Made by a program: the position numbers and the translations under genes
The notes under the pieces: generated by a model
Databases searched by the model: none
What the model saw: only the letters and a program-made list of their open reading frames with translations
Told to the model about the DNA's origin: nothing
DNA from: an uncultured virus (IMG/VR IMGVR_UViG_3300009514_001431)
Taxonomy: Duplodnaviria; Heunggongvirae; Uroviricota; Caudoviricetes
IMG/VR virus record: IMGVR_UViG_3300009514_001431
Reading direction: 5' to 3' (one strand)
DNA length: 64,000 nt
Shown: piece after piece, positions 1-64,000 of the stretch
How the letters are laid out: each line of letters starts with the position of its first letter
How positions within the stretch are numbered: the stretch's first letter is position 1

Positions 1-456
1 TTATGCGTCGCATCTCCAGGGCCAATGTCCTTTCGCAAACAGGTCGAGGTAGTCGTTGTCGATGTGCCAGTGCTCCAGGGCACCCATGTAGTCAGCGCCC
101 GGTTTGTCCGGGTGGCCGGTGTAGTCCTCGGCGATCAGGTAGACGTTGCAGTACGTGAAATCGCCCTTGTCGATGCCCGTGGAATCCTGCCGCACGATCT
201 GCTTGAGCGCGTCCTCGCCCTCGTCCAGTGACACGAACTCAAAGCCGTTGGAGGATGCTCGACCAGGCTTGCCCAATTCGTCTTCGGGGAACCACTCGAT
301 GATCAGAAACGGGTACTCAAGCCCTGGCTGCTCCAGGCCCTCCAGTACCTCACGCGCATGGTCGGGCACCTTGGCCCACCACTCCACCGCGTCAGCGTTG
401 TATTGGAAGATGGACCCGACCCAAGCATTCCGTTTCTTGGCGACGTACACGAACAT
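1..456 (-). CDS. hypothetical phage protein
   Basis: 151-aa ORF with natural composition, last in a run of tightly packed minus-strand genes. Confidence 0.7.
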   Translation of the reverse strand: MFVYVAKKRNAWVGSIFQYNADAVEWWAKVPDHAREVLEGLEQPGLEYPFLIIEWFPEDELGKPGRASSNGFEFVSLDEGEDALKQIVRQDSTGIDKGDFTYCNVYLIAEDYTGHPDKPGADYMGALEHWHIDNDYLDLFAKGHWPWRCDA

Positions 457-463
457 GGCTCAC

Positions 464-904
464 TCAATCCCTTGCACCGAACCCGCCGGAGTAGACCATC
501 CTCGTATCGGCCGGGAAGATCTCGTAGTAATCGATGTCCGAGTACGAGGTTTTCTGAGTCCCATTGTTCGTCTTTTCGGCGTAGACGCGCTTGGCCTCGG
601 CTTCCTCGACCGGGCCGGTGACATCACACCACTGGTTGTCGAACCCATCGTAGATCCGCACGATAAACAGCTTGGGCTGTGTCTTCGCTTTGGCGGGCAA
701 GTGCCCCTCCAATTCTCCTTGGGAGGGGCGCTCCGGGTCGAGCCCCTGCATGACCTCGACCTTCTCCTTGAGGTCTGGCAGGAGTGCGCGGACGACCTTG
801 GCGTCCTTCGACCGTGAACGCTTCACCGCTTGATCGAGCATGGCCGCGATGGCGGCCCACTGCTCGCAGGTGTACGTGAGAGGGTTGGGGCGCGAGGCCA
901 TCAC
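464..904 (-). CDS. hypothetical protein; C-terminal domain paralogous to 28470..28673
   Basis: FIVRIYDG..QW..VTGPVEEAEA..NGT..YYEIFP aligns by eye with FVVRMWDG..RW..LTDPLSEAEA..NGT..YYMVFP. Confidence 0.75.
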   Translation of the reverse strand: MMASRPNPLTYTCEQWAAIAAMLDQAVKRSRSKDAKVVRALLPDLKEKVEVMQGLDPERPSQGELEGHLPAKAKTQPKLFIVRIYDGFDNQWCDVTGPVEEAEAKRVYAEKTNNGTQKTSYSDIDYYEIFPADTRMVYSGGFGARD

Positions 905-1197
905 TCACCTGCGTCTGTCTCTCCGGGGTCAGGCTCCCCAAGGGTGAAACAGCGATCGAGGTACGGCTCGATCTCCCTCGTACACCCAAGCACGCGCTTG
1001 GTGTTCTCGTCTCCGGTGTACTTGCTAGCTACGCCGACGCATTTGGCGTGGACGTACTGCACGGAGTCGAAGCATTGAGCCTTGTCAGTCGGAGGTGGCT
1101 GCGGGGGCCTGTCCTGGCAGGAGTGGATCGTACTGGCAAAGAACGCGAGCACGATTGCCGTCATGCCCAAGCTGAACACTACATGGATGCGAGTCAT
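901..1197 (-). CDS. small membrane-anchored or secreted Cys-containing protein
   Basis: hydrophobic N-terminus, five Cys, ATGA overlap with the next gene. Confidence 0.65.
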   Translation of the reverse strand: MTRIHVVFSLGMTAIVLAFFASTIHSCQDRPPQPPPTDKAQCFDSVQYVHAKCVGVASKYTGDENTKRVLGCTREIEPYLDRCFTLGEPDPGETDAGE

Positions 1198-1199
1198 GG

Positions 1200-1808
1200 C
1201 TACTTTCCAAACACGTTGACGGGCTCGTTGTCCTCACCCGTAGCAAAGGCGGCCTCGGTCTTGGCCGAGGTCACGATGGGGTAGTCAAGCACGGTCATTA
1301 CGCCGTCCCCGTCGAGATCCTTGGTCGGGGCAAGCTCGCCCATGACCGGCTTCGGATGGCCGGACATCCCCGCCCAAATCGAACCTCCGAACGACTGAAT
1401 GTGATCCGAGTAGCGTCTCTGCTTGTCGAGCAGTACGTCTTGGCCTCGCCTGAATTCAGCCCGGTTCGCCTCGATGGCGGTCTGCACCTTCGTATACATC
1501 TCCGGGGGCAACTTGAGGTCGCGGTCCTTGAACCATTGGAACGTCGCCTGCGAGCCCTTGTCCCCGTACTTGGCCGTCGTTTCCGTGACCAGGAGATCCT
1601 TGAAATCGTCCTTGTACTGTTGGGGCACCTGCGCGACCTCTTGGATCGTTTTCCACATCGAGTCGTAGGCGTTCTTGTTCGACTGGAATTGGGCGCGCGT
1701 GGTGTTCTCCAGCTTGACCGCCGTGTTGTAGAAACTGATGTAGCTGCCGATGATCGCCAGCAGCAGGATGGCGACGCTCACGATGGCGATTAGTAGTCCG
1801 CGATTCAT
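1200..1808 (-). CDS. LemA-like membrane-anchored coiled-coil protein
   Basis: N-terminal TM, then SFYN..VKLEN..AQ and a helical body ending IEANR..F...Q..L; near a TPM-like gene. Confidence 0.6.
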   Translation of the reverse strand: MNRGLLIAIVSVAILLLAIIGSYISFYNTAVKLENTTRAQFQSNKNAYDSMWKTIQEVAQVPQQYKDDFKDLLVTETTAKYGDKGSQATFQWFKDRDLKLPPEMYTKVQTAIEANRAEFRRGQDVLLDKQRRYSDHIQSFGGSIWAGMSGHPKPVMGELAPTKDLDGDGVMTVLDYPIVTSAKTEAAFATGEDNEPVNVFGK

Positions 1809-1832
1809 TGTCCTTGTCTCCTGTGTTGTGGG

Positions 1833-2021
1833 TCAGTACGGCCCTTGTTGGTTGACGAGCACGCCGTCTTTGTCGTCGTATCCGTAGATCACGGAGTCCG
1901 GCCACATATCCTTGCGGTAGCCTTCCGCCTCGATCTTGGAGTCACACGCCACGAGCACCGTCGCGGAATCCGTGTCTCCGTCCCAAGCGCGGGCGTCGTA
2001 GACCAGCCAGACCTCTACCAT
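1833..2021 (-). CDS. small hypothetical protein
   Basis: ORF from MVEVWLVYD, overlapping the stop of the upstream gene. Confidence 0.6.
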   Translation of the reverse strand: MVEVWLVYDARAWDGDTDSATVLVACDSKIEAEGYRKDMWPDSVIYGYDDKDGVLVNQQGPY

Positions 2022-3097
2022 CGTCGCCTCCGAAACCCGCTCTCGCGGAATCGTTGCCATCCCTGGTCACCGAATACATCCTCGCGGTGCATCCAGTAGG
2101 TGAGGCCCCCGCTCACGGCGATGGCAAGCACGTACAGCAGGAGCAGCCACCAACCCTCCGGGGAGGCGGCGGACGACAGGTACTCAAACTCGGCCATGGG
2201 GGTCCGGTGAAACTTACGCTCAACCTCCCCCTGAACGAACGGGATGATCTCAGGGTCGTTGAGCTTCCGGCCCTGGAGCCCGTCACGGAGGCTGATCTTG
2301 AGATCTTCGACCTCGCTGATCGTCACCACGCGAGCCCATGTGATCGTCTCCCCGTCCGTCCCCATGACGATGTTGAGAGAATTCTTGGGGCCGTACAGCC
2401 AGGCCGTCTCAACCGCGAACGCGAATTCGGGATCCTTGCGCTTGGTCAGGAGCACCGTCACGTCCACCTGGCGCTTGTTGCCGAGATCCGCATTCAACTC
2501 CAGCAGATCTGATTGCCAGGAGCGGGGCACTCGGGCGCCACCATGCGTGACGACCTTCTTGACCTTGTACCAGCTATGGACCTCCGGGTACGACGGGATG
2601 CCACTGAGGTCCGTGCCTTCGACCTCGTGCCGGAGGATGCTCTCAGGGTCGGCCTTGAGGTAGTTCGTGTAGCGGTGCGGAACCGAGGCGGGCTCGCCCA
2701 CGTAAGCCTTGGCCCACCAGCCAGGTGTCGAGCTTGACCCGTTGCACCCGTCATGGAGCACGTCACCCGTACTGACGGAGACATTCCAGTAGTTGTCGAA
2801 AGCGTGGTCGCATTCCTCGTGGCTCGACGTGCAATTGCCCTCGTCGTCGGTCGCGTCACAGACGGTACGACAGTGGCAACACGACTCAGTGCCGGAGTCC
2901 TTGTCGGTGATGCGCCCGTTCCAATTCTCGATCGACTGCATCGCGCCCCACCGGGCCAACGCAAAGGCGCCCACGATCAAAATGACCGAGGCGCCCATCT
3001 GCGCCAGAAACTCTTTCCAGGTGATCGTCGCGCGAAGAAAATAGAACGCACCGCCGCCGATCACGATGGGCACGAGCAGCAGACCGATCAGGCTCAT
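2015..3097 (-). CDS. multi-pass membrane protein with Cys-rich loop and TPM-like domain
   Basis: start MSLIGLLL (ATGA overlap); two N-terminal TMs, CCHC..C..C..C loop, QVDVTVLL..AWLYGPKNSLNIVMG resembling TPM/DUF477, C-terminal TM. Confidence 0.6.
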   Translation of the reverse strand: MSLIGLLLVPIVIGGGAFYFLRATITWKEFLAQMGASVILIVGAFALARWGAMQSIENWNGRITDKDSGTESCCHCRTVCDATDDEGNCTSSHEECDHAFDNYWNVSVSTGDVLHDGCNGSSSTPGWWAKAYVGEPASVPHRYTNYLKADPESILRHEVEGTDLSGIPSYPEVHSWYKVKKVVTHGGARVPRSWQSDLLELNADLGNKRQVDVTVLLTKRKDPEFAFAVETAWLYGPKNSLNIVMGTDGETITWARVVTISEVEDLKISLRDGLQGRKLNDPEIIPFVQGEVERKFHRTPMAEFEYLSSAASPEGWWLLLLYVLAIAVSGGLTYWMHREDVFGDQGWQRFRESGFRRRRW

Positions 3098-3381
3098 GGC
3101 TGAACCTCCGGCAACGCCTTCCACCATTCCACGAGGGGCAGCGGGGCCGAGGTGTAGCCCCAAAACGTGCCATCGTCGGTTGGCACGGCCGGGACCATCC
3201 GCCCGATCTGATCACTCCCAGGGCGCTTGATCTTGTTCTGGTCCTTCTCCGTGCAGGCCCGGCACATAAGCTCGATGTAACAGGCGAAGGTGTTGTACTG
3301 GCGCCACAGCTTGACGCGGTGCGCCTCGCACTTGGAGCACACATAGCCCTCGTGGATCGTCTCGTGGACACCGACAGTCAT
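3094..3381 (-). CDS. small zinc-finger-like protein
   Basis: CSKC and CRAC pairs; ATG at 3381 follows a copy of the promoter motif. Confidence 0.7.
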   Translation of the reverse strand: MTVGVHETIHEGYVCSKCEAHRVKLWRQYNTFACYIELMCRACTEKDQNKIKRPGSDQIGRMVPAVPTDDGTFWGYTSAPLPLVEWWKALPEVQP

Positions 3382-3388
3382 TTCCACC

Positions 3389-3733
3389 TTAACGCCGGTT
3401 CTCCGCCTTGGGAAACCTCTCCTTGAGCCAGGCATTCATCGCGTCGATCATGGCCTGGCGCTCGGGCGAGTCGTCCTCGCGGTAGCAGCCCACGGTGAAG
3501 CCATCGAAATCCTGATGGTAGAACTTGCCTCCGAAGCCGAGCGCGCCTTGAAAGCGCCACTCAAACGGCCACACCGCCTTGGCCCGCAGCCTTTCCCGCT
3601 CCGCAAAGTAGTGTTGCAGGGCAGCGGTAAACGACTTGGACTCCTGCTCGTCGTAGGTGCCCCTGCGCAAGCCACAAAGCTCCACGAGCTTGTCCCAAAT
3701 TTCCTTGCCGTCCTCGTCCGTGATCATTTTCAT
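3389..3733 (-). CDS. hypothetical protein
   Basis: natural-looking C-terminal part of ORF 3389..4060 from MKMITDEDG; contains EWRFQGALGFGGKF. Confidence 0.7.
   Translation of the reverse strand: MKMITDEDGKEIWDKLVELCGLRRGTYDEQESKSFTAALQHYFAERERLRAKAVWPFEWRFQGALGFGGKFYHQDFDGFTVGCYREDDSPERQAMIDAMNAWLKERFPKAENRR
3390..3416 (-). promoter_or_regulatory. putative promoter GTTTC-N15-GGCGTTA
   Basis: + strand taacgcc(3390-96) N15 gaaac(3412-16); 8 nt before ATG 3381. Confidence 0.6.
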
Positions 3734-4053
3734 GCGTTGAATTCTCCAAGGCGTACCATTGGTTCCCATACGCGAACTTTGATCAGCCCTTGAGCCTGGC
3801 GAAACTCTCGCCACGCACAGTGGCGAGCAAGGGCGTTGTGCCGTCGAAAGTAGCCGCGTCGCGCGACCTTTTTGGCAAGCCGCTTCTTGCGGCGACGAAC
3901 GGTGAAGCGCGCTAGGTCGCCGCCACCGTAGCTCATAGGTGTCACCGGCCAATCGGTAGGTTGAGGCCACTGCTTCGGCTTGGGCGCAAGCAGGTCCGCC
4001 CACGACAACCCAAAGCCGTCGAGGTTTATTCCGCCGAGATCTGTTTCGTCCAT
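3730..4053 (-). CDS. basic hypothetical protein
   Basis: ORF from MDETDLGG, Arg/Lys-rich second half, ATGA overlap. Confidence 0.6.
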   Translation of the reverse strand: MDETDLGGINLDGFGLSWADLLAPKPKQWPQPTDWPVTPMSYGGGDLARFTVRRRKKRLAKKVARRGYFRRHNALARHCAWREFRQAQGLIKVRVWEPMVRLGEFNA

Positions 4054-4409
4054 AGCGCACCCAAGGCCAGATCTTTGTTGCTCATGTCGATCTTGGCGAA
4101 CAGGTGCCACACGAGCCGGCCGCCGGCCATAAAGAACGTCCCGAGATGGATCGAATTCTCCACGAATTCCTCGGAAAGCAGGTGGCCGGTCCCGACCAGT
4201 GTGAATTCCACGGGCACCTTCTCAGCATCCTTGTTGACCAGGCACCACAGGGTAGGCACCTCAGTAGAGGGGTCACGGGAGTGTGGCTGTGCCCCAACGT
4301 GGACAACCTGCGCTCCCTTGGGAATTTCCAGGGTGAACGTGTCCTCGATCGGAAACGGGTATTTCCAGATGGCGAACGTCGGGTCGTCAGGGTCTATGTC
4401 CAGCACCAT
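4026..4409 (-). CDS. conserved phage hypothetical protein
   Basis: IWKYPF..LEIPKGAQVVHVG..PTLWCLV..VGTGH..HLGT..LVWHLF, a pattern common in small phage proteins. Confidence 0.75.
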   Translation of the reverse strand: MVLDIDPDDPTFAIWKYPFPIEDTFTLEIPKGAQVVHVGAQPHSRDPSTEVPTLWCLVNKDAEKVPVEFTLVGTGHLLSEEFVENSIHLGTFFMAGGRLVWHLFAKIDMSNKDLALGALWTKQISAE

Positions 4410-4453
4410 GATTGCCTTACTCCGTTTCGGCTCTGAAACAGCCTCAGATCACA

Positions 4454-4972
4454 CTACCCGTCCGTGTTCCTTCCCTCGATGGCTTCGGCCAAGACCTTCC
4501 ACTCGTTCTTGGCCGGATTCAGATCAGCTTGCCGCTGCACGGCCTCGGCGATCATGCCCCAAAACTGCTCGCTCGTGAATTCGACGGGCGGCGGGGCCTG
4601 CTGCTGTTCTTGGATCAGCCTACCGAGCACCGTTTCGTCGGCCCGATCCAGCCGGACCCTGAGCCCGTCGATCTGTCGGCGAAGCGCCGCCCTGGCTTCA
4701 TCTGGCTTGTCCCAATCGTCGGCCCAACTGGATCCCAACATCGCCGACAGCCTCTCGATGGCAAGGCTGAGATGGCCCTCGCGTAGTTTGTACGGGTAGA
4801 CGTAGCCGTAGCCCACGCGCTCCAACAGGAACGCGGCAGCCCTTACCACCTCTTCGTAGCGAGAGTTCAACCCTTCGCCGATGGCTTCGGGCAACGGCTT
4901 GTCCGAAAGGTTGTTTCCGAACCAATCGGCGGCCGTGTCGTTCGCGTAAGGCTCTGTTCCCCAAGCTCCCAT
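4454..4972 (-). CDS. DUF4259-like protein
   Basis: N-terminus MGAWGTEPYANDTAADW matches the MGAWG..F/Y-x-ND-x-A-x-DW signature. Confidence 0.7.
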   Translation of the reverse strand: MGAWGTEPYANDTAADWFGNNLSDKPLPEAIGEGLNSRYEEVVRAAAFLLERVGYGYVYPYKLREGHLSLAIERLSAMLGSSWADDWDKPDEARAALRRQIDGLRVRLDRADETVLGRLIQEQQQAPPPVEFTSEQFWGMIAEAVQRQADLNPAKNEWKVLAEAIEGRNTDG

Positions 4973-4977
4973 GGCTT

Positions 4978-5382
4978 TCACTCGATCCAGTCGTCGTAAA
5001 AGGTGAGGCTGTATTCGGCCCGCTCGTCGCCCTTCCATTCACGACGGCGCAACCAGTCTCCAGAACGATCTTGGCTCAAGACCACCGCCCCGCCTGATCG
5101 CTCCACGTTGAGGATCAGCCCACGCGGCCACCGTTCCCGATCCTTGGGGAAGCAGTCGAACCGGCCAAGCAATTCTCGGACCTGATCGAAGGTCATTTCG
5201 ATCTCGACCCACGAGTCCGGCCAGTTGAAAACGTGGACATCGGTAGACCCAAGATCGCGCGACTGCTCAACCCATCGCCCTCGCTTGACCCGGCCGCCGA
5301 GGGACGCGAGCTTGTACTGCTCCAACGTCTCATGGGCGTCCGTCCGTGAACGCGAGTTGCGTATGGCGAAGCGGTATTTCAC
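4978..5382 (-). CDS. hypothetical protein
   Basis: 134-aa ORF with GTGA overlap to the upstream gene. Confidence 0.65.
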   Translation of the reverse strand: MKYRFAIRNSRSRTDAHETLEQYKLASLGGRVKRGRWVEQSRDLGSTDVHVFNWPDSWVEIEMTFDQVRELLGRFDCFPKDRERWPRGLILNVERSGGAVVLSQDRSGDWLRRREWKGDERAEYSLTFYDDWIE

Positions 5383-5759
5383 AGGGCCTCGATGGCGGCT
5401 TCAAGGGCTTTGACCTTCTCGATCACGCGCGCCCAATCGTCCGCCGACAGGACGTTATGGCTGAAAAAGTTGGGCATCCCGTTGATCGCTCGCGGGCCTG
5501 CCTTGTCCATGTACTCGTAGAGCACGGTGATGTTGTTGTCCTCGTAGAATTGCCAGTGCTCGGCGGACATGAACACAGTGGTCATAAAGACCAGCCGCAC
5601 GTCCTCGGAACGCTGACAGTGGTTGGACGTGAAGATCTTGCCCGCGTGGAGGTCCACGGCAAGCTGCTTGATCTCGTCGTCACTCCGAGGCTCGTAGGGC
5701 GTGGGGGGCTCGGTGTTCTCGGCCTCGGTGTTCTCGGCCTCGGTGTTCTCGTCGGTCAT
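5379..5759 (-). CDS. hypothetical protein
   Basis: from MTDENTEAENTEAENTE; contains LYEY..KAGPRAINGMP.FFS. Confidence 0.75.
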   Translation of the reverse strand: MTDENTEAENTEAENTEPPTPYEPRSDDEIKQLAVDLHAGKIFTSNHCQRSEDVRLVFMTTVFMSAEHWQFYEDNNITVLYEYMDKAGPRAINGMPNFFSHNVLSADDWARVIEKVKALEAAIEAL

Positions 5760-6103
5760 TTGATCGGCTCCGCCACGTAGATCTCGCTCCACTCGTCCCC
5801 GGCGAGGTCCGAGTCCTCCCCTTCATCCTCCAGGTCGGCCGCGAACGACGACCCGTCGTCCAGCATCCAACCGCCCCCATCCTTCGTGCGAGTCAAGCGA
5901 AAAGCCCCGTCAGCCCGGCACGACTCCTTGTACCAGATGTAGAGCCACACGACCGAACCATCGGGGAGCTTGCGAAGCTCCCCCATCGTCAGCCGCCGCC
6001 CGCGACGAAACTTGGCGAGGTTGTCGTCGGCATCGAATTTGATCTCGATGCCGAGGTCGCCCGCCATCTTCTTAACTGCATCTTCCATGTCTTTGGTGCT
6101 CAT
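5756..6103 (-). CDS. hypothetical protein
   Basis: from MSTKDMED, ATGA overlaps at both ends. Confidence 0.7.
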   Translation of the reverse strand: MSTKDMEDAVKKMAGDLGIEIKFDADDNLAKFRRGRRLTMGELRKLPDGSVVWLYIWYKESCRADGAFRLTRTKDGGGWMLDDGSSFAADLEDEGEDSDLAGDEWSEIYVAEPIK

Positions 6104-6288
6104 GGTTCCTCGCGTCGAAGGAGCAAGCGGTATGCTCGGATCTTGTGGGCGTCTTTTCCGGCTCTGCGAAAACGCGGGCCAACAGCATCCTGGTCGGCCG
6201 CCTCCCTGGAATCGTAGGTCGAGAAAAACTCTCCCTGAGCGTCGAACAGCGCCCACAGGATCTTCGGGGGTTGCTTACGCTTGCTCAT
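6100..6288 (-). CDS. small hypothetical protein
   Basis: from MSKRKQPP, ATGA overlaps. Confidence 0.6.
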   Translation of the reverse strand: MSKRKQPPKILWALFDAQGEFFSTYDSREAADQDAVGPRFRRAGKDAHKIRAYRLLLRREEP

Positions 6289-6500
6289 GTTTGCTCCACC
6301 CATTCAATGTGCGTGTCGAAATTCATCCCGTGTTTGAGCGGGGTACAGCACGCGGGCGCATTGTAGATCCGCATCGCGGTTTGCCGCTCCTTGTCCTCGC
6401 CCTCGTGGACGTTGCGGCAGTGGTTCAGCACCTTCTTGCAGGTGTTGCAGCGGAGTAGGCCCGTGAAGATCACCGGGACTCTCCGCTCGGGTTGTTCCAC
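6285..6500 (-). CDS. small Cys-rich hypothetical protein
   Basis: CNTC..C..CC; fills the gap in the operon. Confidence 0.5.
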   Translation of the reverse strand: MEQPERRVPVIFTGLLRCNTCKKVLNHCRNVHEGEDKERQTAMRIYNAPACCTPLKHGMNFDTHIEWVEQT

Positions 6501-6826
6501 GAGAAATTGTCGGCTGCCTTGGTGCCGGCTTCAAACGCCTCTTGTGCGCTTGGATACGACTGCCCAAAGATCGGGTGGTCGCACGAGAACAGGTAGCGGA
6601 TCCGCAGGGATGTTGCGCGGTCGTAGTAGCCCGAGTAGTAGCCGATGTTTTGCGCGATGATACTCGCGGACTCGTTCTGGTCTTGCCCCGTCACCCGCAT
6701 GTGCCACTCGATCAGTTTGTCGAAATAGGCTGCGGCCTCGGCCTTGTCCGTAACCTTGGCGCAGGGCTTGTAGAGGTCACCAATGGTGGCCTTGTCGGGG
6801 ATGGGTTGGGTTCGGTAGTCGGACAT
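6470..6826 (-). CDS. hypothetical protein
   Basis: 118 aa, NIGYYSGYY..HPIFG. Confidence 0.75.
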   Translation of the reverse strand: MSDYRTQPIPDKATIGDLYKPCAKVTDKAEAAAYFDKLIEWHMRVTGQDQNESASIIAQNIGYYSGYYDRATSLRIRYLFSCDHPIFGQSYPSAQEAFEAGTKAADNFSWNNPSGESR

Positions 6827-7038
6827 CAGTAGCTCGATTCGCGTTGGGTGATCGTCTTGGCGAATTTCGGATCGGCGCCCATTTGCTCAGCAACCCGCTC
6901 GACTGCCGTGGGCGGAGCGCACTCGACCTGGAGCGGCTTGTAGAGGTCTTTGACCATCCACATCCCGAGCATGACCCCCAAGCACCACAGACACACACAG
7001 AGCGTGACCACATCACGTATGTCGATTCGGATCTTCAT
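6826..7038 (-). CDS. small membrane protein
   Basis: from MKIRIDIRD, one TM. Confidence 0.6.
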   Translation of the reverse strand: MKIRIDIRDVVTLCVCLWCLGVMLGMWMVKDLYKPLQVECAPPTAVERVAEQMGADPKFAKTITQRESSY

Positions 7039-7615
7039 CCGTGGGCCTTTCTGGAATGAAAACCAGCCTGTCTGCGGCGATGGCATCCTTTTTGTCGAGG
7101 AATTCGGTGAGCGCCTGTGTCACGAACTTGTCGTGGATCAGGTCGTACTCGGAGGGGTTGCGCTCGGGATTGTCGCTCGGCGCGGCTGTGGTGAGCGGGT
7201 CCAGGTGAGCCTCCCACCGTTCGGACAAGGCGCGAGGAATCCGAGCCCAAATCTGCTCGGGCTCACAGTTGGAGTAATCCCACCCATCGGCCGTCGCCAC
7301 ACGGCCGTCACGCATCCACACGGCCCCGCCCTCCAGGTAGTCACCGAGGACGCTAATGAAATTCCCCCAAACGAGCATGGCATGGCGGGGCGCGCCCGCA
7401 CGGGCACGTTCTGACGCTGCCTTGAAATGTTCGTTGGAATCGTGAAACACCCGTTCCATCCGCTCGCGGTCAATTTGCTTGCCGCCGATCACGGCCTCGG
7501 CCAGCGCGTCACGAGCCTTCTCCAAATACGGCCGTGGGTCAGGACGCTTGCGGCCCGGCGAGCCCACGGCAGACATCACCGCCTGCTCCACAATATCCAT
7601 CACGAACATCGCCAT
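7013..7615 (-). CDS. hypothetical protein
   Basis: about 200-aa ORF; start taken at the ATG just after the upstream stop. Confidence 0.7.
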   Translation of the reverse strand: MAMFVMDIVEQAVMSAVGSPGRKRPDPRPYLEKARDALAEAVIGGKQIDRERMERVFHDSNEHFKAASERARAGAPRHAMLVWGNFISVLGDYLEGGAVWMRDGRVATADGWDYSNCEPEQIWARIPRALSERWEAHLDPLTTAAPSDNPERNPSEYDLIHDKFVTQALTEFLDKKDAIAADRLVFIPERPTDEDPNRHT

Positions 7616-7617
7616 GG

Positions 7618-7893
7618 CTACACCGGATCCGTGTTGGCCGCCCACTTGGAAAAGGGGGCACAGGACTGTTTCTCGTCGTTGAGGGAGTACCCCTCGCGGT
7701 CATGGAGCGGGCCGTGGTCGAGCCGTTCCTTGAGGTCTTGAGCTTCGGCTACGACGACCGAGCCGTTGTCGATGTCAGCAAGCAGAGCATCGTATTCGGC
7801 GAGGCGCGCAAGCATCCAGCACACGGTACGTGCGTCGTCGTCCACGACCTTGTGGTCGTTCCAGTCCGCAAGCTGTTGGGCGAGCCAGGTCAT
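7618..7893 (-). CDS. hypothetical protein
   Basis: 91 aa, ATGA overlap. Confidence 0.65.
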   Translation of the reverse strand: MTWLAQQLADWNDHKVVDDDARTVCWMLARLAEYDALLADIDNGSVVVAEAQDLKERLDHGPLHDREGYSLNDEKQSCAPFSKWAANTDPV

Positions 7894-8234
7894 GCCGCTA
7901 CCCTCCAGTTGTCGGCAATGAAAGTGATCCCGATCTCACCATCCCACGGCATCGGCTCGTCGCGCCACACGTTCTGCTCGGGAACCTGGACCTTGGCGAC
8001 CATCTCGTCCAGGTGGGCTTGCGCACCCTCCAGGCTGTCGGCGCCGGTCGTGTGGTGCATCTTGGATCGAAGGCGCACCGGCTTGACCTTGCGAAAATCC
8101 GGCTCGATGGGGCCGGGCATCGGGTCTTCCTCAAAGAACGCCGCGTGGTAGGTGCCCGCCTCGACGTTGTGCAGAATGCACCAGATGTCCAAGGGGCCGC
8201 CCGTGTAGGTTCCGTCACCGTTGTTGATCAGCAT
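7890..8234 (-). CDS. hypothetical protein
   Basis: from MLINNGDG; RLRSKMHHT.G motif. Confidence 0.7.
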   Translation of the reverse strand: MLINNGDGTYTGGPLDIWCILHNVEAGTYHAAFFEEDPMPGPIEPDFRKVKPVRLRSKMHHTTGADSLEGAQAHLDEMVAKVQVPEQNVWRDEPMPWDGEIGITFIADNWRVAA

Positions 8235-8443
8235 GGCTTCACGAATTCCCAATCGTTGTCGATCAAATCAGCGAGGCTAGGTGTGAATTGGTCCCCTCCA
8301 ACCCAAAGCGAACGATATTGGTCGTTCCAGGTCGGATGGCGCCACTCAACATCGACAAGCTGTGCAGGCCAAGACGCACGCCGAAACGCATAGTCGATCC
8401 CCGGATTGTCGGCGATCTTCTCGGCGATCTTGGTGATCAGCAT
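8228..8443 (-). CDS. small hypothetical protein
   Basis: from MLITKIAE; ends P.LADLI.NDWE, a common small phage protein ending. Confidence 0.6.
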   Translation of the reverse strand: MLITKIAEKIADNPGIDYAFRRASWPAQLVDVEWRHPTWNDQYRSLWVGGDQFTPSLADLIDNDWEFVKPC

Positions 8444-8721
8444 GAGATGTAGTCCTCTGGCATCCCGAGCGGGATGCCTGTGAGAGTTGGGGCATCGGCA
8501 TAGGCGCGGCCGTCTTCGCCCGTCCAGCCCGTGCCCTCCAGGTTGTAGCGGCCAGGGATCGAGTAGAGGTAGCCCCGCTTGAGCGATACGACCAAACCCT
8601 CGACCTCGACCGCCGCGTACTTGTTGCCATCCCACCCGAGCACACGAACCTCGCGGATCGGTGCGGCCTTGCCGGACTCGTCACCGAGCGGCAGAATCGG
8701 GTAGTCGGTCCAGGCGCGCAC
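8437..8721 (-). CDS. small hypothetical protein
   Basis: AWTDYPI..LGD..GK.APIREV..WDGNKY..KRGYLY. Confidence 0.7.
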   Translation of the reverse strand: MRAWTDYPILPLGDESGKAAPIREVRVLGWDGNKYAAVEVEGLVVSLKRGYLYSIPGRYNLEGTGWTGEDGRAYADAPTLTGIPLGMPEDYISC

Positions 8722-8723
8722 GG

Positions 8724-8978
8724 CTAGTCCTCGTCAGCCGCTTTGAGTGCGATCTCGTAGGGCTGCTCATGGGGTGGAAGGCCGAGCGAGGTCAGGTGCT
8801 TGCACTTGCGGTGGGTCGTCCACCCCCGGCACGAGCAGCCCCAATGGCGCTTGTCCTTGTTCTGGCTCACGACGTACTTGCGGTTGCTCGACGCGGAGCG
8901 AACGTGAAACCGATTCTCCCACTGCCCGTTGGCGGGGAGAAGGTCGGCGCGATCTACTTTCAACACTGGCTTGGACAT
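8724..8978 (-). CDS. SWIM zinc-finger protein
   Basis: V.SASS.RKYVV..WGCSC.GW...CKH (CxC-xn-CxH). Confidence 0.8.
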   Translation of the reverse strand: MSKPVLKVDRADLLPANGQWENRFHVRSASSNRKYVVSQNKDKRHWGCSCRGWTTHRKCKHLTSLGLPPHEQPYEIALKAADED

Positions 8979-8989
8979 AGGTGACTCCT

Positions 8990-9016
8990 GTACGACGCTC
9001 ATTCGTCGTCCGAAAC
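8990..9016 (-). promoter_or_regulatory. putative promoter GTTTC-N15-GTCGTAC
   Basis: + strand gtacgac(8990-96) N15 gaaac(9012-16); 11 nt before ATG 8978. Confidence 0.6.
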
Positions 9017-9697
9017 CGGGTACTCCCGGTATGGCTGCTTGCCGCCGTGGGCGACGATGTTGAATTCCATGCGCGCATAGTCTCCGTGGATCCACCCAAG
9101 CCCTTGCTCGGCCTCGTAGATCCAGCGTTGGCCCGTTTCCGGGTCCGACCATCGCTGCCCGTGGACAGGAGTCTTGGGGCGTGGCAAAGGCTTGGCGACC
9201 TTGCACGAGTCGATGGACATGCCTTCGTACTCGCCTTCATGGCGCTCTCGGAGAAGCTGCCAGGCTTCGCTCCCATCCTTATGCTCCAGAGCGTATTCGA
9301 CTCCTTCGATCCATCGAACGGCGTCGGCCGCCTCGGCCTGGTAGGCCAGATAACGACGGCGCTGCTTCTCTGCCGCCTCGCGGACATCACCTTTGGGAAG
9401 CGCCTCAATCTGCTCGTCGGTCAACTCGGGAGGTTTCGGAGCGTACTGGCGCTCGGCCTCAGACCTTTCACGCGGGTCGTAGTACCAGTTGTCTCCGAGC
9501 CGCCGTGCCAGGATCTCCAAGGCGGCGGCGTGAAGGTGGGCTTCGGTCGGCACGCTGTAGTGCCAGTCGCCGTGCTTCTCGTGGAGCACAAGAATGCCAG
9601 GCGAGAACGGTGACATCACTTGGACCTCACGGCGCTCGACCTTGACCCCATCCTCGTTGAATACGATGGTGCGCTTCCGTTTCTTACGCTTTGCCAT
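8999..9697 (-). CDS. hypothetical protein
   Basis: 232-aa ORF with natural composition. Confidence 0.75.
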   Translation of the reverse strand: MAKRKKRKRTIVFNEDGVKVERREVQVMSPFSPGILVLHEKHGDWHYSVPTEAHLHAAALEILARRLGDNWYYDPRERSEAERQYAPKPPELTDEQIEALPKGDVREAAEKQRRRYLAYQAEAADAVRWIEGVEYALEHKDGSEAWQLLRERHEGEYEGMSIDSCKVAKPLPRPKTPVHGQRWSDPETGQRWIYEAEQGLGWIHGDYARMEFNIVAHGGKQPYREYPVSDDE

Positions 9698-9860
9698 CGG
9701 CGCCCTTTTTCGGTTTCACTCCGCACACGATGGCGCCCTGAACCGTGAGCATGATCTGCCACTGATCGTGATGCTCACGACGGTAGCCCAAGCTCTCCAA
9801 GTGGTTCCGAACCAACTCGGCAACGGTTCCGGTGTCAAAGAAGATCGCAGGGTGCTCCAT
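9684..9860 (-). CDS. small hypothetical protein (58 aa, not in the ORF track)
   Basis: manual translation MEHPAIFFDTGTVAELVRNHLESLGY...GADGKA*; fills the gap with a TGATG overlap. Confidence 0.55.
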   Translation of the reverse strand: MEHPAIFFDTGTVAELVRNHLESLGYRREHHDQWQIMLTVQGAIVCGVKPKKGADGKA

Positions 9861-10222
9861 CAGTCGTGCCTTCCCGCGAGGTCATAGTGACCCGCATCGA
9901 ATTTGGGGCCGACGCGCTTCACGAGCGCGGCCACAGCTTTGACGTATTCTTCGGGCGACCGTTGCGGCGACTCGGCGTACTCCACGGCGAGCGCACACGG
10001 CAAGAAAAGCGGCGACCAGTTGGCGGGCATCGTTCTGGTCAGATCCTCAAGCGCTCGCTCGGTTCGTCGCAGGTGAGCGTCCCCATCGGCCAAGGCGGAG
10101 AGCACATCCGCAACGTGGGCGCCACGCCAGTGCGGGTTGACAGCCGTGAAGCGGCGTAGGAACGTCTCACGCTCGCTCGGCTCCAACGTCTCGTCCACGA
10201 GAAGGTACACGTCCTGGTTCAT
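9860..10222 (-). CDS. hypothetical protein
   Basis: 120 aa, ATGA overlap. Confidence 0.7.
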   Translation of the reverse strand: MNQDVYLLVDETLEPSERETFLRRFTAVNPHWRGAHVADVLSALADGDAHLRRTERALEDLTRTMPANWSPLFLPCALAVEYAESPQRSPEEYVKAVAALVKRVGPKFDAGHYDLAGRHD

Positions 10223-10674
10223 CGCAACTCCTGATAGCCCTCCGACCAGCGCAGGCCGTAGTAATCGTCCAGGCGATCGGCATCGGCGTTAATCACCGTG
10301 GCGATGCCCTGCGCCTTCTCGTCGCTTGGCAGGTTCTCGCAGACGATCTCCAGGTCACGGTTGTCGTAGACCAACCACGCGCCCGTGGGCTCGCCGCCGC
10401 TCTGGTGTGGGAGAGACACGAATCGGATCTCTCCGTCACCATCGGGTCCGCGCTGCTCGTCCGACGCACTCTCCACGAGCCGGGTCCACTCGCCGTAGAG
10501 CCACACCAACTTGTCCTCGGGGATCCGTCGCGGATCTTCGCCAAGGTACTCGGAGAACGCCTGAGCGCTCGCGTAGTCGGACATCAGCGGCCCAAAGCAG
10601 GTTCCGGTGGTCCGCGACACGAACACGGCGCCCATTCGCCCTTCGATCTTGCCTTCTAGGATTGAAACGCCCAA
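10219..10674 (-). CDS. hypothetical protein
   Basis: TTG start with GGAGG RBS (10681-85) downstream of a promoter motif. Confidence 0.7.
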   Translation of the reverse strand: MGVSILEGKIEGRMGAVFVSRTTGTCFGPLMSDYASAQAFSEYLGEDPRRIPEDKLVWLYGEWTRLVESASDEQRGPDGDGEIRFVSLPHQSGGEPTGAWLVYDNRDLEIVCENLPSDEKAQGIATVINADADRLDDYYGLRWSEGYQELR

Positions 10675-10693
10675 TTCTGGCCTCCGTAGCTAC

Positions 10694-10720
10694 TTACGCC
10701 AGCCAGATCTGAAACGAAAC
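10694..10720 (-). promoter_or_regulatory. putative promoter GTTTC-N15-GGCGTAA
   Basis: + strand ttacgcc(10694-700) N15 gaaac(10716-20). Confidence 0.65.
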
Positions 10721-10743
10721 CGAAGCCGGGTATAGTGGAGCCG

Positions 10744-11430
10744 ATGGCAGTTACCCGTAGAGGCTTTGTGAAGCTCCTGGGAACCCTCGGAGCAGCTTTG
10801 GGCACCGGCATGGTGCCTCTGAGCGCCAAGGCTCAGGACACGATTCTGGCGTCTCTCAGGCCCCACCTGAGCGACCTGGCTTTCCGCCAGCGCATACCAC
10901 GCGAGAATTCGATCATCGCCTATGCGACCTCGGACGCGCTGTGGGAAACCCACAATCCGGTTGACGTGGCTGGCATCCGGCCAGGTACACCTGCCCAACT
11001 GTTGCCTCCCCACTCCAATGCTGAACCCGATGCCGAGTACGAGAGCAGTGGTCAGGTTCCGATGGCCGACAAGCTCGCCGAGATTTTCCCGGTGAAGGCC
11101 CTGCGCCCGAGCGGGAGCACGTCACTCGTGATCGTCGGACCTGGCCTGGCTAAGCTCGTGGCCGAAGCGAAGCGCGAGCACTGGATTCAAGACGAGGCGA
11201 TCCAAATCGTGATCGAGGACTCGCAGCCAGACCGTGACGTGTTCGTGGTTGCCGGGCTCGACAAGCCCATCGAGCGCATCGAGGATCTGGATCCTCAGTG
11301 CCTTGCACGGATCACGTTGGGCTACTCGGGTTACTCCCTCGATCACCACACCGAACCGAAAGAGCTACAGGACGCTCGTGCCGCTCGCCATGTCGGTGGT
11401 GTCCGCTTGAGCAGCCTGGAGGCCGAATGA
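10744..11430 (+). CDS. protein with twin-arginine (Tat) signal peptide
   Basis: MAVTRRGFVKLLGTLGAALGTGMVPLSAKA: T-R-R-x-F-V-K, h-region and AxA; GGAG RBS. Confidence 0.7.
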   Translation: MAVTRRGFVKLLGTLGAALGTGMVPLSAKAQDTILASLRPHLSDLAFRQRIPRENSIIAYATSDALWETHNPVDVAGIRPGTPAQLLPPHSNAEPDAEYESSGQVPMADKLAEIFPVKALRPSGSTSLVIVGPGLAKLVAEAKREHWIQDEAIQIVIEDSQPDRDVFVVAGLDKPIERIEDLDPQCLARITLGYSGYSLDHHTEPKELQDARAARHVGGVRLSSLEAE

Positions 11431-11639
11431 TCCTGTTCCCGCTACTCGCCACGTTGATCACCGTGTTCGCTGTCTTGGCGAACGCGGTGATGCACTCGAC
11501 CGACGACCCGAAGATCGTCAAGGCATGGAAAAGTGCCCGCAACGTCTTGATCGGAGCCGCCTTGATCCTGATCGTCGGCACGCTTTTGGGGAGCTACCTA
11601 TTCCCCACCTTCATCCACGATCCGCTCAGAGGCTACTGA
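11427..11639 (+). CDS. small two-TM membrane protein
   Basis: MILFPLLATL.., two hydrophobic segments, ATGA overlap with the Tat gene. Confidence 0.7.
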   Translation: MILFPLLATLITVFAVLANAVMHSTDDPKIVKAWKSARNVLIGAALILIVGTLLGSYLFPTFIHDPLRGY

Positions 11640-12748
11640 TCGTCCTCGCCGTCCTCGTTTTTGTAGGGGTCAGGCTCGATCCGAAACGGCTCACGCCAGG
11701 CCGTCAAATCCAAAGCGAGGGCTTCATCGACCTGCGCCTTCACGTCGTCGGGGAGGGTGTTCTCGATCTCGATGTACTGGCCGTCGTGGACTCGGAAATC
11801 CCGAGCAGCCTCCGAGCTATTCGGGTCTACCATGCGGAAGATCGCACCGAACCAGCTAAAGGCGTAGGTGCCGTCGTCGCACCGCCACCATCCGAGGTCG
11901 CCGATGGCATCCCGGTTGAGCGTGACGCTGTGCATTAGCTCGATGGCTTCTTTGGACACGCCGAGCATCTGCTTGGAGTCTCCGACCACGCAGCCCATCT
12001 TGCCACCCCCCGTGGGCCACCATGCGTCGTTGATCCCTTGGTCGTAGTCGATCGGGCAAATGACGATCTGCCCCTCGTAGGCGACGACCCGTACCTTGAG
12101 GTCGCGCTCAGGCTGCTCGTCGGGAACCCCGGCCGTCTGCAACACTCGCTGCCGCCACTCGTCTTCTCGGATCTGAGCTTTCAAGGTGGCCTCGGCCTGC
12201 CGGATGTTCCGAAGCGTGTCCCATCGCCTGTCAATGTTCTCTTGCGTACAGGGTGATGCCTCGATCTCGGCCAGGCGGGCGCGCTGCTTGGCGAGGCGCT
12301 TCTCGGCGTTTGCCCGGAGCTTTCCAGGGTCAACTGGTTCGGGGGTGGCGGCCATCGCTTCTCGGATCGATTCGTCGGTCTTTTCCTTTTCCTCGATCTC
12401 GTCTTTCAACCCGTCCAGCTTCGCCAAGATAGCCTCGGCCTTGAACATGGCGATGTCGATGTCGCGGGTGCCCCCCTCCATGGACAGACAACTGTGCCAC
12501 TGGCTGATCTCCATCGCAGCAAGCTGACGTAGGCGGCCTTCGATGTAATTCCACCCGCCGTACTCTTGGACGGCCTTGCCGTTCTCGATCCCGTGCTCGG
12601 CAATCTCGTGGAGGGTCTTGAGACGCCCCTCCCATGCCTCGATGATTCGCAGACCCATCGCGGCCTCCGCATCGTCCTTGAACGTCAGGACAGGGCCTTG
12701 CCGTTCGACGGATAGGGTGATCTCGTTGCTCACGGGCACGTCGGGCAT
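11633..12748 (-). CDS. hypothetical protein (coiled-coil N-terminal half)
   Basis: 371-aa ORF; only the -10 half of the promoter motif (ttacgcc 12757-63) lies upstream. Confidence 0.8.
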   Translation of the reverse strand: MPDVPVSNEITLSVERQGPVLTFKDDAEAAMGLRIIEAWEGRLKTLHEIAEHGIENGKAVQEYGGWNYIEGRLRQLAAMEISQWHSCLSMEGGTRDIDIAMFKAEAILAKLDGLKDEIEEKEKTDESIREAMAATPEPVDPGKLRANAEKRLAKQRARLAEIEASPCTQENIDRRWDTLRNIRQAEATLKAQIREDEWRQRVLQTAGVPDEQPERDLKVRVVAYEGQIVICPIDYDQGINDAWWPTGGGKMGCVVGDSKQMLGVSKEAIELMHSVTLNRDAIGDLGWWRCDDGTYAFSWFGAIFRMVDPNSSEAARDFRVHDGQYIEIENTLPDDVKAQVDEALALDLTAWREPFRIEPDPYKNEDGEDDQ

Positions 12749-12777
12749 GTTCCGTATTACGCCAATACTCCGGTAGA

Positions 12778-13104
12778 GTGAGCATGAAGATGGACAGCCC
12801 CGTAACCCTCAAGCACGCCTTGGTCATCGTCCTCGTCGGCGCGGTCTTGGCCGCGCTCCCTGTTGGATATGGCTGGACGACCCTCGTGGCCCGCGCGGAC
12901 GCCGCCGAGTACAAGCTGAATTCGATTGAAACTGCGATGGAACGGATCAGTGAGTGTCGCGTCACTCAATCCGAGGCGGAAGCCAACAGGACCAAGATCG
13001 CCAACCTGGAGTCTTCCATCGAGGCTTGGGAAGGGATCGCCGACGCTTGTCGCGCCGCACTCGCTCCTGAGCCTGAGCCTGAGCCCGGCGCGGACAAACG
13101 GTAG
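12778..13104 (+). CDS. membrane-anchored coiled-coil protein
   Basis: N-terminal TM, heptad region with two Cys, PEPEPEP tail. Confidence 0.65.
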   Translation: MSMKMDSPVTLKHALVIVLVGAVLAALPVGYGWTTLVARADAAEYKLNSIETAMERISECRVTQSEAEANRTKIANLESSIEAWEGIADACRAALAPEPEPEPGADKR

Positions 13105-13224
13105 CTCGACTATCGCTCGCCTTTTTACGTGAAGCGACGTGTGTTGCAGGCTCTCGCGTTTGGAGCGATAGCCGTTGTTGGGATCGGGTTCACGATCTGG
13201 CTGTTCTGGCCGAACCGTGAACAC

Positions 13225-14907
13225 CTACGTCGGTGAGACGAGGTATCGAGCCGCGACCTGAGCCGCCAGCTTATCATTGAGCCGGTTCGGGAACGCGGGC
13301 TTGTCCAACTCCTCGTCTGATGCCTTGAACCAGATATTGATCCACGTTCGCAGCTTCTTGACCGCCATTTGCAGCTTGGGGTCGGTGTAGGCGTTCCCGA
13401 CGTGCTCCGGGTAGTCCTCGACAGCCCTCAACAACGCGGCACCCATTTGCCTGACAACAGCATAGCTGGCTACGGCGACGTTGATCGTGGACTGCGGGAT
13501 GTCCTTTTGTTGTAGGAGCTTCATCCCCTCGCGCTTCGCCATCTCCATCGCACGCGGGGCGTTCTCACGGATGCTGGCGACGGATTTGTCCGCGTACTCC
13601 CGCATCCTGTCCATGTACTCAGGCTTGTAGTCGCTGAAATCGGTCAGACGTTCGGCGTACAGGGGGCGAGAGTATTCCTTGATCGCGTGCTCGATGATCC
13701 CAATTTCCTCTTTGACATGCCCGCGCTCTTGGTCACGGAGAGCTTTCCAGGTCCCAATACCAGACACGTCACGACCGAGGGATCCGAGGATGCAGTGAGC
13801 GGCCTCGGCGATGCGCGCGGCTCCGACCTCAAACTCAGTGATCCGACCGAAGCCGCCATCGGACGGAAGGCCGCCGTAGAGTTGCGTGCGGATCGGGCAC
13901 GAGTGCGCTTGTTTTAGTGTTCGACCCATTTTGAGCCTTGGGTCCGTTCGGAAATATCGCTTGTAGTGGAAGGTCGAGTAGTCACCGGGGTCGAGGTCGG
14001 GGTGGTCGTTGAGCACGTTCTCTGACACTGGCTTATCGGTAAGCAGGGCCGCTTCGACATATCGACGGTGAAGCTCCTTGACCTCGGAGCCCGCGTACTC
14101 CCCTATGTCGCTCCGCATACCGGGCCGGATTCTTCCGCTGATCAGTCCTGTGGGGTCGGGCCACATACGATGGGTAGAGAGCACATCGTCAGCATCCACG
14201 TCACGGTAGAGCACCGTCACGGACCCGCCGCCGGACTCTCGCCGTACCTCGTCGGTCGGCGCTTGAAAATGGATCAGTGGCTTGTCCCCGCCCCGAGTAT
14301 GTTCTGGGTCGCGGTGCGCGAACACAGCCCCGCCACTCGCCTTGAGCCCTTGACGAGCAATCTGTTCGACATTGCCTTTCGTGTAGTGGAACAGGCTCGT
14401 GTATCCCGGCTTGGGTTCCGGGTAGGGACGCATGAATTCGCGGAGACTAAGCTCCCACGGCATCCGTTTCCACAAATGAACCGTGCGGGCCGAGCCCATT
14501 GGAAACCACCGATGTTGAACCGGGGCCTTCCGCTTGTCCCAATCCAAGATGCCCGTGTACGTCCGCCCACCGATCCGGCGAGCACGTCCAACGATCGTGT
14601 TGGAGTGAACGGGCTCGACTCCAGGGGCCGTCGAGATTGTGATGTGGGGGTCACGGTTCTTTAGCTGGTCCCAGGGAGCGGGAAGCTCAACGGTGATCGC
14701 CTGTGCCTTGCCATCCTCGACGTAGCCGCTGGACCGCACCTTGACCAAGGTGCCTACCGGGAAGCTCTCCAGGTCGGCCTCACTCGGGTCGTAGCGCAGG
14801 GTGATGTGGTCCGCGTGTACGTTCTCGTGAATAGGCGGGTGCTCTTTGAGCAGCGCGCGGCGACTCGCGGGTGTCAAGAAGATGCCGATGTATTTAGGTA
14901 GGCCCAC
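13225..14907 (-). CDS. multidomain protein: 2H phosphoesterase + ART-like domain + helical domain; C-terminal VAARYL tag
   Basis: HITL and HITI 2H motifs; LFHYT..I.RQGL..VF; H..YVEAAL..KPV...VL.DHPDL; ends AAQVAARYLVSPT. Confidence 0.7.
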   Translation of the reverse strand: MGLPKYIGIFLTPASRRALLKEHPPIHENVHADHITLRYDPSEADLESFPVGTLVKVRSSGYVEDGKAQAITVELPAPWDQLKNRDPHITISTAPGVEPVHSNTIVGRARRIGGRTYTGILDWDKRKAPVQHRWFPMGSARTVHLWKRMPWELSLREFMRPYPEPKPGYTSLFHYTKGNVEQIARQGLKASGGAVFAHRDPEHTRGGDKPLIHFQAPTDEVRRESGGGSVTVLYRDVDADDVLSTHRMWPDPTGLISGRIRPGMRSDIGEYAGSEVKELHRRYVEAALLTDKPVSENVLNDHPDLDPGDYSTFHYKRYFRTDPRLKMGRTLKQAHSCPIRTQLYGGLPSDGGFGRITEFEVGAARIAEAAHCILGSLGRDVSGIGTWKALRDQERGHVKEEIGIIEHAIKEYSRPLYAERLTDFSDYKPEYMDRMREYADKSVASIRENAPRAMEMAKREGMKLLQQKDIPQSTINVAVASYAVVRQMGAALLRAVEDYPEHVGNAYTDPKLQMAVKKLRTWINIWFKASDEELDKPAFPNRLNDKLAAQVAARYLVSPT

Positions 14908-16986
14908 CTAGAACACCTGCTTGCCCTTCCGTCCAAGGTCGGCGTAATTGAGCACCTTCCCTGACCGATCAATGATCCAGCCCTCGTCGGGTTTCAGGTT
15001 GGGGGCCTTGAGGGCAACGGTCGCACTGTGCCCCCCACCGGGCCGCTGCGAAATGATCGCAGCTTCGGGGCCAAACCACTCGGGCCACTCCTTGACCAAG
15101 CGCTCCTGCAAGGCGGGCCACACGTCACGCTTGTGGCCTGAGATGCCCTTGAGGTTGGCAAGGTCGTGCAGGAACGGGTCGAGTAGAAATTGAAGGATAC
15201 GCTCGGCCGGAACCCACGGGTGCGGGGCGTACTGGTGAAGCATCTTCTCCATCGCCTTACGAACCACCCTCGTCAACCGATCGGCGTGACGCCGTACCTC
15301 GGCCTCGTCCATGTCATCGACCATCTCCGCAAAGGTTGAGGGCTTCCCATCCGCAATGGTGTCGTGAAAAGTGTTTAGGGTGCGGTCCAGCGTCTTGCCG
15401 AAGCGTAGAGCCATTTCGGTGTCGATTAGGATCTTGACGTGCTCGCGGCTGCCGTAGGGGACGTTGAGAAACAACGGGTACTGATCCGTTTCTCCCTTTG
15501 CCAACGCCCACAAGGCTCCGAGGTCTTGAGACAGGTTCCCCTTGTACCAGGCCGCACCCGAGTCGATTATGAAGCCACGAACCGAGGCCAACCAATCCTC
15601 GTCAGCCACGAACCGAGGATCGTTGGGCCGCATGTGGAACACAAGCACCAGACGCTCACCCCCAAACTGACGGGATGCTCGACCGGCATAGCTCGTCGCA
15701 ACTCCCGGATCAGGGGTCAGATAGATGTGCCCCGGCATCGGTCGATCCACATCGTCCTCAAACAAGCGACGTGCCGGGTCGCCTCGCAGTCCGCCTCGTT
15801 TGATCGCGTCCAGGTTTTCACTCGACGTGCCATGGTACAGGCGGCGCATGTGCCTGGCGTTCCGGTAGCGGGACGCGACCTTGGAGGCGGCCACCTGCTG
15901 CTCCTCCCTCTCGTCCAGCAAGACGTTGCCGTGTTTGTCTACGACGTAGAAATTCTTGCCGATACGATCCCGAAAGTTATTGACGAACAGATCGAGGGCC
16001 TGTGGGCTACGGTTGTAGTGAACAGTGATTTCGGTGGGGTTTTGCCAAGAGCCCTTGTCGTCAATCACCGCCGCAAACACGATCTTGTTCTTGCCCGTGA
16101 AGCCGATAGGGTCCATCGCCCGGACGTTGTGTCGATACGCGCCGATGTCGTCTGTCATCTCGGGCAACGCCCGAGACAGTGCTTCGACCTCTTTGCGGAG
16201 CCGGTGCCAAGTACCCTTCATCGAGCGGGGACGGTTTCGGATTGCAGCCCTCCATTGTTTGTGCTGCCACCCCTTCCGTTTGAGGTCTTGCTCAGAAGGG
16301 GCTGACCGCCACGCATCCGCACGCGCGTAGTCCTTGAGCTTTTCCGGCAGCCGTTTCATGGTCTGCCACAAATCGGTTTCTACGAGATGCAAGAAATAGG
16401 CTCGGGCGACTTGGGCCGCAAGCCCAACAAGTTGGTCCCTCTGGAGAAGGACACGGCGTTCACTCCGGGGAAATTCCTCAACGATTCGATTCACGATCTG
16501 TTTACCAGCATCGACAAACAAGCGTGACGAGTGGATTGCTTCGACGGCCTCTTGCAGCCGCATGGGATCGACCACGGTGCCCGCCCCACCCCACGTTTCC
16601 CGCTGGTCATACAACAGGAACGAGAACGGAGGTCTAAGGTCGTGAGCCGACCCCCCTACAGCACTCGACACGTAGCCGAGCAAGTCATCCTCGTCCGCGA
16701 GGGTGTTCGGGGTACGGGTTTCGTAGTTGACTGCAACGATTGCTCTTGGGGCTTTGGGGTTGACCCTGCCCGCCGCCGAGTACGCTGTCATCCATTCGTC
16801 AGTGAGGTACACTCCGCCATAGGTAGCGATCGATCGAGAAGCTGAGTCTGTCCGCAGATGCTTCCGATACATCTTCTCAGGATGCGTCGGGACCAGGCCC
16901 TTGCTCAAAATTCCACGCAGGTTTTTAGCACTCGTTCCGTGCCAAAACACCTTGCGGACAGCAAGCCTATGGAGTGGTGAGGTCAT
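14908..16986 (-). CDS. tandem ADP-ribosyltransferase-like (HGT/YLT) domain protein
   Basis: FWHGTS..NL..I...GL..GVYLT..ADED and LYHGTS.ENL..I..GGL..IYLT..ADED, joined by SKVASRY. Confidence 0.75.
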   Translation of the reverse strand: MTSPLHRLAVRKVFWHGTSAKNLRGILSKGLVPTHPEKMYRKHLRTDSASRSIATYGGVYLTDEWMTAYSAAGRVNPKAPRAIVAVNYETRTPNTLADEDDLLGYVSSAVGGSAHDLRPPFSFLLYDQRETWGGAGTVVDPMRLQEAVEAIHSSRLFVDAGKQIVNRIVEEFPRSERRVLLQRDQLVGLAAQVARAYFLHLVETDLWQTMKRLPEKLKDYARADAWRSAPSEQDLKRKGWQHKQWRAAIRNRPRSMKGTWHRLRKEVEALSRALPEMTDDIGAYRHNVRAMDPIGFTGKNKIVFAAVIDDKGSWQNPTEITVHYNRSPQALDLFVNNFRDRIGKNFYVVDKHGNVLLDEREEQQVAASKVASRYRNARHMRRLYHGTSSENLDAIKRGGLRGDPARRLFEDDVDRPMPGHIYLTPDPGVATSYAGRASRQFGGERLVLVFHMRPNDPRFVADEDWLASVRGFIIDSGAAWYKGNLSQDLGALWALAKGETDQYPLFLNVPYGSREHVKILIDTEMALRFGKTLDRTLNTFHDTIADGKPSTFAEMVDDMDEAEVRRHADRLTRVVRKAMEKMLHQYAPHPWVPAERILQFLLDPFLHDLANLKGISGHKRDVWPALQERLVKEWPEWFGPEAAIISQRPGGGHSATVALKAPNLKPDEGWIIDRSGKVLNYADLGRKGKQVF

Positions 16987-18527
16987 ACCCCTGCGAATTC
17001 TTGGATCATGCGCCGCTCAGAAGCGGTGCCTTGCATCCGGGTTCCGTCCGGCATTTTGACGTAGTGGAAGGTCGTCGGAAATTGAGCGAACCATGTGCCC
17101 TGGCTGGAAACCTTGTAGACGGTCTTGTTGCGCACGACGAACGCAGACCCGTCCTTGAACGTCACGTCAAGCTCACCCTCAAACGAGCTTTTGGACCACG
17201 AGCGCAGGGTGATCTCGTCCAGGTTCCCCTTGCCGGTGACGATGGCGCTGAGCTTCGCCGTGTTCTTTTGGATGAAGGCTTCGCGGATCGCTGCTGCCGT
17301 GTCCTTGCCCGCCTTCTCGGTCTGCGAACGCACGTTCCCCGGTGCCTTGTAAAGCACGACACGCGTCCCGTAGCCAAGGTCCAGCTTCTCGATGCGCTTC
17401 TTGTCAATTTCCAAGAAACGCGTGGCCTTCTCCGCCAGCGCTTTCCAGGTATCTCCCTTGCGACGGGCCTGCTCGATTTCGGGGGGAACGTCTTTGCTTC
17501 GATTCCAGGAATAACGAGGGGAACCGGACGGCGGGAACTTGGTCAAGTGCGAGGGCGTGGGTTTGCCCGCAGCTTTCCAATCCTTGAGCCACTGGTCGTA
17601 GATCGTTTTCTGGTAGGCCAGGAATTGATCCACGTCGGACTGGTAGACAGCCGCGAAATGTTCTTCGACGGCTTTCAACTGCTTGGCCGTGAAATCCAGC
17701 AAAGCCTTTTTCACCTTCTGATCGAACGTCCGCCGGATCCTTTCCTCGGGCGTCTCGATCTGTTCCTCAGAAGGGAGGTCGGCACCTTCCGCCTCTAGGT
17801 ACGCGGTGGCCTCTTGTTGGAGCCCACGCATGTAGAGGCTGTTCCAGAACTTGCCCGCTTTAATCGCCTTCACGTCCAACGCCTTGATCCCCTTGTTCGG
17901 CTGCACCAACGTGATCGGCTTCTTTTTCGTGCCTTTGAGCTTCGGGTTTGCCACTGACCACACGCGAAGGTTCAACCACACCCGAACGCTCAGTACCCAC
18001 AGACCTGTTTCTCGCTCAAAGACCTGCCGGGTCGCCCGGTCGCGCACCCGCTCACGTTGCGGCTTGATCTCTGCGGCAACAGTGCAGCCAAGCTCCCCCG
18101 CCTTGTCGCTATTCAAATTCCCCAAAGCGCGTTGGATCTTCTTGAGGATGTCCTTGTCCAGCGCTGCCACCGTGTACCGTGAGATCCCAACCGATCCACG
18201 GTAAGGGCCTCGCGCACCCGTCGTCGTAGTCACAATGACCGTATCCGGCCCCAGATCTTCGCCACGGTCCAGAACCTTAGTGCCGGCGCGCTCGACTTGC
18301 TTATGCAACCACTTCGTACACTCCCAAACACCTTTGTCCTCAAGCACCGTGCCTTGGACCGTCTCGGTCACATCCCAACCCAGGGCTTCGCACGCGGACG
18401 CCATGCCCTCGGCGTCGATCAGAGGTTTGGCTCCGGCAGCGGCCTCCCGCATGAAGCGAGCCCCGACTCCCGTGATGGAAGCCGCAAGGCGGTAGTAACT
18501 GGCGACTCGTTTGGCGGAAACATTCAT
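16983..18527 (-). CDS. hypothetical protein with N-terminal KRVASYY tag
   Basis: 514 aa, starts MNVSAKRVASYYRLAAS. Confidence 0.8.
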   Translation of the reverse strand: MNVSAKRVASYYRLAASITGVGARFMREAAAGAKPLIDAEGMASACEALGWDVTETVQGTVLEDKGVWECTKWLHKQVERAGTKVLDRGEDLGPDTVIVTTTTGARGPYRGSVGISRYTVAALDKDILKKIQRALGNLNSDKAGELGCTVAAEIKPQRERVRDRATRQVFERETGLWVLSVRVWLNLRVWSVANPKLKGTKKKPITLVQPNKGIKALDVKAIKAGKFWNSLYMRGLQQEATAYLEAEGADLPSEEQIETPEERIRRTFDQKVKKALLDFTAKQLKAVEEHFAAVYQSDVDQFLAYQKTIYDQWLKDWKAAGKPTPSHLTKFPPSGSPRYSWNRSKDVPPEIEQARRKGDTWKALAEKATRFLEIDKKRIEKLDLGYGTRVVLYKAPGNVRSQTEKAGKDTAAAIREAFIQKNTAKLSAIVTGKGNLDEITLRSWSKSSFEGELDVTFKDGSAFVVRNKTVYKVSSQGTWFAQFPTTFHYVKMPDGTRMQGTASERRMIQEFAGV

Positions 18528-18529
18528 GG

Positions 18530-18976
18530 TCAGTCCCCCGGCATCTTAGTGAGCTTGCGTCCGTGCCGGTCAAGCTCACCTCTCATGTGCTCACGCTCGG
18601 TTTCGGCAACCGTGAGTCGTGTCTCGTGTTTGGCCTGCCCTTCTTTGAGGGAGTCAAGCCGCGCGAAGGTCTTGGTCTGAAAGTTCTCCAGCTTCTCGCC
18701 CTGCGCCCTTTCACTCTCGTAGATTTTCGATTTGAGGATGTCTGTCTGGTCAGTGACCATTCCGGCAATTCGATCCAGCTTGTTCGCAAGCTCCTTGCCG
18801 TCCTCACGCTGCTCCAACCGATCTTCCTTCTGCTTGTTCTTGGCCGATTTCACATCGTCCGCATTTCGACCTGCCCTGAATTTCAGCACGGCCAACGTCC
18901 CGCCGATGCCCATGACGAGGGTGATCAACGAGAGCAACACCTTGAGATCGAGGGTGACGGATTCAGCGAGCAGCAT
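18530..18976 (-). CDS. single-TM coiled-coil protein (holin/XhlA-like architecture)
   Basis: from MLLAESVTL; TM then long heptad region ending HETRLTVAE. Confidence 0.6.
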   Translation of the reverse strand: MLLAESVTLDLKVLLSLITLVMGIGGTLAVLKFRAGRNADDVKSAKNKQKEDRLEQREDGKELANKLDRIAGMVTDQTDILKSKIYESERAQGEKLENFQTKTFARLDSLKEGQAKHETRLTVAETEREHMRGELDRHGRKLTKMPGD

Positions 18977-20672
18977 CGGAATTCTCCAGGTAGCGCGAAG
19001 CGACGCGAGAGGTTGAGGCCACGGCGATGCCTGGCACAGACTCGATAACCTCGGTAAGCGCATCGAGGTTTTGCTTGGAGTAAGGGATTAGTCTTTTTCC
19101 AGGTTTCTGACCGAGCACCTTGATCTGCTCAGAGAACGAAGGGGACTCCATGCTGAGAACCCACCCCCCACGGCGAGCTTGAAACCCCGCATCCATGAGC
19201 GCAGACAACACCGTCTGTACCTCTTGGTCGAGGGCTCGTACACCTACCCTGATGTCGCTTTGCGTGATCTCCCCCGAAACCGGGAGCCGAATGGTCACGT
19301 TCCCATCAGGAAAAACGAACGCCTGTGCTCGCTGTCCTCGGTAACGGGCCAGGTAAACGCAGGCAACCTTCGCGGCCGAGAAATACTGATCGATCTTCCG
19401 AACGTAAGAACGGACAGCCGTAGGGCCAAATTTGGACATCTCCAGAAGCTCCTTGATCTTATCCCCGCCGCGCTTCCACGCATCCCTGTAGATCCGTTCG
19501 GCCTTACCGGCAGGGAGCCGGTGAGCCTTCTCCACTGCGGCGAACAACTCGGGAACCGTTAGGCTCGGGTACGACAGGTCGATCCCAAGGTCACGGAGGT
19601 TGAGCGACGACCCGTGCTCAGCGAGAAATCCCTTACGGGAGTACCACTTACCGCCCCACCGAACCCGCTTGATCTGAGAAGGGCGGACGAGGCCACGTAG
19701 CAATGCTTGCGGCTCGTGCTCGTTGTCGAGGGACAACGAAAGAGCGGGCCTAAACGACTCGGGGTACTGGTCGCGCAGCCACGCCCTAGTCTCAGGGTCT
19801 ATCCTCGGATCCCGCCGCCCAATGGTGCCGCCCCAACTGGTTCCGTGCAGATGCTTGGCCGCTGTCTCAATTTCAAGAAGCACATCTCCGAATTTGTAGG
19901 CTCCCTTGGGATCCGGGGCAACGAACAGCCCGGCATGGCGAGGTGCGTTGTAGTGGTGCTTGACCACTTTGTTCGCATCGAACCCGTTGATCAGATGCCC
20001 GATCTGGTTCGCGTGCGTACCGTGGTAAACCGTCATCACCGTATTCGGTTGGAGGGCGGCGCGTCCCTGCTTGAACGCTGGAACCCTGCGTTGGTACAGA
20101 CGCTTGGGGATCCCGTTAACCCCTACGATGTACTCAGGCGCAACATCGACCTCAAAGGCCACCACACCCCCTGGCCGTGAATCAGGTCGCCCCACGGTTC
20201 CAAGAAGCCCCCACGCCTCAAAATCCAGAGGGATGTCTACCGTGACGAACGGGGCGTCGTTGCTATGTCGCCCCCCTTCCCGATCACTTGGGTCGGCGAC
20301 CACAAAGAAGGTCGCATTCGGATTTTCAGAGTGCTTACCCATCCCTCCCGGTTGAGCTTTGAGCCCTTGGCGAAGAATACGATCGATGATCGATGTGGCG
20401 GGCACGCGCATAATGCTGTGGTGCAGCCGTAGATGCCCTGGCTTCGGCCGAGGGAGAAACTTGTGACTGTTCTGTGCGGCAAGGATGTCCGCGATCCGTT
20501 GGACCATCGCCTGTGCTTCGGGGTTTTCATCGAAAACATCCGTGAACCGCCCGCCCGAAAGCAGGGGCAGGAGCTTCTCGATCGAGTCCACATCGTAGAC
20601 CGGGTTCCCTTTTTCCGACCAGTAGTGCGCAGCAGCGAGGGCCTCACGCGGGACTGTGACTGCGACACGCAT
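18963..20672 (-). CDS. protein with two ART-like domains and two tag copies
   Basis: LHHS..I.RQGL..FF and VYHGT..GF..GLFVA; internal AAKVACVYL, C-terminal SRVASRYL. Confidence 0.7.
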   Translation of the reverse strand: MRVAVTVPREALAAAHYWSEKGNPVYDVDSIEKLLPLLSGGRFTDVFDENPEAQAMVQRIADILAAQNSHKFLPRPKPGHLRLHHSIMRVPATSIIDRILRQGLKAQPGGMGKHSENPNATFFVVADPSDREGGRHSNDAPFVTVDIPLDFEAWGLLGTVGRPDSRPGGVVAFEVDVAPEYIVGVNGIPKRLYQRRVPAFKQGRAALQPNTVMTVYHGTHANQIGHLINGFDANKVVKHHYNAPRHAGLFVAPDPKGAYKFGDVLLEIETAAKHLHGTSWGGTIGRRDPRIDPETRAWLRDQYPESFRPALSLSLDNEHEPQALLRGLVRPSQIKRVRWGGKWYSRKGFLAEHGSSLNLRDLGIDLSYPSLTVPELFAAVEKAHRLPAGKAERIYRDAWKRGGDKIKELLEMSKFGPTAVRSYVRKIDQYFSAAKVACVYLARYRGQRAQAFVFPDGNVTIRLPVSGEITQSDIRVGVRALDQEVQTVLSALMDAGFQARRGGWVLSMESPSFSEQIKVLGQKPGKRLIPYSKQNLDALTEVIESVPGIAVASTSRVASRYLENSDAAR

Positions 20673-21175
20673 CAGAAATACTTACTCCCAACGGTGCTCG
20701 GAGCGCGGCCCTTGTCCGCGAGTTTCTTGTACTCCTGAAACAGCTTCCACACGGCAGGCTGCATGATCTTCCCCCAATGGATGATCTCGGCGTTCCGGTG
20801 GCGCTTGTAGAATTCAGCAACGAGACGGCGAGCATGTCCGGCCCCTCGATGGTCATGCCGGGTGCTGATGTAGTCGAGGTACCAGCCGTCCCCGCCCCAA
20901 TTGTGGTAGTCGAGGAACGCAACCGTACCGGGCTCCGCCCCCTTGGAGTCAAGCACGGGTTTCTTGAGTCGCCGAGGCTTTCCGCGATTCGTCCAGGTGC
21001 GGTACTGATCCGCAAAGTAGCGGTCGTGCTTTCCAGGCTCGGAGATCGACGGGTCAACCAAGGCGAGCCGTTGGACGTTGCCTGATTTATGGTAGACGAG
21101 CGGCGACGCCCCTTGCTCGACCACCTGGAGGGCGGCCGTCAAATGTCTCGCAGCTACAAGCATCACCGTGGGCAT
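20672..21175 (-). CDS. GNAT-family acetyltransferase with N-terminal VAARHL tag
   Basis: VAFLDY..YLDYISTR.DHRGAGHARRLV matches the acetyl-CoA-binding motif A (R-x-x-G-x-A). Confidence 0.75.
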   Translation of the reverse strand: MPTVMLVAARHLTAALQVVEQGASPLVYHKSGNVQRLALVDPSISEPGKHDRYFADQYRTWTNRGKPRRLKKPVLDSKGAEPGTVAFLDYHNWGGDGWYLDYISTRHDHRGAGHARRLVAEFYKRHRNAEIIHWGKIMQPAVWKLFQEYKKLADKGRAPSTVGSKYF

Positions 21176-21375
21176 TACGGCACCGGCCCCGGTGTCACGT
21201 CGCCGTTGCTCACACCGTCGAGGGTGTTCTCAGGGGCGCCGTCGTAGAACGTGTTGGGCTGGCCGAGGTAGTCCCCCTCTTGCCCGGCTTGGTAGGCTTC
21301 GATCCGGTTAATCCGGGCTCGCCGGTTAGCGGCAGCCCGAGCACGCGCCAGCCGAATGTTTTGCGGCGAGGGCAC
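21175..21375 (-). CDS. small protein with Arg-rich N-terminus
   Basis: 66 aa, GTG start after GGAG, TAATG overlap. Confidence 0.65.
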   Translation of the reverse strand: MPSPQNIRLARARAAANRRARINRIEAYQAGQEGDYLGQPNTFYDGAPENTLDGVSNGDVTPGPVP

Positions 21376-21381
21376 GTCGCA

Positions 21382-22254
21382 CTACTCCGTCTTCCGCTGC
21401 GTCCAAGCGTCCTGCACGGTTTTGGTCAAGCCCCGAACCTCGTTGAGCGCTTCCTCCAAGCCCTGCCGTCCCTGTCCCTCGGCGGAGTCAACGGCCTTGG
21501 AGAGCACGCGCACCATCTGGTTCAGTAGCTCGCTTGGGTTCTCTTTGTTGAACGCGGTCTTGGGGAAGCTGAACACTCGCCCCTTGAGAGCTTCGGTCGC
21601 ATTGTGCAAGGCAAAGAAGGCGAGCCGGTCGCCTTGCGCGAGGTAGTACGCGGCCTCGCGGAGATGCCTCGTGGCAATCACCGCAGGGGCTTCGGTGTAG
21701 CGCTCGACCACGCTGGCGGTCGTCTTTTCAAAGCTCGCCGATTCGGCGGCGCGCCCTGAATCGAATTCCCACACCACGTCGTCGTCCAAATCGGTTCGGA
21801 TCTTCGCGGCTTGGTCGAGGATGTCGTGCAGCCTTTCGATGTCGTTGGCATCCTCCATGACGGCTTGGTCGAGGAATTCATCGACATCCATCTCGCCCCT
21901 TATTCCGCCCTCTAGCTCGTACTCCACGACCCAATCGGCGCCCCAGATCGCATGGATGTGCCCTACCCGGAAATCATCGCCATCGGGGAGCATGAACCAC
22001 ATGCCCGTAAGGTGCGGCGGCTCCTGATCGAATCCGAGTCGCTTGAACCGCATCGGGTTGTTCCTACGGATCTTCTGCTTCCGCTTGAAACGCGGGTTGT
22101 TCTTGTAGTGGTGCTGGTAGCGCATCCTCGATAGCTGGCGATTCCTGCCCGCGTGCGACAGGTAACGCCTCTTGCTCACCTGCTTGGAGCGCCCCCGCTG
22201 CCTGCGTTGGCGCTTCCGCTTCCGAGGCTTGTAAATGGCGGTGCGGACGATCAT
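21382..22254 (-). CDS. protein with very basic N-terminal 70 aa and internal tag copies
   Basis: K/R-rich start, acidic middle, ASVVERY and AVIATRHL. Confidence 0.75.
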   Translation of the reverse strand: MIVRTAIYKPRKRKRQRRQRGRSKQVSKRRYLSHAGRNRQLSRMRYQHHYKNNPRFKRKQKIRRNNPMRFKRLGFDQEPPHLTGMWFMLPDGDDFRVGHIHAIWGADWVVEYELEGGIRGEMDVDEFLDQAVMEDANDIERLHDILDQAAKIRTDLDDDVVWEFDSGRAAESASFEKTTASVVERYTEAPAVIATRHLREAAYYLAQGDRLAFFALHNATEALKGRVFSFPKTAFNKENPSELLNQMVRVLSKAVDSAEGQGRQGLEEALNEVRGLTKTVQDAWTQRKTE

Positions 22255-22299
22255 CCTACTCCAAGTGATCCATAGGCTGAATATCGCGTGAAATTCCGG

Positions 22300-22569
22300 C
22301 TAGATGGCGACTGCGGGCCGGATCCAGCCGTATTGCTCTCCCCCGTTCGACCAGTCATGGAAAAGCTGCTGGCGGCTCCCGCTAACCTCGATTTGCCGAG
22401 TCAGAGGGGCCTCCACAACCTCGTGCTTCCACAACACCCGGAGGTAGTCCAAGCCCCCATCGACGGTGACAGCGCCGCACGAGCACGAATGGCAGTCGTG
22501 ACGGGTGCGGCTGTAGATCCAATCTCCACAGGCCGCGCACTCTACAGCGGTGACCTTTGTGACGAACAT
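22300..22569 (-). CDS. small phage zinc-binding protein
   Basis: CAACGD.IYS..RHD...CSCG.V.VDGG.DY.R. Confidence 0.75.
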   Translation of the reverse strand: MFVTKVTAVECAACGDWIYSRTRHDCHSCSCGAVTVDGGLDYLRVLWKHEVVEAPLTRQIEVSGSRQQLFHDWSNGGEQYGWIRPAVAI

Positions 22570-22603
22570 CCCACAGGGATCGTTCTATAGTCAGGCTAGG
22601 GTG

Positions 22604-23305
22604 ATGGATCGACCATCGAAGCTCCGGGTCGCAACCCGGCACCTGGCGCGGCTCGACTGCCACTACCTGAAAGGCACCGAGCGGGCCGACTACGAGCCCG
22701 ACGTGTGGGAGATGTATCAGATCACCTATCGCAAGATCGGATTACACGTTCCAAGGTCGGTGCTCCTGACCAAGTATCCGGTCTGGCTGATCTGCACGAA
22801 AGACGGAGTGCCGGTGTTTTTCACCATGTTCAAGAGCACGCGATGGGGGTGGAAGGGCGCTCTCAGCGGGCACGATGGGACCGCCGCCGGGAAGGACGAG
22901 GCCAAAAGCAGGCTTCGCACGATGTACCACACGACAGGGTTCTACGCTGAGATGTCAGGCATCCCGGCGAAGATCGCTCTCGCATCGAACACCCCGGCCG
23001 TGTGCAACTCCTACGCGGACGACGTGATCGATCGAGTAATCGAGCCTGCCGGTACGGACGGTCTTTGGTACACGCGACAGTTGGGCGACCTCGGCCACTT
23101 TGAGAAAATTCTCTTGGGGAGGCCGCGCGGTGTGCCGACGACGAATCCCCGGCGCCCGTCTTGTCCGGTGTTCGACCCTTCGATCACACCCTCTGACTCG
23201 CGGTTCAAGCAACGCATTTCTCCCCGTCTCCGAGTTGGTGACGACGAGGATGATCTTGACTCGCACTACGCCTGTTTGGCGATGGACGAGTGGCTGGCTG
23301 ACTAG
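22604..23305 (+). CDS. hypothetical protein with N-terminal RVATRHL tag
   Basis: starts MDRPSKLRVATRHLARL; natural composition. Confidence 0.75.
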   Translation: MDRPSKLRVATRHLARLDCHYLKGTERADYEPDVWEMYQITYRKIGLHVPRSVLLTKYPVWLICTKDGVPVFFTMFKSTRWGWKGALSGHDGTAAGKDEAKSRLRTMYHTTGFYAEMSGIPAKIALASNTPAVCNSYADDVIDRVIEPAGTDGLWYTRQLGDLGHFEKILLGRPRGVPTTNPRRPSCPVFDPSITPSDSRFKQRISPRLRVGDDEDDLDSHYACLAMDEWLAD

Positions 23306-23565
23306 CTCGCGTCCCGAGCTTCGTCCAGCGCGTCGGAAACGGAGAACCCGGCAGCGCGGGCTCGGCCGTAAGCCTCGCGGCGGCGCTCCGAAGCTCGCTC
23401 GCTCAGGTCGAGCCCATACATGGGGTCTTTGCCGCCATCGCGGCTCAGGCCCGCCTCGATGTCACGCCGCATCTTGCGGAGCGACCGGGCGTTGCCCTCG
23501 GCCGGGGGGCAGATGGTGGCGCCCTTGCGGGCCAGGAATTCAGCGATTTTCTCGTCTCGGCTCAT
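23302..23565 (-). CDS. small hypothetical protein
   Basis: MSRDEKIAEFLARKGATICPP, GGAGG RBS, promoter motif upstream. Confidence 0.7.
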   Translation of the reverse strand: MSRDEKIAEFLARKGATICPPAEGNARSLRKMRRDIEAGLSRDGGKDPMYGLDLSERASERRREAYGRARAAGFSVSDALDEARDAS

Positions 23566-23587
23566 GGGTTCGTATCCTCCAAACGAG

Positions 23588-23614
23588 TAACGCCACCCGA
23601 GCCTGATCCGAAAC
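23588..23614 (-). promoter_or_regulatory. putative promoter GTTTC-N15-GGCGTTA
   Basis: + strand taacgcc(23588-94) N15 gaaac(23610-14). Confidence 0.65.
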
Positions 23615-23941
23615 CTAGGGGGTCCACTCCCACACCACAGCAACGCCATCCTCGTGGTTGTTCGGAAGGAGTGCGATCTCTCGCATCTCCAGGGGCACGT
23701 CATTGGCCTTGGTCCACTCAGCCAGGCCACGCGAGCCCTCGCCCGCATACCCCCACGAGAACCCCGTGAAGGTGTGTGACGAGCCATCCGAGTACCCGGC
23801 CTGTGTCACGTACCAGTGGTCAGGGTGCAGGCACAGGCGGACCCACACGGGCGCCCCTTTGCGGCCGTTCAGAAGCTCGCCGTTGCGTAGCGAGATCCGA
23901 GTGACCCCGCCCTCGCGTTGAATTCGGGTGGCTTTACGCAT
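23615..23941 (-). CDS. hypothetical protein (GFSWGY.GEG motif)
   Basis: from MRKATRIQ; FTGFSWGYAGEGSRGLA. Confidence 0.65.
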   Translation of the reverse strand: MRKATRIQREGGVTRISLRNGELLNGRKGAPVWVRLCLHPDHWYVTQAGYSDGSSHTFTGFSWGYAGEGSRGLAEWTKANDVPLEMREIALLPNNHEDGVAVVWEWTP

Positions 23942-23943
23942 GG

Positions 23944-24069
23944 TTACAGCCCCAACATCGCGCGAACGCGGCCTACGAACAGGCCACGGCAGGCCCACAC
24001 GGCAGCGAGCGCGGGCGCGACAGCGAGGATTTCCAGGGGGCAGATGCCGGTTCCGTGTGCGAGAAGCAT
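23944..24069 (-). CDS. 41-aa hydrophobic peptide (not in the ORF track)
   Basis: MLLAHGTGICPLEILAVAPALAAVWACRGLFVGRVRAMLGL*; GGAGG RBS and promoter motif upstream. Confidence 0.55.
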   Translation of the reverse strand: MLLAHGTGICPLEILAVAPALAAVWACRGLFVGRVRAMLGL

Positions 24070-24089
24070 GGTCGTTTCCTCCGTACCTC

Positions 24090-24116
24090 TTACGCCAGCC
24101 GGATCCGATCCGAAAC
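24090..24116 (-). promoter_or_regulatory. putative promoter GTTTC-N15-GGCGTAA
   Basis: + strand ttacgcc(24090-96) N15 gaaac(24112-16). Confidence 0.7.
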
Positions 24117-24124
24117 CTGCCGGA

Positions 24125-24346
24125 TCACGACCCGTGGTACGTCTTACGGAGCTTTTGCCCGCGCGCGAGAGCCAGTAGAAATTCCCGCGAATCTCCTGAA
24201 AGGCTCCGCCAAAAGCGGAACGCGGGCAGATACTCGGCGGGCAGATCGGACTCGTTGGCCTTTTTGAGCCACGCTTGCGGGTTGCTGTGGCCCGCCTTCT
24301 GCGCCCACTGGTACAGCGCGCGAAATTGTAGTTCCAGGGCAGTCAT
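24125..24346 (-). CDS. small hypothetical protein
   Basis: 73-aa ORF. Confidence 0.55.
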   Translation of the reverse strand: MTALELQFRALYQWAQKAGHSNPQAWLKKANESDLPAEYLPAFRFWRSLSGDSREFLLALARGQKLRKTYHGS

Positions 24347-24401
24347 GGCTCGGACACGTTAGCCTATCCCTCAGAGGCCGCAGGAGCCATCCTGAGCGGC
24401 C

Positions 24402-25328
24402 CTAGCTTCCGGGGTGCCTGACCCTGTAGAAACGCGGCTCACGGGGTACACCCGTCTTGTTGAGCGCCTTGAACCCGAATGTGACGGTCGAGCCCAAGGG
24501 CGGCGGGTTACGGAGGCAGGCGTGGTCAAACCCGGTGCCGATCTTGAACCGAGTGCCGTCCGCAAGCTCGCAGACCATCGCTCCGAACACGCCATCCCGG
24601 TCGCCCTTGCCCGCCGTGTAGTCCACGAGCACGGCCTCGGCCGTGCGGACGGTCGTGACCTTGAGGCAGTCGAGCGAACGATCGTGCGTGCCCCCGCTCC
24701 ACTCGTAAGCGGAGCCCGGCTTGCGGATGATCAGGCCCTCTCCGCCCACAGCCTCGATCTCGCCAAGGTGCGTGAACAGGTGGTCGATGTTCTCGACCTG
24801 GCGCTGCTCGGCGACGGCGAGCCAGGGCACGCCAGCCATCTGGATCTCGGCGTACAAGCGCACCAGCCGGGCCTCAAATGGCCCCTGAATCATCGGAGCG
24901 TCGAAGCAGACATACCGGATCTGTTTCCAGATCTCCGGGTCGTTGTGGCGCTTCACCCATCCGTTGACCTTGTAGAACATGCCGCGCCCCGGCCAAAGCT
25001 CACCGTCGAGCGGGATGCGAGGCAGCCTGCACTTGAACCAATCGGGAGCCGGGAACACGTTGCCTGCTCGGGAGATCAGGTTCTTGCCGTCCCAGAACGC
25101 TCGCACGCCGTCCATCTTCTCGGAGGCGTACCACCCACTCGGGTCACCGCCGACCTGATCGAACCGGGCTGCCAGCATGACGCCAGGCTCGTTCACGACC
25201 GGGCGTTGAGCCGGTTCACGCGGGGCTCCGGGGGCAGGGCGCGGGGGCAGATCAGACTCGTCCATCTCGGCGATGGTGCGAGGGTCCGTCTGCATATCCA
25301 CGAGCTTGTCGAGGTCGATCGCAGGCAT
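24402..25328 (-). CDS. minimal ATP-dependent DNA ligase (NTase + OB fold)
   Basis: motif I SEKMDGVR, LDGELW, FDAP, EGLIIR, LKV, OB-fold FKIGTGF and PREPRF. Confidence 0.93.
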   Translation of the reverse strand: MPAIDLDKLVDMQTDPRTIAEMDESDLPPRPAPGAPREPAQRPVVNEPGVMLAARFDQVGGDPSGWYASEKMDGVRAFWDGKNLISRAGNVFPAPDWFKCRLPRIPLDGELWPGRGMFYKVNGWVKRHNDPEIWKQIRYVCFDAPMIQGPFEARLVRLYAEIQMAGVPWLAVAEQRQVENIDHLFTHLGEIEAVGGEGLIIRKPGSAYEWSGGTHDRSLDCLKVTTVRTAEAVLVDYTAGKGDRDGVFGAMVCELADGTRFKIGTGFDHACLRNPPPLGSTVTFGFKALNKTGVPREPRFYRVRHPGS

Positions 25329-25337
25329 ACGAGCCGA

Positions 25338-25364
25338 GTACGACGGCGAGCATGACTCCGAAAC
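25338..25364 (-). promoter_or_regulatory. putative promoter GTTTC-N15-GTCGTAC
   Basis: + strand gtacgac(25338-44) N15 gaaac(25360-64); 9 nt before the ligase ATG. Confidence 0.6.
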
Positions 25365-25383
25365 CCAAGCTATCCTCTAGCTC

Positions 25384-25551
25384 GTGGGTGATCTTCCCGA
25401 AGCTGTCCGTAGAGCCTACGAGGCTGAGATTGAGCGTCTGGAGGCGAAGCTGAAAGGCGCTTCCCCGGCCGAGGCTGAAAAGCTCAAGCAGGCCATCGGC
25501 GAAATCGAGGGCGAGCTATTCGTGGAGATGTGGCCGATTGACGAGAGCTAG
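25384..25551 (+). CDS. 55-aa helical-hairpin protein (not in the ORF track)
   Basis: manual translation MGDLPEAVRRAYEAEIERLEAKLKGASPAEAEKLKQAIGEIEGELFVEMWPIDES*. Confidence 0.5.
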   Translation: MGDLPEAVRRAYEAEIERLEAKLKGASPAEAEKLKQAIGEIEGELFVEMWPIDES

Positions 25552-26078
25552 TCCTCGCCGTCAAGCAGGCTGAGCAAACTCCAGTCCGCGCCCTGGAATG
25601 TCCCGCTGTAGGCGGCCTCCAGCAAGCCACCGTAGCCGAGAATTTCATCGGCGTATCGGACCATCCGATGGTTCGGATGGATCGGGTCCGTCTTGATCGA
25701 CATCACCAGTCGGATGGCTTCTTGGGCGTTCTTGCCCGATGGCGTCAGCTTCGATGCCAAGATCATCAGGGCCGTTGCCGAGCTACGCGAGATGCCAGCG
25801 TTGCAGTGGCACAGCACGAGGTCGCCTGGCTCGATGGCTTTGGCGAATCGCAGGATGTCCTCGACGTGCTTGCGCTTCGGCGCGTACACGTCAATCGTAT
25901 CCGGGTTTGGGATGTCATAGAATTGCAAGGCGAGCTTGCGAGCAGGGTGCTCCTTGAATCCGCGTGGAGGTCCGTCTGTCGGATCGCTGATCGAAATGAC
26001 GTGGTGGTACCCCGCGTTGCGCCGCAGAAGCGAGCCGGCGGTGTTGCGGTTGAGGATGTCGATCTCGGGCAGCTTCAT
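25548..26078 (-). CDS. Cys-based protein tyrosine/dual-specificity phosphatase
   Basis: HCNAGISRS P-loop (HCxxGxxRS), VISI.DP, F.D, P.PN. Confidence 0.9.
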   Translation of the reverse strand: MKLPEIDILNRNTAGSLLRRNAGYHHVISISDPTDGPPRGFKEHPARKLALQFYDIPNPDTIDVYAPKRKHVEDILRFAKAIEPGDLVLCHCNAGISRSSATALMILASKLTPSGKNAQEAIRLVMSIKTDPIHPNHRMVRYADEILGYGGLLEAAYSGTFQGADWSLLSLLDGED

Positions 26079-26503
26079 TTGACGATCGGGAGAGCGGCAA
26101 GCTCGTCGGGTGTGAGGTCTTTGAATTCGGGAATTTCCCACTCACCTCCAAGGCGGCGGTACTCGATCGGCTGGCCCTTCTTTTCCGCGCCAGGGATGCC
26201 GTACTTTCGCATCCCCTCGGTGATGCCTCGGTCGATGTAGACCACACAGACCTCTGCACATTCCGACCACGCGAGTCCGGCCAGGATCCCGTGCGTTCGT
26301 TCCTCGGGCACGTCATCTCGCAGGATGCCCTCTTGCGGGTAGAGCAGGTGCGAGCCCCACGGAGCTTCCTCGCGGTTCACCAAACAGTCGTGGCAGGCGG
26401 CTCGGGCGTAGCGAAGGTTGTCCGCTTCTTGTAGCTCGACCTGCCCATCGTTGACCGCAAAGGTGACGGTCTTGAACGGGGACTCAATGACGACTCGTTT
26501 CAT
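26075..26503 (-). CDS. nucleoside deoxyribosyltransferase-like (DUF4406-related) protein
   Basis: VVIESPF..N..YAR..EAP..SHLLYPQ..L.D..ER..GI..G..W..VY.D.GI..GM. Confidence 0.7.
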   Translation of the reverse strand: MKRVVIESPFKTVTFAVNDGQVELQEADNLRYARAACHDCLVNREEAPWGSHLLYPQEGILRDDVPEERTHGILAGLAWSECAEVCVVYIDRGITEGMRKYGIPGAEKKGQPIEYRRLGGEWEIPEFKDLTPDELAALPIVK

Positions 26504-26559
26504 GGTTTCACGATACCCACGGACATCTCTTACTCGGACGACACCCGTTTGGAACGCGC

Positions 26560-27771
26560 TCAGTAGCTTCGATACTTGGCCGTGTACGCGGGGTCTTGAG
26601 CCCACTGGTTCGGGACCGGGTACCCTCCCGCCACGAATTTCGGACCACCATCGGTGAGGCCATGCTTTTTCATCGCAACGAGAGCGATCAGGCGCCACAC
26701 CTTCTCGCCGGGATCCGATGTGCGGCTCTTACTCGACTGCCGGTGAGCGTGAATGTACTTGACCTCGCCACCGTGTTTCTTGACCTCGGCGATGATCCAA
26801 TCGATCGCATCGAGCGTCGCCTTCACCTGCTCGGGCGAGACAGACATCGGCACGCGGTTCGGCCTGCTCTTTGGTTTCCAGTACGTCTTGAGGTTCGGCT
26901 TCCACTCGCCCGTGTCCTCGTCGTAGGGCTCCAGGCCAGCAAAGTGTCCGTTGATCTCGATCCCCACGTCACCGGGGCCGCGTGATCCATTGAACGAGTG
27001 CCCGTGGTAGACGACCCAATCGAGACCATTCATCTGAACGACCTTGCCGTCTTGCGTGGTGCCGATGTGAGCACTGACCTTTTTGAATCGCGTGGGCGTG
27101 GTGCCGAGGTCACACGCCGTCTGATGGAGTGTGATTCCGACGACGCTTTTCCAACCCTTCTTGCGCTTGCGCTTCGCCTTCACCCCCTTGCCGCTCTCGG
27201 GGCACAGGCGGAAAAAATTGTCGGGTGTGTCCTCTCCCGAGTCGGCGTCCGGCTCGGGTTCGGGAGGGGGGGACACGACAGGCGCGGCCTTGGCTGCGGC
27301 CTTGATCGCTAGGTAGGTCTTTTCGCCGACGCCCTGGAGCTTGATCGCGTGTTCCTCGTCCTTGAGCGTGCCGCCCTTTTCCCGATCGTCGTCTTGGAAA
27401 TCGGCAACCTCTTGCAGCGTCTCCAAGCCGAGCCCGCCGTCTGCTCCAAAGCGCGTAAGCTCGTAGCCGAGCTTTTCCAGCCAGGTCTGAAACTCCTTGA
27501 CCTGCGCGCCTTCATCGTTGAGCCGGAGGATGACCCGAACCTCGGCCATGCCGTGCTCGACCACGGTCTTGCGCTCGGGCTGCGCGGCAAAGTCGTCCTC
27601 GTACTCGTCCGCCCCGTCGCCGTCTAGTTCGGGTTCCGGCTCGGGCTCAAGCTCGTCCGCGAGCTTCGGATCCGATTTCGGATCCGTCTTGGGCGGAAGG
27701 GCCTTCTTTTTCGTCTTGGTCTTGCCACCCCCAAACAGGCGGGCAAGCAGATCGAGTAGCATCTTGAGCAT
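26560..27771 (-). CDS. endolysin: peptidoglycan-binding domain + Amidase_2-type N-acetylmuramoyl-L-alanine amidase
   Basis: G.QVKE.Q..L..LGY...GADG..G.ET...V..FQ; ITLHQTA, SAH, GIEI.G, AHRQ, DPG. Confidence 0.85.
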   Translation of the reverse strand: MLKMLLDLLARLFGGGKTKTKKKALPPKTDPKSDPKLADELEPEPEPELDGDGADEYEDDFAAQPERKTVVEHGMAEVRVILRLNDEGAQVKEFQTWLEKLGYELTRFGADGGLGLETLQEVADFQDDDREKGGTLKDEEHAIKLQGVGEKTYLAIKAAAKAAPVVSPPPEPEPDADSGEDTPDNFFRLCPESGKGVKAKRKRKKGWKSVVGITLHQTACDLGTTPTRFKKVSAHIGTTQDGKVVQMNGLDWVVYHGHSFNGSRGPGDVGIEINGHFAGLEPYDEDTGEWKPNLKTYWKPKSRPNRVPMSVSPEQVKATLDAIDWIIAEVKKHGGEVKYIHAHRQSSKSRTSDPGEKVWRLIALVAMKKHGLTDGGPKFVAGGYPVPNQWAQDPAYTAKYRSY

Positions 27772-27807
27772 CGGGCAGTCTCCTGCCCTACGCAGCCCAT
27801 CGGACGA

Positions 27808-28107
27808 TCACCGACGAATGACAACGGCGCCGTTGTAGTTGGCCCCACAGGAGAACACGCGCCCGTTGGCGATCTTGCACGCTTTCCAGGTGCCACTCTC
27901 CTGCGCCGGGGCCGTTCCTTGGAACGAGCCTCCGCACGTCTGTACGCGCCCGTTGGCGATCGAGCACCGTCGATACAGCCCATTGTGCTGGACCACTGCG
28001 TTGCCTTGGTAGCTCACTGCATCACAGGTGAAGATCGAACCACTCACGACCCGGCACTCTTTGTAGGTGCCTCCGAACGAGAGCGCGGCGATCAGCAATC
28101 CGATCAT
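27808..28107 (-). CDS. secreted protein with three Cys-paired internal repeats
   Basis: signal peptide then 3 x [YW]xxC.[VI]..G.[VI].[TS]C...[YF][QN]G. Confidence 0.75.
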   Translation of the reverse strand: MIGLLIAALSFGGTYKECRVVSGSIFTCDAVSYQGNAVVQHNGLYRRCSIANGRVQTCGGSFQGTAPAQESGTWKACKIANGRVFSCGANYNGAVVIRR

Positions 28108-28116
28108 CGACCTACC

Positions 28117-28143
28117 TTACGCCGAGCCGAAACGGATCGAAAC
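28117..28143 (-). promoter_or_regulatory. putative promoter GTTTC-N15-GGCGTAA
   Basis: + strand ttacgcc(28117-23) N15 gaaac(28139-43). Confidence 0.7.
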
Positions 28144-28431
28144 CTAATTCCACAGATCGGGCACGTACTCGTCGTCAAGGATCATCTCGCCGATCATGTC
28201 GGCGATGTGCGAGTAGACGGCGGTACGCGCCCGCTCAATGTCGTCGTCGTCAAGGAACCCTTCGCCGACCTCGGAGCCATCCGAGAAGGTGAACGAGCCG
28301 GTCGTGACAAGGTAGTGGGAGCCCCACGCGCGAATCTGAAAATGGATCAGAATCTTCTCGTCGTCCGAGAAGCGGATCCCAACTACAACCGGCTTCCATC
28401 CTTCGCCGTCTTGTAGGTCGAGCGTGTCCAT
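28144..28431 (-). CDS. small acidic hypothetical protein
   Basis: 95 aa, D/E-rich. Confidence 0.65.
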   Translation of the reverse strand: MDTLDLQDGEGWKPVVVGIRFSDDEKILIHFQIRAWGSHYLVTTGSFTFSDGSEVGEGFLDDDDIERARTAVYSHIADMIGEMILDDEYVPDLWN

Positions 28432-28469
28432 GCGTCCAAAACGGGGAACGCATAGCCGCGCCCGTGACG

Positions 28470-28673
28470 CTACTTACTGGACGGATCAGCGTCGATCGGG
28501 AACACCATGTAGTAGGTGTCCTCGCCGTTTTCTCCTGTCGCCTCGGTGCCGTTCGATGTGTACTCGTTGTAGTGCCGATCAGCTTCGGCTTCGGACAACG
28601 GATCGGTCAGGGTTGACCAACGCTTTGTAGTCCCGTCCCACATTCGGACGACGAATTGCTTGTCTTGAGTCAT
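28470..28673 (-). CDS. small protein paralogous to the C-terminal domain of 464..904
   Basis: from MTQDKQFVVRMWDG, ATGA overlap. Confidence 0.7.
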   Translation of the reverse strand: MTQDKQFVVRMWDGTTKRWSTLTDPLSEAEADRHYNEYTSNGTEATGENGEDTYYMVFPIDADPSSK

Positions 28674-29371
28674 GGTGTGTGTTCTGCATGAGCAGATCTC
28701 TCCACCCCTAGGAACGCCGAGCCAACGGGCCGGGAAACCTGAGCCCTCCACAGCCCGCTCAGACGGCTCAATTCGGCTTTCACGACCTGCTCCAAGGCGA
28801 CGATCTCCCCGCGCTTATACCGCATCCCCTCAGAGGCCCCACGAGTGTCCTGGGTGAGCCGAAGGGCCGTGCGGTCGAAGGCGTTGACCTGGCTCAAAAA
28901 CCCGTCCTCGTCGCACACAGAGCCCACACCATGAGCCTCGGGACACCCCGGCCCGTTCCACTCCCGCAGCACGAGCCAGGCATCTTGCGGGGAGTCGTAG
29001 TACACGGCCGGGTGCAGGGTCCGTACCCCAAGACGCGGGTAGGTCTTTCGCTTGCCGATCCGCAACGCCATCCACCGCGCGAGGCAGTCGAGGTAGTGCC
29101 GTTCGGCGGGCTCGATGTCGAGGTCAAATCCGATCTGAATCCGAGTGTACTCGGATGGCTCCGGCGCGATGGAAAACGAAGGCTCGTCGGTCAGGTCTGT
29201 CCAGGTGCGGTAGTGCTTGCCCATGAAGCTCAACATCGAACCCCGCATCGAATAGTTTGCGGCGACGACAGTCAAGCTACAAGGGTCGAGCAGTTTCCCG
29301 TCGCGGGTCTGGAGCCGGTTGCGAGCGTTGGGCACTCTCGGTGGCTGCTCTATGGTTCGTTGGTTACCCAT
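28670..29371 (-). CDS. hypothetical protein
   Basis: 233-aa ORF overlapping the tmk stop. Confidence 0.7.
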   Translation of the reverse strand: MGNQRTIEQPPRVPNARNRLQTRDGKLLDPCSLTVVAANYSMRGSMLSFMGKHYRTWTDLTDEPSFSIAPEPSEYTRIQIGFDLDIEPAERHYLDCLARWMALRIGKRKTYPRLGVRTLHPAVYYDSPQDAWLVLREWNGPGCPEAHGVGSVCDEDGFLSQVNAFDRTALRLTQDTRGASEGMRYKRGEIVALEQVVKAELSRLSGLWRAQVSRPVGSAFLGVERSAHAEHTP

Positions 29372-29984
29372 TGTCCCTCAGATGCCTGCGGCACAGATCG
29401 ATCAGTTGGGTCGTGATCATGTTCGGTGCCTGGTTCGCGTTGATCAGGTGCGCGTAGGAGTGCTCGGCCGCCCACCGCTGAAACTCCTTACGCACACGAG
29501 CCTGAAACTCAGCGTCCTTCTCGTAGTCATCCTCGTGTTTGCGCTCGGCTGCCGGGAAACCCACCCCGTCGAGGACAAACACGAGGTCAGGGTCGAGTAT
29601 ACCGTCGAGCATCGCAGCCGTCTGCTCGTCGCTCACACCAGTCGCGCGACCGTACACCCACGTCGAGGCAGACCATCGGTCGAGAATGATCGCGTCAAAG
29701 TGTTGCGCAAGGTTGGGTAGAAACTGCGACTGGAACACACGTCGGTTCGTCGCCTGGATCGTCTGGAACAGGACCGGGTGCTTCACGGCCCTGCCGTCGA
29801 ACAGCATCTTGTAGATTAGGTCGCGGGTGATGCCGTCCTTGTAGGGAATTTCCTCGGTGATGGCTTTCATTCCGAGCGTTGGCAGCGCTGTTTCCAGCCT
29901 GGCTGCTTGCGTTGCCTTACCGAGCTTGTCAGGCCCCTCGATGGCGATCAGGTAACACTCGTTTCCGTTACGTGCTTTGAACAT
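29364..29984 (-). CDS. tmk: thymidylate (dTMP) kinase
   Basis: IAIEGPDKLGKATQ P-loop, IILDRW..S..VYG, PDLVFVLD, YE...FQ..VR. Confidence 0.92.
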   Translation of the reverse strand: MFKARNGNECYLIAIEGPDKLGKATQAARLETALPTLGMKAITEEIPYKDGITRDLIYKMLFDGRAVKHPVLFQTIQATNRRVFQSQFLPNLAQHFDAIILDRWSASTWVYGRATGVSDEQTAAMLDGILDPDLVFVLDGVGFPAAERKHEDDYEKDAEFQARVRKEFQRWAAEHSYAHLINANQAPNMITTQLIDLCRRHLRDNG

Positions 29985-29988
29985 CTGG

Positions 29989-30357
29989 CTAGCCCCCTGT
30001 GCGGTCCCGGTGTTTCATCTCGGCGGCACGCGAAATCGATCGGATGATCGTGTAGTGCGTCGTCAGCCCGATCTGTTCGACGTGGTGAAACCAACCCATG
30101 TCGAACATCTCCGTCGCCAGTACCTCTAGTTTTTCAATGATCGATGCGTACAAACGTCTGTAGGGGTCTGCCGATCCTTCTGGACAGGACGCCAAGTGAG
30201 ACTCCACATCCTCCCTGTCTGGCGTTGTGCCTACGAAGCTCGACACGATTTGCGTGTGTTGCTTGAGCGTTCTCTCGGCACACAGGACCAAACCTGGCCC
30301 TTCGGGGTTGGGTTTCACGTACCAACCTTGGCAAACGATTACGGTCCAGTCATCCAT
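29989..30357 (-). CDS. hypothetical protein
   Basis: 122-aa ORF. Confidence 0.6.
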   Translation of the reverse strand: MDDWTVIVCQGWYVKPNPEGPGLVLCAERTLKQHTQIVSSFVGTTPDREDVESHLASCPEGSADPYRRLYASIIEKLEVLATEMFDMGWFHHVEQIGLTTHYTIIRSISRAAEMKHRDRTGG

Positions 30358-30421
30358 ACGCGAGAGGGGTGCAGGTCTAAGCCTACACCCCTCTATACCC
30401 CCGCGCGAGGCGAAGCGTGCG

Positions 30422-31759
30422 TCACTTTTGAGTCACGACCGCGATCGTTCGATTACGCGAGCGCACTTTCGGCTCGCTGTCGGGGTATTTGCGCTCCAGA
30501 GGCTCGGGCCTGAGCAGACCCTTGGCCTCGGCTTTGGCGCGCATGTGAGCGAGGATGGCTTCTCGATCCGATCGGATCCGCTTGCCCTTCTCGTCCTTTG
30601 TGTACCGGCGTTTTCCGCCCCGCATGTGGGTTTCGTAGCGGTCGAATTTGGTTCCGAAGCTCGGCTTCGCATCCCAATCGATCGCGTTGTCGTAGTGCGC
30701 AGTCGCCATGAGCTTGCGCCACGCGGGACCGAGCTTGGCGTCGCTGCACTTGCCACGAGCGAACCGGCGAACGACCCCGCGAGCGGTGCCACCGTCCGAA
30801 CCCCACCGTTCCGCATCCTTGGCGGTCAGGTTCTCGCACTCGGCTTGCTGGTTCCGCAGAGCCCATACGATCGTGATGGTGGCGATGATTCCCTCGTCCC
30901 CGCAGAGCACCCACGGTGGAGCCTGGCGGTCCCACAGGTGCGTATAGAGCACGGCATTCATCCCGTACAGGCCGTAGCCGAACGCCCACACGGAGCGCTG
31001 CTCTTGCCACTCGCTCTCGGGGAATTTCTCGCCTCGGTGCTCCCGCTCAGGGATCCGGTACGTGTACTCAAGCTCGTCGTCCCAATGGGGGTTCCCCTTG
31101 TAGAGTCGAATGTCTCCGAGGCGAGCCTTCACGCCCCAAAATTTCTTCCCCCGTGCGTCGAGGGTTTCAAGCTGGCGCTCTAGGGCTGCCTCCGTGCTTG
31201 CGTGGTACGAGTGCTTGCGCCACGCATCGGAGTTGGCCTCCAGGTCGCGGTTGAGAATGTGGATGGCCTCGCTGTTCTTGGAGGACTCATGTGCCGCGAT
31301 CATCTCGACAAGGTGTTGCCCCGCCGTGTTGGCCCCCATCTCCTTCGCCACCATGCGGACAAGCTCGGCGGTGCGTCGCGTGTCCTTGTTTGATCGCTTG
31401 AATCGAAGGCGGCGGTACCTGATCGGGTACACCATCTCTCCGTGCTTGTTCTTGACCTTCCGTGTGCTTTCGACAACACGAAACGTCTCGCAGTGGTTGG
31501 GATAGTCCTGCCATGGGCTTCTCTTGATCGTGGCAGGGGTTGGGGTTGTCTTGCGTGGAATGACGGTGCGGTTTGCTTCACTCGCCTCGGCGTGTGAGTC
31601 AATTTCTACCAGAGTCTCACTCAGCCCTTCGCTCTTGTTGTCCTCGTTTGGCGTGACCGCAGTTTCGATCTCACCGCCAACAGTGGCACCGAGATTTCCG
31701 AGCAGTACGAGAAACAGGAGAGCAACAATTGCAAGGGTGGGTTTGAACAGTCGAGTCAT
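30422..31759 (-). CDS. membrane-anchored or secreted protein, possible lysozyme-like/lytic transglycosylase fold
   Basis: N-terminal hydrophobic segment; IAAHESS (catalytic-Glu-like) and GYGLYGMN (GLxQ-like). Confidence 0.5.
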   Translation of the reverse strand: MTRLFKPTLAIVALLFLVLLGNLGATVGGEIETAVTPNEDNKSEGLSETLVEIDSHAEASEANRTVIPRKTTPTPATIKRSPWQDYPNHCETFRVVESTRKVKNKHGEMVYPIRYRRLRFKRSNKDTRRTAELVRMVAKEMGANTAGQHLVEMIAAHESSKNSEAIHILNRDLEANSDAWRKHSYHASTEAALERQLETLDARGKKFWGVKARLGDIRLYKGNPHWDDELEYTYRIPEREHRGEKFPESEWQEQRSVWAFGYGLYGMNAVLYTHLWDRQAPPWVLCGDEGIIATITIVWALRNQQAECENLTAKDAERWGSDGGTARGVVRRFARGKCSDAKLGPAWRKLMATAHYDNAIDWDAKPSFGTKFDRYETHMRGGKRRYTKDEKGKRIRSDREAILAHMRAKAEAKGLLRPEPLERKYPDSEPKVRSRNRTIAVVTQK

Positions 31760-31799
31760 GGATGGCTCCTTGTTCGGGTTACGAACGATAGGCCCTGTC

Positions 31800-31880
31800 T
31801 CAGAAGCAGTGGGCCGCTTGGCTCAGTGCAACGATGCAGACGAGTGCAAAAACGAATTTGAGTGCCTTCTCGTCAGACAT
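31800..31880 (-). CDS. possible 26-aa hydrophobic peptide
   Basis: MSDEKALKFVFALVCIVALSQAAHCF* in an otherwise empty gap. Confidence 0.3.
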   Translation of the reverse strand: MSDEKALKFVFALVCIVALSQAAHCF

Positions 31881-32055
31881 CACAGCGCCGTAGTAGAGAA
31901 ATTCGTACAAGCGAATTACCGCGCTCCAGCGAGTGTTCGGGAGCTACGTGAGGGTTCGCATGGGAATTCGGGATGCGTCGGACGTTTTTACGCCACTGTC
32001 GCCTCACCGTACCGCGCTCGTTGTCACCCCGAGATCAGGGTGTGTGGATCCTCGA

Positions 32056-35034
32056 TTACGGCTCTATCCGCACCTGATAGCCCCGAGCAGTGAGCATTTC
32101 GATCATCTCTGCCAGGTCGCCTTTGACCTCGCTTACGCGGAGCGTGATAAATTTTTCGTCCGCATCGGGATCGTTCACTGGTTCAGGTTTCGGATCAGGG
32201 GCACTTTCGATCGTGACCTCGGGCTCAGGTGCGGCAGGTTTCGGTGCCACGGTGCGAGCAGCGATGGCCGATTTTTCGATCGTGATTTCGGGCTCAGGCT
32301 CGGGCTCAGGCTCGGTCGCCTTCTCTCCGGTGACGGACTCGATGTACCGATCCAACGACGCTCGATCGACCAAGATCGGAGCAGCCTCGGTGTTCTCCAT
32401 CTGACACGCCTCGATGTCACCGGACAGGAGCAAGCTGCGGAACCCCGTGAGACTCACGGGGTTGCTGACACGAGCCAGGTAGTATTCGTATGCCTCACCC
32501 GTGGTGAGCGTGGTGTCGTTGCGCCTCTCGGGCCGGGGTGCCGGGGATCCACTGGCCGCTCGACGGCGACGAGTCGCCTTGGAGCCCCGCGTCGTGCGAC
32601 GACGGAGCTTGGAGAAATAGTCCTCAACGTCCTGGCGACACACGAGGTACGGGCCGCCACCGTTGGGGCCGGTGCGCTTGGACAGGATCCTGCCCTCGTA
32701 CACGAGGCGCTTGAACGTGCTCAAGAGCATCACCTTGGGGATAATGTCTCCGCATCGCTTGAACACCGACTCGATCTTGTCGTAGCGGCGGCGCGGCGAC
32801 GGCAGCATGGTCTGGGCCAGGAACCGATCCACAGATCGCAGATCCACCATCCATTTCATCTTGGAGGGGTGCGGGGTCTTGGAGTCATGGACCTTCACGC
32901 CACGGATCGACTGGTCGGCCACCTTGGAGTGGAACCAGCTTTTGCTCAGCGGCTTGTCTACTTTCGTCCGGTAGTGGTCGTAAGCCACGGACAACTCGAC
33001 CAAGCCCTCGGTCTGCGGAGAGATGCGGGGTTCCACGGTGTTCGTGGAAAGACCCTGCTCTGGGTCGGCCTGACGGGCGTGTCCTCGACGGCGCAGGAAA
33101 TCGTCAATGTCCTCCCGATCGAATCCGAGAATGTGCGGATTGCCGGTCGCCTTGCGGATCGCCTTGACGATGTGGTTGGAAGCGTACCGCATGAAAGAGG
33201 CGTAGCTGATCGGGCTCGGATCGGACTGCGCGTAGTATTCGTATGCCTGCTCGGGATTGAGGTCGTCGGGATCGAGCCGCACCTTGAATTGGTGCTCACC
33301 ATCGACGTTGACGTTGCCGGAGGGGTGGTCGAGCAAAAACACGTCCACCGCTTCGGTGTCCACGAGCCGCTGCGAACCGCGTACCTCAGACTCGATGATC
33401 TGGTGAGCCGCATACTGACTGAACAGGGAGCGTGAAACACCGTGCGGCGCCACGCTCATGTAGTATTCGTGTGCATCCTTGATCGACAAAAGCCCTGTCG
33501 GCCCCTCGGGTGTCGGCCCCTCGGGTGTCGGTGGAGCGGGTGGGGCCGAAGGGCGAGTCGGCGGAGTGGGCGGTGTCGGCGGCGTTGCCGAGGCTACCGG
33601 GGCTACCGGGGCTACCGGGGCTGCGGGTGTCGGGGGAGGCGTTGGCGGCTTCCGCCCTGTCAGACGAGCATCCTCGCGGGGTCGCACACGAGGGAGAGGC
33701 GTGGCGGGCCTGCTGCTTTTGCCCGAGCCAACCGGCGTAGCGGTCTGCCGCTTTTTTACCAGCTTGTCGATGGATCGTTTGGACACAACCTCGATGGGCT
33801 TGCCCGAGTTGTCGAACACACCCGAGTTTTTGCGATCGAGATCAGTGCCGTTGCGAAAGACCCAATGGAACGTCGTCGCGTCCATCGGCGTCGGGTCTTT
33901 GCTCGCGTAGTATTCGTAGGCTTCTTGGCGTACCAGCCAGCCCTGCTTTTTGAGTGTGGCGAGGCGGGTCAGGAACACGTCGCCCACGGAAGCGGATAGA
34001 GGTTCCGACCGCGAACGTCGGCGTCCGGCTTTCCCCGATGGCGGACGGGCGCGAGACTCGGGAGCAGGCTTCGGCTGGACAGGCGGGGGCACAGGCCGAG
34101 CCGTGGATGCGGCCTTTTTGTGGGCGACCGACACGGGCAGGTTGTATTCGGCACGATCGAGCAGCCGGATCTCTTTGTGCTCGACCAGCGGGTAGTTGCT
34201 TACTACAAGCTCACGGGTTTGCTGCCCTCGGCGAACGGCTCGGCGACTGTAGAGGTACGGGAGATCCTGCACCATCGGCAACACATCGTCGCGGTTGCCT
34301 CCGAGGACCATCAGGAATCGACCCTTGAGGTCACAGAGCTTTTTCACAAGCTCGATGAAGCGAGAGTCGTTCAGGTTGTCCTCAAAGTGTTCTTCGGGCC
34401 ACGGCGGGTCGATGAAAAAGAACGACTCGGCGCTGTCGTAGCGATTGATCGCCGCCAGGAAATCCAGCGTCGTCAAAGCCATGTTGCCGAGTGCTCGCGC
34501 GGCCGGGCTGGCCTTGGATACGTCGCGCGGAACCTTCCACTGTGTCACATCACGACGACCCATCGTGGAGCACGAGGCGTTCATCAGGTAGATCAGGGCG
34601 GCGCACTCGATGGCCGACGCCTGCTTGGGCCGCTTCCGCGTTGCGTCGTAGTGCTCCATCACATCGGAGATCCGGCGCCCCGCAAAGTAGGTGGCTTCCT
34701 CGTAGATCTCCTTGCCGCGCCCATCGGCGACAAGCTGGTGAAAATCGAACAGGAACGGATGAATGTCGTTCCACACCACCTGCTCGTACCCGGCCTGCTT
34801 GCAGAGGATGGCTACCTCCGCCGAGCCGCCGAACAGGTCGATCACCATTTGATCGTGCGAGGGGAACAGGTCGATCAAGCTGTCGGGGGCTGCACAACCC
34901 CTCCACTTGATCGGTGATACGCGCTTCTTGGATAGTGGGTTCAACGGCATACCGGGCCTGTGTCGCTCAGAACGACGCCCAACCCTCGGCCGAAACCAAG
35001 GAACTGGCAGGAGCAGAGCCCTCCAGTTGAGCAC
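32056..35034 (-). CDS. Dam-like (D12 class) DNA adenine methyltransferase fused to about six excisionase/MerR-like HTH repeats
   Basis: PIKW.G, DLFGGS, WNDI, FIDPPW, ELVVSNY; then repeated [EQ]AYEYY..P.S...F....I...[LV]D..[SD][VI]D.[FY]L; start at 35034 (GTG) or 34950. Confidence 0.8.
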   Translation of the reverse strand: MLNWRALLLPVPWFRPRVGRRSERHRPGMPLNPLSKKRVSPIKWRGCAAPDSLIDLFPSHDQMVIDLFGGSAEVAILCKQAGYEQVVWNDIHPFLFDFHQLVADGRGKEIYEEATYFAGRRISDVMEHYDATRKRPKQASAIECAALIYLMNASCSTMGRRDVTQWKVPRDVSKASPAARALGNMALTTLDFLAAINRYDSAESFFFIDPPWPEEHFEDNLNDSRFIELVKKLCDLKGRFLMVLGGNRDDVLPMVQDLPYLYSRRAVRRGQQTRELVVSNYPLVEHKEIRLLDRAEYNLPVSVAHKKAASTARPVPPPVQPKPAPESRARPPSGKAGRRRSRSEPLSASVGDVFLTRLATLKKQGWLVRQEAYEYYASKDPTPMDATTFHWVFRNGTDLDRKNSGVFDNSGKPIEVVSKRSIDKLVKKRQTATPVGSGKSSRPATPLPRVRPREDARLTGRKPPTPPPTPAAPVAPVAPVASATPPTPPTPPTRPSAPPAPPTPEGPTPEGPTGLLSIKDAHEYYMSVAPHGVSRSLFSQYAAHQIIESEVRGSQRLVDTEAVDVFLLDHPSGNVNVDGEHQFKVRLDPDDLNPEQAYEYYAQSDPSPISYASFMRYASNHIVKAIRKATGNPHILGFDREDIDDFLRRRGHARQADPEQGLSTNTVEPRISPQTEGLVELSVAYDHYRTKVDKPLSKSWFHSKVADQSIRGVKVHDSKTPHPSKMKWMVDLRSVDRFLAQTMLPSPRRRYDKIESVFKRCGDIIPKVMLLSTFKRLVYEGRILSKRTGPNGGGPYLVCRQDVEDYFSKLRRRTTRGSKATRRRRAASGSPAPRPERRNDTTLTTGEAYEYYLARVSNPVSLTGFRSLLLSGDIEACQMENTEAAPILVDRASLDRYIESVTGEKATEPEPEPEPEITIEKSAIAARTVAPKPAAPEPEVTIESAPDPKPEPVNDPDADEKFITLRVSEVKGDLAEMIEMLTARGYQVRIEP

Positions 35035-35040
35035 TACGCC

Positions 35041-35067
35041 TTACGCCAAGTTGTATCCGATCGAAAC
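35041..35067 (-). promoter_or_regulatory. putative promoter GTTTC-N15-GGCGTAA
   Basis: + strand ttacgcc(35041-47) N15 gaaac(35063-67). Confidence 0.7.
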
Positions 35068-35361
35068 ACCCTTTTGCAGAGCGCCATACGCGCGTTTCTA
35101 CGGATGGAGTGTGAGAGGGGGTCAAAATGCCGAAAACAGGGCTCACAAGGGCTTGGAGAGTTGAATCGAGCGGGAGCACGGGGCCGGGCCAAAAGACCGA
35201 CCTCCCATAAGCGCCGGATTTATCCAGGCGCGGGCCGCTCGCTACGGGATACGGCAACGGCCTGACGCCGCCACCTTGCATAGCTACGCTGCCAGCCGGG
35301 CGCAACCCTCGCGGGCCTCCATGTTGGGCCAGACCGTGAATTCGCGGTCAGTTAAATTGCG

Positions 35362-35907
35362 TCAGCGATCAAGCCAACGAGACGCAACCCGGCCCGCACT
35401 CATGGTGACGAGCGACGGCATCCTCGTGGCTCGGATCAGGTGAGGGACGAACCCCTTGCCGAGTCGGCGCTCAGCATAGCGTTGGAAGCCCTTGAGGTCC
35501 GCAACCTTGTCCTCCCAAAAGTGGATCACATTCGCGGTTGGGATCTGCCGCGTCAGGTAGGTCATCTCGGCGATCTTGTACCCCGACGCTCGGTGATCAG
35601 ACTCGTTGAGGATCACGTCGTCGGGGTGAAGCCCTTGTTGATCCAGTAGCTCGGTGATCCTCTCTCGTAACGGGTACATGCGAGCCGTCAGGACGGCCGT
35701 GAAGGCCCGAGGTCGGGCGATGGCCTTTCGGAGCCCCTGCACGCTCTCCTTGATCCAGTAGCTCGCACCGGGCTTCTCAGGAACGTGAGGCGGCTTCATC
35801 GACGCCGGGTTCGGCCACCACTCGTCCCCGTCCGGGTAACCCGGCGGGGGCTCCGGCGAGCGGAACAGCGTCCCGTCGAAATCGAACAGATGTATCTCGG
35901 TGATCAC
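35362..35907 (-). CDS. HAD-family phosphatase (Swiss-Army-Knife RNA-repair-like HAD) with C-terminal RVASRWL tag
   Basis: FDFDGTLFRSP..WW, VLTAR, K, FWED; ends SAGRVASRWLDR. Confidence 0.8.
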   Translation of the reverse strand: MITEIHLFDFDGTLFRSPEPPPGYPDGDEWWPNPASMKPPHVPEKPGASYWIKESVQGLRKAIARPRAFTAVLTARMYPLRERITELLDQQGLHPDDVILNESDHRASGYKIAEMTYLTRQIPTANVIHFWEDKVADLKGFQRYAERRLGKGFVPHLIRATRMPSLVTMSAGRVASRWLDR

Positions 35908-36174
35908 CTAGTAGGCTTCCATCGCCGCCTTCTTGGCAGTGAGCGCGGTAAGCTGCGCGTTGCAGGCTGCGATCTGAGTGTCCACGTCGGGAATTCCGGT
36001 GGCCGTGATCCAACTGGCGATCAACGCTTGGCGGGCCGCCTCGTCTCCAGTGACGATCGTATCGATCTCAGTCTTGGCCGTTGCTCGCTTGGTGGCGTCC
36101 GCCGAGCCGAGGTCACGGAGGCACTTGGCGTGCATCTCCTTGAGGGTGTCCGTTTCAAATTGGGTGAGTGCCAT
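35908..36174 (-). CDS. small helical protein downstream of the fibre genes (possible chaperone)
   Basis: 88 aa, coiled-coil C-terminus, AGGAG RBS. Confidence 0.7.
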   Translation of the reverse strand: MALTQFETDTLKEMHAKCLRDLGSADATKRATAKTEIDTIVTGDEAARQALIASWITATGIPDVDTQIAACNAQLTALTAKKAAMEAY

Positions 36175-36183
36175 GTTGTCTCC

Positions 36184-39100
36184 TTACGACGAGAATCCGC
36201 CCTCTTGGCGTTTCCAGCAAACGGCGATGTTGAGGTCGTAGTTGTCAACCGAGCTTCCGTTGGTAACGCGCAGAAGGATGTTGTTGCCGCTGACCGCGAC
36301 GTTGAAACTTACATCCGTGGGGAAATTGGTAGGACCTACGGCGGCTGATTGGTTGTCGAATGCCCCAATCGTACTCACGGTGCCACCGTCTCGATAGAAA
36401 AACTGCTTGTAGGTGAACCCGATAAAGTTGGAGTCGTCGGCATCGTCCACCGCCGTCACATCCACCATGACTTTGAGGTTTTGACCATCCGTGTCCAGGG
36501 TGCCAAGGGTCACCACGGTCTGGTTGGTCGTTCCAGCAGTTACAGTGTCCTGTGCTCCGTAGGTGAGATGCTCGCATTCCGTACCGGCAAACCCCGACGT
36601 GGTACGGATCCCAACCGGAGCCGTCGTGTCGTCGGTGGTCATGGTGATTTCGCCAGGGGTTCCCGTTCCGTCCGACGAGCCTCCTGTCACCAGGACATCA
36701 CCACCGTCCCCGTTCGTGCCTGCGGACGCGTCCCCGCCGTCTACATTGACGACGCCGCCGTTACCGGAGGAACCTCCGCCCGTACCTCCGATTACCTGAG
36801 CGGCTCCCCCACTCCCCGTGGAGCCCCCTGAGCCACCTTGTATCAGCGCGATACCACCCGCGTTCGCTCCGCTGCCGCCGCCACCCGTAAGGTTGGCGTC
36901 TCCGCCAACGCTAGAATTGCCTGCTCCACCAGAGCCGGTGAAATCTCCTGCGGTCCCGCCCGAGAATCCGGCGGCCCCTCCCGCGCATGTGACCGAGCCA
37001 CTTGTGCCAGCGGCTCCGGTGGCTTGACCGCCGGTAAAGGTGAGGCCGCCTGCGACGGCACCCGCCGTCGTGCCTGTGACATCGCCTCCCGTCATGGCAA
37101 CCGAGCCACCACGAGAGTTGGCGCTGTTGGCTACCCCGTCGCCGCAGGTGACAGTGAAGGACCCGCCGGGGCTACTCGTTGCTGTCTTCGCACTCGACCC
37201 AAGTGTGAAGGTCGCATCACCGCCGGGGGAGTTTGTCGCAGATCCAGAATTGGACTGGTTACCCGTAGTAACCGTGAAGGCTCCGGCCCCTTGGCCCGTG
37301 AAGTTGGCTCCGGCATTCGTCCCGGTCGTGATAATTACGTCACCGGCCGTGATGTTGTTGCCGGTGATGTTACTGCCTGCTGTGATCTCGACGTTCCCGC
37401 CACCAGTGGACCCCGAGCCGTTGCCGGAACCGTCACCCGCGTCGATGAAAACACGACCTCCACGACCGTTGCCCGCCTGGGCATCGCCACCGCGCATTGT
37501 CATGTCGCCGCCGTTTCCACTACCTCCATCACCGCCACGGACGGTGCAGTCCCCTCCACCCCGGCCTACACCGTCGCCTGCCCGGAACGTGGCAGCCCCA
37601 CCAAAGATCGCGGTCCCGCCGTTGTCACCCCCGTCCCCGCCACGGACGGTCACCGCACCTGCGGTATCACCGGCCGAGGTATTCGCACCCGCCCTGATGA
37701 AAATGGCACCCGCATTCCCAGAGCCGTCGTTGTCAGCCCCTTGAATCGTGATGGGATCGGGAGTGTTTCCGGTGTTCAGCGTGGCTTGTCGAATCGTCAG
37801 GGCGTTTCCGAGGGCGCTCACACCCGTTTCGATCAGAATGTCGCCCGATCCTGTGACGTTCCCTCCGCCATCGCCTGATCGGATGTGGATACGACCGGCC
37901 GCCGCATTCCCTCCGCCAAGGTGGTCCCCCGCATGGATATAGATGTGGCCGCCCTCGGCCTCACTGTTCGTGGTCGAGTGACTGTCCCCGCCACGAATCC
38001 AAATGTCCTGACCACTGATGTCTGCGAAGGACCCGCTTCCGATAAGGCGCCCATCGCCACCGCGCATCCCCTGCCCGAATCGTGCTGAGAAGGCACTGTG
38101 CGCCCGTTGGATTTCATCGGCGTTGAGAGTGCGGTCCCACAGCAGGATCACTCCGATTTGACCATCCAGACATCGGTCGAGACCCGTTCCGATGTTGCCA
38201 ATTGTGATCGGGTTTCCTGAATCCGACTGAGCCGTCCCAGATGCCGAGGTGTTCTGGGTATTCGTAACGGCGGTGCCGTTAATGTAGAAGGTCGGCTGAT
38301 TCGCACTATCCGTGTCGGAATACTGGATGGCTACCGATGTCCAGGCACCCTTATGGACAACATCGTCGTTGCTCCCCGTCCAAGGCTGCTCTTGGGTATC
38401 CGTCGTCCAGGTTCCTCCTGTTGAACCTGACCAGTTGCGCTGGAAACGAATGCTAACGTGACCGGCCGAAGCCCCTACAGTCGAAACCGTGTAACCGGCA
38501 TCTGCGTCGTCGCTAGTGTCGAGGATGACTCCGTTGGCTGCTTGGCCGTCGTCCGCCAGCCGGATCCACACCATGAGCGTGCCGCCAGCAGCAAAGATGT
38601 CGTCCAAAGCTGCGGGCTTCGTGAACGAGATGTCGTCGCTGACCGCATCGAAATTGAAGGCGCCATCCGCAAAGGTGGCGTTTGTGATGGTTCCGCTCGT
38701 CGCATTCCCCATCAAATCGGTAACCGAAGTTCCCGACCCTGGGTAGGAATTCCGATCTGCCGCATCCATGTAGAAAAGCAGGTCGTCGTAAATGTTGCCC
38801 GGAATGCCTGAATCAGATCCGCCCGTGGCCCACGAAAGGGCACCAGCCCCATTAGTGGTCAGGGTTTGGCCGCTCACGCCGTCCGACGCAGGCCAGGTTG
38901 CATACTCCAACGTAATGGCTGTCGAGTTGACTGTGAATGTCTGGGAGTTGACGTTGACGGTATCGCCTGCACCCACGCTGTAACCGTGACCGAGCGTGAT
39001 CACATCCGCGCCGGATGCCGGAGCAAGAATCAAAAGGTCGTTGTTCGACGTGGCGTTCTCAAAGGTCAGGCTTTGAGTTTGGGCAATTTGCCAAGTGAAC

Positions 39101-39351
39101 GTGGCATCCATCAGGGCCGGGTTCGTCGCCCCCGTGTCCTCGACTGCTGCTCCAAGCTCAGCGCTACCCCCACCGGACAGGGCGGTCCACGTCGAGGTGG
39201 AGGCCGCAACAGTGACACAGTAGTACCAGTTGCTCTGATCCTCGGCCCAAGCAATCTGATCGGTCGAAATCCCGTTGTCCGACCCCGAACCAGTGAGGTC
39301 CGTGAGCAGGTCAGCCCAAAGGAAGATGCCTTGTGAAATGACGATAGCCAT
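36184..39351 (-). CDS. fibre protein with LamG/concanavalin-like domain and Gly-rich repeats
   Basis: LLFYMDA..SYPGSG..W..VA..FYING..IG..DGQIG...WDR.L..EI; then GG.[VI].[IL].[AG]G repeats. Confidence 0.8.
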   Translation of the reverse strand: MAIVISQGIFLWADLLTDLTGSGSDNGISTDQIAWAEDQSNWYYCVTVAASTSTWTALSGGGSAELGAAVEDTGATNPALMDATFTWQIAQTQSLTFENATSNNDLLILAPASGADVITLGHGYSVGAGDTVNVNSQTFTVNSTAITLEYATWPASDGVSGQTLTTNGAGALSWATGGSDSGIPGNIYDDLLFYMDAADRNSYPGSGTSVTDLMGNATSGTITNATFADGAFNFDAVSDDISFTKPAALDDIFAAGGTLMVWIRLADDGQAANGVILDTSDDADAGYTVSTVGASAGHVSIRFQRNWSGSTGGTWTTDTQEQPWTGSNDDVVHKGAWTSVAIQYSDTDSANQPTFYINGTAVTNTQNTSASGTAQSDSGNPITIGNIGTGLDRCLDGQIGVILLWDRTLNADEIQRAHSAFSARFGQGMRGGDGRLIGSGSFADISGQDIWIRGGDSHSTTNSEAEGGHIYIHAGDHLGGGNAAAGRIHIRSGDGGGNVTGSGDILIETGVSALGNALTIRQATLNTGNTPDPITIQGADNDGSGNAGAIFIRAGANTSAGDTAGAVTVRGGDGGDNGGTAIFGGAATFRAGDGVGRGGGDCTVRGGDGGSGNGGDMTMRGGDAQAGNGRGGRVFIDAGDGSGNGSGSTGGGNVEITAGSNITGNNITAGDVIITTGTNAGANFTGQGAGAFTVTTGNQSNSGSATNSPGGDATFTLGSSAKTATSSPGGSFTVTCGDGVANSANSRGGSVAMTGGDVTGTTAGAVAGGLTFTGGQATGAAGTSGSVTCAGGAAGFSGGTAGDFTGSGGAGNSSVGGDANLTGGGGSGANAGGIALIQGGSGGSTGSGGAAQVIGGTGGGSSGNGGVVNVDGGDASAGTNGDGGDVLVTGGSSDGTGTPGEITMTTDDTTAPVGIRTTSGFAGTECEHLTYGAQDTVTAGTTNQTVVTLGTLDTDGQNLKVMVDVTAVDDADDSNFIGFTYKQFFYRDGGTVSTIGAFDNQSAAVGPTNFPTDVSFNVAVSGNNILLRVTNGSSVDNYDLNIAVCWKRQEGGFSS

Positions 39352-39353
39352 GA

Positions 39354-40844
39354 TCAGGTCGTCCTTGGGAGGCTAGGGATAGAGCGTTTAACCGTCTCGG
39401 AACCTCGGTTGTAAGAAGCCAGAATTTCGGTAGCGGAACGAGCTTTATCGGACAACCGCATGTCGTCCATAAGACCGTCCCATTCGGGAGCGTTGAAACC
39501 GGCTCCGATTTCCAAGCCCCCGTTCGTGGCTCCGGGGTTGGTGCCCCCTGTAGGCTTGGTGATAGGTCCGATGGTCTCCATCAAAGAGCCGTCCCTATAG
39601 ACCAAGATGTTGCGCGTCGTACCCGTCACGTCCTCAAACACACACGCATAGTGGTGCCGCTGCGTCCGATCAGCCGCGCCCTCCGTAGAGTCACTAACGA
39701 TTTGGACTGTTCCCGTAAACGTGACGTTGTTGCCCGCCCCCTCTTCCCACAAGTTGTCGAGGACGTAACCACCGCCAGATGGCTCAAGCCCGAGCCCGAT
39801 CAAGTAGTTGTTGGCCTCTACAGTTCCGCCCTGCCCCCACTGACAGATGCCGTGGTCCTGGCTGTCGCTGTTTAGAAGCACCCCCCACCACTCAATTGTC
39901 CACTCCCCGAGCAACATGGTGCGCAGTTGATCGCGGTAATAGGCAACGTACACCTCACTTGCGGTCTCTAGGTGGCGTGCCTTCCCACCATCAGTTCGCA
40001 AAAGGGACTCAACAATTCTCGGTTGATTCGCAGACTTTCCAATCGGTGTCAGGTGATGCCCGTTACCGCTAATATCCGCGATCTCAGGAACCTCCTCAAA
40101 ATCCCAAAGCGCCAAGGTGCTCCCGTCGTTAGCGAACGTCTTGGTCGTGGAGGTAGCGTTGTTGTTCAATTCTGTGCCCGTGCGCACCACGTTCGACAAA
40201 CGGATGCGGCCGATCGCCCCCGATATGTCGGAGCCTGCCGAAACGTCGTAGCCGATGGCACCAGAGATGGACGTTCCACCGCTAGCGTTCGTGTCCGACC
40301 CCGTGTCCTGAGCAGTCCCGCTATCTACAAAGAAGGACACGTCACGATTAGCGCCGTTTACATCGGCCGTGATTGCAACGTAGGTCCACGTTCGCAAAGA
40401 AATCGTTGACCCCGCTGCCTGCGTGACCGTGGCATTCGTACCCGAACCATGCTCCCAAAAAAGCTGGAGGTACCCGCTCGCGGTGATCTGGATGCGCGCC
40501 AAGAAGTTTGTCGCCTCACTTTCACCTGAACCGCCGATGTCAAACCAAGTGTCGGTCCCGGTAAACTCGTCAATGTAGATCCACGCTTCCCACGTCCAAT
40601 CCCCCACGAGGGCACTGCTCATGGTGGCGTCAGGGGTGAAATCCATCCCCTGTGCTCCTGAAAACCAACGGGCTCGGTCAGTACCCGCAGGACCACCCGT
40701 GATGCCAGGTTTCGTGGCGGCGGTCGTTTGCGTGGCGTCGTAGTTGCCCGTCTCGTCGGCCGCCGTCGAGTAGTCCTGATGCGTCGTTTCATCGAACCGC
40801 CACAAGGCGACCGTGTTCGCGTCTACTACATGCCCCCGTGCCAT
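39354..40844 (-). CDS. tandem LamG-like domain virion protein
   Basis: two units: ALW.F.E..D.[ST]GN..WT.E.W..G.[IM]...RLS...R...E. Confidence 0.8.
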   Translation of the reverse strand: MARGHVVDANTVALWRFDETTHQDYSTAADETGNYDATQTTAATKPGITGGPAGTDRARWFSGAQGMDFTPDATMSSALVGDWTWEAWIYIDEFTGTDTWFDIGGSGESEATNFLARIQITASGYLQLFWEHGSGTNATVTQAAGSTISLRTWTYVAITADVNGANRDVSFFVDSGTAQDTGSDTNASGGTSISGAIGYDVSAGSDISGAIGRIRLSNVVRTGTELNNNATSTTKTFANDGSTLALWDFEEVPEIADISGNGHHLTPIGKSANQPRIVESLLRTDGGKARHLETASEVYVAYYRDQLRTMLLGEWTIEWWGVLLNSDSQDHGICQWGQGGTVEANNYLIGLGLEPSGGGYVLDNLWEEGAGNNVTFTGTVQIVSDSTEGAADRTQRHHYACVFEDVTGTTRNILVYRDGSLMETIGPITKPTGGTNPGATNGGLEIGAGFNAPEWDGLMDDMRLSDKARSATEILASYNRGSETVKRSIPSLPRTT

Positions 40845-40847
40845 CGA

Positions 40848-42239
40848 TCACTCCCCGTGAGCCAGAAGCTCGATGTCGTAGGTCGAGGCGTTGGAGCCGT
40901 TGTTGGTGATGGTGTAGTAGATCGACTGGCTCTCCAGGTCACTCGCCGTAATGAGCGACCAGGGGGTGCCGTCAGCGAATGCGGACGTGTAGGCGTCCTT
41001 CCCGGTCGCCTGGTAGATCTGGTCGGTCTTGCCGGAATCGCGCCAAAACTCGATGTTACTGTTCGTCGTGTTCCCGTTGGCCGTGACCTTGAGGTAGATC
41101 GCGGCCCCCGAGTCGATGCCGAGATTGATGCTGCCCGTTGCCGTACCGCCACTCGCGGAAGCAGATGACGTAGTGGTCTTGCTCGCGCCCCGCTTATCAA
41201 CCGTGGTCAGGCTGCCAGTGCCACCACCTCCGCCAGAGCCGCTCGTCACGCCGCTCAAGGTCGCGTACAACGTGATGCCGGTGTCGTCTGGAGTGTTCGT
41301 CGTTTGGATCGAGACGATAAGGGTCTCGTCAGCTTCAAAAGTGTCTGTGGCGGCAAACTCGACGGTAGCGATGTAACCGCTACCGAGCGCCGTCGCGGAA
41401 GCAACGGTCGCGGAGATCGAAGCCGTCGTCTCAAAATCGCGGTAGACCCGGACTGTAGTGGAGCCGGGGTCATTCAAACAAAAGAACGTGGCCCGGAGCA
41501 TTTGCCCCGCATAGGCCGTGTGCCAGTGAAAATACCCGTTGCTTTCGGTGGGCTTAGTCGTAGACCCACCGCTATCAATGAGCCGGAACCATGTCTCTGT
41601 GGCCGTGAGCGACGTAGAAGCCCCTCCGAAGTTCACGACATTCGTGGCCGAAGCGGATCCTCCTGCCGAAACCCCGTTCACAATGGTTGCCCGCGTCAGG
41701 TAAAGGACAGTCCAGTCGATCGTCTGTCCTCCGCCAATGCCGGTCGTGTCGGCATTCACGATAATGGCATTGGTGCTGGTCGTGAGCCCCGCAGTCAGGG
41801 TCGTGGGGAAAGTCCCAAGGCGCCGCTCGGGGCCGCTGTCCTCGATGCCCCACTGCGTCGCCCCTCCGCCATCGCGGTAAAAGGTGATGACCTGATGGCG
41901 GAAATAGGTGTTGGTCGCGTCTGCTGCGTCCTCGCCAAAAATGTAGACCTCAACAAACGTCTGATCGCCATCGGCCAACGTCGCCACAGGAGTTGCGATC
42001 GTGTTGGTCGATGCGGCGCCCGTAGTCGAAGCCGTTTCACTTTGCCACTGGCTCCCGGCATTGAGGACGTAATCGGTCCCGTCATCGCCCGTGAACATCG
42101 GATCGCCGCCGGAGCGGAGCCAGAACATCCCCTGGTTCGTGGACGGGGTGCCACCCGGAACGGTCGCAGTTTCCGAATGCTCAACTCCGTTGTCGAGTAC
42201 CTCGACTTTTCTATCGAGGCGGCGGGGAGTGTCCGTCAT
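40848..42239 (-). CDS. virion structural/fibre-associated protein
   Basis: Thr/Gly/Ser-rich; TLADG..FYRDGG module shared with the C-terminus of 36184..39351. Confidence 0.7.
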   Translation of the reverse strand: MTDTPRRLDRKVEVLDNGVEHSETATVPGGTPSTNQGMFWLRSGGDPMFTGDDGTDYVLNAGSQWQSETASTTGAASTNTIATPVATLADGDQTFVEVYIFGEDAADATNTYFRHQVITFYRDGGGATQWGIEDSGPERRLGTFPTTLTAGLTTSTNAIIVNADTTGIGGGQTIDWTVLYLTRATIVNGVSAGGSASATNVVNFGGASTSLTATETWFRLIDSGGSTTKPTESNGYFHWHTAYAGQMLRATFFCLNDPGSTTVRVYRDFETTASISATVASATALGSGYIATVEFAATDTFEADETLIVSIQTTNTPDDTGITLYATLSGVTSGSGGGGGTGSLTTVDKRGASKTTTSSASASGGTATGSINLGIDSGAAIYLKVTANGNTTNSNIEFWRDSGKTDQIYQATGKDAYTSAFADGTPWSLITASDLESQSIYYTITNNGSNASTYDIELLAHGE

Positions 42240-42280
42240 GGCTCAACCCTCCCGTCTGCTGCAAAGGGAAAGACCATCCG

Positions 42281-42523
42281 CTATTCATCCCACCCTGACA
42301 GATCGAATTTCATGTAGACGACTCCGCCCTCGTCCTTTGCCAGACCGAGGGTGATCAGGTCGTCGTCACAGCCCATCGACGCGGGGGTGACCCCCTGAGC
42401 CCCCACGCCCGGCCACAGGCCCTCTGCGGAGTCCTGAGCCTTCGTAGCGTCATGGACAGAGATTCGCGCCAGCCTTTTGAAAACCTTGCCGTAGCTGCCT
42501 GGTTTGATGTCAGTGATTGCCAT
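42281..42523 (-). CDS. small hypothetical protein
   Basis: 80 aa with GAGGA RBS, within the structural operon. Confidence 0.65.
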   Translation of the reverse strand: MAITDIKPGSYGKVFKRLARISVHDATKAQDSAEGLWPGVGAQGVTPASMGCDDDLITLGLAKDEGGVVYMKFDLSGWDE

Positions 42524-42534
42524 TGGACAGTCCT

Positions 42535-45500
42535 CTACAGGTAAGCAACGACGTGCAGGAACTCAGCAGGTCCCGTGGGGCCAGTCGTAGAAACTGTGAT
42601 CCCGGCCGGAGTGATCGAACCAGGGACGATATTGACCACGTTACCGGGAACACCCTCGTAGGTGATCAGAACAACCCGTGGGGCTGGTCCAGGGAACGGC
42701 GCCAACGGAGGTCCGCCAGGGCCTTGGGTGAAAGCGGCCCACGGAATCACAAGAGCCGCGTGCGGGCCAGGAGGGTCGGCCACGAAATCGTGAATGCCCA
42801 TCTTGACGGCGGGCGAGTCCAGGTTGAGTGCGTCTCCCTTGGTCGCGTCCCCCAACGTGATCTGACCGGGAGCGCCTGCCCCATCACCCGAGCCGCCTGA
42901 GATGGTGACGTTGCCACCACTGCCGCCCGTTCCAAGGGTGGCGTCCCCGCTGATCAAGAAGATGCTGCCGGGGGTTGGGCCTCCGCCTGCGATCAAACTG
43001 GCGTTTCCGCCAACCCCATCGGTCCCGGCCCCAAGGGCGGTGCCGCCATCCCCTGCAATAAGGAGAACCTCGCCGCCGTCTCCGCCGTCCTCGGTGCCGG
43101 TGCCCGCGCCGCCATTACCGGCCAAAGCTCGGACATACCCACCGTCGCCACCTCGATTGTCGGCTGCGGTGGCGTCACCACCAGCACCACCGACGAATTC
43201 AAAGTGACCACCCGCACCAGCGGTACCCGCTGCGGCACCCCCCGTGGCATCGCCACCATCGCCAGCGCCGACCTCAAACGAGCCACCGTCGCCAGCAGTC
43301 GCCGTGCCCGTTGTGACGGCCGTGGCATCGCCACCACCGCCCATGACGGTCGTGACCGTACCACCGGGGCCACCTGTAGCTCCGTCCTCTCCTGTGGCGT
43401 CTCCGCCCGCTCCAGTGATGGTATCGACGGCCCCTCCGAGCCCTCCCGTCGCCGTGCCCGAAGCACTTGCAGTTGCGGTTCCGCCCGTGCCCGTGATGGT
43501 CGCGTAGGCGCCAGCGTCTCCGCCAAAGCCCCCGTCGATCCCAAGAGCGGACCCACCGCCACCCGTGATCGCCGCGAAATCTCCCGCATCACCTGCCGTG
43601 GCCGTACCCGAGGTATTCGTGACGGCATCGCCACCCGTCCCACCGATGAAAGCGAAATCTCCTGAGTCTCCGCCGCGAGCCGCCGTGTCCCCGTCGCCCT
43701 TCCCGCCCGAGCCAAGAATGGCTGCGAAATCTCCTGAGTCGCCGCCTCGACCTTCGCCGACCGTATGCGTCCCATCTCCGCCGGAGCCGCCAAGGAAAAA
43801 CCAACCCGAGCCATTGCCCGCAGTGTTGGGGGAGGCTCCCTCGTCAGCGTTACCACCAATCGCTCCGAAAACGACGAGAGCGCCAGCATCGCCAGCATCT
43901 CCGCTTACGTTCGCTCCGCCCGCTCCGAGCCAGGTGAGGACGGAAGCACCTTCGCCACCATCCACCGCACCCAAGCCCGCGTTCCCGGCAATCCCGAGCC
44001 CTGCTCCAAGAGCAGATCCGATTTCAACATCCCCGGCGTCACCCCCGACACCGCCCGTCACTGCTCCCGGTGCGACGGCGACGCTACCGCCCGCCGAGCC
44101 AGCACCACCCGCTGTCTCGTCACCGGCAGCAATCTCGATGCTGCCGCCCGTACCGGCGAGGTCGGCACCCGAGATCGGCAAGAGCAGGCTGTCGGTTTCG
44201 ATCCCGGTGCTACCCGTGAAACGGATGTTGAACCCGCCGGACAAGTTGCCCGCAGCGAGCACAGCAGCCAGCGTTCCGGCACCGCCTCCCGACGAGATAT
44301 TGATGGTCCCACCGTTGTTCGTGTAGAAAAGCTCGTCGGTTGCCGAGTTGACCCACAAAAGGCCCTCACCGACCAACGGGGCGTAGGGCTGCGCCGCTAC
44401 GGCCTCAAACACGAGGCCGGTCGGGTCGATCAGACCCGTAACCGTGAGCTTCCCATTGACCGTAACCGTGCCGTCCCCGCCAGGCCCGCTACCTGGCGTG
44501 AGCACGATGTTCCCACCCGTGCCCGCAACGGTCCCTGCTCCAGCAAAGATATTGATGTCACCGCCGTTCCCACCCCCCGTCGAGGTTCCCGACGCGATGA
44601 CAATTGGGCCGCCGTCTCCGACGCCTACTGCAACCCCGGCGAGAATCGAGATGGCCCCGCCGTCTCCCGTGGCGGCGGCTGCCGTCACGGACCCTGCGGC
44701 CACAAGGACGTTGCCTCCGTTGCCGGTCAGGATCCCGCCGTCTCCTGCCCGCAGTGAAATCACACCCCCTTCGCCGTTGTCCACAGCGTTCGGGGTCGAG
44801 ATGCGTACCGCACCCGTGAAGCTCGCAGGGGCGGCCGTGGATTCGCCGCCCTTGATCTCTACGTCGCCGCCATCGACACCCGCAAGCGTCGTGTTGCCAC
44901 CACGAATATCGACGTTGCCAGGGGTGGACGCCGTGGCCGTGAAAGTACCTGCGCCAATGAGAACGTCGCCACAGGTTCCGCCGCCAATCGCGGCTCCTGA
45001 TGTGATCAGTACGAGGCCAGTGTTCCCGGTGCCGAGCGTGCTGCCCGTACCGAACGTCGCCGAGCCCGTTTCAGCCGACGCGGTAACGTCAGAGACGTTG
45101 CCAGACGCGACGAACACGGAGCCCGTGAACCCTGTGGCTGCTCCAGCGGTGCTAACACCACCCGTGAGACTGACGCTGCCTCCGTCGTCCGCTACCCCCG
45201 TGGTAAAGCCGCCGAGGATATTGACCGGAGCGCCGTCACCCGCTGCTCCGTCAAGCACACCACCGATGAAGCCTCCCGCTGAAATAGCGATGGAATTGGC
45301 GCCGGTTTCGTTGCCCACCTGGAGCACCTGCTCCAAGGTCGGCACACCCAGACCGCCGCCACCGGCCCCCAAGACCTCGGCCTTGTCCGCCTGCGTGACG
45401 ATGCCCGCCATGAAAATGTCGAGCGTGGTTGGCGACCCACCTCCCTCGTTCCTGACCGCCATGACCGGGCCGAGGTTTGTCGTGTTGAACGGGATGAAGC

Positions 45501-47376
45501 CGCCCGCATCAGTGGCGATGAAGGACGCAAGGATGTTGAAATCCGCGTCGAGGATGGAGTGCCGGAGCAGCGCATTCGTGCTGTCCGAGGCGTCGAGCAC
45601 GTAGTAGTGCGGAGCCCCCTGGCCGCCGCCCACGGTAGTCAGGCTGCTAACGCCGCTATCGACAAGGTTGAAATTGCCCGGACCCTGATTGAGCCAGAAC
45701 CAGTTGGCCGAGCCGCTAGGCTTGAGCAACCCGGCATACTGACCCGCCGGTTGATTGTTGCTGATCTGGAATGATCCGGGGTTGGACGAGTACCCCATAA
45801 ACATGCGGTACGTGGTGCCCACGCCAGGATTGCGGAATTTCCAACACGCAACAAAGTTGTGCGTAAGCTGGATGTTGGTCCCCGCGCCACCCGATTGATC
45901 GAGGATGGACATACGAGTCGCAGCCCCGCTTGCAACCAGGCTGAGATACGGCCCCCCATCCCCAGAAGCGAGCCCGTGGGTGAGGGTGCCGCCTGCGGCC
46001 GACGTGTACTCAAGGCCCTTGTAGAGCCCCCCAACATCGAACTTGTCCTCGTCAGTGCCTCCAAGATCCGTACCCGCCGGGATGACCGTGCCTCGTTGAA
46101 CCCGATTGAACGCGTCCACGAGGGATCCCGAGAATGCCAGGCGAGCCCACCCGCTCGGAGTGCCATTCGTGTTGACCCACGCTTCACCTACGCCCCCATC
46201 GGTGCGTTGGTAAAGGTCGCCTTCCATCCCTGCAAGCAGGGCGGTGTTCGGGTTGCCCGTCCCCCTCTGGATGTTGCTGGCCCTGAATACGCCGTTGACG
46301 ATGGCCTCACCGTCTGCGCCGCCACCCTGTCCCGAACCAGGGGTCATAAAGATGTGACCACCCTGGCCGCCCGCCGGACCACCAATCCCGCCTGTCAGGT
46401 GAACCGCACCCCCGCGAACCGATCCAGCGGAAAGGCCGCCCGTGATAAGAACCCGACCGCCCTCACCGGCTACCTTGATCGAGGGGAGCGGCCCGGTCGG
46501 GTCGATGGCGCCGCCCGTGATTTTGATGTCGCCGCCCGTTCCGGTGGCTCCAACCCCATCACCGCCATTGATCAGGACAAGACCGCCGTTGGCGATCCCG
46601 TTGGCGTCATTGTCCACGCCCGCCCCGGCGTTGACGAGAACGGTGCCTCCCGTATCGGCAGCACCCCCTTGGAGGGTCAGAGAGCCAACCGTCCCGAGAG
46701 AGGCGCCCGTCTGGATCAGCACGTCACCCGAAGCGCCCGCCCCTGTAGTGATCGTTTGCGTAGCGATCGAAATGAGCCCGGTGTTACCTCCGACCGTTGC
46801 ACCCGAAGACAGCTTGATGTCGCCGCCGTCGCCAACCGCACCTGCTTCGTCGCCGCCCTTGATCGTGACGGTGCCTCCGCCCGTACCCACTGCCGAGTCC
46901 TCGCCCGTGATCAGGGCTCCGACTTGGTTGCTGAGAACGATGGCGTTGGGGCCGGTGAAATTGCCAATGACGAGTGTTTCCTCAAGGTTCTCTCCCCCAA
47001 GGTCGTCACTGATCCGCTCCCACGCATTCACCCCATCCTGGTTCTGCCAAAGCTCGGGGGGGCTGTTGTTGACGAACAACGAGCCGATGGTTGAGGTCAC
47101 GATGCCGTTCGGATCGAAATCCCCTACGAGCACCTGGATACGGGTTGCCGTTCCGAAATCGGCCCCGGCACGCAGGTCGAGCACTTGCTCGTCCCGCTCG
47201 TCCGAACGGTTCCAAACGGTAACGATGCCAACCACGTCGTCGCCGTCGTTGCGGCCCGTGGAGATCAGCAGATCTCCAGGGGCCGAGCCCGTGTTCACGG
47301 TGTCGTGGCCGCGAACAGTGTTGGCCTCAACGATATTGGCGTCTACGCCCGGACGACGATTTGGGTTGTTGGGCAT
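42535..47376 (-). CDS. large Gly-rich fibre protein (1613 aa)
   Basis: long GG.V.I..G arrays, three L..[VT]L..GN.[TS]G junction motifs, G.G.P..G..GD.Y.R modules. Confidence 0.8.
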   Translation of the reverse strand: MPNNPNRRPGVDANIVEANTVRGHDTVNTGSAPGDLLISTGRNDGDDVVGIVTVWNRSDERDEQVLDLRAGADFGTATRIQVLVGDFDPNGIVTSTIGSLFVNNSPPELWQNQDGVNAWERISDDLGGENLEETLVIGNFTGPNAIVLSNQVGALITGEDSAVGTGGGTVTIKGGDEAGAVGDGGDIKLSSGATVGGNTGLISIATQTITTGAGASGDVLIQTGASLGTVGSLTLQGGAADTGGTVLVNAGAGVDNDANGIANGGLVLINGGDGVGATGTGGDIKITGGAIDPTGPLPSIKVAGEGGRVLITGGLSAGSVRGGAVHLTGGIGGPAGGQGGHIFMTPGSGQGGGADGEAIVNGVFRASNIQRGTGNPNTALLAGMEGDLYQRTDGGVGEAWVNTNGTPSGWARLAFSGSLVDAFNRVQRGTVIPAGTDLGGTDEDKFDVGGLYKGLEYTSAAGGTLTHGLASGDGGPYLSLVASGAATRMSILDQSGGAGTNIQLTHNFVACWKFRNPGVGTTYRMFMGYSSNPGSFQISNNQPAGQYAGLLKPSGSANWFWLNQGPGNFNLVDSGVSSLTTVGGGQGAPHYYVLDASDSTNALLRHSILDADFNILASFIATDAGGFIPFNTTNLGPVMAVRNEGGGSPTTLDIFMAGIVTQADKAEVLGAGGGGLGVPTLEQVLQVGNETGANSIAISAGGFIGGVLDGAAGDGAPVNILGGFTTGVADDGGSVSLTGGVSTAGAATGFTGSVFVASGNVSDVTASAETGSATFGTGSTLGTGNTGLVLITSGAAIGGGTCGDVLIGAGTFTATASTPGNVDIRGGNTTLAGVDGGDVEIKGGESTAAPASFTGAVRISTPNAVDNGEGGVISLRAGDGGILTGNGGNVLVAAGSVTAAAATGDGGAISILAGVAVGVGDGGPIVIASGTSTGGGNGGDINIFAGAGTVAGTGGNIVLTPGSGPGGDGTVTVNGKLTVTGLIDPTGLVFEAVAAQPYAPLVGEGLLWVNSATDELFYTNNGGTINISSGGGAGTLAAVLAAGNLSGGFNIRFTGSTGIETDSLLLPISGADLAGTGGSIEIAAGDETAGGAGSAGGSVAVAPGAVTGGVGGDAGDVEIGSALGAGLGIAGNAGLGAVDGGEGASVLTWLGAGGANVSGDAGDAGALVVFGAIGGNADEGASPNTAGNGSGWFFLGGSGGDGTHTVGEGRGGDSGDFAAILGSGGKGDGDTAARGGDSGDFAFIGGTGGDAVTNTSGTATAGDAGDFAAITGGGGSALGIDGGFGGDAGAYATITGTGGTATASASGTATGGLGGAVDTITGAGGDATGEDGATGGPGGTVTTVMGGGGDATAVTTGTATAGDGGSFEVGAGDGGDATGGAAAGTAGAGGHFEFVGGAGGDATAADNRGGDGGYVRALAGNGGAGTGTEDGGDGGEVLLIAGDGGTALGAGTDGVGGNASLIAGGGPTPGSIFLISGDATLGTGGSGGNVTISGGSGDGAGAPGQITLGDATKGDALNLDSPAVKMGIHDFVADPPGPHAALVIPWAAFTQGPGGPPLAPFPGPAPRVVLITYEGVPGNVVNIVPGSITPAGITVSTTGPTGPAEFLHVVAYL

Positions 47377-47379
47377 CTC

Positions 47380-47976
47380 TTACCTCTTTTGGGGCCGAGC
47401 CTTTCGCGCGGTCTTTTTCTTGGCCTTGGTCTTGGCAACCTTTCGCTTGGCTGCCGCAGTCGGGCCGTTGGACGGCGATGGCGTCGGTGTCGGCGTAGGG
47501 GCGGGCGTAGCCTTGATCTCGCCACTGGCCTCCGTGGTTGGAGGCTCTTGACGCTCTGCAAGACCGAGAGCCCGGCCAGACTCAATCTCCAAACCGCGCG
47601 CCCGAGACTCGTGCTCGGTAGCCTGCTTGGTGAAGGTTCCGGCAAGAGACTCCAGGGTAGAAATCTGCCCCTTGGTCTGTTCGACCCGCGCCTTGGCGTT
47701 GGTCGAGAGCGACACAATCAGCGCCCGAATCGAGGCCGCTTCCTCCAACACACCCTTGTCGGCTTGGTTTTCCTGATGCGCAACAAGCCGCTTATCGATC
47801 ATCGGGATCACCTGATCCAAACCCTCTGCCATGACAGGGAGCTTGGTAAGGATGGCAACCGCTTCGCGTTGTTGTTGGGCAATCATTTCAGCGTGTTGTT
47901 TGCACGCGTTGGCCTGTGTGCGGTGGAATTGGATTTGCTCGTTGAGTTGCGTTTCCATTCGTTCTTTCGTCGTCAT
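47380..47976 (-). CDS. coiled-coil protein with basic tail
   Basis: heptad-rich body, PT linker, K/A-rich C-terminus. Confidence 0.75.
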   Translation of the reverse strand: MTTKERMETQLNEQIQFHRTQANACKQHAEMIAQQQREAVAILTKLPVMAEGLDQVIPMIDKRLVAHQENQADKGVLEEAASIRALIVSLSTNAKARVEQTKGQISTLESLAGTFTKQATEHESRARGLEIESGRALGLAERQEPPTTEASGEIKATPAPTPTPTPSPSNGPTAAAKRKVAKTKAKKKTARKARPQKR

Positions 47977-48000
47977 TTTGTCGTCTCCATTGTTTGAACA

Positions 48001-48027
48001 AGGGGCCTCCCACTACGGGAGGCCCCT
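48001..48027 (-). terminator. 11-bp GC-rich hairpin, probable intrinsic terminator or attenuator
   Basis: aggggcctccc-actac-gggaggcccct, followed on the minus strand by TGTTC; 10 nt after the stop of the 2275-aa gene. Confidence 0.65.
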
Positions 48028-48037
48028 GTAGTCAGCG

Positions 48038-51000
48038 CTAGGTCTGGTTGGTCCAAACCTCGACCGTGATCACGTCGCCGCTGATCAGCCCGAGGCTTGG
48101 GAAGTTGATGTCGCCGTTGGAGGGGGTGGTCCCGGCAATCACGTCGTTGCCACTGCCTTGCAGCATCCGAATGCCGTTGACGTAGACCGCAACCTCCGTG
48201 GCGAACGTCGCCGCACTGTGGTCCGGCAGGTCGTTGTTCACCGCATCAGTGTTCGACGTGGTGACATCGGTGCCCGCCGCGATCGTGGTGTTCACCGTCA
48301 CCTGACCGACAGTACGGGTCAGGTTGTTGCCCGAGGTCGTGACCTCTTCCCAAGACGTGCTGTCCGAGCCAGACCCCTTATGGATCCAGAAGCCACTCGA
48401 CGTTCCGTTGGAGCGGAACGTCACATCGCCGGGGTTGCCGGTGATGTTACTGACGGGCGTGACACTGGCCGCGAACAGGTCGATGTCAACGCCGTTCGCC
48501 GCCGCACCCGTGTTGTCCAGCTTGAGCAATTCCTCGGTGATGGCGAGGTCCGAATCGATCGTGATGTACCCGTTCGCTCCCGAGGTCGAGGCAGGTGGGA
48601 TCATCCGAAGGATGCCAGCAGCACCCGAACTACTATTCAGTCCGGGGCTGAACGTGATATTCCCCGAGCCATCCGTGCCCGCGTTAGCACTGGCGCTAAG
48701 AGAGATGTTGCCGACATTAGCTGCCTCACCACTCGCCGCACTGGACCCGACAGTGACCGAGAAGCCGCCGGCTGCCCCGAGCGTGTTGGACCCCGTGAAG
48801 AAATCCATCGCACCCGATTTTCCAGTAGGACCAGCGCCGGTCGCCGCCGCGCTTCCCGTAGTGAAGGACATCCCGCCCGAGTAGCCCGCCGTTCCGCCCA
48901 AAGGCAGACCGCCAGTGGTGAAGGACATCGACCCCGAGCCGCTTCCGGCGATGTCGCCGTTGTCCCCCGTAACCAGAGAGACGGTGCCGGACACCGACGT
49001 GGCCGTTCCGTTGGCATCGTCCGTGCCAAGGGAGATCGCACCACTGTTACCAGAGGTGTTTCCCTGCCCCGTCAGGACCGTGAAACCAGCACCATCGACC
49101 GTGGCTGCCGTGGCACTGCCGGGATTGATCTCGACATCGCCAACGGTGGCACCGTCAGCAGTCACAATGTCCACCTTGCTGCCAGCAAGCGTGCTCTGTA
49201 GCGTCAGGGCTCCGGCCGAAGCCTCCACGGTGCCCGAGGTTCCAGCGAACCGAATCGTGTCCGCAGCGCCACCGCCCGTGTTGGCTCCGACGTGAATGGT
49301 ATTGGTACCGCCGTTGTCGTCAACCGAAACACCCGCCGAGAACGAGTTGGCATCCGAGGTAACGTCGAAGGTCTGCGAGTTGACGTTGACGGTATCTCCG
49401 CCACCGGCACCTGCACCGAATCCAAGGGTCACACTGTCTCCGCCGCCTGCGGCGCTGACGGCCAGGAGATTCTGAGTCGCCGTCGTCGTCCAGTCACGGG
49501 TGTCGCCGTCTGAAACCTGCGATTGGAAACTGGCGCTCATAACGGCCGGCGAGGTTCCAACGTCCTCGTAAGCCTGCTCCAAGGTGGATGCGTTGAGGCT
49601 GGAGTCAGTGCCGCCGACCACGTTGAAATTCTCGCGGAACACGAGATTTCCCGAAGCGTCGGTACGGAACATCGTGAGGTTGACCTGCGCGACCGTGGCG
49701 GAGGTATCCGCCGCGTTCGTGAACACTTGGGCTTGCAGGAATTCCTCGGACAGCGCCGTACTCATGCCCTCGACATCGAGAACATCCGTGGCGATGGCCG
49801 AAATCGCGTACAGACCATCGTTCTCCGCGTCCGTGGACCCGGCAACGATGATAATGTCGCCAACCGAGAAGTTGGCCCCATCGCCCGAAGACACCTCGAT
49901 CTGGGCATCCGACGTGCTACTGACGCCTGCCGTGAAGGCAACCGAGTTGGTCACGGTCGCAGCAACCGTGCTGAGAACGTGAATGGTTCCAGATGTGGTA
50001 CCCGTCGTGGACGTGTACCCCTGGTTACCGCCGCCGTAGACTCCGTAAATGTCACCCTCAGAGGCGCCATTTCCGTAGTTCATGTTCGACGTATTGATGT
50101 TGACGATGCCGTTCTTGGAGTTGGAGACCTTGGTCAGCGCGGACGCCTCCACGACATTCTTGGTCGGGAAGGTGATCACCCAATCCGTCGCGGCATTCGT
50201 CCCGGTCGGGGTCATGTCGATGGTGACGGACCCTCCAACATCCAGGCCCACAGCGGTTGACGAGTTGACCTGCATGGCGAGCGTGTTGGTGATGTCACCA
50301 AAGGTGCCCGTGTGACCCGCACCCGTGAGCGCCGTCAGCGAACCAGCCGTGGTTCCGGTGATCAGGTTGACGGTCTTGGCCGCATTCCCCGTGAACAGGT
50401 TGCCGGTGACAGTCTCCGTATCGTTCGACACGTTGATCGTGGTGTCGGCCGTAACCGTCACGGTGCCCGAGCCAGCCGTGCTGGCCGCATCGATCGTGAC
50501 CAGCGAGTTGTTCCCGGTCACGTCCGTGTTGTTCGCCGAGATGTTGACCTCGGACTGCCCTGCGCCACCGTTGGTCACAGCCAGGTCGAGGTTCACCGTG
50601 CTTGCGGAGGTCCCACCATTCAGAGAGAGATTGGACGGAGCAACCGCGTCGAACGAGAAGGCTCCAGCCGTCGAGTCGAAGGTGAAATTCCCACTGGCCG
50701 TATCAAAGTCGATGTTGCCCGTAGTGAGCGTCGTCGCCGTGAAATCCGTGCCTGTGAGGGGCGTGATCAGAACCTCGCCAAGCCCATCGACCTCAAAGAT
50801 CGTCTGGCTTGAGGTACGGGCGGTGATGAGATCACCGGAACCCGTTTGGAGAACATCGAACGCGGTGCCCGAGCCGTTGCTCGTGAGAGCGACCATCGTG
50901 CCGGTGGACGACGCATCGTCCGTAGCCGTCAAAAGGCTGCCTCCCGTGCCGGCGGTGTGGTTGCCTGCAAGCAGGTTCAACAGAGTGGTCGAGTCGTTCA

Positions 51001-54000
51001 CCGTGCCGGTGATGTCGATCGAGGTATTCGCCGACGAAACCGTGATGTCCGAGCCCGTGGCGTATGCGGTTTGCAGGGACGTGGACCCAACGCCGATGGC
51101 GGTGTAGGTCAGAGCGGCCGTGTTGTCTCCGTCCGCAACCTCCCACGATCCCGCGTTGCAACGGAGCACGCAGATGTCAGCCTTGTAGAGCGTGCCCGTG
51201 GCAGTCGCGTCCGTGGGCATGTCCTCTTTGAACATCCCGTCGATCGGGGCAGTCGAAAAGCCAGCGACCTCGATCTTGTTGGTCGAGCGAGCCGTGACCT
51301 GCCACAGTCCATTGAGGCATTCCGGCGTGCAGCCCTCGGCGATAATGAAATCGCCGACCGACACACCCGGAGTCGCAGCCCCGTCCACGTCAAAGAAGGC
51401 ATCCGCGCCACTCTGAGCATTCGACCCCGTGATCGTGGATCCAGGGGTGAACGTGTTGGCATCCGTGACCACACAGATGCCGCCCGCCAAGGCCGTGCTC
51501 GGAACCGGAGACGCATTGATCGTCAGGTAGTTCTCGTGAGACGAAGCGTCCTTGCCGAACATGTGGTACTCGGTCGCCCACTGGTGGTGGCCGTAGTCCA
51601 CAGGCGCATCGAACCGGAGACATTCACCGGCCATGTCGATGTCACGACCCGCCGTAATGTCCACGTCGCTGGAGCCACCCGACAGGATCGTGACCTCGGT
51701 GCCCGCCGCGATGTCGATCGACGTGCCAGCGGTGAGGTCGATGTCCGTAGACCCGGACGTGATGTCCACCGAGTCAGCGGTGGCCGAGAAATTCGACAGG
51801 TTGTCGAACACAGCCAAGTCCCCGCCCGTGTCGGCGGTGATCAACAGAAGGCTGTTCGTGCCGTCCGTGACATCGAAGGTTGCGCCCGTCGCCGTCTCGG
51901 CCAGGTCAACCGTAACCGAATCACCGGCCGCAGCCGCAGCAACGGTCAGGATGCCGGTGTCCCCCGAATCCGAGAAACGCATCGAGCTACTGTCGGGGAT
52001 ACCCCATGACAGGTCCCCCGCCGCTTGCGTCCAAGTCGGATCCGCAGCGATCTGATTGTCCACGACCTCTTTGAGAGTGTCGCTCGTCGCTACATCGTCC
52101 AAGGTTGCCAGGCGTACCCAATCGCCGCCGGAACCCGTGCCCGACGTGTCGTTGAGCCAAAGCTCCGGGGTCGTCGCTGCGTTGACCACTACTGCCAGCG
52201 AGCCCGAAGGCGCACTGTGCGTCGGGTCGGCTGCCTGATCCATCGAGAAGACACGGAAACCGTGACCACCGCCCGTGCCACCGCCCGAGTTGAGGATCGT
52301 AAGAACCGCATCTTCCGCATCGACGTTTGCGCTGGCCGGAGTGGAGATGGCAACCGGAGTGGCCGCACCGCCTGCACCGGGCGTACCACCCACGATGCTC
52401 ACGTTGGGAGCATCGTTGCCCGCTCCCGACGAAACACCGCCCGTGATGGTGGTGCTGTACGTGCTCGCATCCGAGGCGGTACCCGCGTTCACGTCCACGG
52501 TCGTACCCGCGTCGATGTCGAGTCCCGTTCCCGCCGTGATGGCGATGCTGGTGCCCGAATCCATATCCACGGCATCTACGGAATTGAGGATCAAATCCCC
52601 AGACGTGAGCGTGGTAACGCTCAGGTCGTTGCCGGTTACGGAGACATTGGAAGCAAGCGTGCCGTCGATGCTGAATGCAGCCGCATCCGACGTGAAGCTA
52701 TCGACCGCCGAACCGAACGCGATGATCGAGCCAGCCACCGAATCATCGGAGTCACTGGTCACCGTGAGCAGGGCCGCACTGGCGCTGTCGCCAAGCTCCC
52801 AGGTGTTGTCCTGTCCGATGTCCAGGGTGTGATTGACCGTCGTGGTGACGATCGTGGCACCCTGGTTGTCGTACACGTCCTGACGGTCAGCCGACGTGAC
52901 GCCCGCCGCGTCGAGCTTGGTCCAAGTGGTGCCCGAGGTAGTCGAGGTATTGACGTAGACCTCGCCGCCGGAACCCGTGTCTCGCATGTAGATCGAGCCC
53001 GCCAGGCCATCGACAGCGCCCGCTTGAGGCTCAACCGTGCCCGCGAACAACTGGACCGTCTGGACCGTGTTCTCAAGCTGAACGATCTCGTGGGTGTGGT
53101 CGCCACCGCTGACGAGACGAACCGTGCCGCGCGTTCCGGCTGCACCGGATCCGCCGACGCCGGGGGCACCCCCCGACAGAACGACATCGCCACCATCGGC
53201 GTTGTCTGAGGTTCCGGCGCCAGCACCACCGGCACCACCCGTCATGGAGGCGTCGCCGCCCGCAGCCGGTTGAGCCGGGTCCACCGTGCCTGCTTGACCA
53301 GCACCGCCCGCGCCAGCCGTAAGCGAGACGTTGCCGCCAAGGCCAGCGTCTCCGCCGAGGCTGCCGCCCGAGTCGGTGCCATCACCAGCACCGCCCGCGC
53401 CGGCAAGGAAAGCCAGGCTTCCGCCCATGCCTCCCGCGTCCGGTGTGGCACCTTCGGCTGCCGCACCGCCCACACCAGCGTCCACGGTCACATCGCCGCC
53501 ATCGCCGCCATCCGAGCCGGAGCCACCGGCACCACCGTTGCCCGTATTGATGTCCAGCGTTCCGCCCGCGAAGCCTGCGGACCCGATGCCCGTGGTCAGG
53601 TCAAGCTCACCACCCGCACTAGACGAGCCAGCGCCAGTCGTGACTGTCACACCGTCTGCGGTACCCGCCGTGATCGCCACGGCATCGGCCGAGGTCACGT
53701 TCAACTGGCCGCTCGTGACCGTCTGGAGGGTCAGAGTGTCGCCGGTCGCCCGAATGTCGAGCGCGGCAGCACGGTTGACCTGACCAGCGGTGAGGCCAAC
53801 CTCGATGCCGGTCGAGCCCGAGTCGATCGTCATTCCGTTCAGGAAATCGACGGTCGTGGCGTTGTTGTCGTAGTCCGATCCGTTGATCTCGACCTCGGAG
53901 GTCGTGACCGAGGCCGTGCCGAGCGTGACCTTGACGCTACCGCCAGCCCCCTGCGTGATCGTCTCGATGCGAGCGAAGCTGGCGTTGGTACCCGCTTCCT

Positions 54001-54865
54001 CCCACTCCCAATGATCGCCAGTGGTCTGGGAGATGTCGATGTCGTCGGTCTGTGTGGCGATGGTCCCGTACTGGTTGTCCATCGCCTGATCGAGCGTCAC
54101 ATCGACCGTCGCCGTTTGATCGACAAAGTTGCGCGTCGAAAGATTGCAGTCCTCTTGGAGCAGATCGAGCGTCGTGCGGAAGATGTAGTTGTAGTTGATC
54201 GACTTGTTCTCGATGTCGGCAACCGGGCAAGCCTCCAGGTCATCGAAGCCCGCGTCCGGGCGAACGAACGAAATCTGACCGTCGTTGGTACCCCCACCCG
54301 TCGTCCACGCCGCACCGTCCGTCGCACCGTTCTTGACCTGGAGCAGACCGTACGCATCACGCCCCCCCGACTGGATCTTCTGACCCGTCGAAGAATCGCG
54401 GATCTCCAGAAGGTTCCGGGGGTGAAGCTCGTCAGGGCCAGTGCCCGTCCCACCGTGCTCGTACATTTGGTGCGTCCCAAGCTCAGCCACCCCAAGCTCG
54501 GCACACAAAGCACCATTGGTCGAGGTTCCGAAAGCGACAACCTCACTCGGTACCTCACCACCCCCAAGCTCGACCCAGTTCTGGCTACTCGGAACGGAGA
54601 TGTCGGTCAGGACGTTCGCGTAGCAGAGGATTTTCTTGTCCTCCAGATCCGAAAGGTCGGTGTCCAGAGTCTCGACGGTACGAGTTACCGCCGTGTACCA
54701 CTTGGTCGCCCCCGTGACGTTTTGGATCTGCGAGATGATCGAATTGATCACGTCGTCAAGATCGGTCGGAGCGGATTCCAGGGTCGCCCCTGCTGCAAGA
54801 GTGTCATCCCAATCGGCGGTTTCTTTGGTGTCTACCTGCTTGGGCCTTACGAACGTGGTGGTCAT
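48038..54865 (-). CDS. very large acidic Gly/Thr-rich virion fibre or decoration protein (2275 aa)
   Basis: repeated L.Q[AV][YM]DN junctions, Gly-rich arrays, C-terminal VYVNG..G.GND..GDVI.V domain. Confidence 0.8.
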   Translation of the reverse strand: MTTTFVRPKQVDTKETADWDDTLAAGATLESAPTDLDDVINSIISQIQNVTGATKWYTAVTRTVETLDTDLSDLEDKKILCYANVLTDISVPSSQNWVELGGGEVPSEVVAFGTSTNGALCAELGVAELGTHQMYEHGGTGTGPDELHPRNLLEIRDSSTGQKIQSGGRDAYGLLQVKNGATDGAAWTTGGGTNDGQISFVRPDAGFDDLEACPVADIENKSINYNYIFRTTLDLLQEDCNLSTRNFVDQTATVDVTLDQAMDNQYGTIATQTDDIDISQTTGDHWEWEEAGTNASFARIETITQGAGGSVKVTLGTASVTTSEVEINGSDYDNNATTVDFLNGMTIDSGSTGIEVGLTAGQVNRAAALDIRATGDTLTLQTVTSGQLNVTSADAVAITAGTADGVTVTTGAGSSSAGGELDLTTGIGSAGFAGGTLDINTGNGGAGGSGSDGGDGGDVTVDAGVGGAAAEGATPDAGGMGGSLAFLAGAGGAGDGTDSGGSLGGDAGLGGNVSLTAGAGGAGQAGTVDPAQPAAGGDASMTGGAGGAGAGTSDNADGGDVVLSGGAPGVGGSGAAGTRGTVRLVSGGDHTHEIVQLENTVQTVQLFAGTVEPQAGAVDGLAGSIYMRDTGSGGEVYVNTSTTSGTTWTKLDAAGVTSADRQDVYDNQGATIVTTTVNHTLDIGQDNTWELGDSASAALLTVTSDSDDSVAGSIIAFGSAVDSFTSDAAAFSIDGTLASNVSVTGNDLSVTTLTSGDLILNSVDAVDMDSGTSIAITAGTGLDIDAGTTVDVNAGTASDASTYSTTITGGVSSGAGNDAPNVSIVGGTPGAGGAATPVAISTPASANVDAEDAVLTILNSGGGTGGGHGFRVFSMDQAADPTHSAPSGSLAVVVNAATTPELWLNDTSGTGSGGDWVRLATLDDVATSDTLKEVVDNQIAADPTWTQAAGDLSWGIPDSSSMRFSDSGDTGILTVAAAAAGDSVTVDLAETATGATFDVTDGTNSLLLITADTGGDLAVFDNLSNFSATADSVDITSGSTDIDLTAGTSIDIAAGTEVTILSGGSSDVDITAGRDIDMAGECLRFDAPVDYGHHQWATEYHMFGKDASSHENYLTINASPVPSTALAGGICVVTDANTFTPGSTITGSNAQSGADAFFDVDGAATPGVSVGDFIIAEGCTPECLNGLWQVTARSTNKIEVAGFSTAPIDGMFKEDMPTDATATGTLYKADICVLRCNAGSWEVADGDNTAALTYTAIGVGSTSLQTAYATGSDITVSSANTSIDITGTVNDSTTLLNLLAGNHTAGTGGSLLTATDDASSTGTMVALTSNGSGTAFDVLQTGSGDLITARTSSQTIFEVDGLGEVLITPLTGTDFTATTLTTGNIDFDTASGNFTFDSTAGAFSFDAVAPSNLSLNGGTSASTVNLDLAVTNGGAGQSEVNISANNTDVTGNNSLVTIDAASTAGSGTVTVTADTTINVSNDTETVTGNLFTGNAAKTVNLITGTTAGSLTALTGAGHTGTFGDITNTLAMQVNSSTAVGLDVGGSVTIDMTPTGTNAATDWVITFPTKNVVEASALTKVSNSKNGIVNINTSNMNYGNGASEGDIYGVYGGGNQGYTSTTGTTSGTIHVLSTVAATVTNSVAFTAGVSSTSDAQIEVSSGDGANFSVGDIIIVAGSTDAENDGLYAISAIATDVLDVEGMSTALSEEFLQAQVFTNAADTSATVAQVNLTMFRTDASGNLVFRENFNVVGGTDSSLNASTLEQAYEDVGTSPAVMSASFQSQVSDGDTRDWTTTATQNLLAVSAAGGGDSVTLGFGAGAGGGDTVNVNSQTFDVTSDANSFSAGVSVDDNGGTNTIHVGANTGGGAADTIRFAGTSGTVEASAGALTLQSTLAGSKVDIVTADGATVGDVEINPGSATAATVDGAGFTVLTGQGNTSGNSGAISLGTDDANGTATSVSGTVSLVTGDNGDIAGSGSGSMSFTTGGLPLGGTAGYSGGMSFTTGSAAATGAGPTGKSGAMDFFTGSNTLGAAGGFSVTVGSSAASGEAANVGNISLSASANAGTDGSGNITFSPGLNSSSGAAGILRMIPPASTSGANGYITIDSDLAITEELLKLDNTGAAANGVDIDLFAASVTPVSNITGNPGDVTFRSNGTSSGFWIHKGSGSDSTSWEEVTTSGNNLTRTVGQVTVNTTIAAGTDVTTSNTDAVNNDLPDHSAATFATEVAVYVNGIRMLQGSGNDVIAGTTPSNGDINFPSLGLISGDVITVEVWTNQT

Positions 54866-54894
54866 TTTTCTGCCTCTTTACGGGTCGTGGCTCG

Positions 54895-55368
54895 CTACTT
54901 GCGAAGGAAATCCACGAGAATGGCGTCCCCTGTCAGCGGGACGTAGGTGAACGTGATGGTGTCGAAGCCAGTGCCGGGGCCACCGGACTCCGAAGCGGTG
55001 AAATCGTTAGCGGAGCCCTCGTTTTGACGGACTCCGTTGACGGTGACGCGCATCTCGATGCCCGCCGTTGTTGAATGGAAAGCTGTCGCACTCGCATTGA
55101 GTGTGAAAATAGACGTGATACCGTTAGCCTGTGCCGAGAGGTCGTCCGTGATGTACGGACCCATCGGCACCCACCCCGTCGTCCCACCCGAAACGGCCTG
55201 CTTGCTGTAGATCGAATTTCCGAACGTCCCATCCGTTCGGAGGAACACGTCCCCGATGTTTCCAGTCTCGGATCCTTCGGGGTCGCCAGCGCCAATGTGA
55301 ATCGCCGGAATCCCGCCCGACCCGATCAGGGCGAGTAGGAATCCGTAGTTCGTGCTTGACGTGACCAT
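54895..55368 (-). CDS. small virion structural protein
   Basis: GAGDPEG..GNIGDVFLRTDG module plus V.VNGVRQ..G..NDF domain, both shared with the 2275-aa protein. Confidence 0.75.
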   Translation of the reverse strand: MVTSSTNYGFLLALIGSGGIPAIHIGAGDPEGSETGNIGDVFLRTDGTFGNSIYSKQAVSGGTTGWVPMGPYITDDLSAQANGITSIFTLNASATAFHSTTAGIEMRVTVNGVRQNEGSANDFTASESGGPGTGFDTITFTYVPLTGDAILVDFLRK

Positions 55369-55458
55369 GCCGCTTAGCGGCCTGGACGGCCGCTCTCACA
55401 AGGAGCGGCCCGATAGACAGAATCGCGGGGTTTCGCGGGCTCGGGCAGCTTCGCCCGC
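55369..55458 (-). promoter_or_regulatory. structured intergenic leader (three hairpins)
   Basis: gccgc-tta-gcggc (55369-81), ggccgctc-tcacaag-gagcggcc (55388-410), cgggc-agcttc-gcccg (about 55442-57). Confidence 0.5.
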
Positions 55459-55473
55459 GCTATGTCCGCACAC

Positions 55474-56349
55474 CTACTCGCCGAGGTAGCGCATCGCCAC
55501 GATCCGCGCCGATGCGGTGCGTTGGTCCGCCGACGCGACCCGATACTTGCCAAGGTTCTTTTCCAGGCTCGCCATCTGCTTGTCGGAAATCGGAAGACCC
55601 TCGGCCAACCTTTTCCCTACGTTCGCCAAGAAATCCATGAGCCATTGGTCCCCGCGCCGCTTGGCCTCGGAGTAGAGCTTGCGCGCACGCTGGTACAACG
55701 CCTCGTCGCGCTGGCTTGCGGGCTCAACAGGCTCGGCAACGGGCTCAGAAAAGGATCCCGACGCCTTTCCGATCGCAGCCTTCTGCTTCTTGGTCAGGAT
55801 TCCGCCACCCTCCAGCTTGCGGTGGAAATCAGCCAGCATCCTGTTTGACCCCCAATTCGGGATCGCTTCGATCTCGGCCAGCGACTCGGCCTTGTACGCA
55901 TCCCGATCAGCGATCTCTGCCAGGGAATCGTAGAACGTCGCAGCCTTGTCGTAAGCCTGCTTCATCGCCTTCACGCCCTTTTGCATGACCGTCGCGCGCC
56001 AGTTTTTCGTGCGGTTGAACCGCGACTGACCAAGGGCCTTGCGATTCAGGGCGTACCCCGTGACCGCACTCACCAGCTTCATGTGGATCGCGGCTTGACC
56101 GCGCCCCATGACCTGCTCACTTTGGCCGATGGAGGACGAGATGTGGATCGCTACAGTGCCCTTGAGGCTCGCAGGGAGCTTCGGCGGACGACCCTTCACC
56201 CCTGATGGGGTTGGGGGGCGCGGCTCTCTATTGAGCATGAGTAGGTAGACGCCCTGTCTGTTCTCGTCCCGCGCCCACGGAAGGCGAGTCGAGTCGAGCC
56301 AGTCCTCCCATTCTTCTCGGGAGATCGGGACGAAATGCCCTCCAGCCAT
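55474..56349 (-). CDS. hypothetical protein with C-terminal IVAMRYL tag
   Basis: from MAGGHFVPIS (TGATG overlap with the helicase); two [LI][TS].KQ helical repeats; ends TASARIVAMRYLGE. Confidence 0.8.
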   Translation of the reverse strand: MAGGHFVPISREEWEDWLDSTRLPWARDENRQGVYLLMLNREPRPPTPSGVKGRPPKLPASLKGTVAIHISSSIGQSEQVMGRGQAAIHMKLVSAVTGYALNRKALGQSRFNRTKNWRATVMQKGVKAMKQAYDKAATFYDSLAEIADRDAYKAESLAEIEAIPNWGSNRMLADFHRKLEGGGILTKKQKAAIGKASGSFSEPVAEPVEPASQRDEALYQRARKLYSEAKRRGDQWLMDFLANVGKRLAEGLPISDKQMASLEKNLGKYRVASADQRTASARIVAMRYLGE

Positions 56350-59300
56350 CAGTCCAATTCCTCGTTGGTTTTGAACCATTCGGCTTGGAACTCGTCCTCG
56401 TCGTCCTCGTCGTAGGTCCACTCGTCGGCCAAAGGCCCGCAAGACACCCGCTCAAACTCTTTGTCGCCTTGCAGGAACGCGAGCACGTACTCCGGGTCGC
56501 GGTAAATGTCAGGCGGGTCTTCGACAGAGGCAGTCGCTCCGACATTCGTGATGCACGCCTCGCCAACGAAACGACTCGGAAGGATCGGCTTCGGTGGCTT
56601 GGTTTCGCTCACCTGTGGCCCACGCGCCGGACGAATGATCGTGACCGAATCCTCGCCACGGGTGATGGCGACATAGGCCAGGCGGCGCTCGGCCTCCATC
56701 TCCTTGCCACCCGTCCGCGAACCATCGTCCTCGGTCATAATGTGCGGGAATCGTCCTTCCCACATGGGAACGAACACATGCTTGGCCTCCAGGCCCTTCC
56801 ACCCGTGGACCGTATCGACGCGCACGGCCGGAGGCGGAGGCTTTTTGCCCTTCATCACATCTCCGGTGCTGCGCTCGTCGTCACCCACAGCCAATTCCTC
56901 GGCCCGCCCTTGCATGACATTGATATAGGAGACTGCCGATGAAAGCTCGTTGTGGTGCTCCGCCATCGCTTCCAAGATGGCGATCTCGCCGCGAGCGTAC
57001 TGCTCAATGGACTCGTCGTCGGTGTTCTCGTACTCGTTGAGCACCTCTTCCATTTGCTCCTTGGACGCCTTCACGCGCTCCATGAGCCTTTCGATCATCG
57101 AGCCCTGCGGAGTCTCCAGCTTCATGGCGAAATCGATCAACGCCATGGTCGTGAGCTTTTCCTTCTTGGCTTGCTTCTGAACCGCCGTCAGGAAATCCGT
57201 GTAGGGCTTCACGAAATCGTCGTTGCGGTGGGCCGCACGACCACCATAGATGTTGTCCCAACCGCCACCTTGAAGGTACTTGAGCCAGTTGCCTGTTCCG
57301 GCTCGTTCCTCCAGGCGCTCAGGGAACGTCGCCCCCAACTGGAAATTCAACGCCTTGTGGGCCGTAGCCACGACCTCGTTGATCGTTTCGGTGTCCCCCT
57401 CTTTCGCGTTGGCGAGCCGCATCAGGCCAATCAGGGTGACGACGGCAGGCCCCTTGAAAAAGTTGTGCTTGGATCGGAACGGGATACCCCGCTCCACCAT
57501 CGACACGCCGTACTCCATCGCCTCTTTGCGAGTGCGGACCAGGAGCCCGTAGTCGTCGTAGGAACCCTCGGCAGCGTCCCCCTGGCAATCGTCAGCGATC
57601 ACGTCCGCCACGTACACGGAGAGGCTCTCAGGAGAAGGCAGTACCCGCTCCACGATCCGACCCTCGCCCTTGCGCTCGACGTTGGCAAGGCACTCCATGG
57701 GGATCTGCTTGCCCGCTTCCTCGTGGACCCGCATGAGATTGTTCGCAGCCTGCACGATGGCCGACCCCGAGCGGTAGTTCATCGTGAGCAGCTTGGTCTT
57801 GAAACAGTCGCGGGTCTTGCCCACGAATTCTTCGACCTCCGCTCCGCGAAAGCCATAGATGCTCTGCTTGTCATCACCGATGAACGAGAAGGTGTCCGCC
57901 GTCATTTCGCAGTCCTCGCGTGGCTCGACGGTACGAGGATCGATCTGACCAGCAACCAAGCCAAACAGGACGTGCTGCGACGGATTGAGGTCTTGAGCCT
58001 CGTCAACGAGGACCACCTTGTACCGCTCGTTGACGCGAGCGAGCACGGACGGTTCCTCGATCAACATGCGCGAGGCTTGGATCAGAACGTCGTCAAAATC
58101 CTCGTCCCCATCCTGGTGAAGCAGGAATTCGTAGGCGGCGTAGACGGCAGCCTCGACGCCGGGGGTCGCCATCTCGTGCTCGATACGGCTCATTTCCTCG
58201 TCAGGGTCCACCATCTCCGCACCGCCCATGCCCTGTTGCCGGGGCTTAGCCTTGGCAGTGTCCTCGGCGTATGCCTTACCCGGAGCTTTCAGGCGGCCCT
58301 TACTGCCCGTGATGTAAAGAGCAAACTCGCCCATGCTCCTTGGCTTGAGTCCCGCGTAGGGATTGTCTGGAGTCGGCTCAGCGTCGCTAAAGGGCTCCGG
58401 CTCCATGAAAGCCGTGGCAGGCAGCCCGAGGTTGAACCACTGATTCGCAGGGCGCTTCGCATACGCCGGGAACTTTTCCTCCAACGCATTCAAGATGCTG
58501 GCGCTGAACAGCTTGTCCGAGCCGGCGGGGAAGCCTGCCGCCTTACGCACCGCCGCCGGGGGAGTGCCCGGCATCTTCCATGGGGAGCCCTTGCCGCCCC
58601 AATACTTGATCACACCCTTTTTCTCTACGGAATCGAGGTCTTTCCAGGTCGTGTACTCACCTGTGTCGAATTTCTGGAACAGGTTTTTGATCAGGGCGAT
58701 ACTGTCCTCGGCCTTGGTCACCTGTGCGGAGAGGCGGGCGCCCTTCGCCCACGACAAGAACGAATTGGCATTGCGCAAGGCTTCCACCAGCTTGTCCACG
58801 ACCTTGTGCGCGGGGGATTCGATCGGAACCGGGAGCTTCGCGTAGGTCGTGTAGACGTGGTAGAGGATACGTTGCTCGGTCGGGGAGAGGTCCGAAAGAC
58901 CCGCTACCTCGTCCTTCTGAACACGGGTCCGCAGGGCGGAGAGCCACCCCTTCGCCCACCTGGCGCGCGCTTCGGCGATTCGGTTCTCACGAGCCGCCCA
59001 CCGAATGTAGCCCTCGATCTTGCTGGAGGCGTTGTCAAGCTCAGCCAGGATCTCGTCCTTTGCAGGCCCGGAGGCAGTCCCTCCTTCCTCCCAATGCACC
59101 CTGTCAGGGCGATTGGGAAAAAACGACTCGTCGGGGTCATGGCCCGCAACGTCCGAGGACGGGTTCTGCATCACCTGGAGGATGGCGCACCGCATGAGCC
59201 ACGACTGCTCGGCATCCTTGATCAGCCGACCCTGGCGCTCCCACTTTCGACCGCCCAATCGCCGCAACTTGCCCGCAACAGAGTGCGTGGACCCAAACCC

Positions 59301-60437
59301 GTTCGCCGCTTCTTTGTCGGATTTCAGGCGACCATCGTCGCTCCGCATGATCCGCTCGACCAATTCGTTGGACGACGCGCGGGTGAAGGACACGCCCATG
59401 ATCCGGTGCGCCGGGTAAGGCGGGTCGGATTCGGTCATGTGGTACACGACCTTGCCCGAAAGCACGCGGGTCTTGCCTGAGCCCGCACCAGCAGCGATTA
59501 CGTTCTGCCCGCGAACGAGCATGGCCTGCTCTTGCTCCTCGGACATCCCGAGTTTCTGGCCGATCTTGGTCGTTTGGGCGTACTCACCGGGCAGGGCCTC
59601 GGCGACGGCGGCGGCCCGCACAGCAGACGGGTCCGAGGATGCCTCGGCAACCGCCTCGATCTGAGTCAGTACCTCGGCCTTGCGGGCCGCGAGGTCCGGT
59701 GTTTCGGCAGCCGTAGGGTCGGCGGCGGCCAAGGCCGCATCAACCTGCTTCAATTCCTTACCAAGACTGGCGGCAACCTGAGCGTCGGCAATCTGAGATT
59801 CGATCTGCGTGATCGGGACGCCGACAATCTCAGCAGCCTTTTGGACCCACTTGCGGGAGATCTGGAGGCCCGACACCGGGACGTTCTGGGCAAGCTCGTG
59901 CAGGGCTGCGGCGGGACTGTCCGCCTCCAACGCCTTCGCCGTGCGCATGACGGATGTAGAGGCTCTACCCGCGAACACCTGACGGATCAGCGGGGTGCGA
60001 GCCGCCTTGGCCTTGGGCAAGAAGGTGCGGAGGAACTGAGCTTTGAGGTGGACCGAACCTACCGGGCTGGTTGGGCGCATCGCCTGATCGAACCGGGGGC
60101 CAAGCGAAAGCTCGCTCGCCATCGTAGAGAAATGGTTTTGGAACCCTTCCTCAATCTGATCGGCGAACTTGACGAGCAAGGGCTCAACCTTGGTGATGTG
60201 GTTGAGTGCGGCGATTTCTCGATCCCCATCCGTAGGGGGAGCATCATCAGCAGCTTCGGCCGAGGCCCATTGGCGCAAGGCGTCAATCCCTGCGATAAGC
60301 GTCAGCAAGTCAGCCAGACGGTTCGTCGTGACAGACCGCTTGCGCGTTTTCTTGGGCTCGTCATCCTCGCGTGCGACTTTTTCAGCCGAGGGCTCGATGC
60401 CTCCATGAAAGGTCCAAACCTGTTCTAGATCAGCCAT
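56349..60437 (-). CDS. UvrD/PcrA/Rep-family SF1 helicase with N-terminal extension and large insertion
   Basis: AGAGSGKT, SFT, STHS, LVDEAQD, GDDKQSIYGFRGA, NYRS, TVHGWKGLE, ERRLAYVAITR. Confidence 0.95.
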   Translation of the reverse strand: MADLEQVWTFHGGIEPSAEKVAREDDEPKKTRKRSVTTNRLADLLTLIAGIDALRQWASAEAADDAPPTDGDREIAALNHITKVEPLLVKFADQIEEGFQNHFSTMASELSLGPRFDQAMRPTSPVGSVHLKAQFLRTFLPKAKAARTPLIRQVFAGRASTSVMRTAKALEADSPAAALHELAQNVPVSGLQISRKWVQKAAEIVGVPITQIESQIADAQVAASLGKELKQVDAALAAADPTAAETPDLAARKAEVLTQIEAVAEASSDPSAVRAAAVAEALPGEYAQTTKIGQKLGMSEEQEQAMLVRGQNVIAAGAGSGKTRVLSGKVVYHMTESDPPYPAHRIMGVSFTRASSNELVERIMRSDDGRLKSDKEAANGFGSTHSVAGKLRRLGGRKWERQGRLIKDAEQSWLMRCAILQVMQNPSSDVAGHDPDESFFPNRPDRVHWEEGGTASGPAKDEILAELDNASSKIEGYIRWAARENRIAEARARWAKGWLSALRTRVQKDEVAGLSDLSPTEQRILYHVYTTYAKLPVPIESPAHKVVDKLVEALRNANSFLSWAKGARLSAQVTKAEDSIALIKNLFQKFDTGEYTTWKDLDSVEKKGVIKYWGGKGSPWKMPGTPPAAVRKAAGFPAGSDKLFSASILNALEEKFPAYAKRPANQWFNLGLPATAFMEPEPFSDAEPTPDNPYAGLKPRSMGEFALYITGSKGRLKAPGKAYAEDTAKAKPRQQGMGGAEMVDPDEEMSRIEHEMATPGVEAAVYAAYEFLLHQDGDEDFDDVLIQASRMLIEEPSVLARVNERYKVVLVDEAQDLNPSQHVLFGLVAGQIDPRTVEPREDCEMTADTFSFIGDDKQSIYGFRGAEVEEFVGKTRDCFKTKLLTMNYRSGSAIVQAANNLMRVHEEAGKQIPMECLANVERKGEGRIVERVLPSPESLSVYVADVIADDCQGDAAEGSYDDYGLLVRTRKEAMEYGVSMVERGIPFRSKHNFFKGPAVVTLIGLMRLANAKEGDTETINEVVATAHKALNFQLGATFPERLEERAGTGNWLKYLQGGGWDNIYGGRAAHRNDDFVKPYTDFLTAVQKQAKKEKLTTMALIDFAMKLETPQGSMIERLMERVKASKEQMEEVLNEYENTDDESIEQYARGEIAILEAMAEHHNELSSAVSYINVMQGRAEELAVGDDERSTGDVMKGKKPPPPAVRVDTVHGWKGLEAKHVFVPMWEGRFPHIMTEDDGSRTGGKEMEAERRLAYVAITRGEDSVTIIRPARGPQVSETKPPKPILPSRFVGEACITNVGATASVEDPPDIYRDPEYVLAFLQGDKEFERVSCGPLADEWTYDEDDEDEFQAEWFKTNEELD

Positions 60438-60449
60438 CGGAGATCCTAT

Positions 60450-61325
60450 TCATCTCGCACCGGACGCGAGACGCGTTCGGTTTTCGTAGACAGTGAGCCA
60501 CTGGTTGAACGGGGGAAACTCCGGCTCGGTTGCGATACGGACCTGCCCATAGGTGTCTTCGTACCAATCAAGATGCCCGTCGATGTTGAATTCATCGACC
60601 CCCTCGGGCGCTCTCCCCAACACGCGAAACACGATGGCATAGATAACCTCGCCGATCGGCAACGTGGCAAGAGCCATGTACTCCTTGTGCCCGGTTACAG
60701 CGACCAGGATCGAAGGGAGCAGGAAATGCTCAAAGATCTCAAACAGGGCAAACCCGACTCCGAGCTTCCACCCGTGCTTCTTGACGGCTCGGATAATCGC
60801 GTCCAGCGTGTGCTTCGGGCTGACAGCCTTCCACGCTTTGCGAGCAGCCGTTTCGATCATGCGCGGGGCCATGTGGACCCGGAATTCACGAACGGCATCC
60901 TCGACTACCTCGCGCTTCACACGAGGCGGGAGGTTGCGCCCATCGAACGAATCGTGGTTTGCGTAACCCCACTCGTACCCCTCCAAGTAGTCCTCGGTCA
61001 CGTCGTCCGAGGGGCGCGGCGGGTTGGCGAGGATCTGCTTGTCCGCGTGCCACTTGCCAAGAACCGCTCCGTCCTTGAACTCGTCTACGTCAGCATCGAC
61101 CTCGTTCTCGGCGACCACTTTGAGCAGCTTCGGCGCGATTTTACGGATCGCTTCCTCAACTAGATCCTCGACTGGCCCGTAAACGAATTTGCGGTGATGC
61201 CGAACGATCTCGCCAAGAGGTTGAACGATCCAATCCAGCCAATCCTTGAGGCTGGCCTCCCGGCGCATATCGCGGTGTTTATCGCGGTACCTAACCACGA
61301 CGTTTTGGATCGACGCTCGGCGCAT
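60450..61325 (-). CDS. hypothetical protein with tag-like N-terminus and hydrophobic segment
   Basis: starts MRRASIQNVVVRYR; FEIFEHFLLP..LPIGEVIY hydrophobic hairpin. Confidence 0.75.
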   Translation of the reverse strand: MRRASIQNVVVRYRDKHRDMRREASLKDWLDWIVQPLGEIVRHHRKFVYGPVEDLVEEAIRKIAPKLLKVVAENEVDADVDEFKDGAVLGKWHADKQILANPPRPSDDVTEDYLEGYEWGYANHDSFDGRNLPPRVKREVVEDAVREFRVHMAPRMIETAARKAWKAVSPKHTLDAIIRAVKKHGWKLGVGFALFEIFEHFLLPSILVAVTGHKEYMALATLPIGEVIYAIVFRVLGRAPEGVDEFNIDGHLDWYEDTYGQVRIATEPEFPPFNQWLTVYENRTRLASGAR

Positions 61326-61353
61326 GGCTCACTACTCCCAAGCTATAGGGGCG

Positions 61354-61905
61354 TCACCGAGGGGCTTTTTTCTTCGCTTTTGCGACCGTAGCCGCATCCT
61401 TGGCCTTGAATCGGGCTTCGGCTTTACGCAGGTCTTGGAGCGCCCGGCGTTGAATCGAATCGAGGTTCTGGTTGCCGATGCGCGTCGTCAGGCCCACGCT
61501 GCCGGTCTTGATCGCCTTGACCAGCTTCGGGTCCATCTGACGGATCAGGATGTCCCATGCCATGTCAAGCTCGACGCCCTTGCACACCTGCATGGGGCGT
61601 CCACCAATCTGTGTGGGCAGGCTTTCCGCGACCAGGAAATGCCCGCTATGTGTCCAAAGCTCCAGATGGAGCCACTCAAGGGGCATCGGAGCTTCGGGAC
61701 GGTCGAATACCATCTTCCACGAAACCTCTAGGCGGGCGTCACCGAAACGGATCCGAGGCTGATTGACGAAGCCCCAATCCCGAATGACGAGCTTGAATTC
61801 CCCGGCCTCGGCCAGCCTTTGCAAGACCTCTTGCTCGTCCTCGCTGAGCGGGGTGTAGAGCCCGTTGGGGTTCTTACCCCCGAAGATGTTGCGTTCCTGG
61901 CTCAT
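61354..61905 (-). CDS. hypothetical protein
   Basis: 183 aa, ATGA overlap. Confidence 0.75.
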   Translation of the reverse strand: MSQERNIFGGKNPNGLYTPLSEDEQEVLQRLAEAGEFKLVIRDWGFVNQPRIRFGDARLEVSWKMVFDRPEAPMPLEWLHLELWTHSGHFLVAESLPTQIGGRPMQVCKGVELDMAWDILIRQMDPKLVKAIKTGSVGLTTRIGNQNLDSIQRRALQDLRKAEARFKAKDAATVAKAKKKAPR

Positions 61906-62339
61906 GGCTTGTCCTCAATCTGAACGTACACGGCACGCAGACGGCCCTGCCGCTGCCCCTCGTAGTATCTTACCGTCTGCCCTGCAATCGGTAGGCGGCC
62001 CTTCTCGACCTCGCTGCGGTGCAGAAAAACGTGCGGGCCTCCGTCACCGGGGACGATAAAGCCCCACCCTCGTTCGACATCGAACGAGTCAACGACCCCC
62101 CGGCACAGCTTGGGTTCGACCTGGCGTTGGACCTTGGATGCCCGAGCCACCTTGCCATCGCTGGCAGTGGTTGGATCGTATTCGACATCGACGGGCTCCC
62201 CCACGATCGGAGGCGGCTCAATCCACGCCCCGTGTTCAAACACAGCAACGTGAAAGTAGACCTGCTCGCCATCCTTTTCGGTGAATCCATAGAGCTTGTC
62301 GGGCAGGTACTTGTCCACCTGCATCCGAACCTTGGGCAC
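61902..62339 (-). CDS. tandem cold-shock (CSD/OB) domain protein
   Basis: two RNP1/RNP2 pairs: LYGF..VYFH and GWGFI..VFLH. Confidence 0.88.
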   Translation of the reverse strand: MPKVRMQVDKYLPDKLYGFTEKDGEQVYFHVAVFEHGAWIEPPPIVGEPVDVEYDPTTASDGKVARASKVQRQVEPKLCRGVVDSFDVERGWGFIVPGDGGPHVFLHRSEVEKGRLPIAGQTVRYYEGQRQGRLRAVYVQIEDKP

Positions 62340-62575
62340 TACGACACCGATTCAAGCGCCTCGATAATCTCGTCCTTGGTAGACCGTGTGTTCACGTCCA
62401 GGTCGAGCGCCTTGGCGATCTTGTAGAGGTCCGCCTTGGTCATGTCCTCGTCCCACTCGGTATCGACCTCGGCGGGAGGCGGAGTGGGAGTAGGCTTGGC
62501 GGCAGCAGGAGCGGCGTCCTTCTTGGGCGGGAGCTTACGGCGCTTGCGCCGATACATTGGAGGCATGTGTGGCAT
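62339..62575 (-). CDS. small protein with Rho-N/HeH-like C-terminal domain
   Basis: MTKADLYKIAKALDL....STKDEIIEAL; basic N-terminus. Confidence 0.7.
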   Translation of the reverse strand: MPHMPPMYRRKRRKLPPKKDAAPAAAKPTPTPPPAEVDTEWDEDMTKADLYKIAKALDLDVNTRSTKDEIIEALESVS

Positions 62576-62586
62576 GGCTGGTCCTT

Positions 62587-62982
62587 TCAGATCAGGGCTT
62601 TCAAGAAGCCCTTGGCAACGGTGCCAAGCGTTTGCCCAACACCCAACAGGAAATTCCGAGCCGCCTTCTTACGGTCAGCTTCGGCGTTCTGGAGGGCTGC
62701 CAACAGATCGCTGGCAGTCTCCAGGTCGTCGGTCAAATCGGAGATCTTGGTTCCCCGCTTACCGTCGAGCAAATCCTCGATGCCCTTCTGAGCCATGCGC
62801 AGGCCCTCGGGTCCGTACTTGCCGATGGAGTCACCGACGAGATTCAGCATGGCCTTTTTCCACGGGGCGTCAGCCTTGTCGGCCTCGTTTCCGAGAACGT
62901 CAGCCAGCTTCTCGATCCCATCTTCTCCAAGGTCACCGGCTTGCGGCAGTAGCTTCTTTGCGAAATCAGCAGCGGACATCAC
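62587..62982 (-). CDS. helical hypothetical protein
   Basis: 131 aa, amphipathic C-terminus. Confidence 0.7.
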   Translation of the reverse strand: MMSAADFAKKLLPQAGDLGEDGIEKLADVLGNEADKADAPWKKAMLNLVGDSIGKYGPEGLRMAQKGIEDLLDGKRGTKISDLTDDLETASDLLAALQNAEADRKKAARNFLLGVGQTLGTVAKGFLKALI

Positions 62983-63356
62983 TCACCTCCAGGGCACAGC
63001 GTTGTGGTTTCGGGAATCTCGGGAGGGTCAGCCGGAGGGCGTTCCTCGGTGAAGCTCCCGTTGTACTCCTGCAAAGCCATGTGGTACGGCCCGCGTACCT
63101 CAACGACCAGGATGTGCTTGGCCGCCTTGTCGCAGGCTTCGGCATGATCGCCAGCCCATTCGCCGTCCGTGCAGGAACAGCTTTCGGCCATGAAATACTT
63201 GAGATGCTGAACGGACTGCTTGTTCACCATGTCGGTGTAGTCAAGCTCGTTCAGGTACGTGTTGGAGTTGCGAACAACAGCCAACGGCCCTTGGCGCTTG
63301 CAGCCAGGGGCAGCGAGCACGAGTAGCGCGATACAGGTCAAAAGGGTTCGCTTCAT
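62979..63356 (-). CDS. lipoprotein
   Basis: MKR, hydrophobic stretch, lipobox-like APGC; further Cys residues and a Pro-rich tail. Confidence 0.7.
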   Translation of the reverse strand: MKRTLLTCIALLVLAAPGCKRQGPLAVVRNSNTYLNELDYTDMVNKQSVQHLKYFMAESCSCTDGEWAGDHAEACDKAAKHILVVEVRGPYHMALQEYNGSFTEERPPADPPEIPETTTLCPGGE

Positions 63357-63709
63357 TTTTCGTCTCCGTTTTCTTCCTCGTTGTCACCTTGGTTGCGGGC
63401 AACCTTGACCGCATGGACGTACTTGTCGAGCGCGGCTTGGCCGAGGATGTACCCCGTTGCCAAGAACCCGGCCGTCACCGCCAAGGTGATGAAAGCCGCA
63501 TTCGATCCGAGCTTATCCACGTCCTGTAGCTTGAGCATCAAACCCATCAGCGTGAACAGGCCAAGCTCCGTGATCAGGAACGCGATGAATTTCTTGCTCT
63601 TGAGCGCGGGCTTGTCCGCGTCCGGGGTCTCGCTTCCGAAGATCCCGCTCATGTTCAGCTTCCCTACGAGCTTGGGATCCGTAACCTCTACGCTGCTTGG
63701 CATCGTCAT
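63353..63709 (-). CDS. two-TM holin-like membrane protein
   Basis: KSKKFIAFL.. TM1, TM2 ending GYILGQA..D, acidic tail. Confidence 0.6.
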   Translation of the reverse strand: MTMPSSVEVTDPKLVGKLNMSGIFGSETPDADKPALKSKKFIAFLITELGLFTLMGLMLKLQDVDKLGSNAAFITLAVTAGFLATGYILGQAALDKYVHAVKVARNQGDNEEENGDEK

Positions 63710-63990
63710 TTCCCCTTCACCGGAAAGGTGTTTTTCTGCACTTGTCGCCGATACCCGCCGCCGCCACGAGGGCCAGCCGTGCGCACCGGGATCCGATTCA
63801 TGCGACGCTGTTCCGCGTCCTCAACATCCGAACTGTCTCGGATCAGCCGAGTCAGCCAAGGGTTTTCATCGACAATTGCCTGGAGACGCCGACGTTCCCC
63901 GTCCGTCAAGGCGGGCCACATCTTGCACCAATCCGTTCGCGCGACGATCGAGGACCGTAGTGCGTGGACAATGAATTCGTCCCCCAACAC
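63706..63990 (-). CDS. hypothetical protein, probably truncated by the window edge
   Basis: the frame appears open to the end of the window; GTGA/ATGA-type overlap with the next gene. Confidence 0.55.
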   Translation of the reverse strand: MLGDEFIVHALRSSIVARTDWCKMWPALTDGERRRLQAIVDENPWLTRLIRDSSDVEDAEQRRMNRIPVRTAGPRGGGGYRRQVQKNTFPVKGK

Positions 63991-64000
63991 GACCGGGTTG

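Follow-up and report, generated by a model that had tools for sequence, protein, structure and literature searches.

Why should one short peptide recur on unrelated proteins of an uncultured tailed phage, and what would it do for them? The peptide was found in a window of 64,000 nucleotides, the whole stretch of DNA analyzed here. Injected proteins are known for few model phages, and on them depends how a phage deals with host defences during the first minutes of infection. A preliminary description of the window had noticed a VAxR[YHW]L peptide and proposed that it loads injected enzymes into the capsid. We conclude that the recurrence is genuine: the peptide is found at termini and between domains of enzymes that are otherwise unrelated, in the window phage as well as in relatives. 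The metagenome comparison set consisted of 49 loci, none of them the contig from which the window comes, and G001 is a related 297-kb phage contig.

Enrichment and placement of the peptide in the window

The window gene set comprises 73 ORFs (20,346 amino acids) and was compared with 200 shuffles. The pattern VA.R[YHW]L matches 6 times, versus a shuffle mean of 0.03 (maximum, 1), and [VI]A.R[YHW][LR] gives 8 strong copies, on 8 proteins that differ in Pfam content, versus 0.20 expected (maximum, 2); a frequency no higher than in shuffled proteins had been set beforehand as the refuting outcome. Among 127,996 six-frame codons, there are 8 matches in the called coding frames versus 2 across all others. 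The consensus is (S/A)-x-(R/K)-V-A-(S/A/T)-R-(Y/W/H/F)-(L/A). Codon third positions differ among the window sites (GTC/GTT/GTG, GCG/GCT/GCA, and CGA/CGC/CGG/CGT), and one copy lies on the opposite strand; thus, selection acts on the peptide, as first proposed, and a DNA-repeat origin is ruled out by the variable synonymous positions here and in G001. Four strong sites are C-terminal, two are N-terminal, and two are internal, in keeping with the termini and domain junctions initially described, and junction placement is seen in relatives too. Neither pattern nor profile finds the motif in the ligase, tmk, Dam, UvrD, amidase, or fibre proteins of the window, and the preliminary description had likewise not noticed it at termini or junctions of ligase, tmk, Dam, and the fibres.

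The search pattern was chosen post hoc, after inspection of the data, and blind enumeration, whether of exact or of reduced-alphabet patterns, did not place the motif first, with fibre repeats and low-complexity runs at the top. It is therefore the relatives that supply the decisive support. The 8 strong sites served to train the motif profile, which consequently tests only the remaining ones. With looser patterns specificity is lost, as VA.R[FY] also picks up a helix inside ART domains (12 of 27 matches in one search).

The tagged proteins include, on the minus strand, a multi-module protein of 560 amino acids (13225..14907) that has a weak 2H phosphoesterase match at its N-end and a module (amino acids 336 to 516) common to L038 and G001; its C-terminal tag, AAQVAARYL (13240-13266), is followed by a stop 5 residues further on. 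The 692-residue minus-strand product of 14908..16986 has two ART-like HGT modules (PARP match at amino acids 11 to 37; weak Tpt1/KptA match at amino acids 376 to 401), with ASKVASRYR (15862-15888) between them and the second LYHGT 8 residues on. A weak N-terminal copy, SAKRVASYY (18492-18518; profile score, 13.4), is carried by a function-unassigned protein of 514 amino acids (16983..18527, minus strand). The array also contains a coiled-coil protein with a membrane anchor (18530-19063), whose L026 counterpart is 67% identical. The three-module protein of 18963..20672 (569 amino acids, minus strand) ends in a strong C-terminal tag, TSRVASRYL (18987-19013), and has a central ART-like "domain X" (amino acids ~205 to 440), whose model gave no more than weak ART-fold matches in Foldseek (best E = 0.018). 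At the C-side border of domain X is a degenerate copy, AAKVACVYL (profile score, 17.7), which aligns with KVASRW and RVASRY of relatives. A weak GNAT of 167 amino acids (20672..21175, minus strand) has the N-terminal tag MLVAARHL (21140-21166), and its module (amino acids 24 to 150) is fused behind RVARRY in L038 and G001. A 290-residue protein with an Arg/Lys-rich N-end (21382..22254, minus strand) has the internal tag AVIATRHL (21661-21687), retained in its L026 orthologue as VRLAKRHL, adjoining a 35-residue indel. The opposite-strand copy is KLRVATRHL (22619-22645), N-terminal in the plus-strand product of 22604..23305; the true start is likely the Met at 22604, and the L026 orthologue (58% identity) begins MMRPSPARVAAMHL.

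Two further tagged genes are on the minus strand. A HAD protein (HAD_SAK_1) of 181 amino acids (35362..35907) ends in AGRVASRWL (35371-35397), and a protein of at most 322 amino acids (55474..56442), just downstream of UvrD, ends in ARIVAMRYL (55483-55509); orthologues of the latter end in RRAFMAW (L030) and RRAHIVGW (G001), and a hairpin-like intergenic stretch follows the window gene. Read-through of the stop past C-terminal tags is ruled out by the intergenic DNA that follows both of these genes; among the C-terminally tagged genes examined, only 13225-14907 abuts an in-frame start. All peptides listed in the preliminary description lie at or adjoining where it had placed them, including AAKVACVYL ("about 19350-77"), which reads in frame at 19350-19376. 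Of the copies it listed, 8 are strong and 2 are weaker but plausible. Two further candidates drop out: ASVVERY is not detected by the profile, and IQNVVVRYR, taken as an N-terminal copy, is missed by the profile and lies upstream of the start of the L038/G001 orthologue.

Recurrence and conservation in related phages

Megablast and tblastn of the window against GenBank phages gave no close relative, and no relative of the window was recovered when IMG/VR was scanned with two individual proteins of the window, or by a species-genome scan. In G001, RVA.R[YWFH] has 23 sites versus 0.28 expected (maximum, 3), 18 of them with Ser at position -3, although Ser was absent from the search pattern. Sixteen of the 23 are internal, inside large multi-module proteins, and small residues (A/P-S-A/P-S) precede RVA. 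LR745208.1 has 7 motif sites versus 0.28 expected. At the DNA level, codons for RVAxRY occur 15 times in the forward direction of G001 and 0 times in reverse, with 0 matches to a reversed-pattern control, and the synonymous codons are varied. The tag is restricted to certain phages linked by shared genes, G001 among them; Tunturi_5, a cultured relative with a capsid protein 50% identical to that of G001 (phage G type, HK97-type), shows no motif excess. The tag has genome-specific flavours: Leu follows the aromatic residue in 7 of 8 window sites versus 4 of 23 in G001 (Fisher p = 0.0009), where the window pattern permitted only L or R at that position (with VA.R[YHWF], L occurs in 6 of 7).

Among orthologues, the motif is kept although its flanks diverge, and terminal tags, with 2 to 10 residues beyond them (2 to 7 for tags at the very end of stand-alone proteins), are conserved between orthologues that are 38 to 67% identical. 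In HAD homologues the motif occupies a single alignment column in 6 of 8 non-self sequences, as the C-terminal tail of stand-alone proteins in three and at a HAD-2H junction of fusions in the other three. Three window modules are fused in L038:8843-10705 (620 amino acids), with motif-like peptides at the joints, and a 1519-residue G001 protein has five tags. The idea of a portable, position-independent tag on unrelated stand-alone enzymes is thus supported by conservation in orthologues, by the tail and junction placements on HAD, and by the fusion joints elsewhere. Relatives add tagged NUDIX, tRNA nucleotidyltransferase, topoisomerase IB, and zincin-like modules. In L026, L014, and G001, HExxH (zincin-like) modules lie inside polyproteins punctuated by the tag; they do not match Pfam zincin families. 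Homology also tends to break at the motif: 90 of 243 internal BLAST HSP ends lie within 30 amino acids of internal motifs versus 35 expected, two proteins accounting for 78 of the 90. Extended junctions recur identically within single genomes, with two copies of RPMP(K/R)YMGKVASAARVASRY in L030 and two of ASRVASRFRRMEAG in G001.

A proposed docking helix and its alternatives

AlphaFold2 models the tag of the window HAD as a helix (amino acids 172 to 180; pLDDT <50) behind a confident core (83 to 98), and the tags of L002 as helices at pLDDT 34 to 57, versus 84 to 98 for the core. With low model confidence, the tag is predicted to be a short amphipathic helix that lies apart from the folded domains. 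Nor is it a component of the ART-like domain X, an option ruled out because the motif lies upstream of the domain in just 6 of 53 domain-X representatives by the tight pattern and in 10 by the loose one.

The explanation that we favor, albeit tentatively, is that the motif is a portable docking helix on effector-type modules, with gathering in the procapsid for entry with the DNA as its likeliest putative purpose. ART-like, GNAT, HAD, and 2H modules, along with the four further module types in relatives, would carry the docking tag, whether strung together elsewhere as "polyvalent proteins" or, as for many of them here, encoded by separate genes or small fusions. The tag most likely docks the enzymes to one common candidate partner; all copies would bind the same putative, phage-encoded receptor, and the enzymes may be collected in the procapsid and so reach the next host together with the DNA. 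Virion loading is plausible, given that G001 encodes two tagged enzymes, a tRNA nucleotidyltransferase and a HAD-topoisomerase IB protein, between the portal and prohead protease genes, with the major capsid protein gene downstream of the protease. Circumstantial support comes from the tagged proteins being of the polyvalent type, predicted to be virion delivered in passages of Iyer et al. 2017 (PMC5512222) and Iyer et al. 2022. We counted several findings against docking and loading. No capsid, portal, or protease genes were found in the 64-kb window, where the tagged array has ligase, tmk, Dam, and lysis genes as neighbors; the majority of tagged G001 genes lie outside the head module; and Tunturi_5 lacks the motif excess. 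No untagged neighbor that might serve as receptor is common to three or more tag-bearing loci, and a predicted complex of a 40-residue G001 tag fragment with the capsid protein and an acidic scaffold-like protein (score, 0.15; mark, 0.32) speaks neither for nor against binding.

The HExxH modules inside tag-punctuated polyproteins also count against docking, being what the main rival predicts. According to this rival, which we consider rather unlikely, the motif is a processing site recognized by a phage peptidase, either the prohead protease or an embedded zincin-like metallopeptidase; cleavage there would release the single modules of polyvalent proteins and leave terminal copies as trimmed pro-peptides or leftovers. 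The internal position of most G001 sites in large multi-module proteins is in its favor, the small residues ahead of RVA would suit a scissile region, and self-processing of such proteins has been proposed in passages of Iyer et al. 2017. However, cutting at terminal copies gains nothing obvious, and as these are conserved with few residues beyond them, docking fits better than cleavage. Nor is the motif a general prohead-protease site, since the capsid protein, portal, protease, and acidic scaffold-like protein of G001 all lack its tight form. Furthermore, no convincing HExxH module was found in the 64-kb window, and the motif is modelled, at low confidence, as a helix rather than an extended linker. 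Should it prove to be a processing site, the motif would be the first defined cleavage signal known to us for polyvalent proteins; their processing is to date a prediction.

It is unlikely that the helix docks to a partner outside the virion, be it a host target or machine (RNA polymerase, ribosome, or membrane) or a phage-made hub for RNA-repair and NAD/ADP-ribose enzymes in the infected cell. Such a partner would accord with a tagged set rich in RNA-repair and ADP-ribose functions (HAD_SAK, 2H, Tpt1-like, ART, NUDIX, and tRNA nucleotidyltransferase), with the location of tagged genes mostly amid metabolism and replication genes, and with the membrane-anchored coiled-coil protein within the array. 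The restriction of the motif to a subset of related phages, in genome-specific flavours, points instead to a phage-encoded rather than a universal host receptor; seven well-fixed residues are probably too short and specific for a typical membrane-binding amphipathic helix, and the two tagged enzymes in the G001 head module fit poorly. It is improbable that the motif is a passive joint, a linker helix conserved because recombinational module shuffling occurs there, with no binding partner. The breaks in homology between proteins and the identical extended junctions within L030 and within G001 are consistent with a joint, but synonymous sites vary freely, so that DNA homology at the motif is slight, and terminal copies of single-module proteins join nothing yet are conserved. 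Chance resemblance among helices of an Ala/Arg-rich proteome is hardly credible. The post hoc pattern, the outcome of blind enumeration, and the look-alike helix of ART domains lend it some weight, but the shuffle and off-frame controls and the independent recurrence in G001 and LR745208.1 oppose it, and it is contradicted by the G001 enrichment, the G001 DNA-level strand control, and the single-column conservation in HAD homologues.

Comparison with known targeting signals

The proposed docking helix resembles the capsid targeting sequence of T4 internal proteins and the N-terminal targeting of P1 Dar proteins in being a short peptide on unrelated, fast-evolving, early-acting phage proteins, likewise phage-clade specific and transferable in principle. 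The T4 sequence occurs only at the N-terminus, from which the prohead protease cuts it off at (L/I)xE, whereas the motif described here may be N-terminal, C-terminal, or internal, and no conserved Glu of a T4-type cleavage signature follows it in the window profile or at the G001 sites. Encapsulin cargo-loading and microcompartment encapsulation peptides are similarly short, terminal or inter-domain, and outside the enzyme fold, and they load diverse enzymes into a shell. Microcompartment peptides are helical, and the shells of encapsulins have the same HK97 fold as phage capsids; the consensus of these peptides differs from the motif, and there was no Pfam match to an encapsulin or microcompartment shell gene in the window or the scanned part of G001. 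It is possible, but more doubtful than docking as such, that the RVAxRY helix, whatever its position in a protein, loads cargo into a tailed-phage capsid as the phage equivalent of encapsulin loading peptides; it would then define, by sequence alone, the entire injected enzyme kit of a set of uncultured large and huge phages, at least one of them with a phage G-type capsid protein, and also serve as the joint for reshuffling that kit between stand-alone genes and polyvalent proteins. A loading signal would provide a small portable handle for placing chosen proteins in phage capsids.

MIX-type markers of type VI secretion are likewise conserved on polymorphic effectors and allow effector sets to be predicted from sequence, but they are longer, domain sized, and only N-terminal, and they serve a different delivery machine. 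A shared marker, if true, would make effector kits readable from metagenomic genomes of uncultured huge phages and would explain the movement of modules between single genes and giant polyvalent proteins. The motif seems not to have been described before: six of its hexapeptide forms were not found in the published literature, and, supplements aside, it is not mentioned in the passages covered of the polyvalent-protein, NAD-ADPr, and jumbo-phage literature, nor is a module-punctuating peptide in main-text passages of Iyer et al. 2017. Those passages describe the same repertoire (ART, GNAT, NUDIX, zincin metallopeptidase, and 2H), which is freely combined in the long polypeptides of relatives, and the hub domain most often present is an embedded zincin-like metallopeptidase. 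No match to a MuF domain was obtained anywhere examined. Unlike polyvalent proteins, the window modules are mostly separate genes or parts of proteins with two or three modules. Several effector domains share one polypeptide in the products of 14908-16986 (two ART-like modules) and 18963-20672 (three modules), in the 620-residue L038 protein, and in the 1519-residue protein of G001.

The tag peptide and its occurrence in the window

We conclude that the short peptide found at the ends and domain junctions of unrelated enzymes in the window (roughly S-x-R-V-A-x-R-Y/W/H-L) is a real feature, undescribed in the literature searched, and that its function is putative. The window has a G+C content of 61% and codes almost entirely on the minus strand. 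Pfam and PHROG scans identified a DNA ligase, a thymidylate kinase, a Dam-type methylase, a 1,362-amino-acid UvrD helicase, an amidase, and giant Gly/Thr/Ser-rich, fiber-like proteins of 1,055, 1,613, and 2,275 amino acids (36184-54865, minus strand, a region that includes a ConA-like lectin protein at 39354-40844). They also delineated an effector-type gene run at 13.2-23.3 kb, whose products are a 2H phosphoesterase protein (weak match), a protein that carries both a PARP-like and a Tpt1-like ART module, a GNAT (again a weak match), and several proteins without an assigned function; a HAD protein belonging to the "Swiss Army Knife RNA repair" family is encoded at 35.4 kb. In the 64 kb, these scans found no gene for a capsid protein, portal, terminase, or protease, and no close relative of the window was found among GenBank phages.

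All peptides quoted in the preliminary description are present in the window. Across 73 called ORFs (20,346 amino acids), VA.R[YHW]L occurs 6 times versus 0.03 in 200 shuffles, and [VI]A.R[YHW][LR] occurs 8 times versus 0.20 (shuffle maximum, 2), an excess over shuffled proteins that must be read with the caveat that the pattern was picked post hoc, from data already seen. In a blind enumeration of patterns in the window proteome, fiber repeats and low-complexity runs ranked above the motif; the most overrepresented was the internal repeat GG.(hydrophobic).(hydrophobic)(S/T) of the giant proteins (17 versus 1.3 expected). Given both points, independent evidence was sought in relatives. A profile built from the eight strong sites picks up two weaker but plausible ones, AAKVACVYL and SAKRVASYY, and lends no support to ASVVERY or IQNVVVRYR. 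Six-frame scanning gave 8 matches in called coding frames and 2 in all others. As had been proposed, the signal lies at the peptide level rather than in a DNA repeat, because synonymous codon positions vary between sites and one site (22619-45) is in a plus-strand gene.

Conservation at ends and junctions in related loci

A metagenome scan yielded 49 loci. One of them, L026, is syntenic with the window over 18.5-23.3 kb; the N terminus of the plus-strand gene reads MMRPSPARVAAMHL in the L026 ortholog and MDRPSKLRVATRHL in the window, and the ortholog of 21382-22254 retains VRLAKRHL beside a 35-residue deletion. The latter protein (minus strand; 42% identity in L026) looks like a nucleic-acid-condensing core protein, as Arg and Lys make up about half of its first ~75 residues (MIVRTAIYKPRKRKRQRRQRGRSKQ...) before an acidic stretch. 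The best conserved protein of this region (18530-19063, minus strand; 67% identity with L026:6812-7282) lies inside the tagged-gene array and combines a single hydrophobic helix with a long tail of coiled-coil type; its translation probably begins downstream of the ATG at 19063, since the ORF as called shares sequence with the end of 18963-20672. L026 is the closest relative of this array, and there NAD+ salvage genes (1340-3820), encoding nicotinamide phosphoribosyltransferase and an NMN adenylyltransferase-NUDIX protein, adjoin it.

Among eight non-self homologs of the HAD protein, three are stand-alone and end in GRVASRYLDR, RRVASRYTDR, and GRVAARWLDRTGR, three are HAD-2H fusions with RVASRW(L/M) precisely at the junction, and two, both distant, are without the motif. 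In locus L030, four tagged ORFs in a row lie immediately downstream of a UvrD gene, and in the window, too, UvrD is followed by tagged coding sequence. An intein/Hint insertion interrupts the UvrD-type helicase of L030 (2-4636), with Pfam matches to Intein_splicing and Hint at residues 705-1048. A single 620-amino-acid protein (L038:8843-10705) joins three window modules, namely residues 336-516 of 13225-14907, the GNAT of 20672-21175, and domain X, the central ART-like module of 18963-20672, with HLAALF/RVARRY, RVVARF, and KVLGRW at the joints. Directly upstream of this tagged polyprotein (L038:8037-8840; G001 108676-109479) is a counterpart of window protein 60450-61325 (minus strand), with two hydrophobic helices near the C-end and a tag-like tail (...EQVAYRYCTGR), the latter absent from the window copy.

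Domain X has eight non-self homologs in the protein collection, fused to NUDIX, ART-PolyVal, or topoisomerase IB; motif-like peptides flank it in six, and the strict form [RK]VA.R[YWFH] does so in four. A profile search of 1.84 billion representatives gave 384 matches; of the proteins fetched, 55 carried the HGT..NGFD signature and 53 of these had sufficient upstream sequence. Only 6 (tight pattern) or 10 (loose pattern) of the 53 have an upstream copy, which rules out the motif as part of the domain X fold. An internal ART helix, FVxPD..VA.RF, also fits a loose pattern and accounted for 12 of 27 matches in one scan, a warning against loose-pattern scans. AlphaFold2 gave a core pLDDT of 84-97 for the domain X protein of locus L002, with both tags helical at 34-57, and for the window HAD protein a core of 83-98 followed, after a linker, by a terminal helix (residues 172-180) below 50.

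Enrichment in a related large phage

G001, a related IMG/VR phage contig of 297,104 bases (CheckV, 67% complete), has homologs of 16 of the 73 window proteins at 30-47% identity. In its 280 called genes (91,232 amino acids), RVA.R[YWFH] occurs 23 times versus 0.28 in 100 shuffles (maximum, 3), and a broader pattern 38 times versus 4.7, in 26 proteins scattered along the genome. Position -3 is Ser in 18 of the 23 sites, although Ser is no part of the search pattern, and over a longer stretch the consensus reads (A/P)S(A/P)S-RVA(A/S)R(Y/F)(A/L). Sixteen sites are internal, five near N termini, and two near C termini. At the DNA level, the coding strand spells RVAxRY 15 times and the other strand never; the reversed pattern is absent. 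The tag is carried by, among others, a tRNA nucleotidyltransferase, a HAD-topoisomerase IB protein, a GNAT, a NUDIX, a C39-like peptidase, and two ART-PolyVal proteins; the gene-set scan found no tag in the DNA polymerase, helicases, primase, ligase, terminase, portal, protease, or capsid protein.

For the G001 capsid protein, identity is 84% with its counterpart in LR745208.1 (an uncultured phage of 485 kb), 50% with that in Tunturiibacter phage Tunturi_5, 41% with that in Bacillus phage G, and ~30% with those in cluster C mycobacteriophages. LR745208.1 has 7 RVA.R[YWFH] sites versus 0.28 expected; the motif is not in excess in Tunturi_5.

Possible roles in docking, processing, and capsid loading

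In the proposed tag helix, V, A, and then the aromatic residue and L/A four residues on would share one face, with Arg adjacent. A Ser/Pro-rich stretch followed by this helix, outside the domains, would have the anatomy of a docking peptide. We infer a single phage-encoded receptor that would bind the tags, because tags are conserved at the extreme termini of single-module proteins, are restricted to certain related phages, and come in genome-specific flavors (L follows the aromatic residue at 7 of 8 window sites versus 4 of 23 in G001, P = 0.0009, with a window pattern that favored L/R there). The main rival reading takes the motif for a possible processing site. In its favor, HExxH modules occur within tag-punctuated polyproteins of L026, L014 (another related locus), and G001, where most sites are internal; however, conserved terminal tags have nothing there to release, the capsid, portal, protease, and scaffold-like proteins of G001 are without the tight motif, and the window has no zincin. 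Docking and processing roles could also go together.

For docking, the preliminary description had proposed a portable capsid-loading tag, and capsid loading is our best guess at a candidate purpose, since the modules are of the polyvalent-protein type and two tagged G001 enzymes lie between the portal and prohead protease genes. Polyvalent proteins are predicted to be virion delivered in the main account of Iyer et al. (2017, PMC5512222; also 2022). Among known signals, the motif comes closest to the capsid targeting sequence of T4 and to encapsulin and microcompartment cargo peptides, and it may act likewise, but sequence, position rule, or shell gene places it outside those families. That it is not a described signal agrees with the literature searched, which contained no description of it and no occurrence of six of its hexapeptide strings; "linker" and "short motif" are absent from the main text of PMC5512222, and the NAD-ADPr and jumbo-phage papers searched do not mention it.

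The G001 capsid gene lies just downstream of the protease. Weak RVAS-type matches in a small acidic head-module protein and in a C-terminal extension of the protease are suggestive only. Between protease and capsid genes, 21055-22431 encodes an extremely acidic 458-amino-acid protein in which EEASDEEEAKGKKARALRAKALRMLRLADE is repeated four times, likely a scaffold with repeated amphipathic helices. The capsid protein itself (23342-24226; L066:4354-5226) is a 290-amino-acid HK97-type protein with >2,000 homologs at E <= 1e-10; among the best 120, 119 are non-self, 85-99% identical, and located on contigs as long as 372 kb, which points to a very widespread and highly conserved capsid in uncultured large phages. 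In the window, a G+C-rich inverted repeat resembling an intrinsic terminator (55350-55470; GGGCCGCTC...GAGCGGCC) separates tagged gene 55474-56442 from the downstream tail-fiber-like gene 54895-55368.
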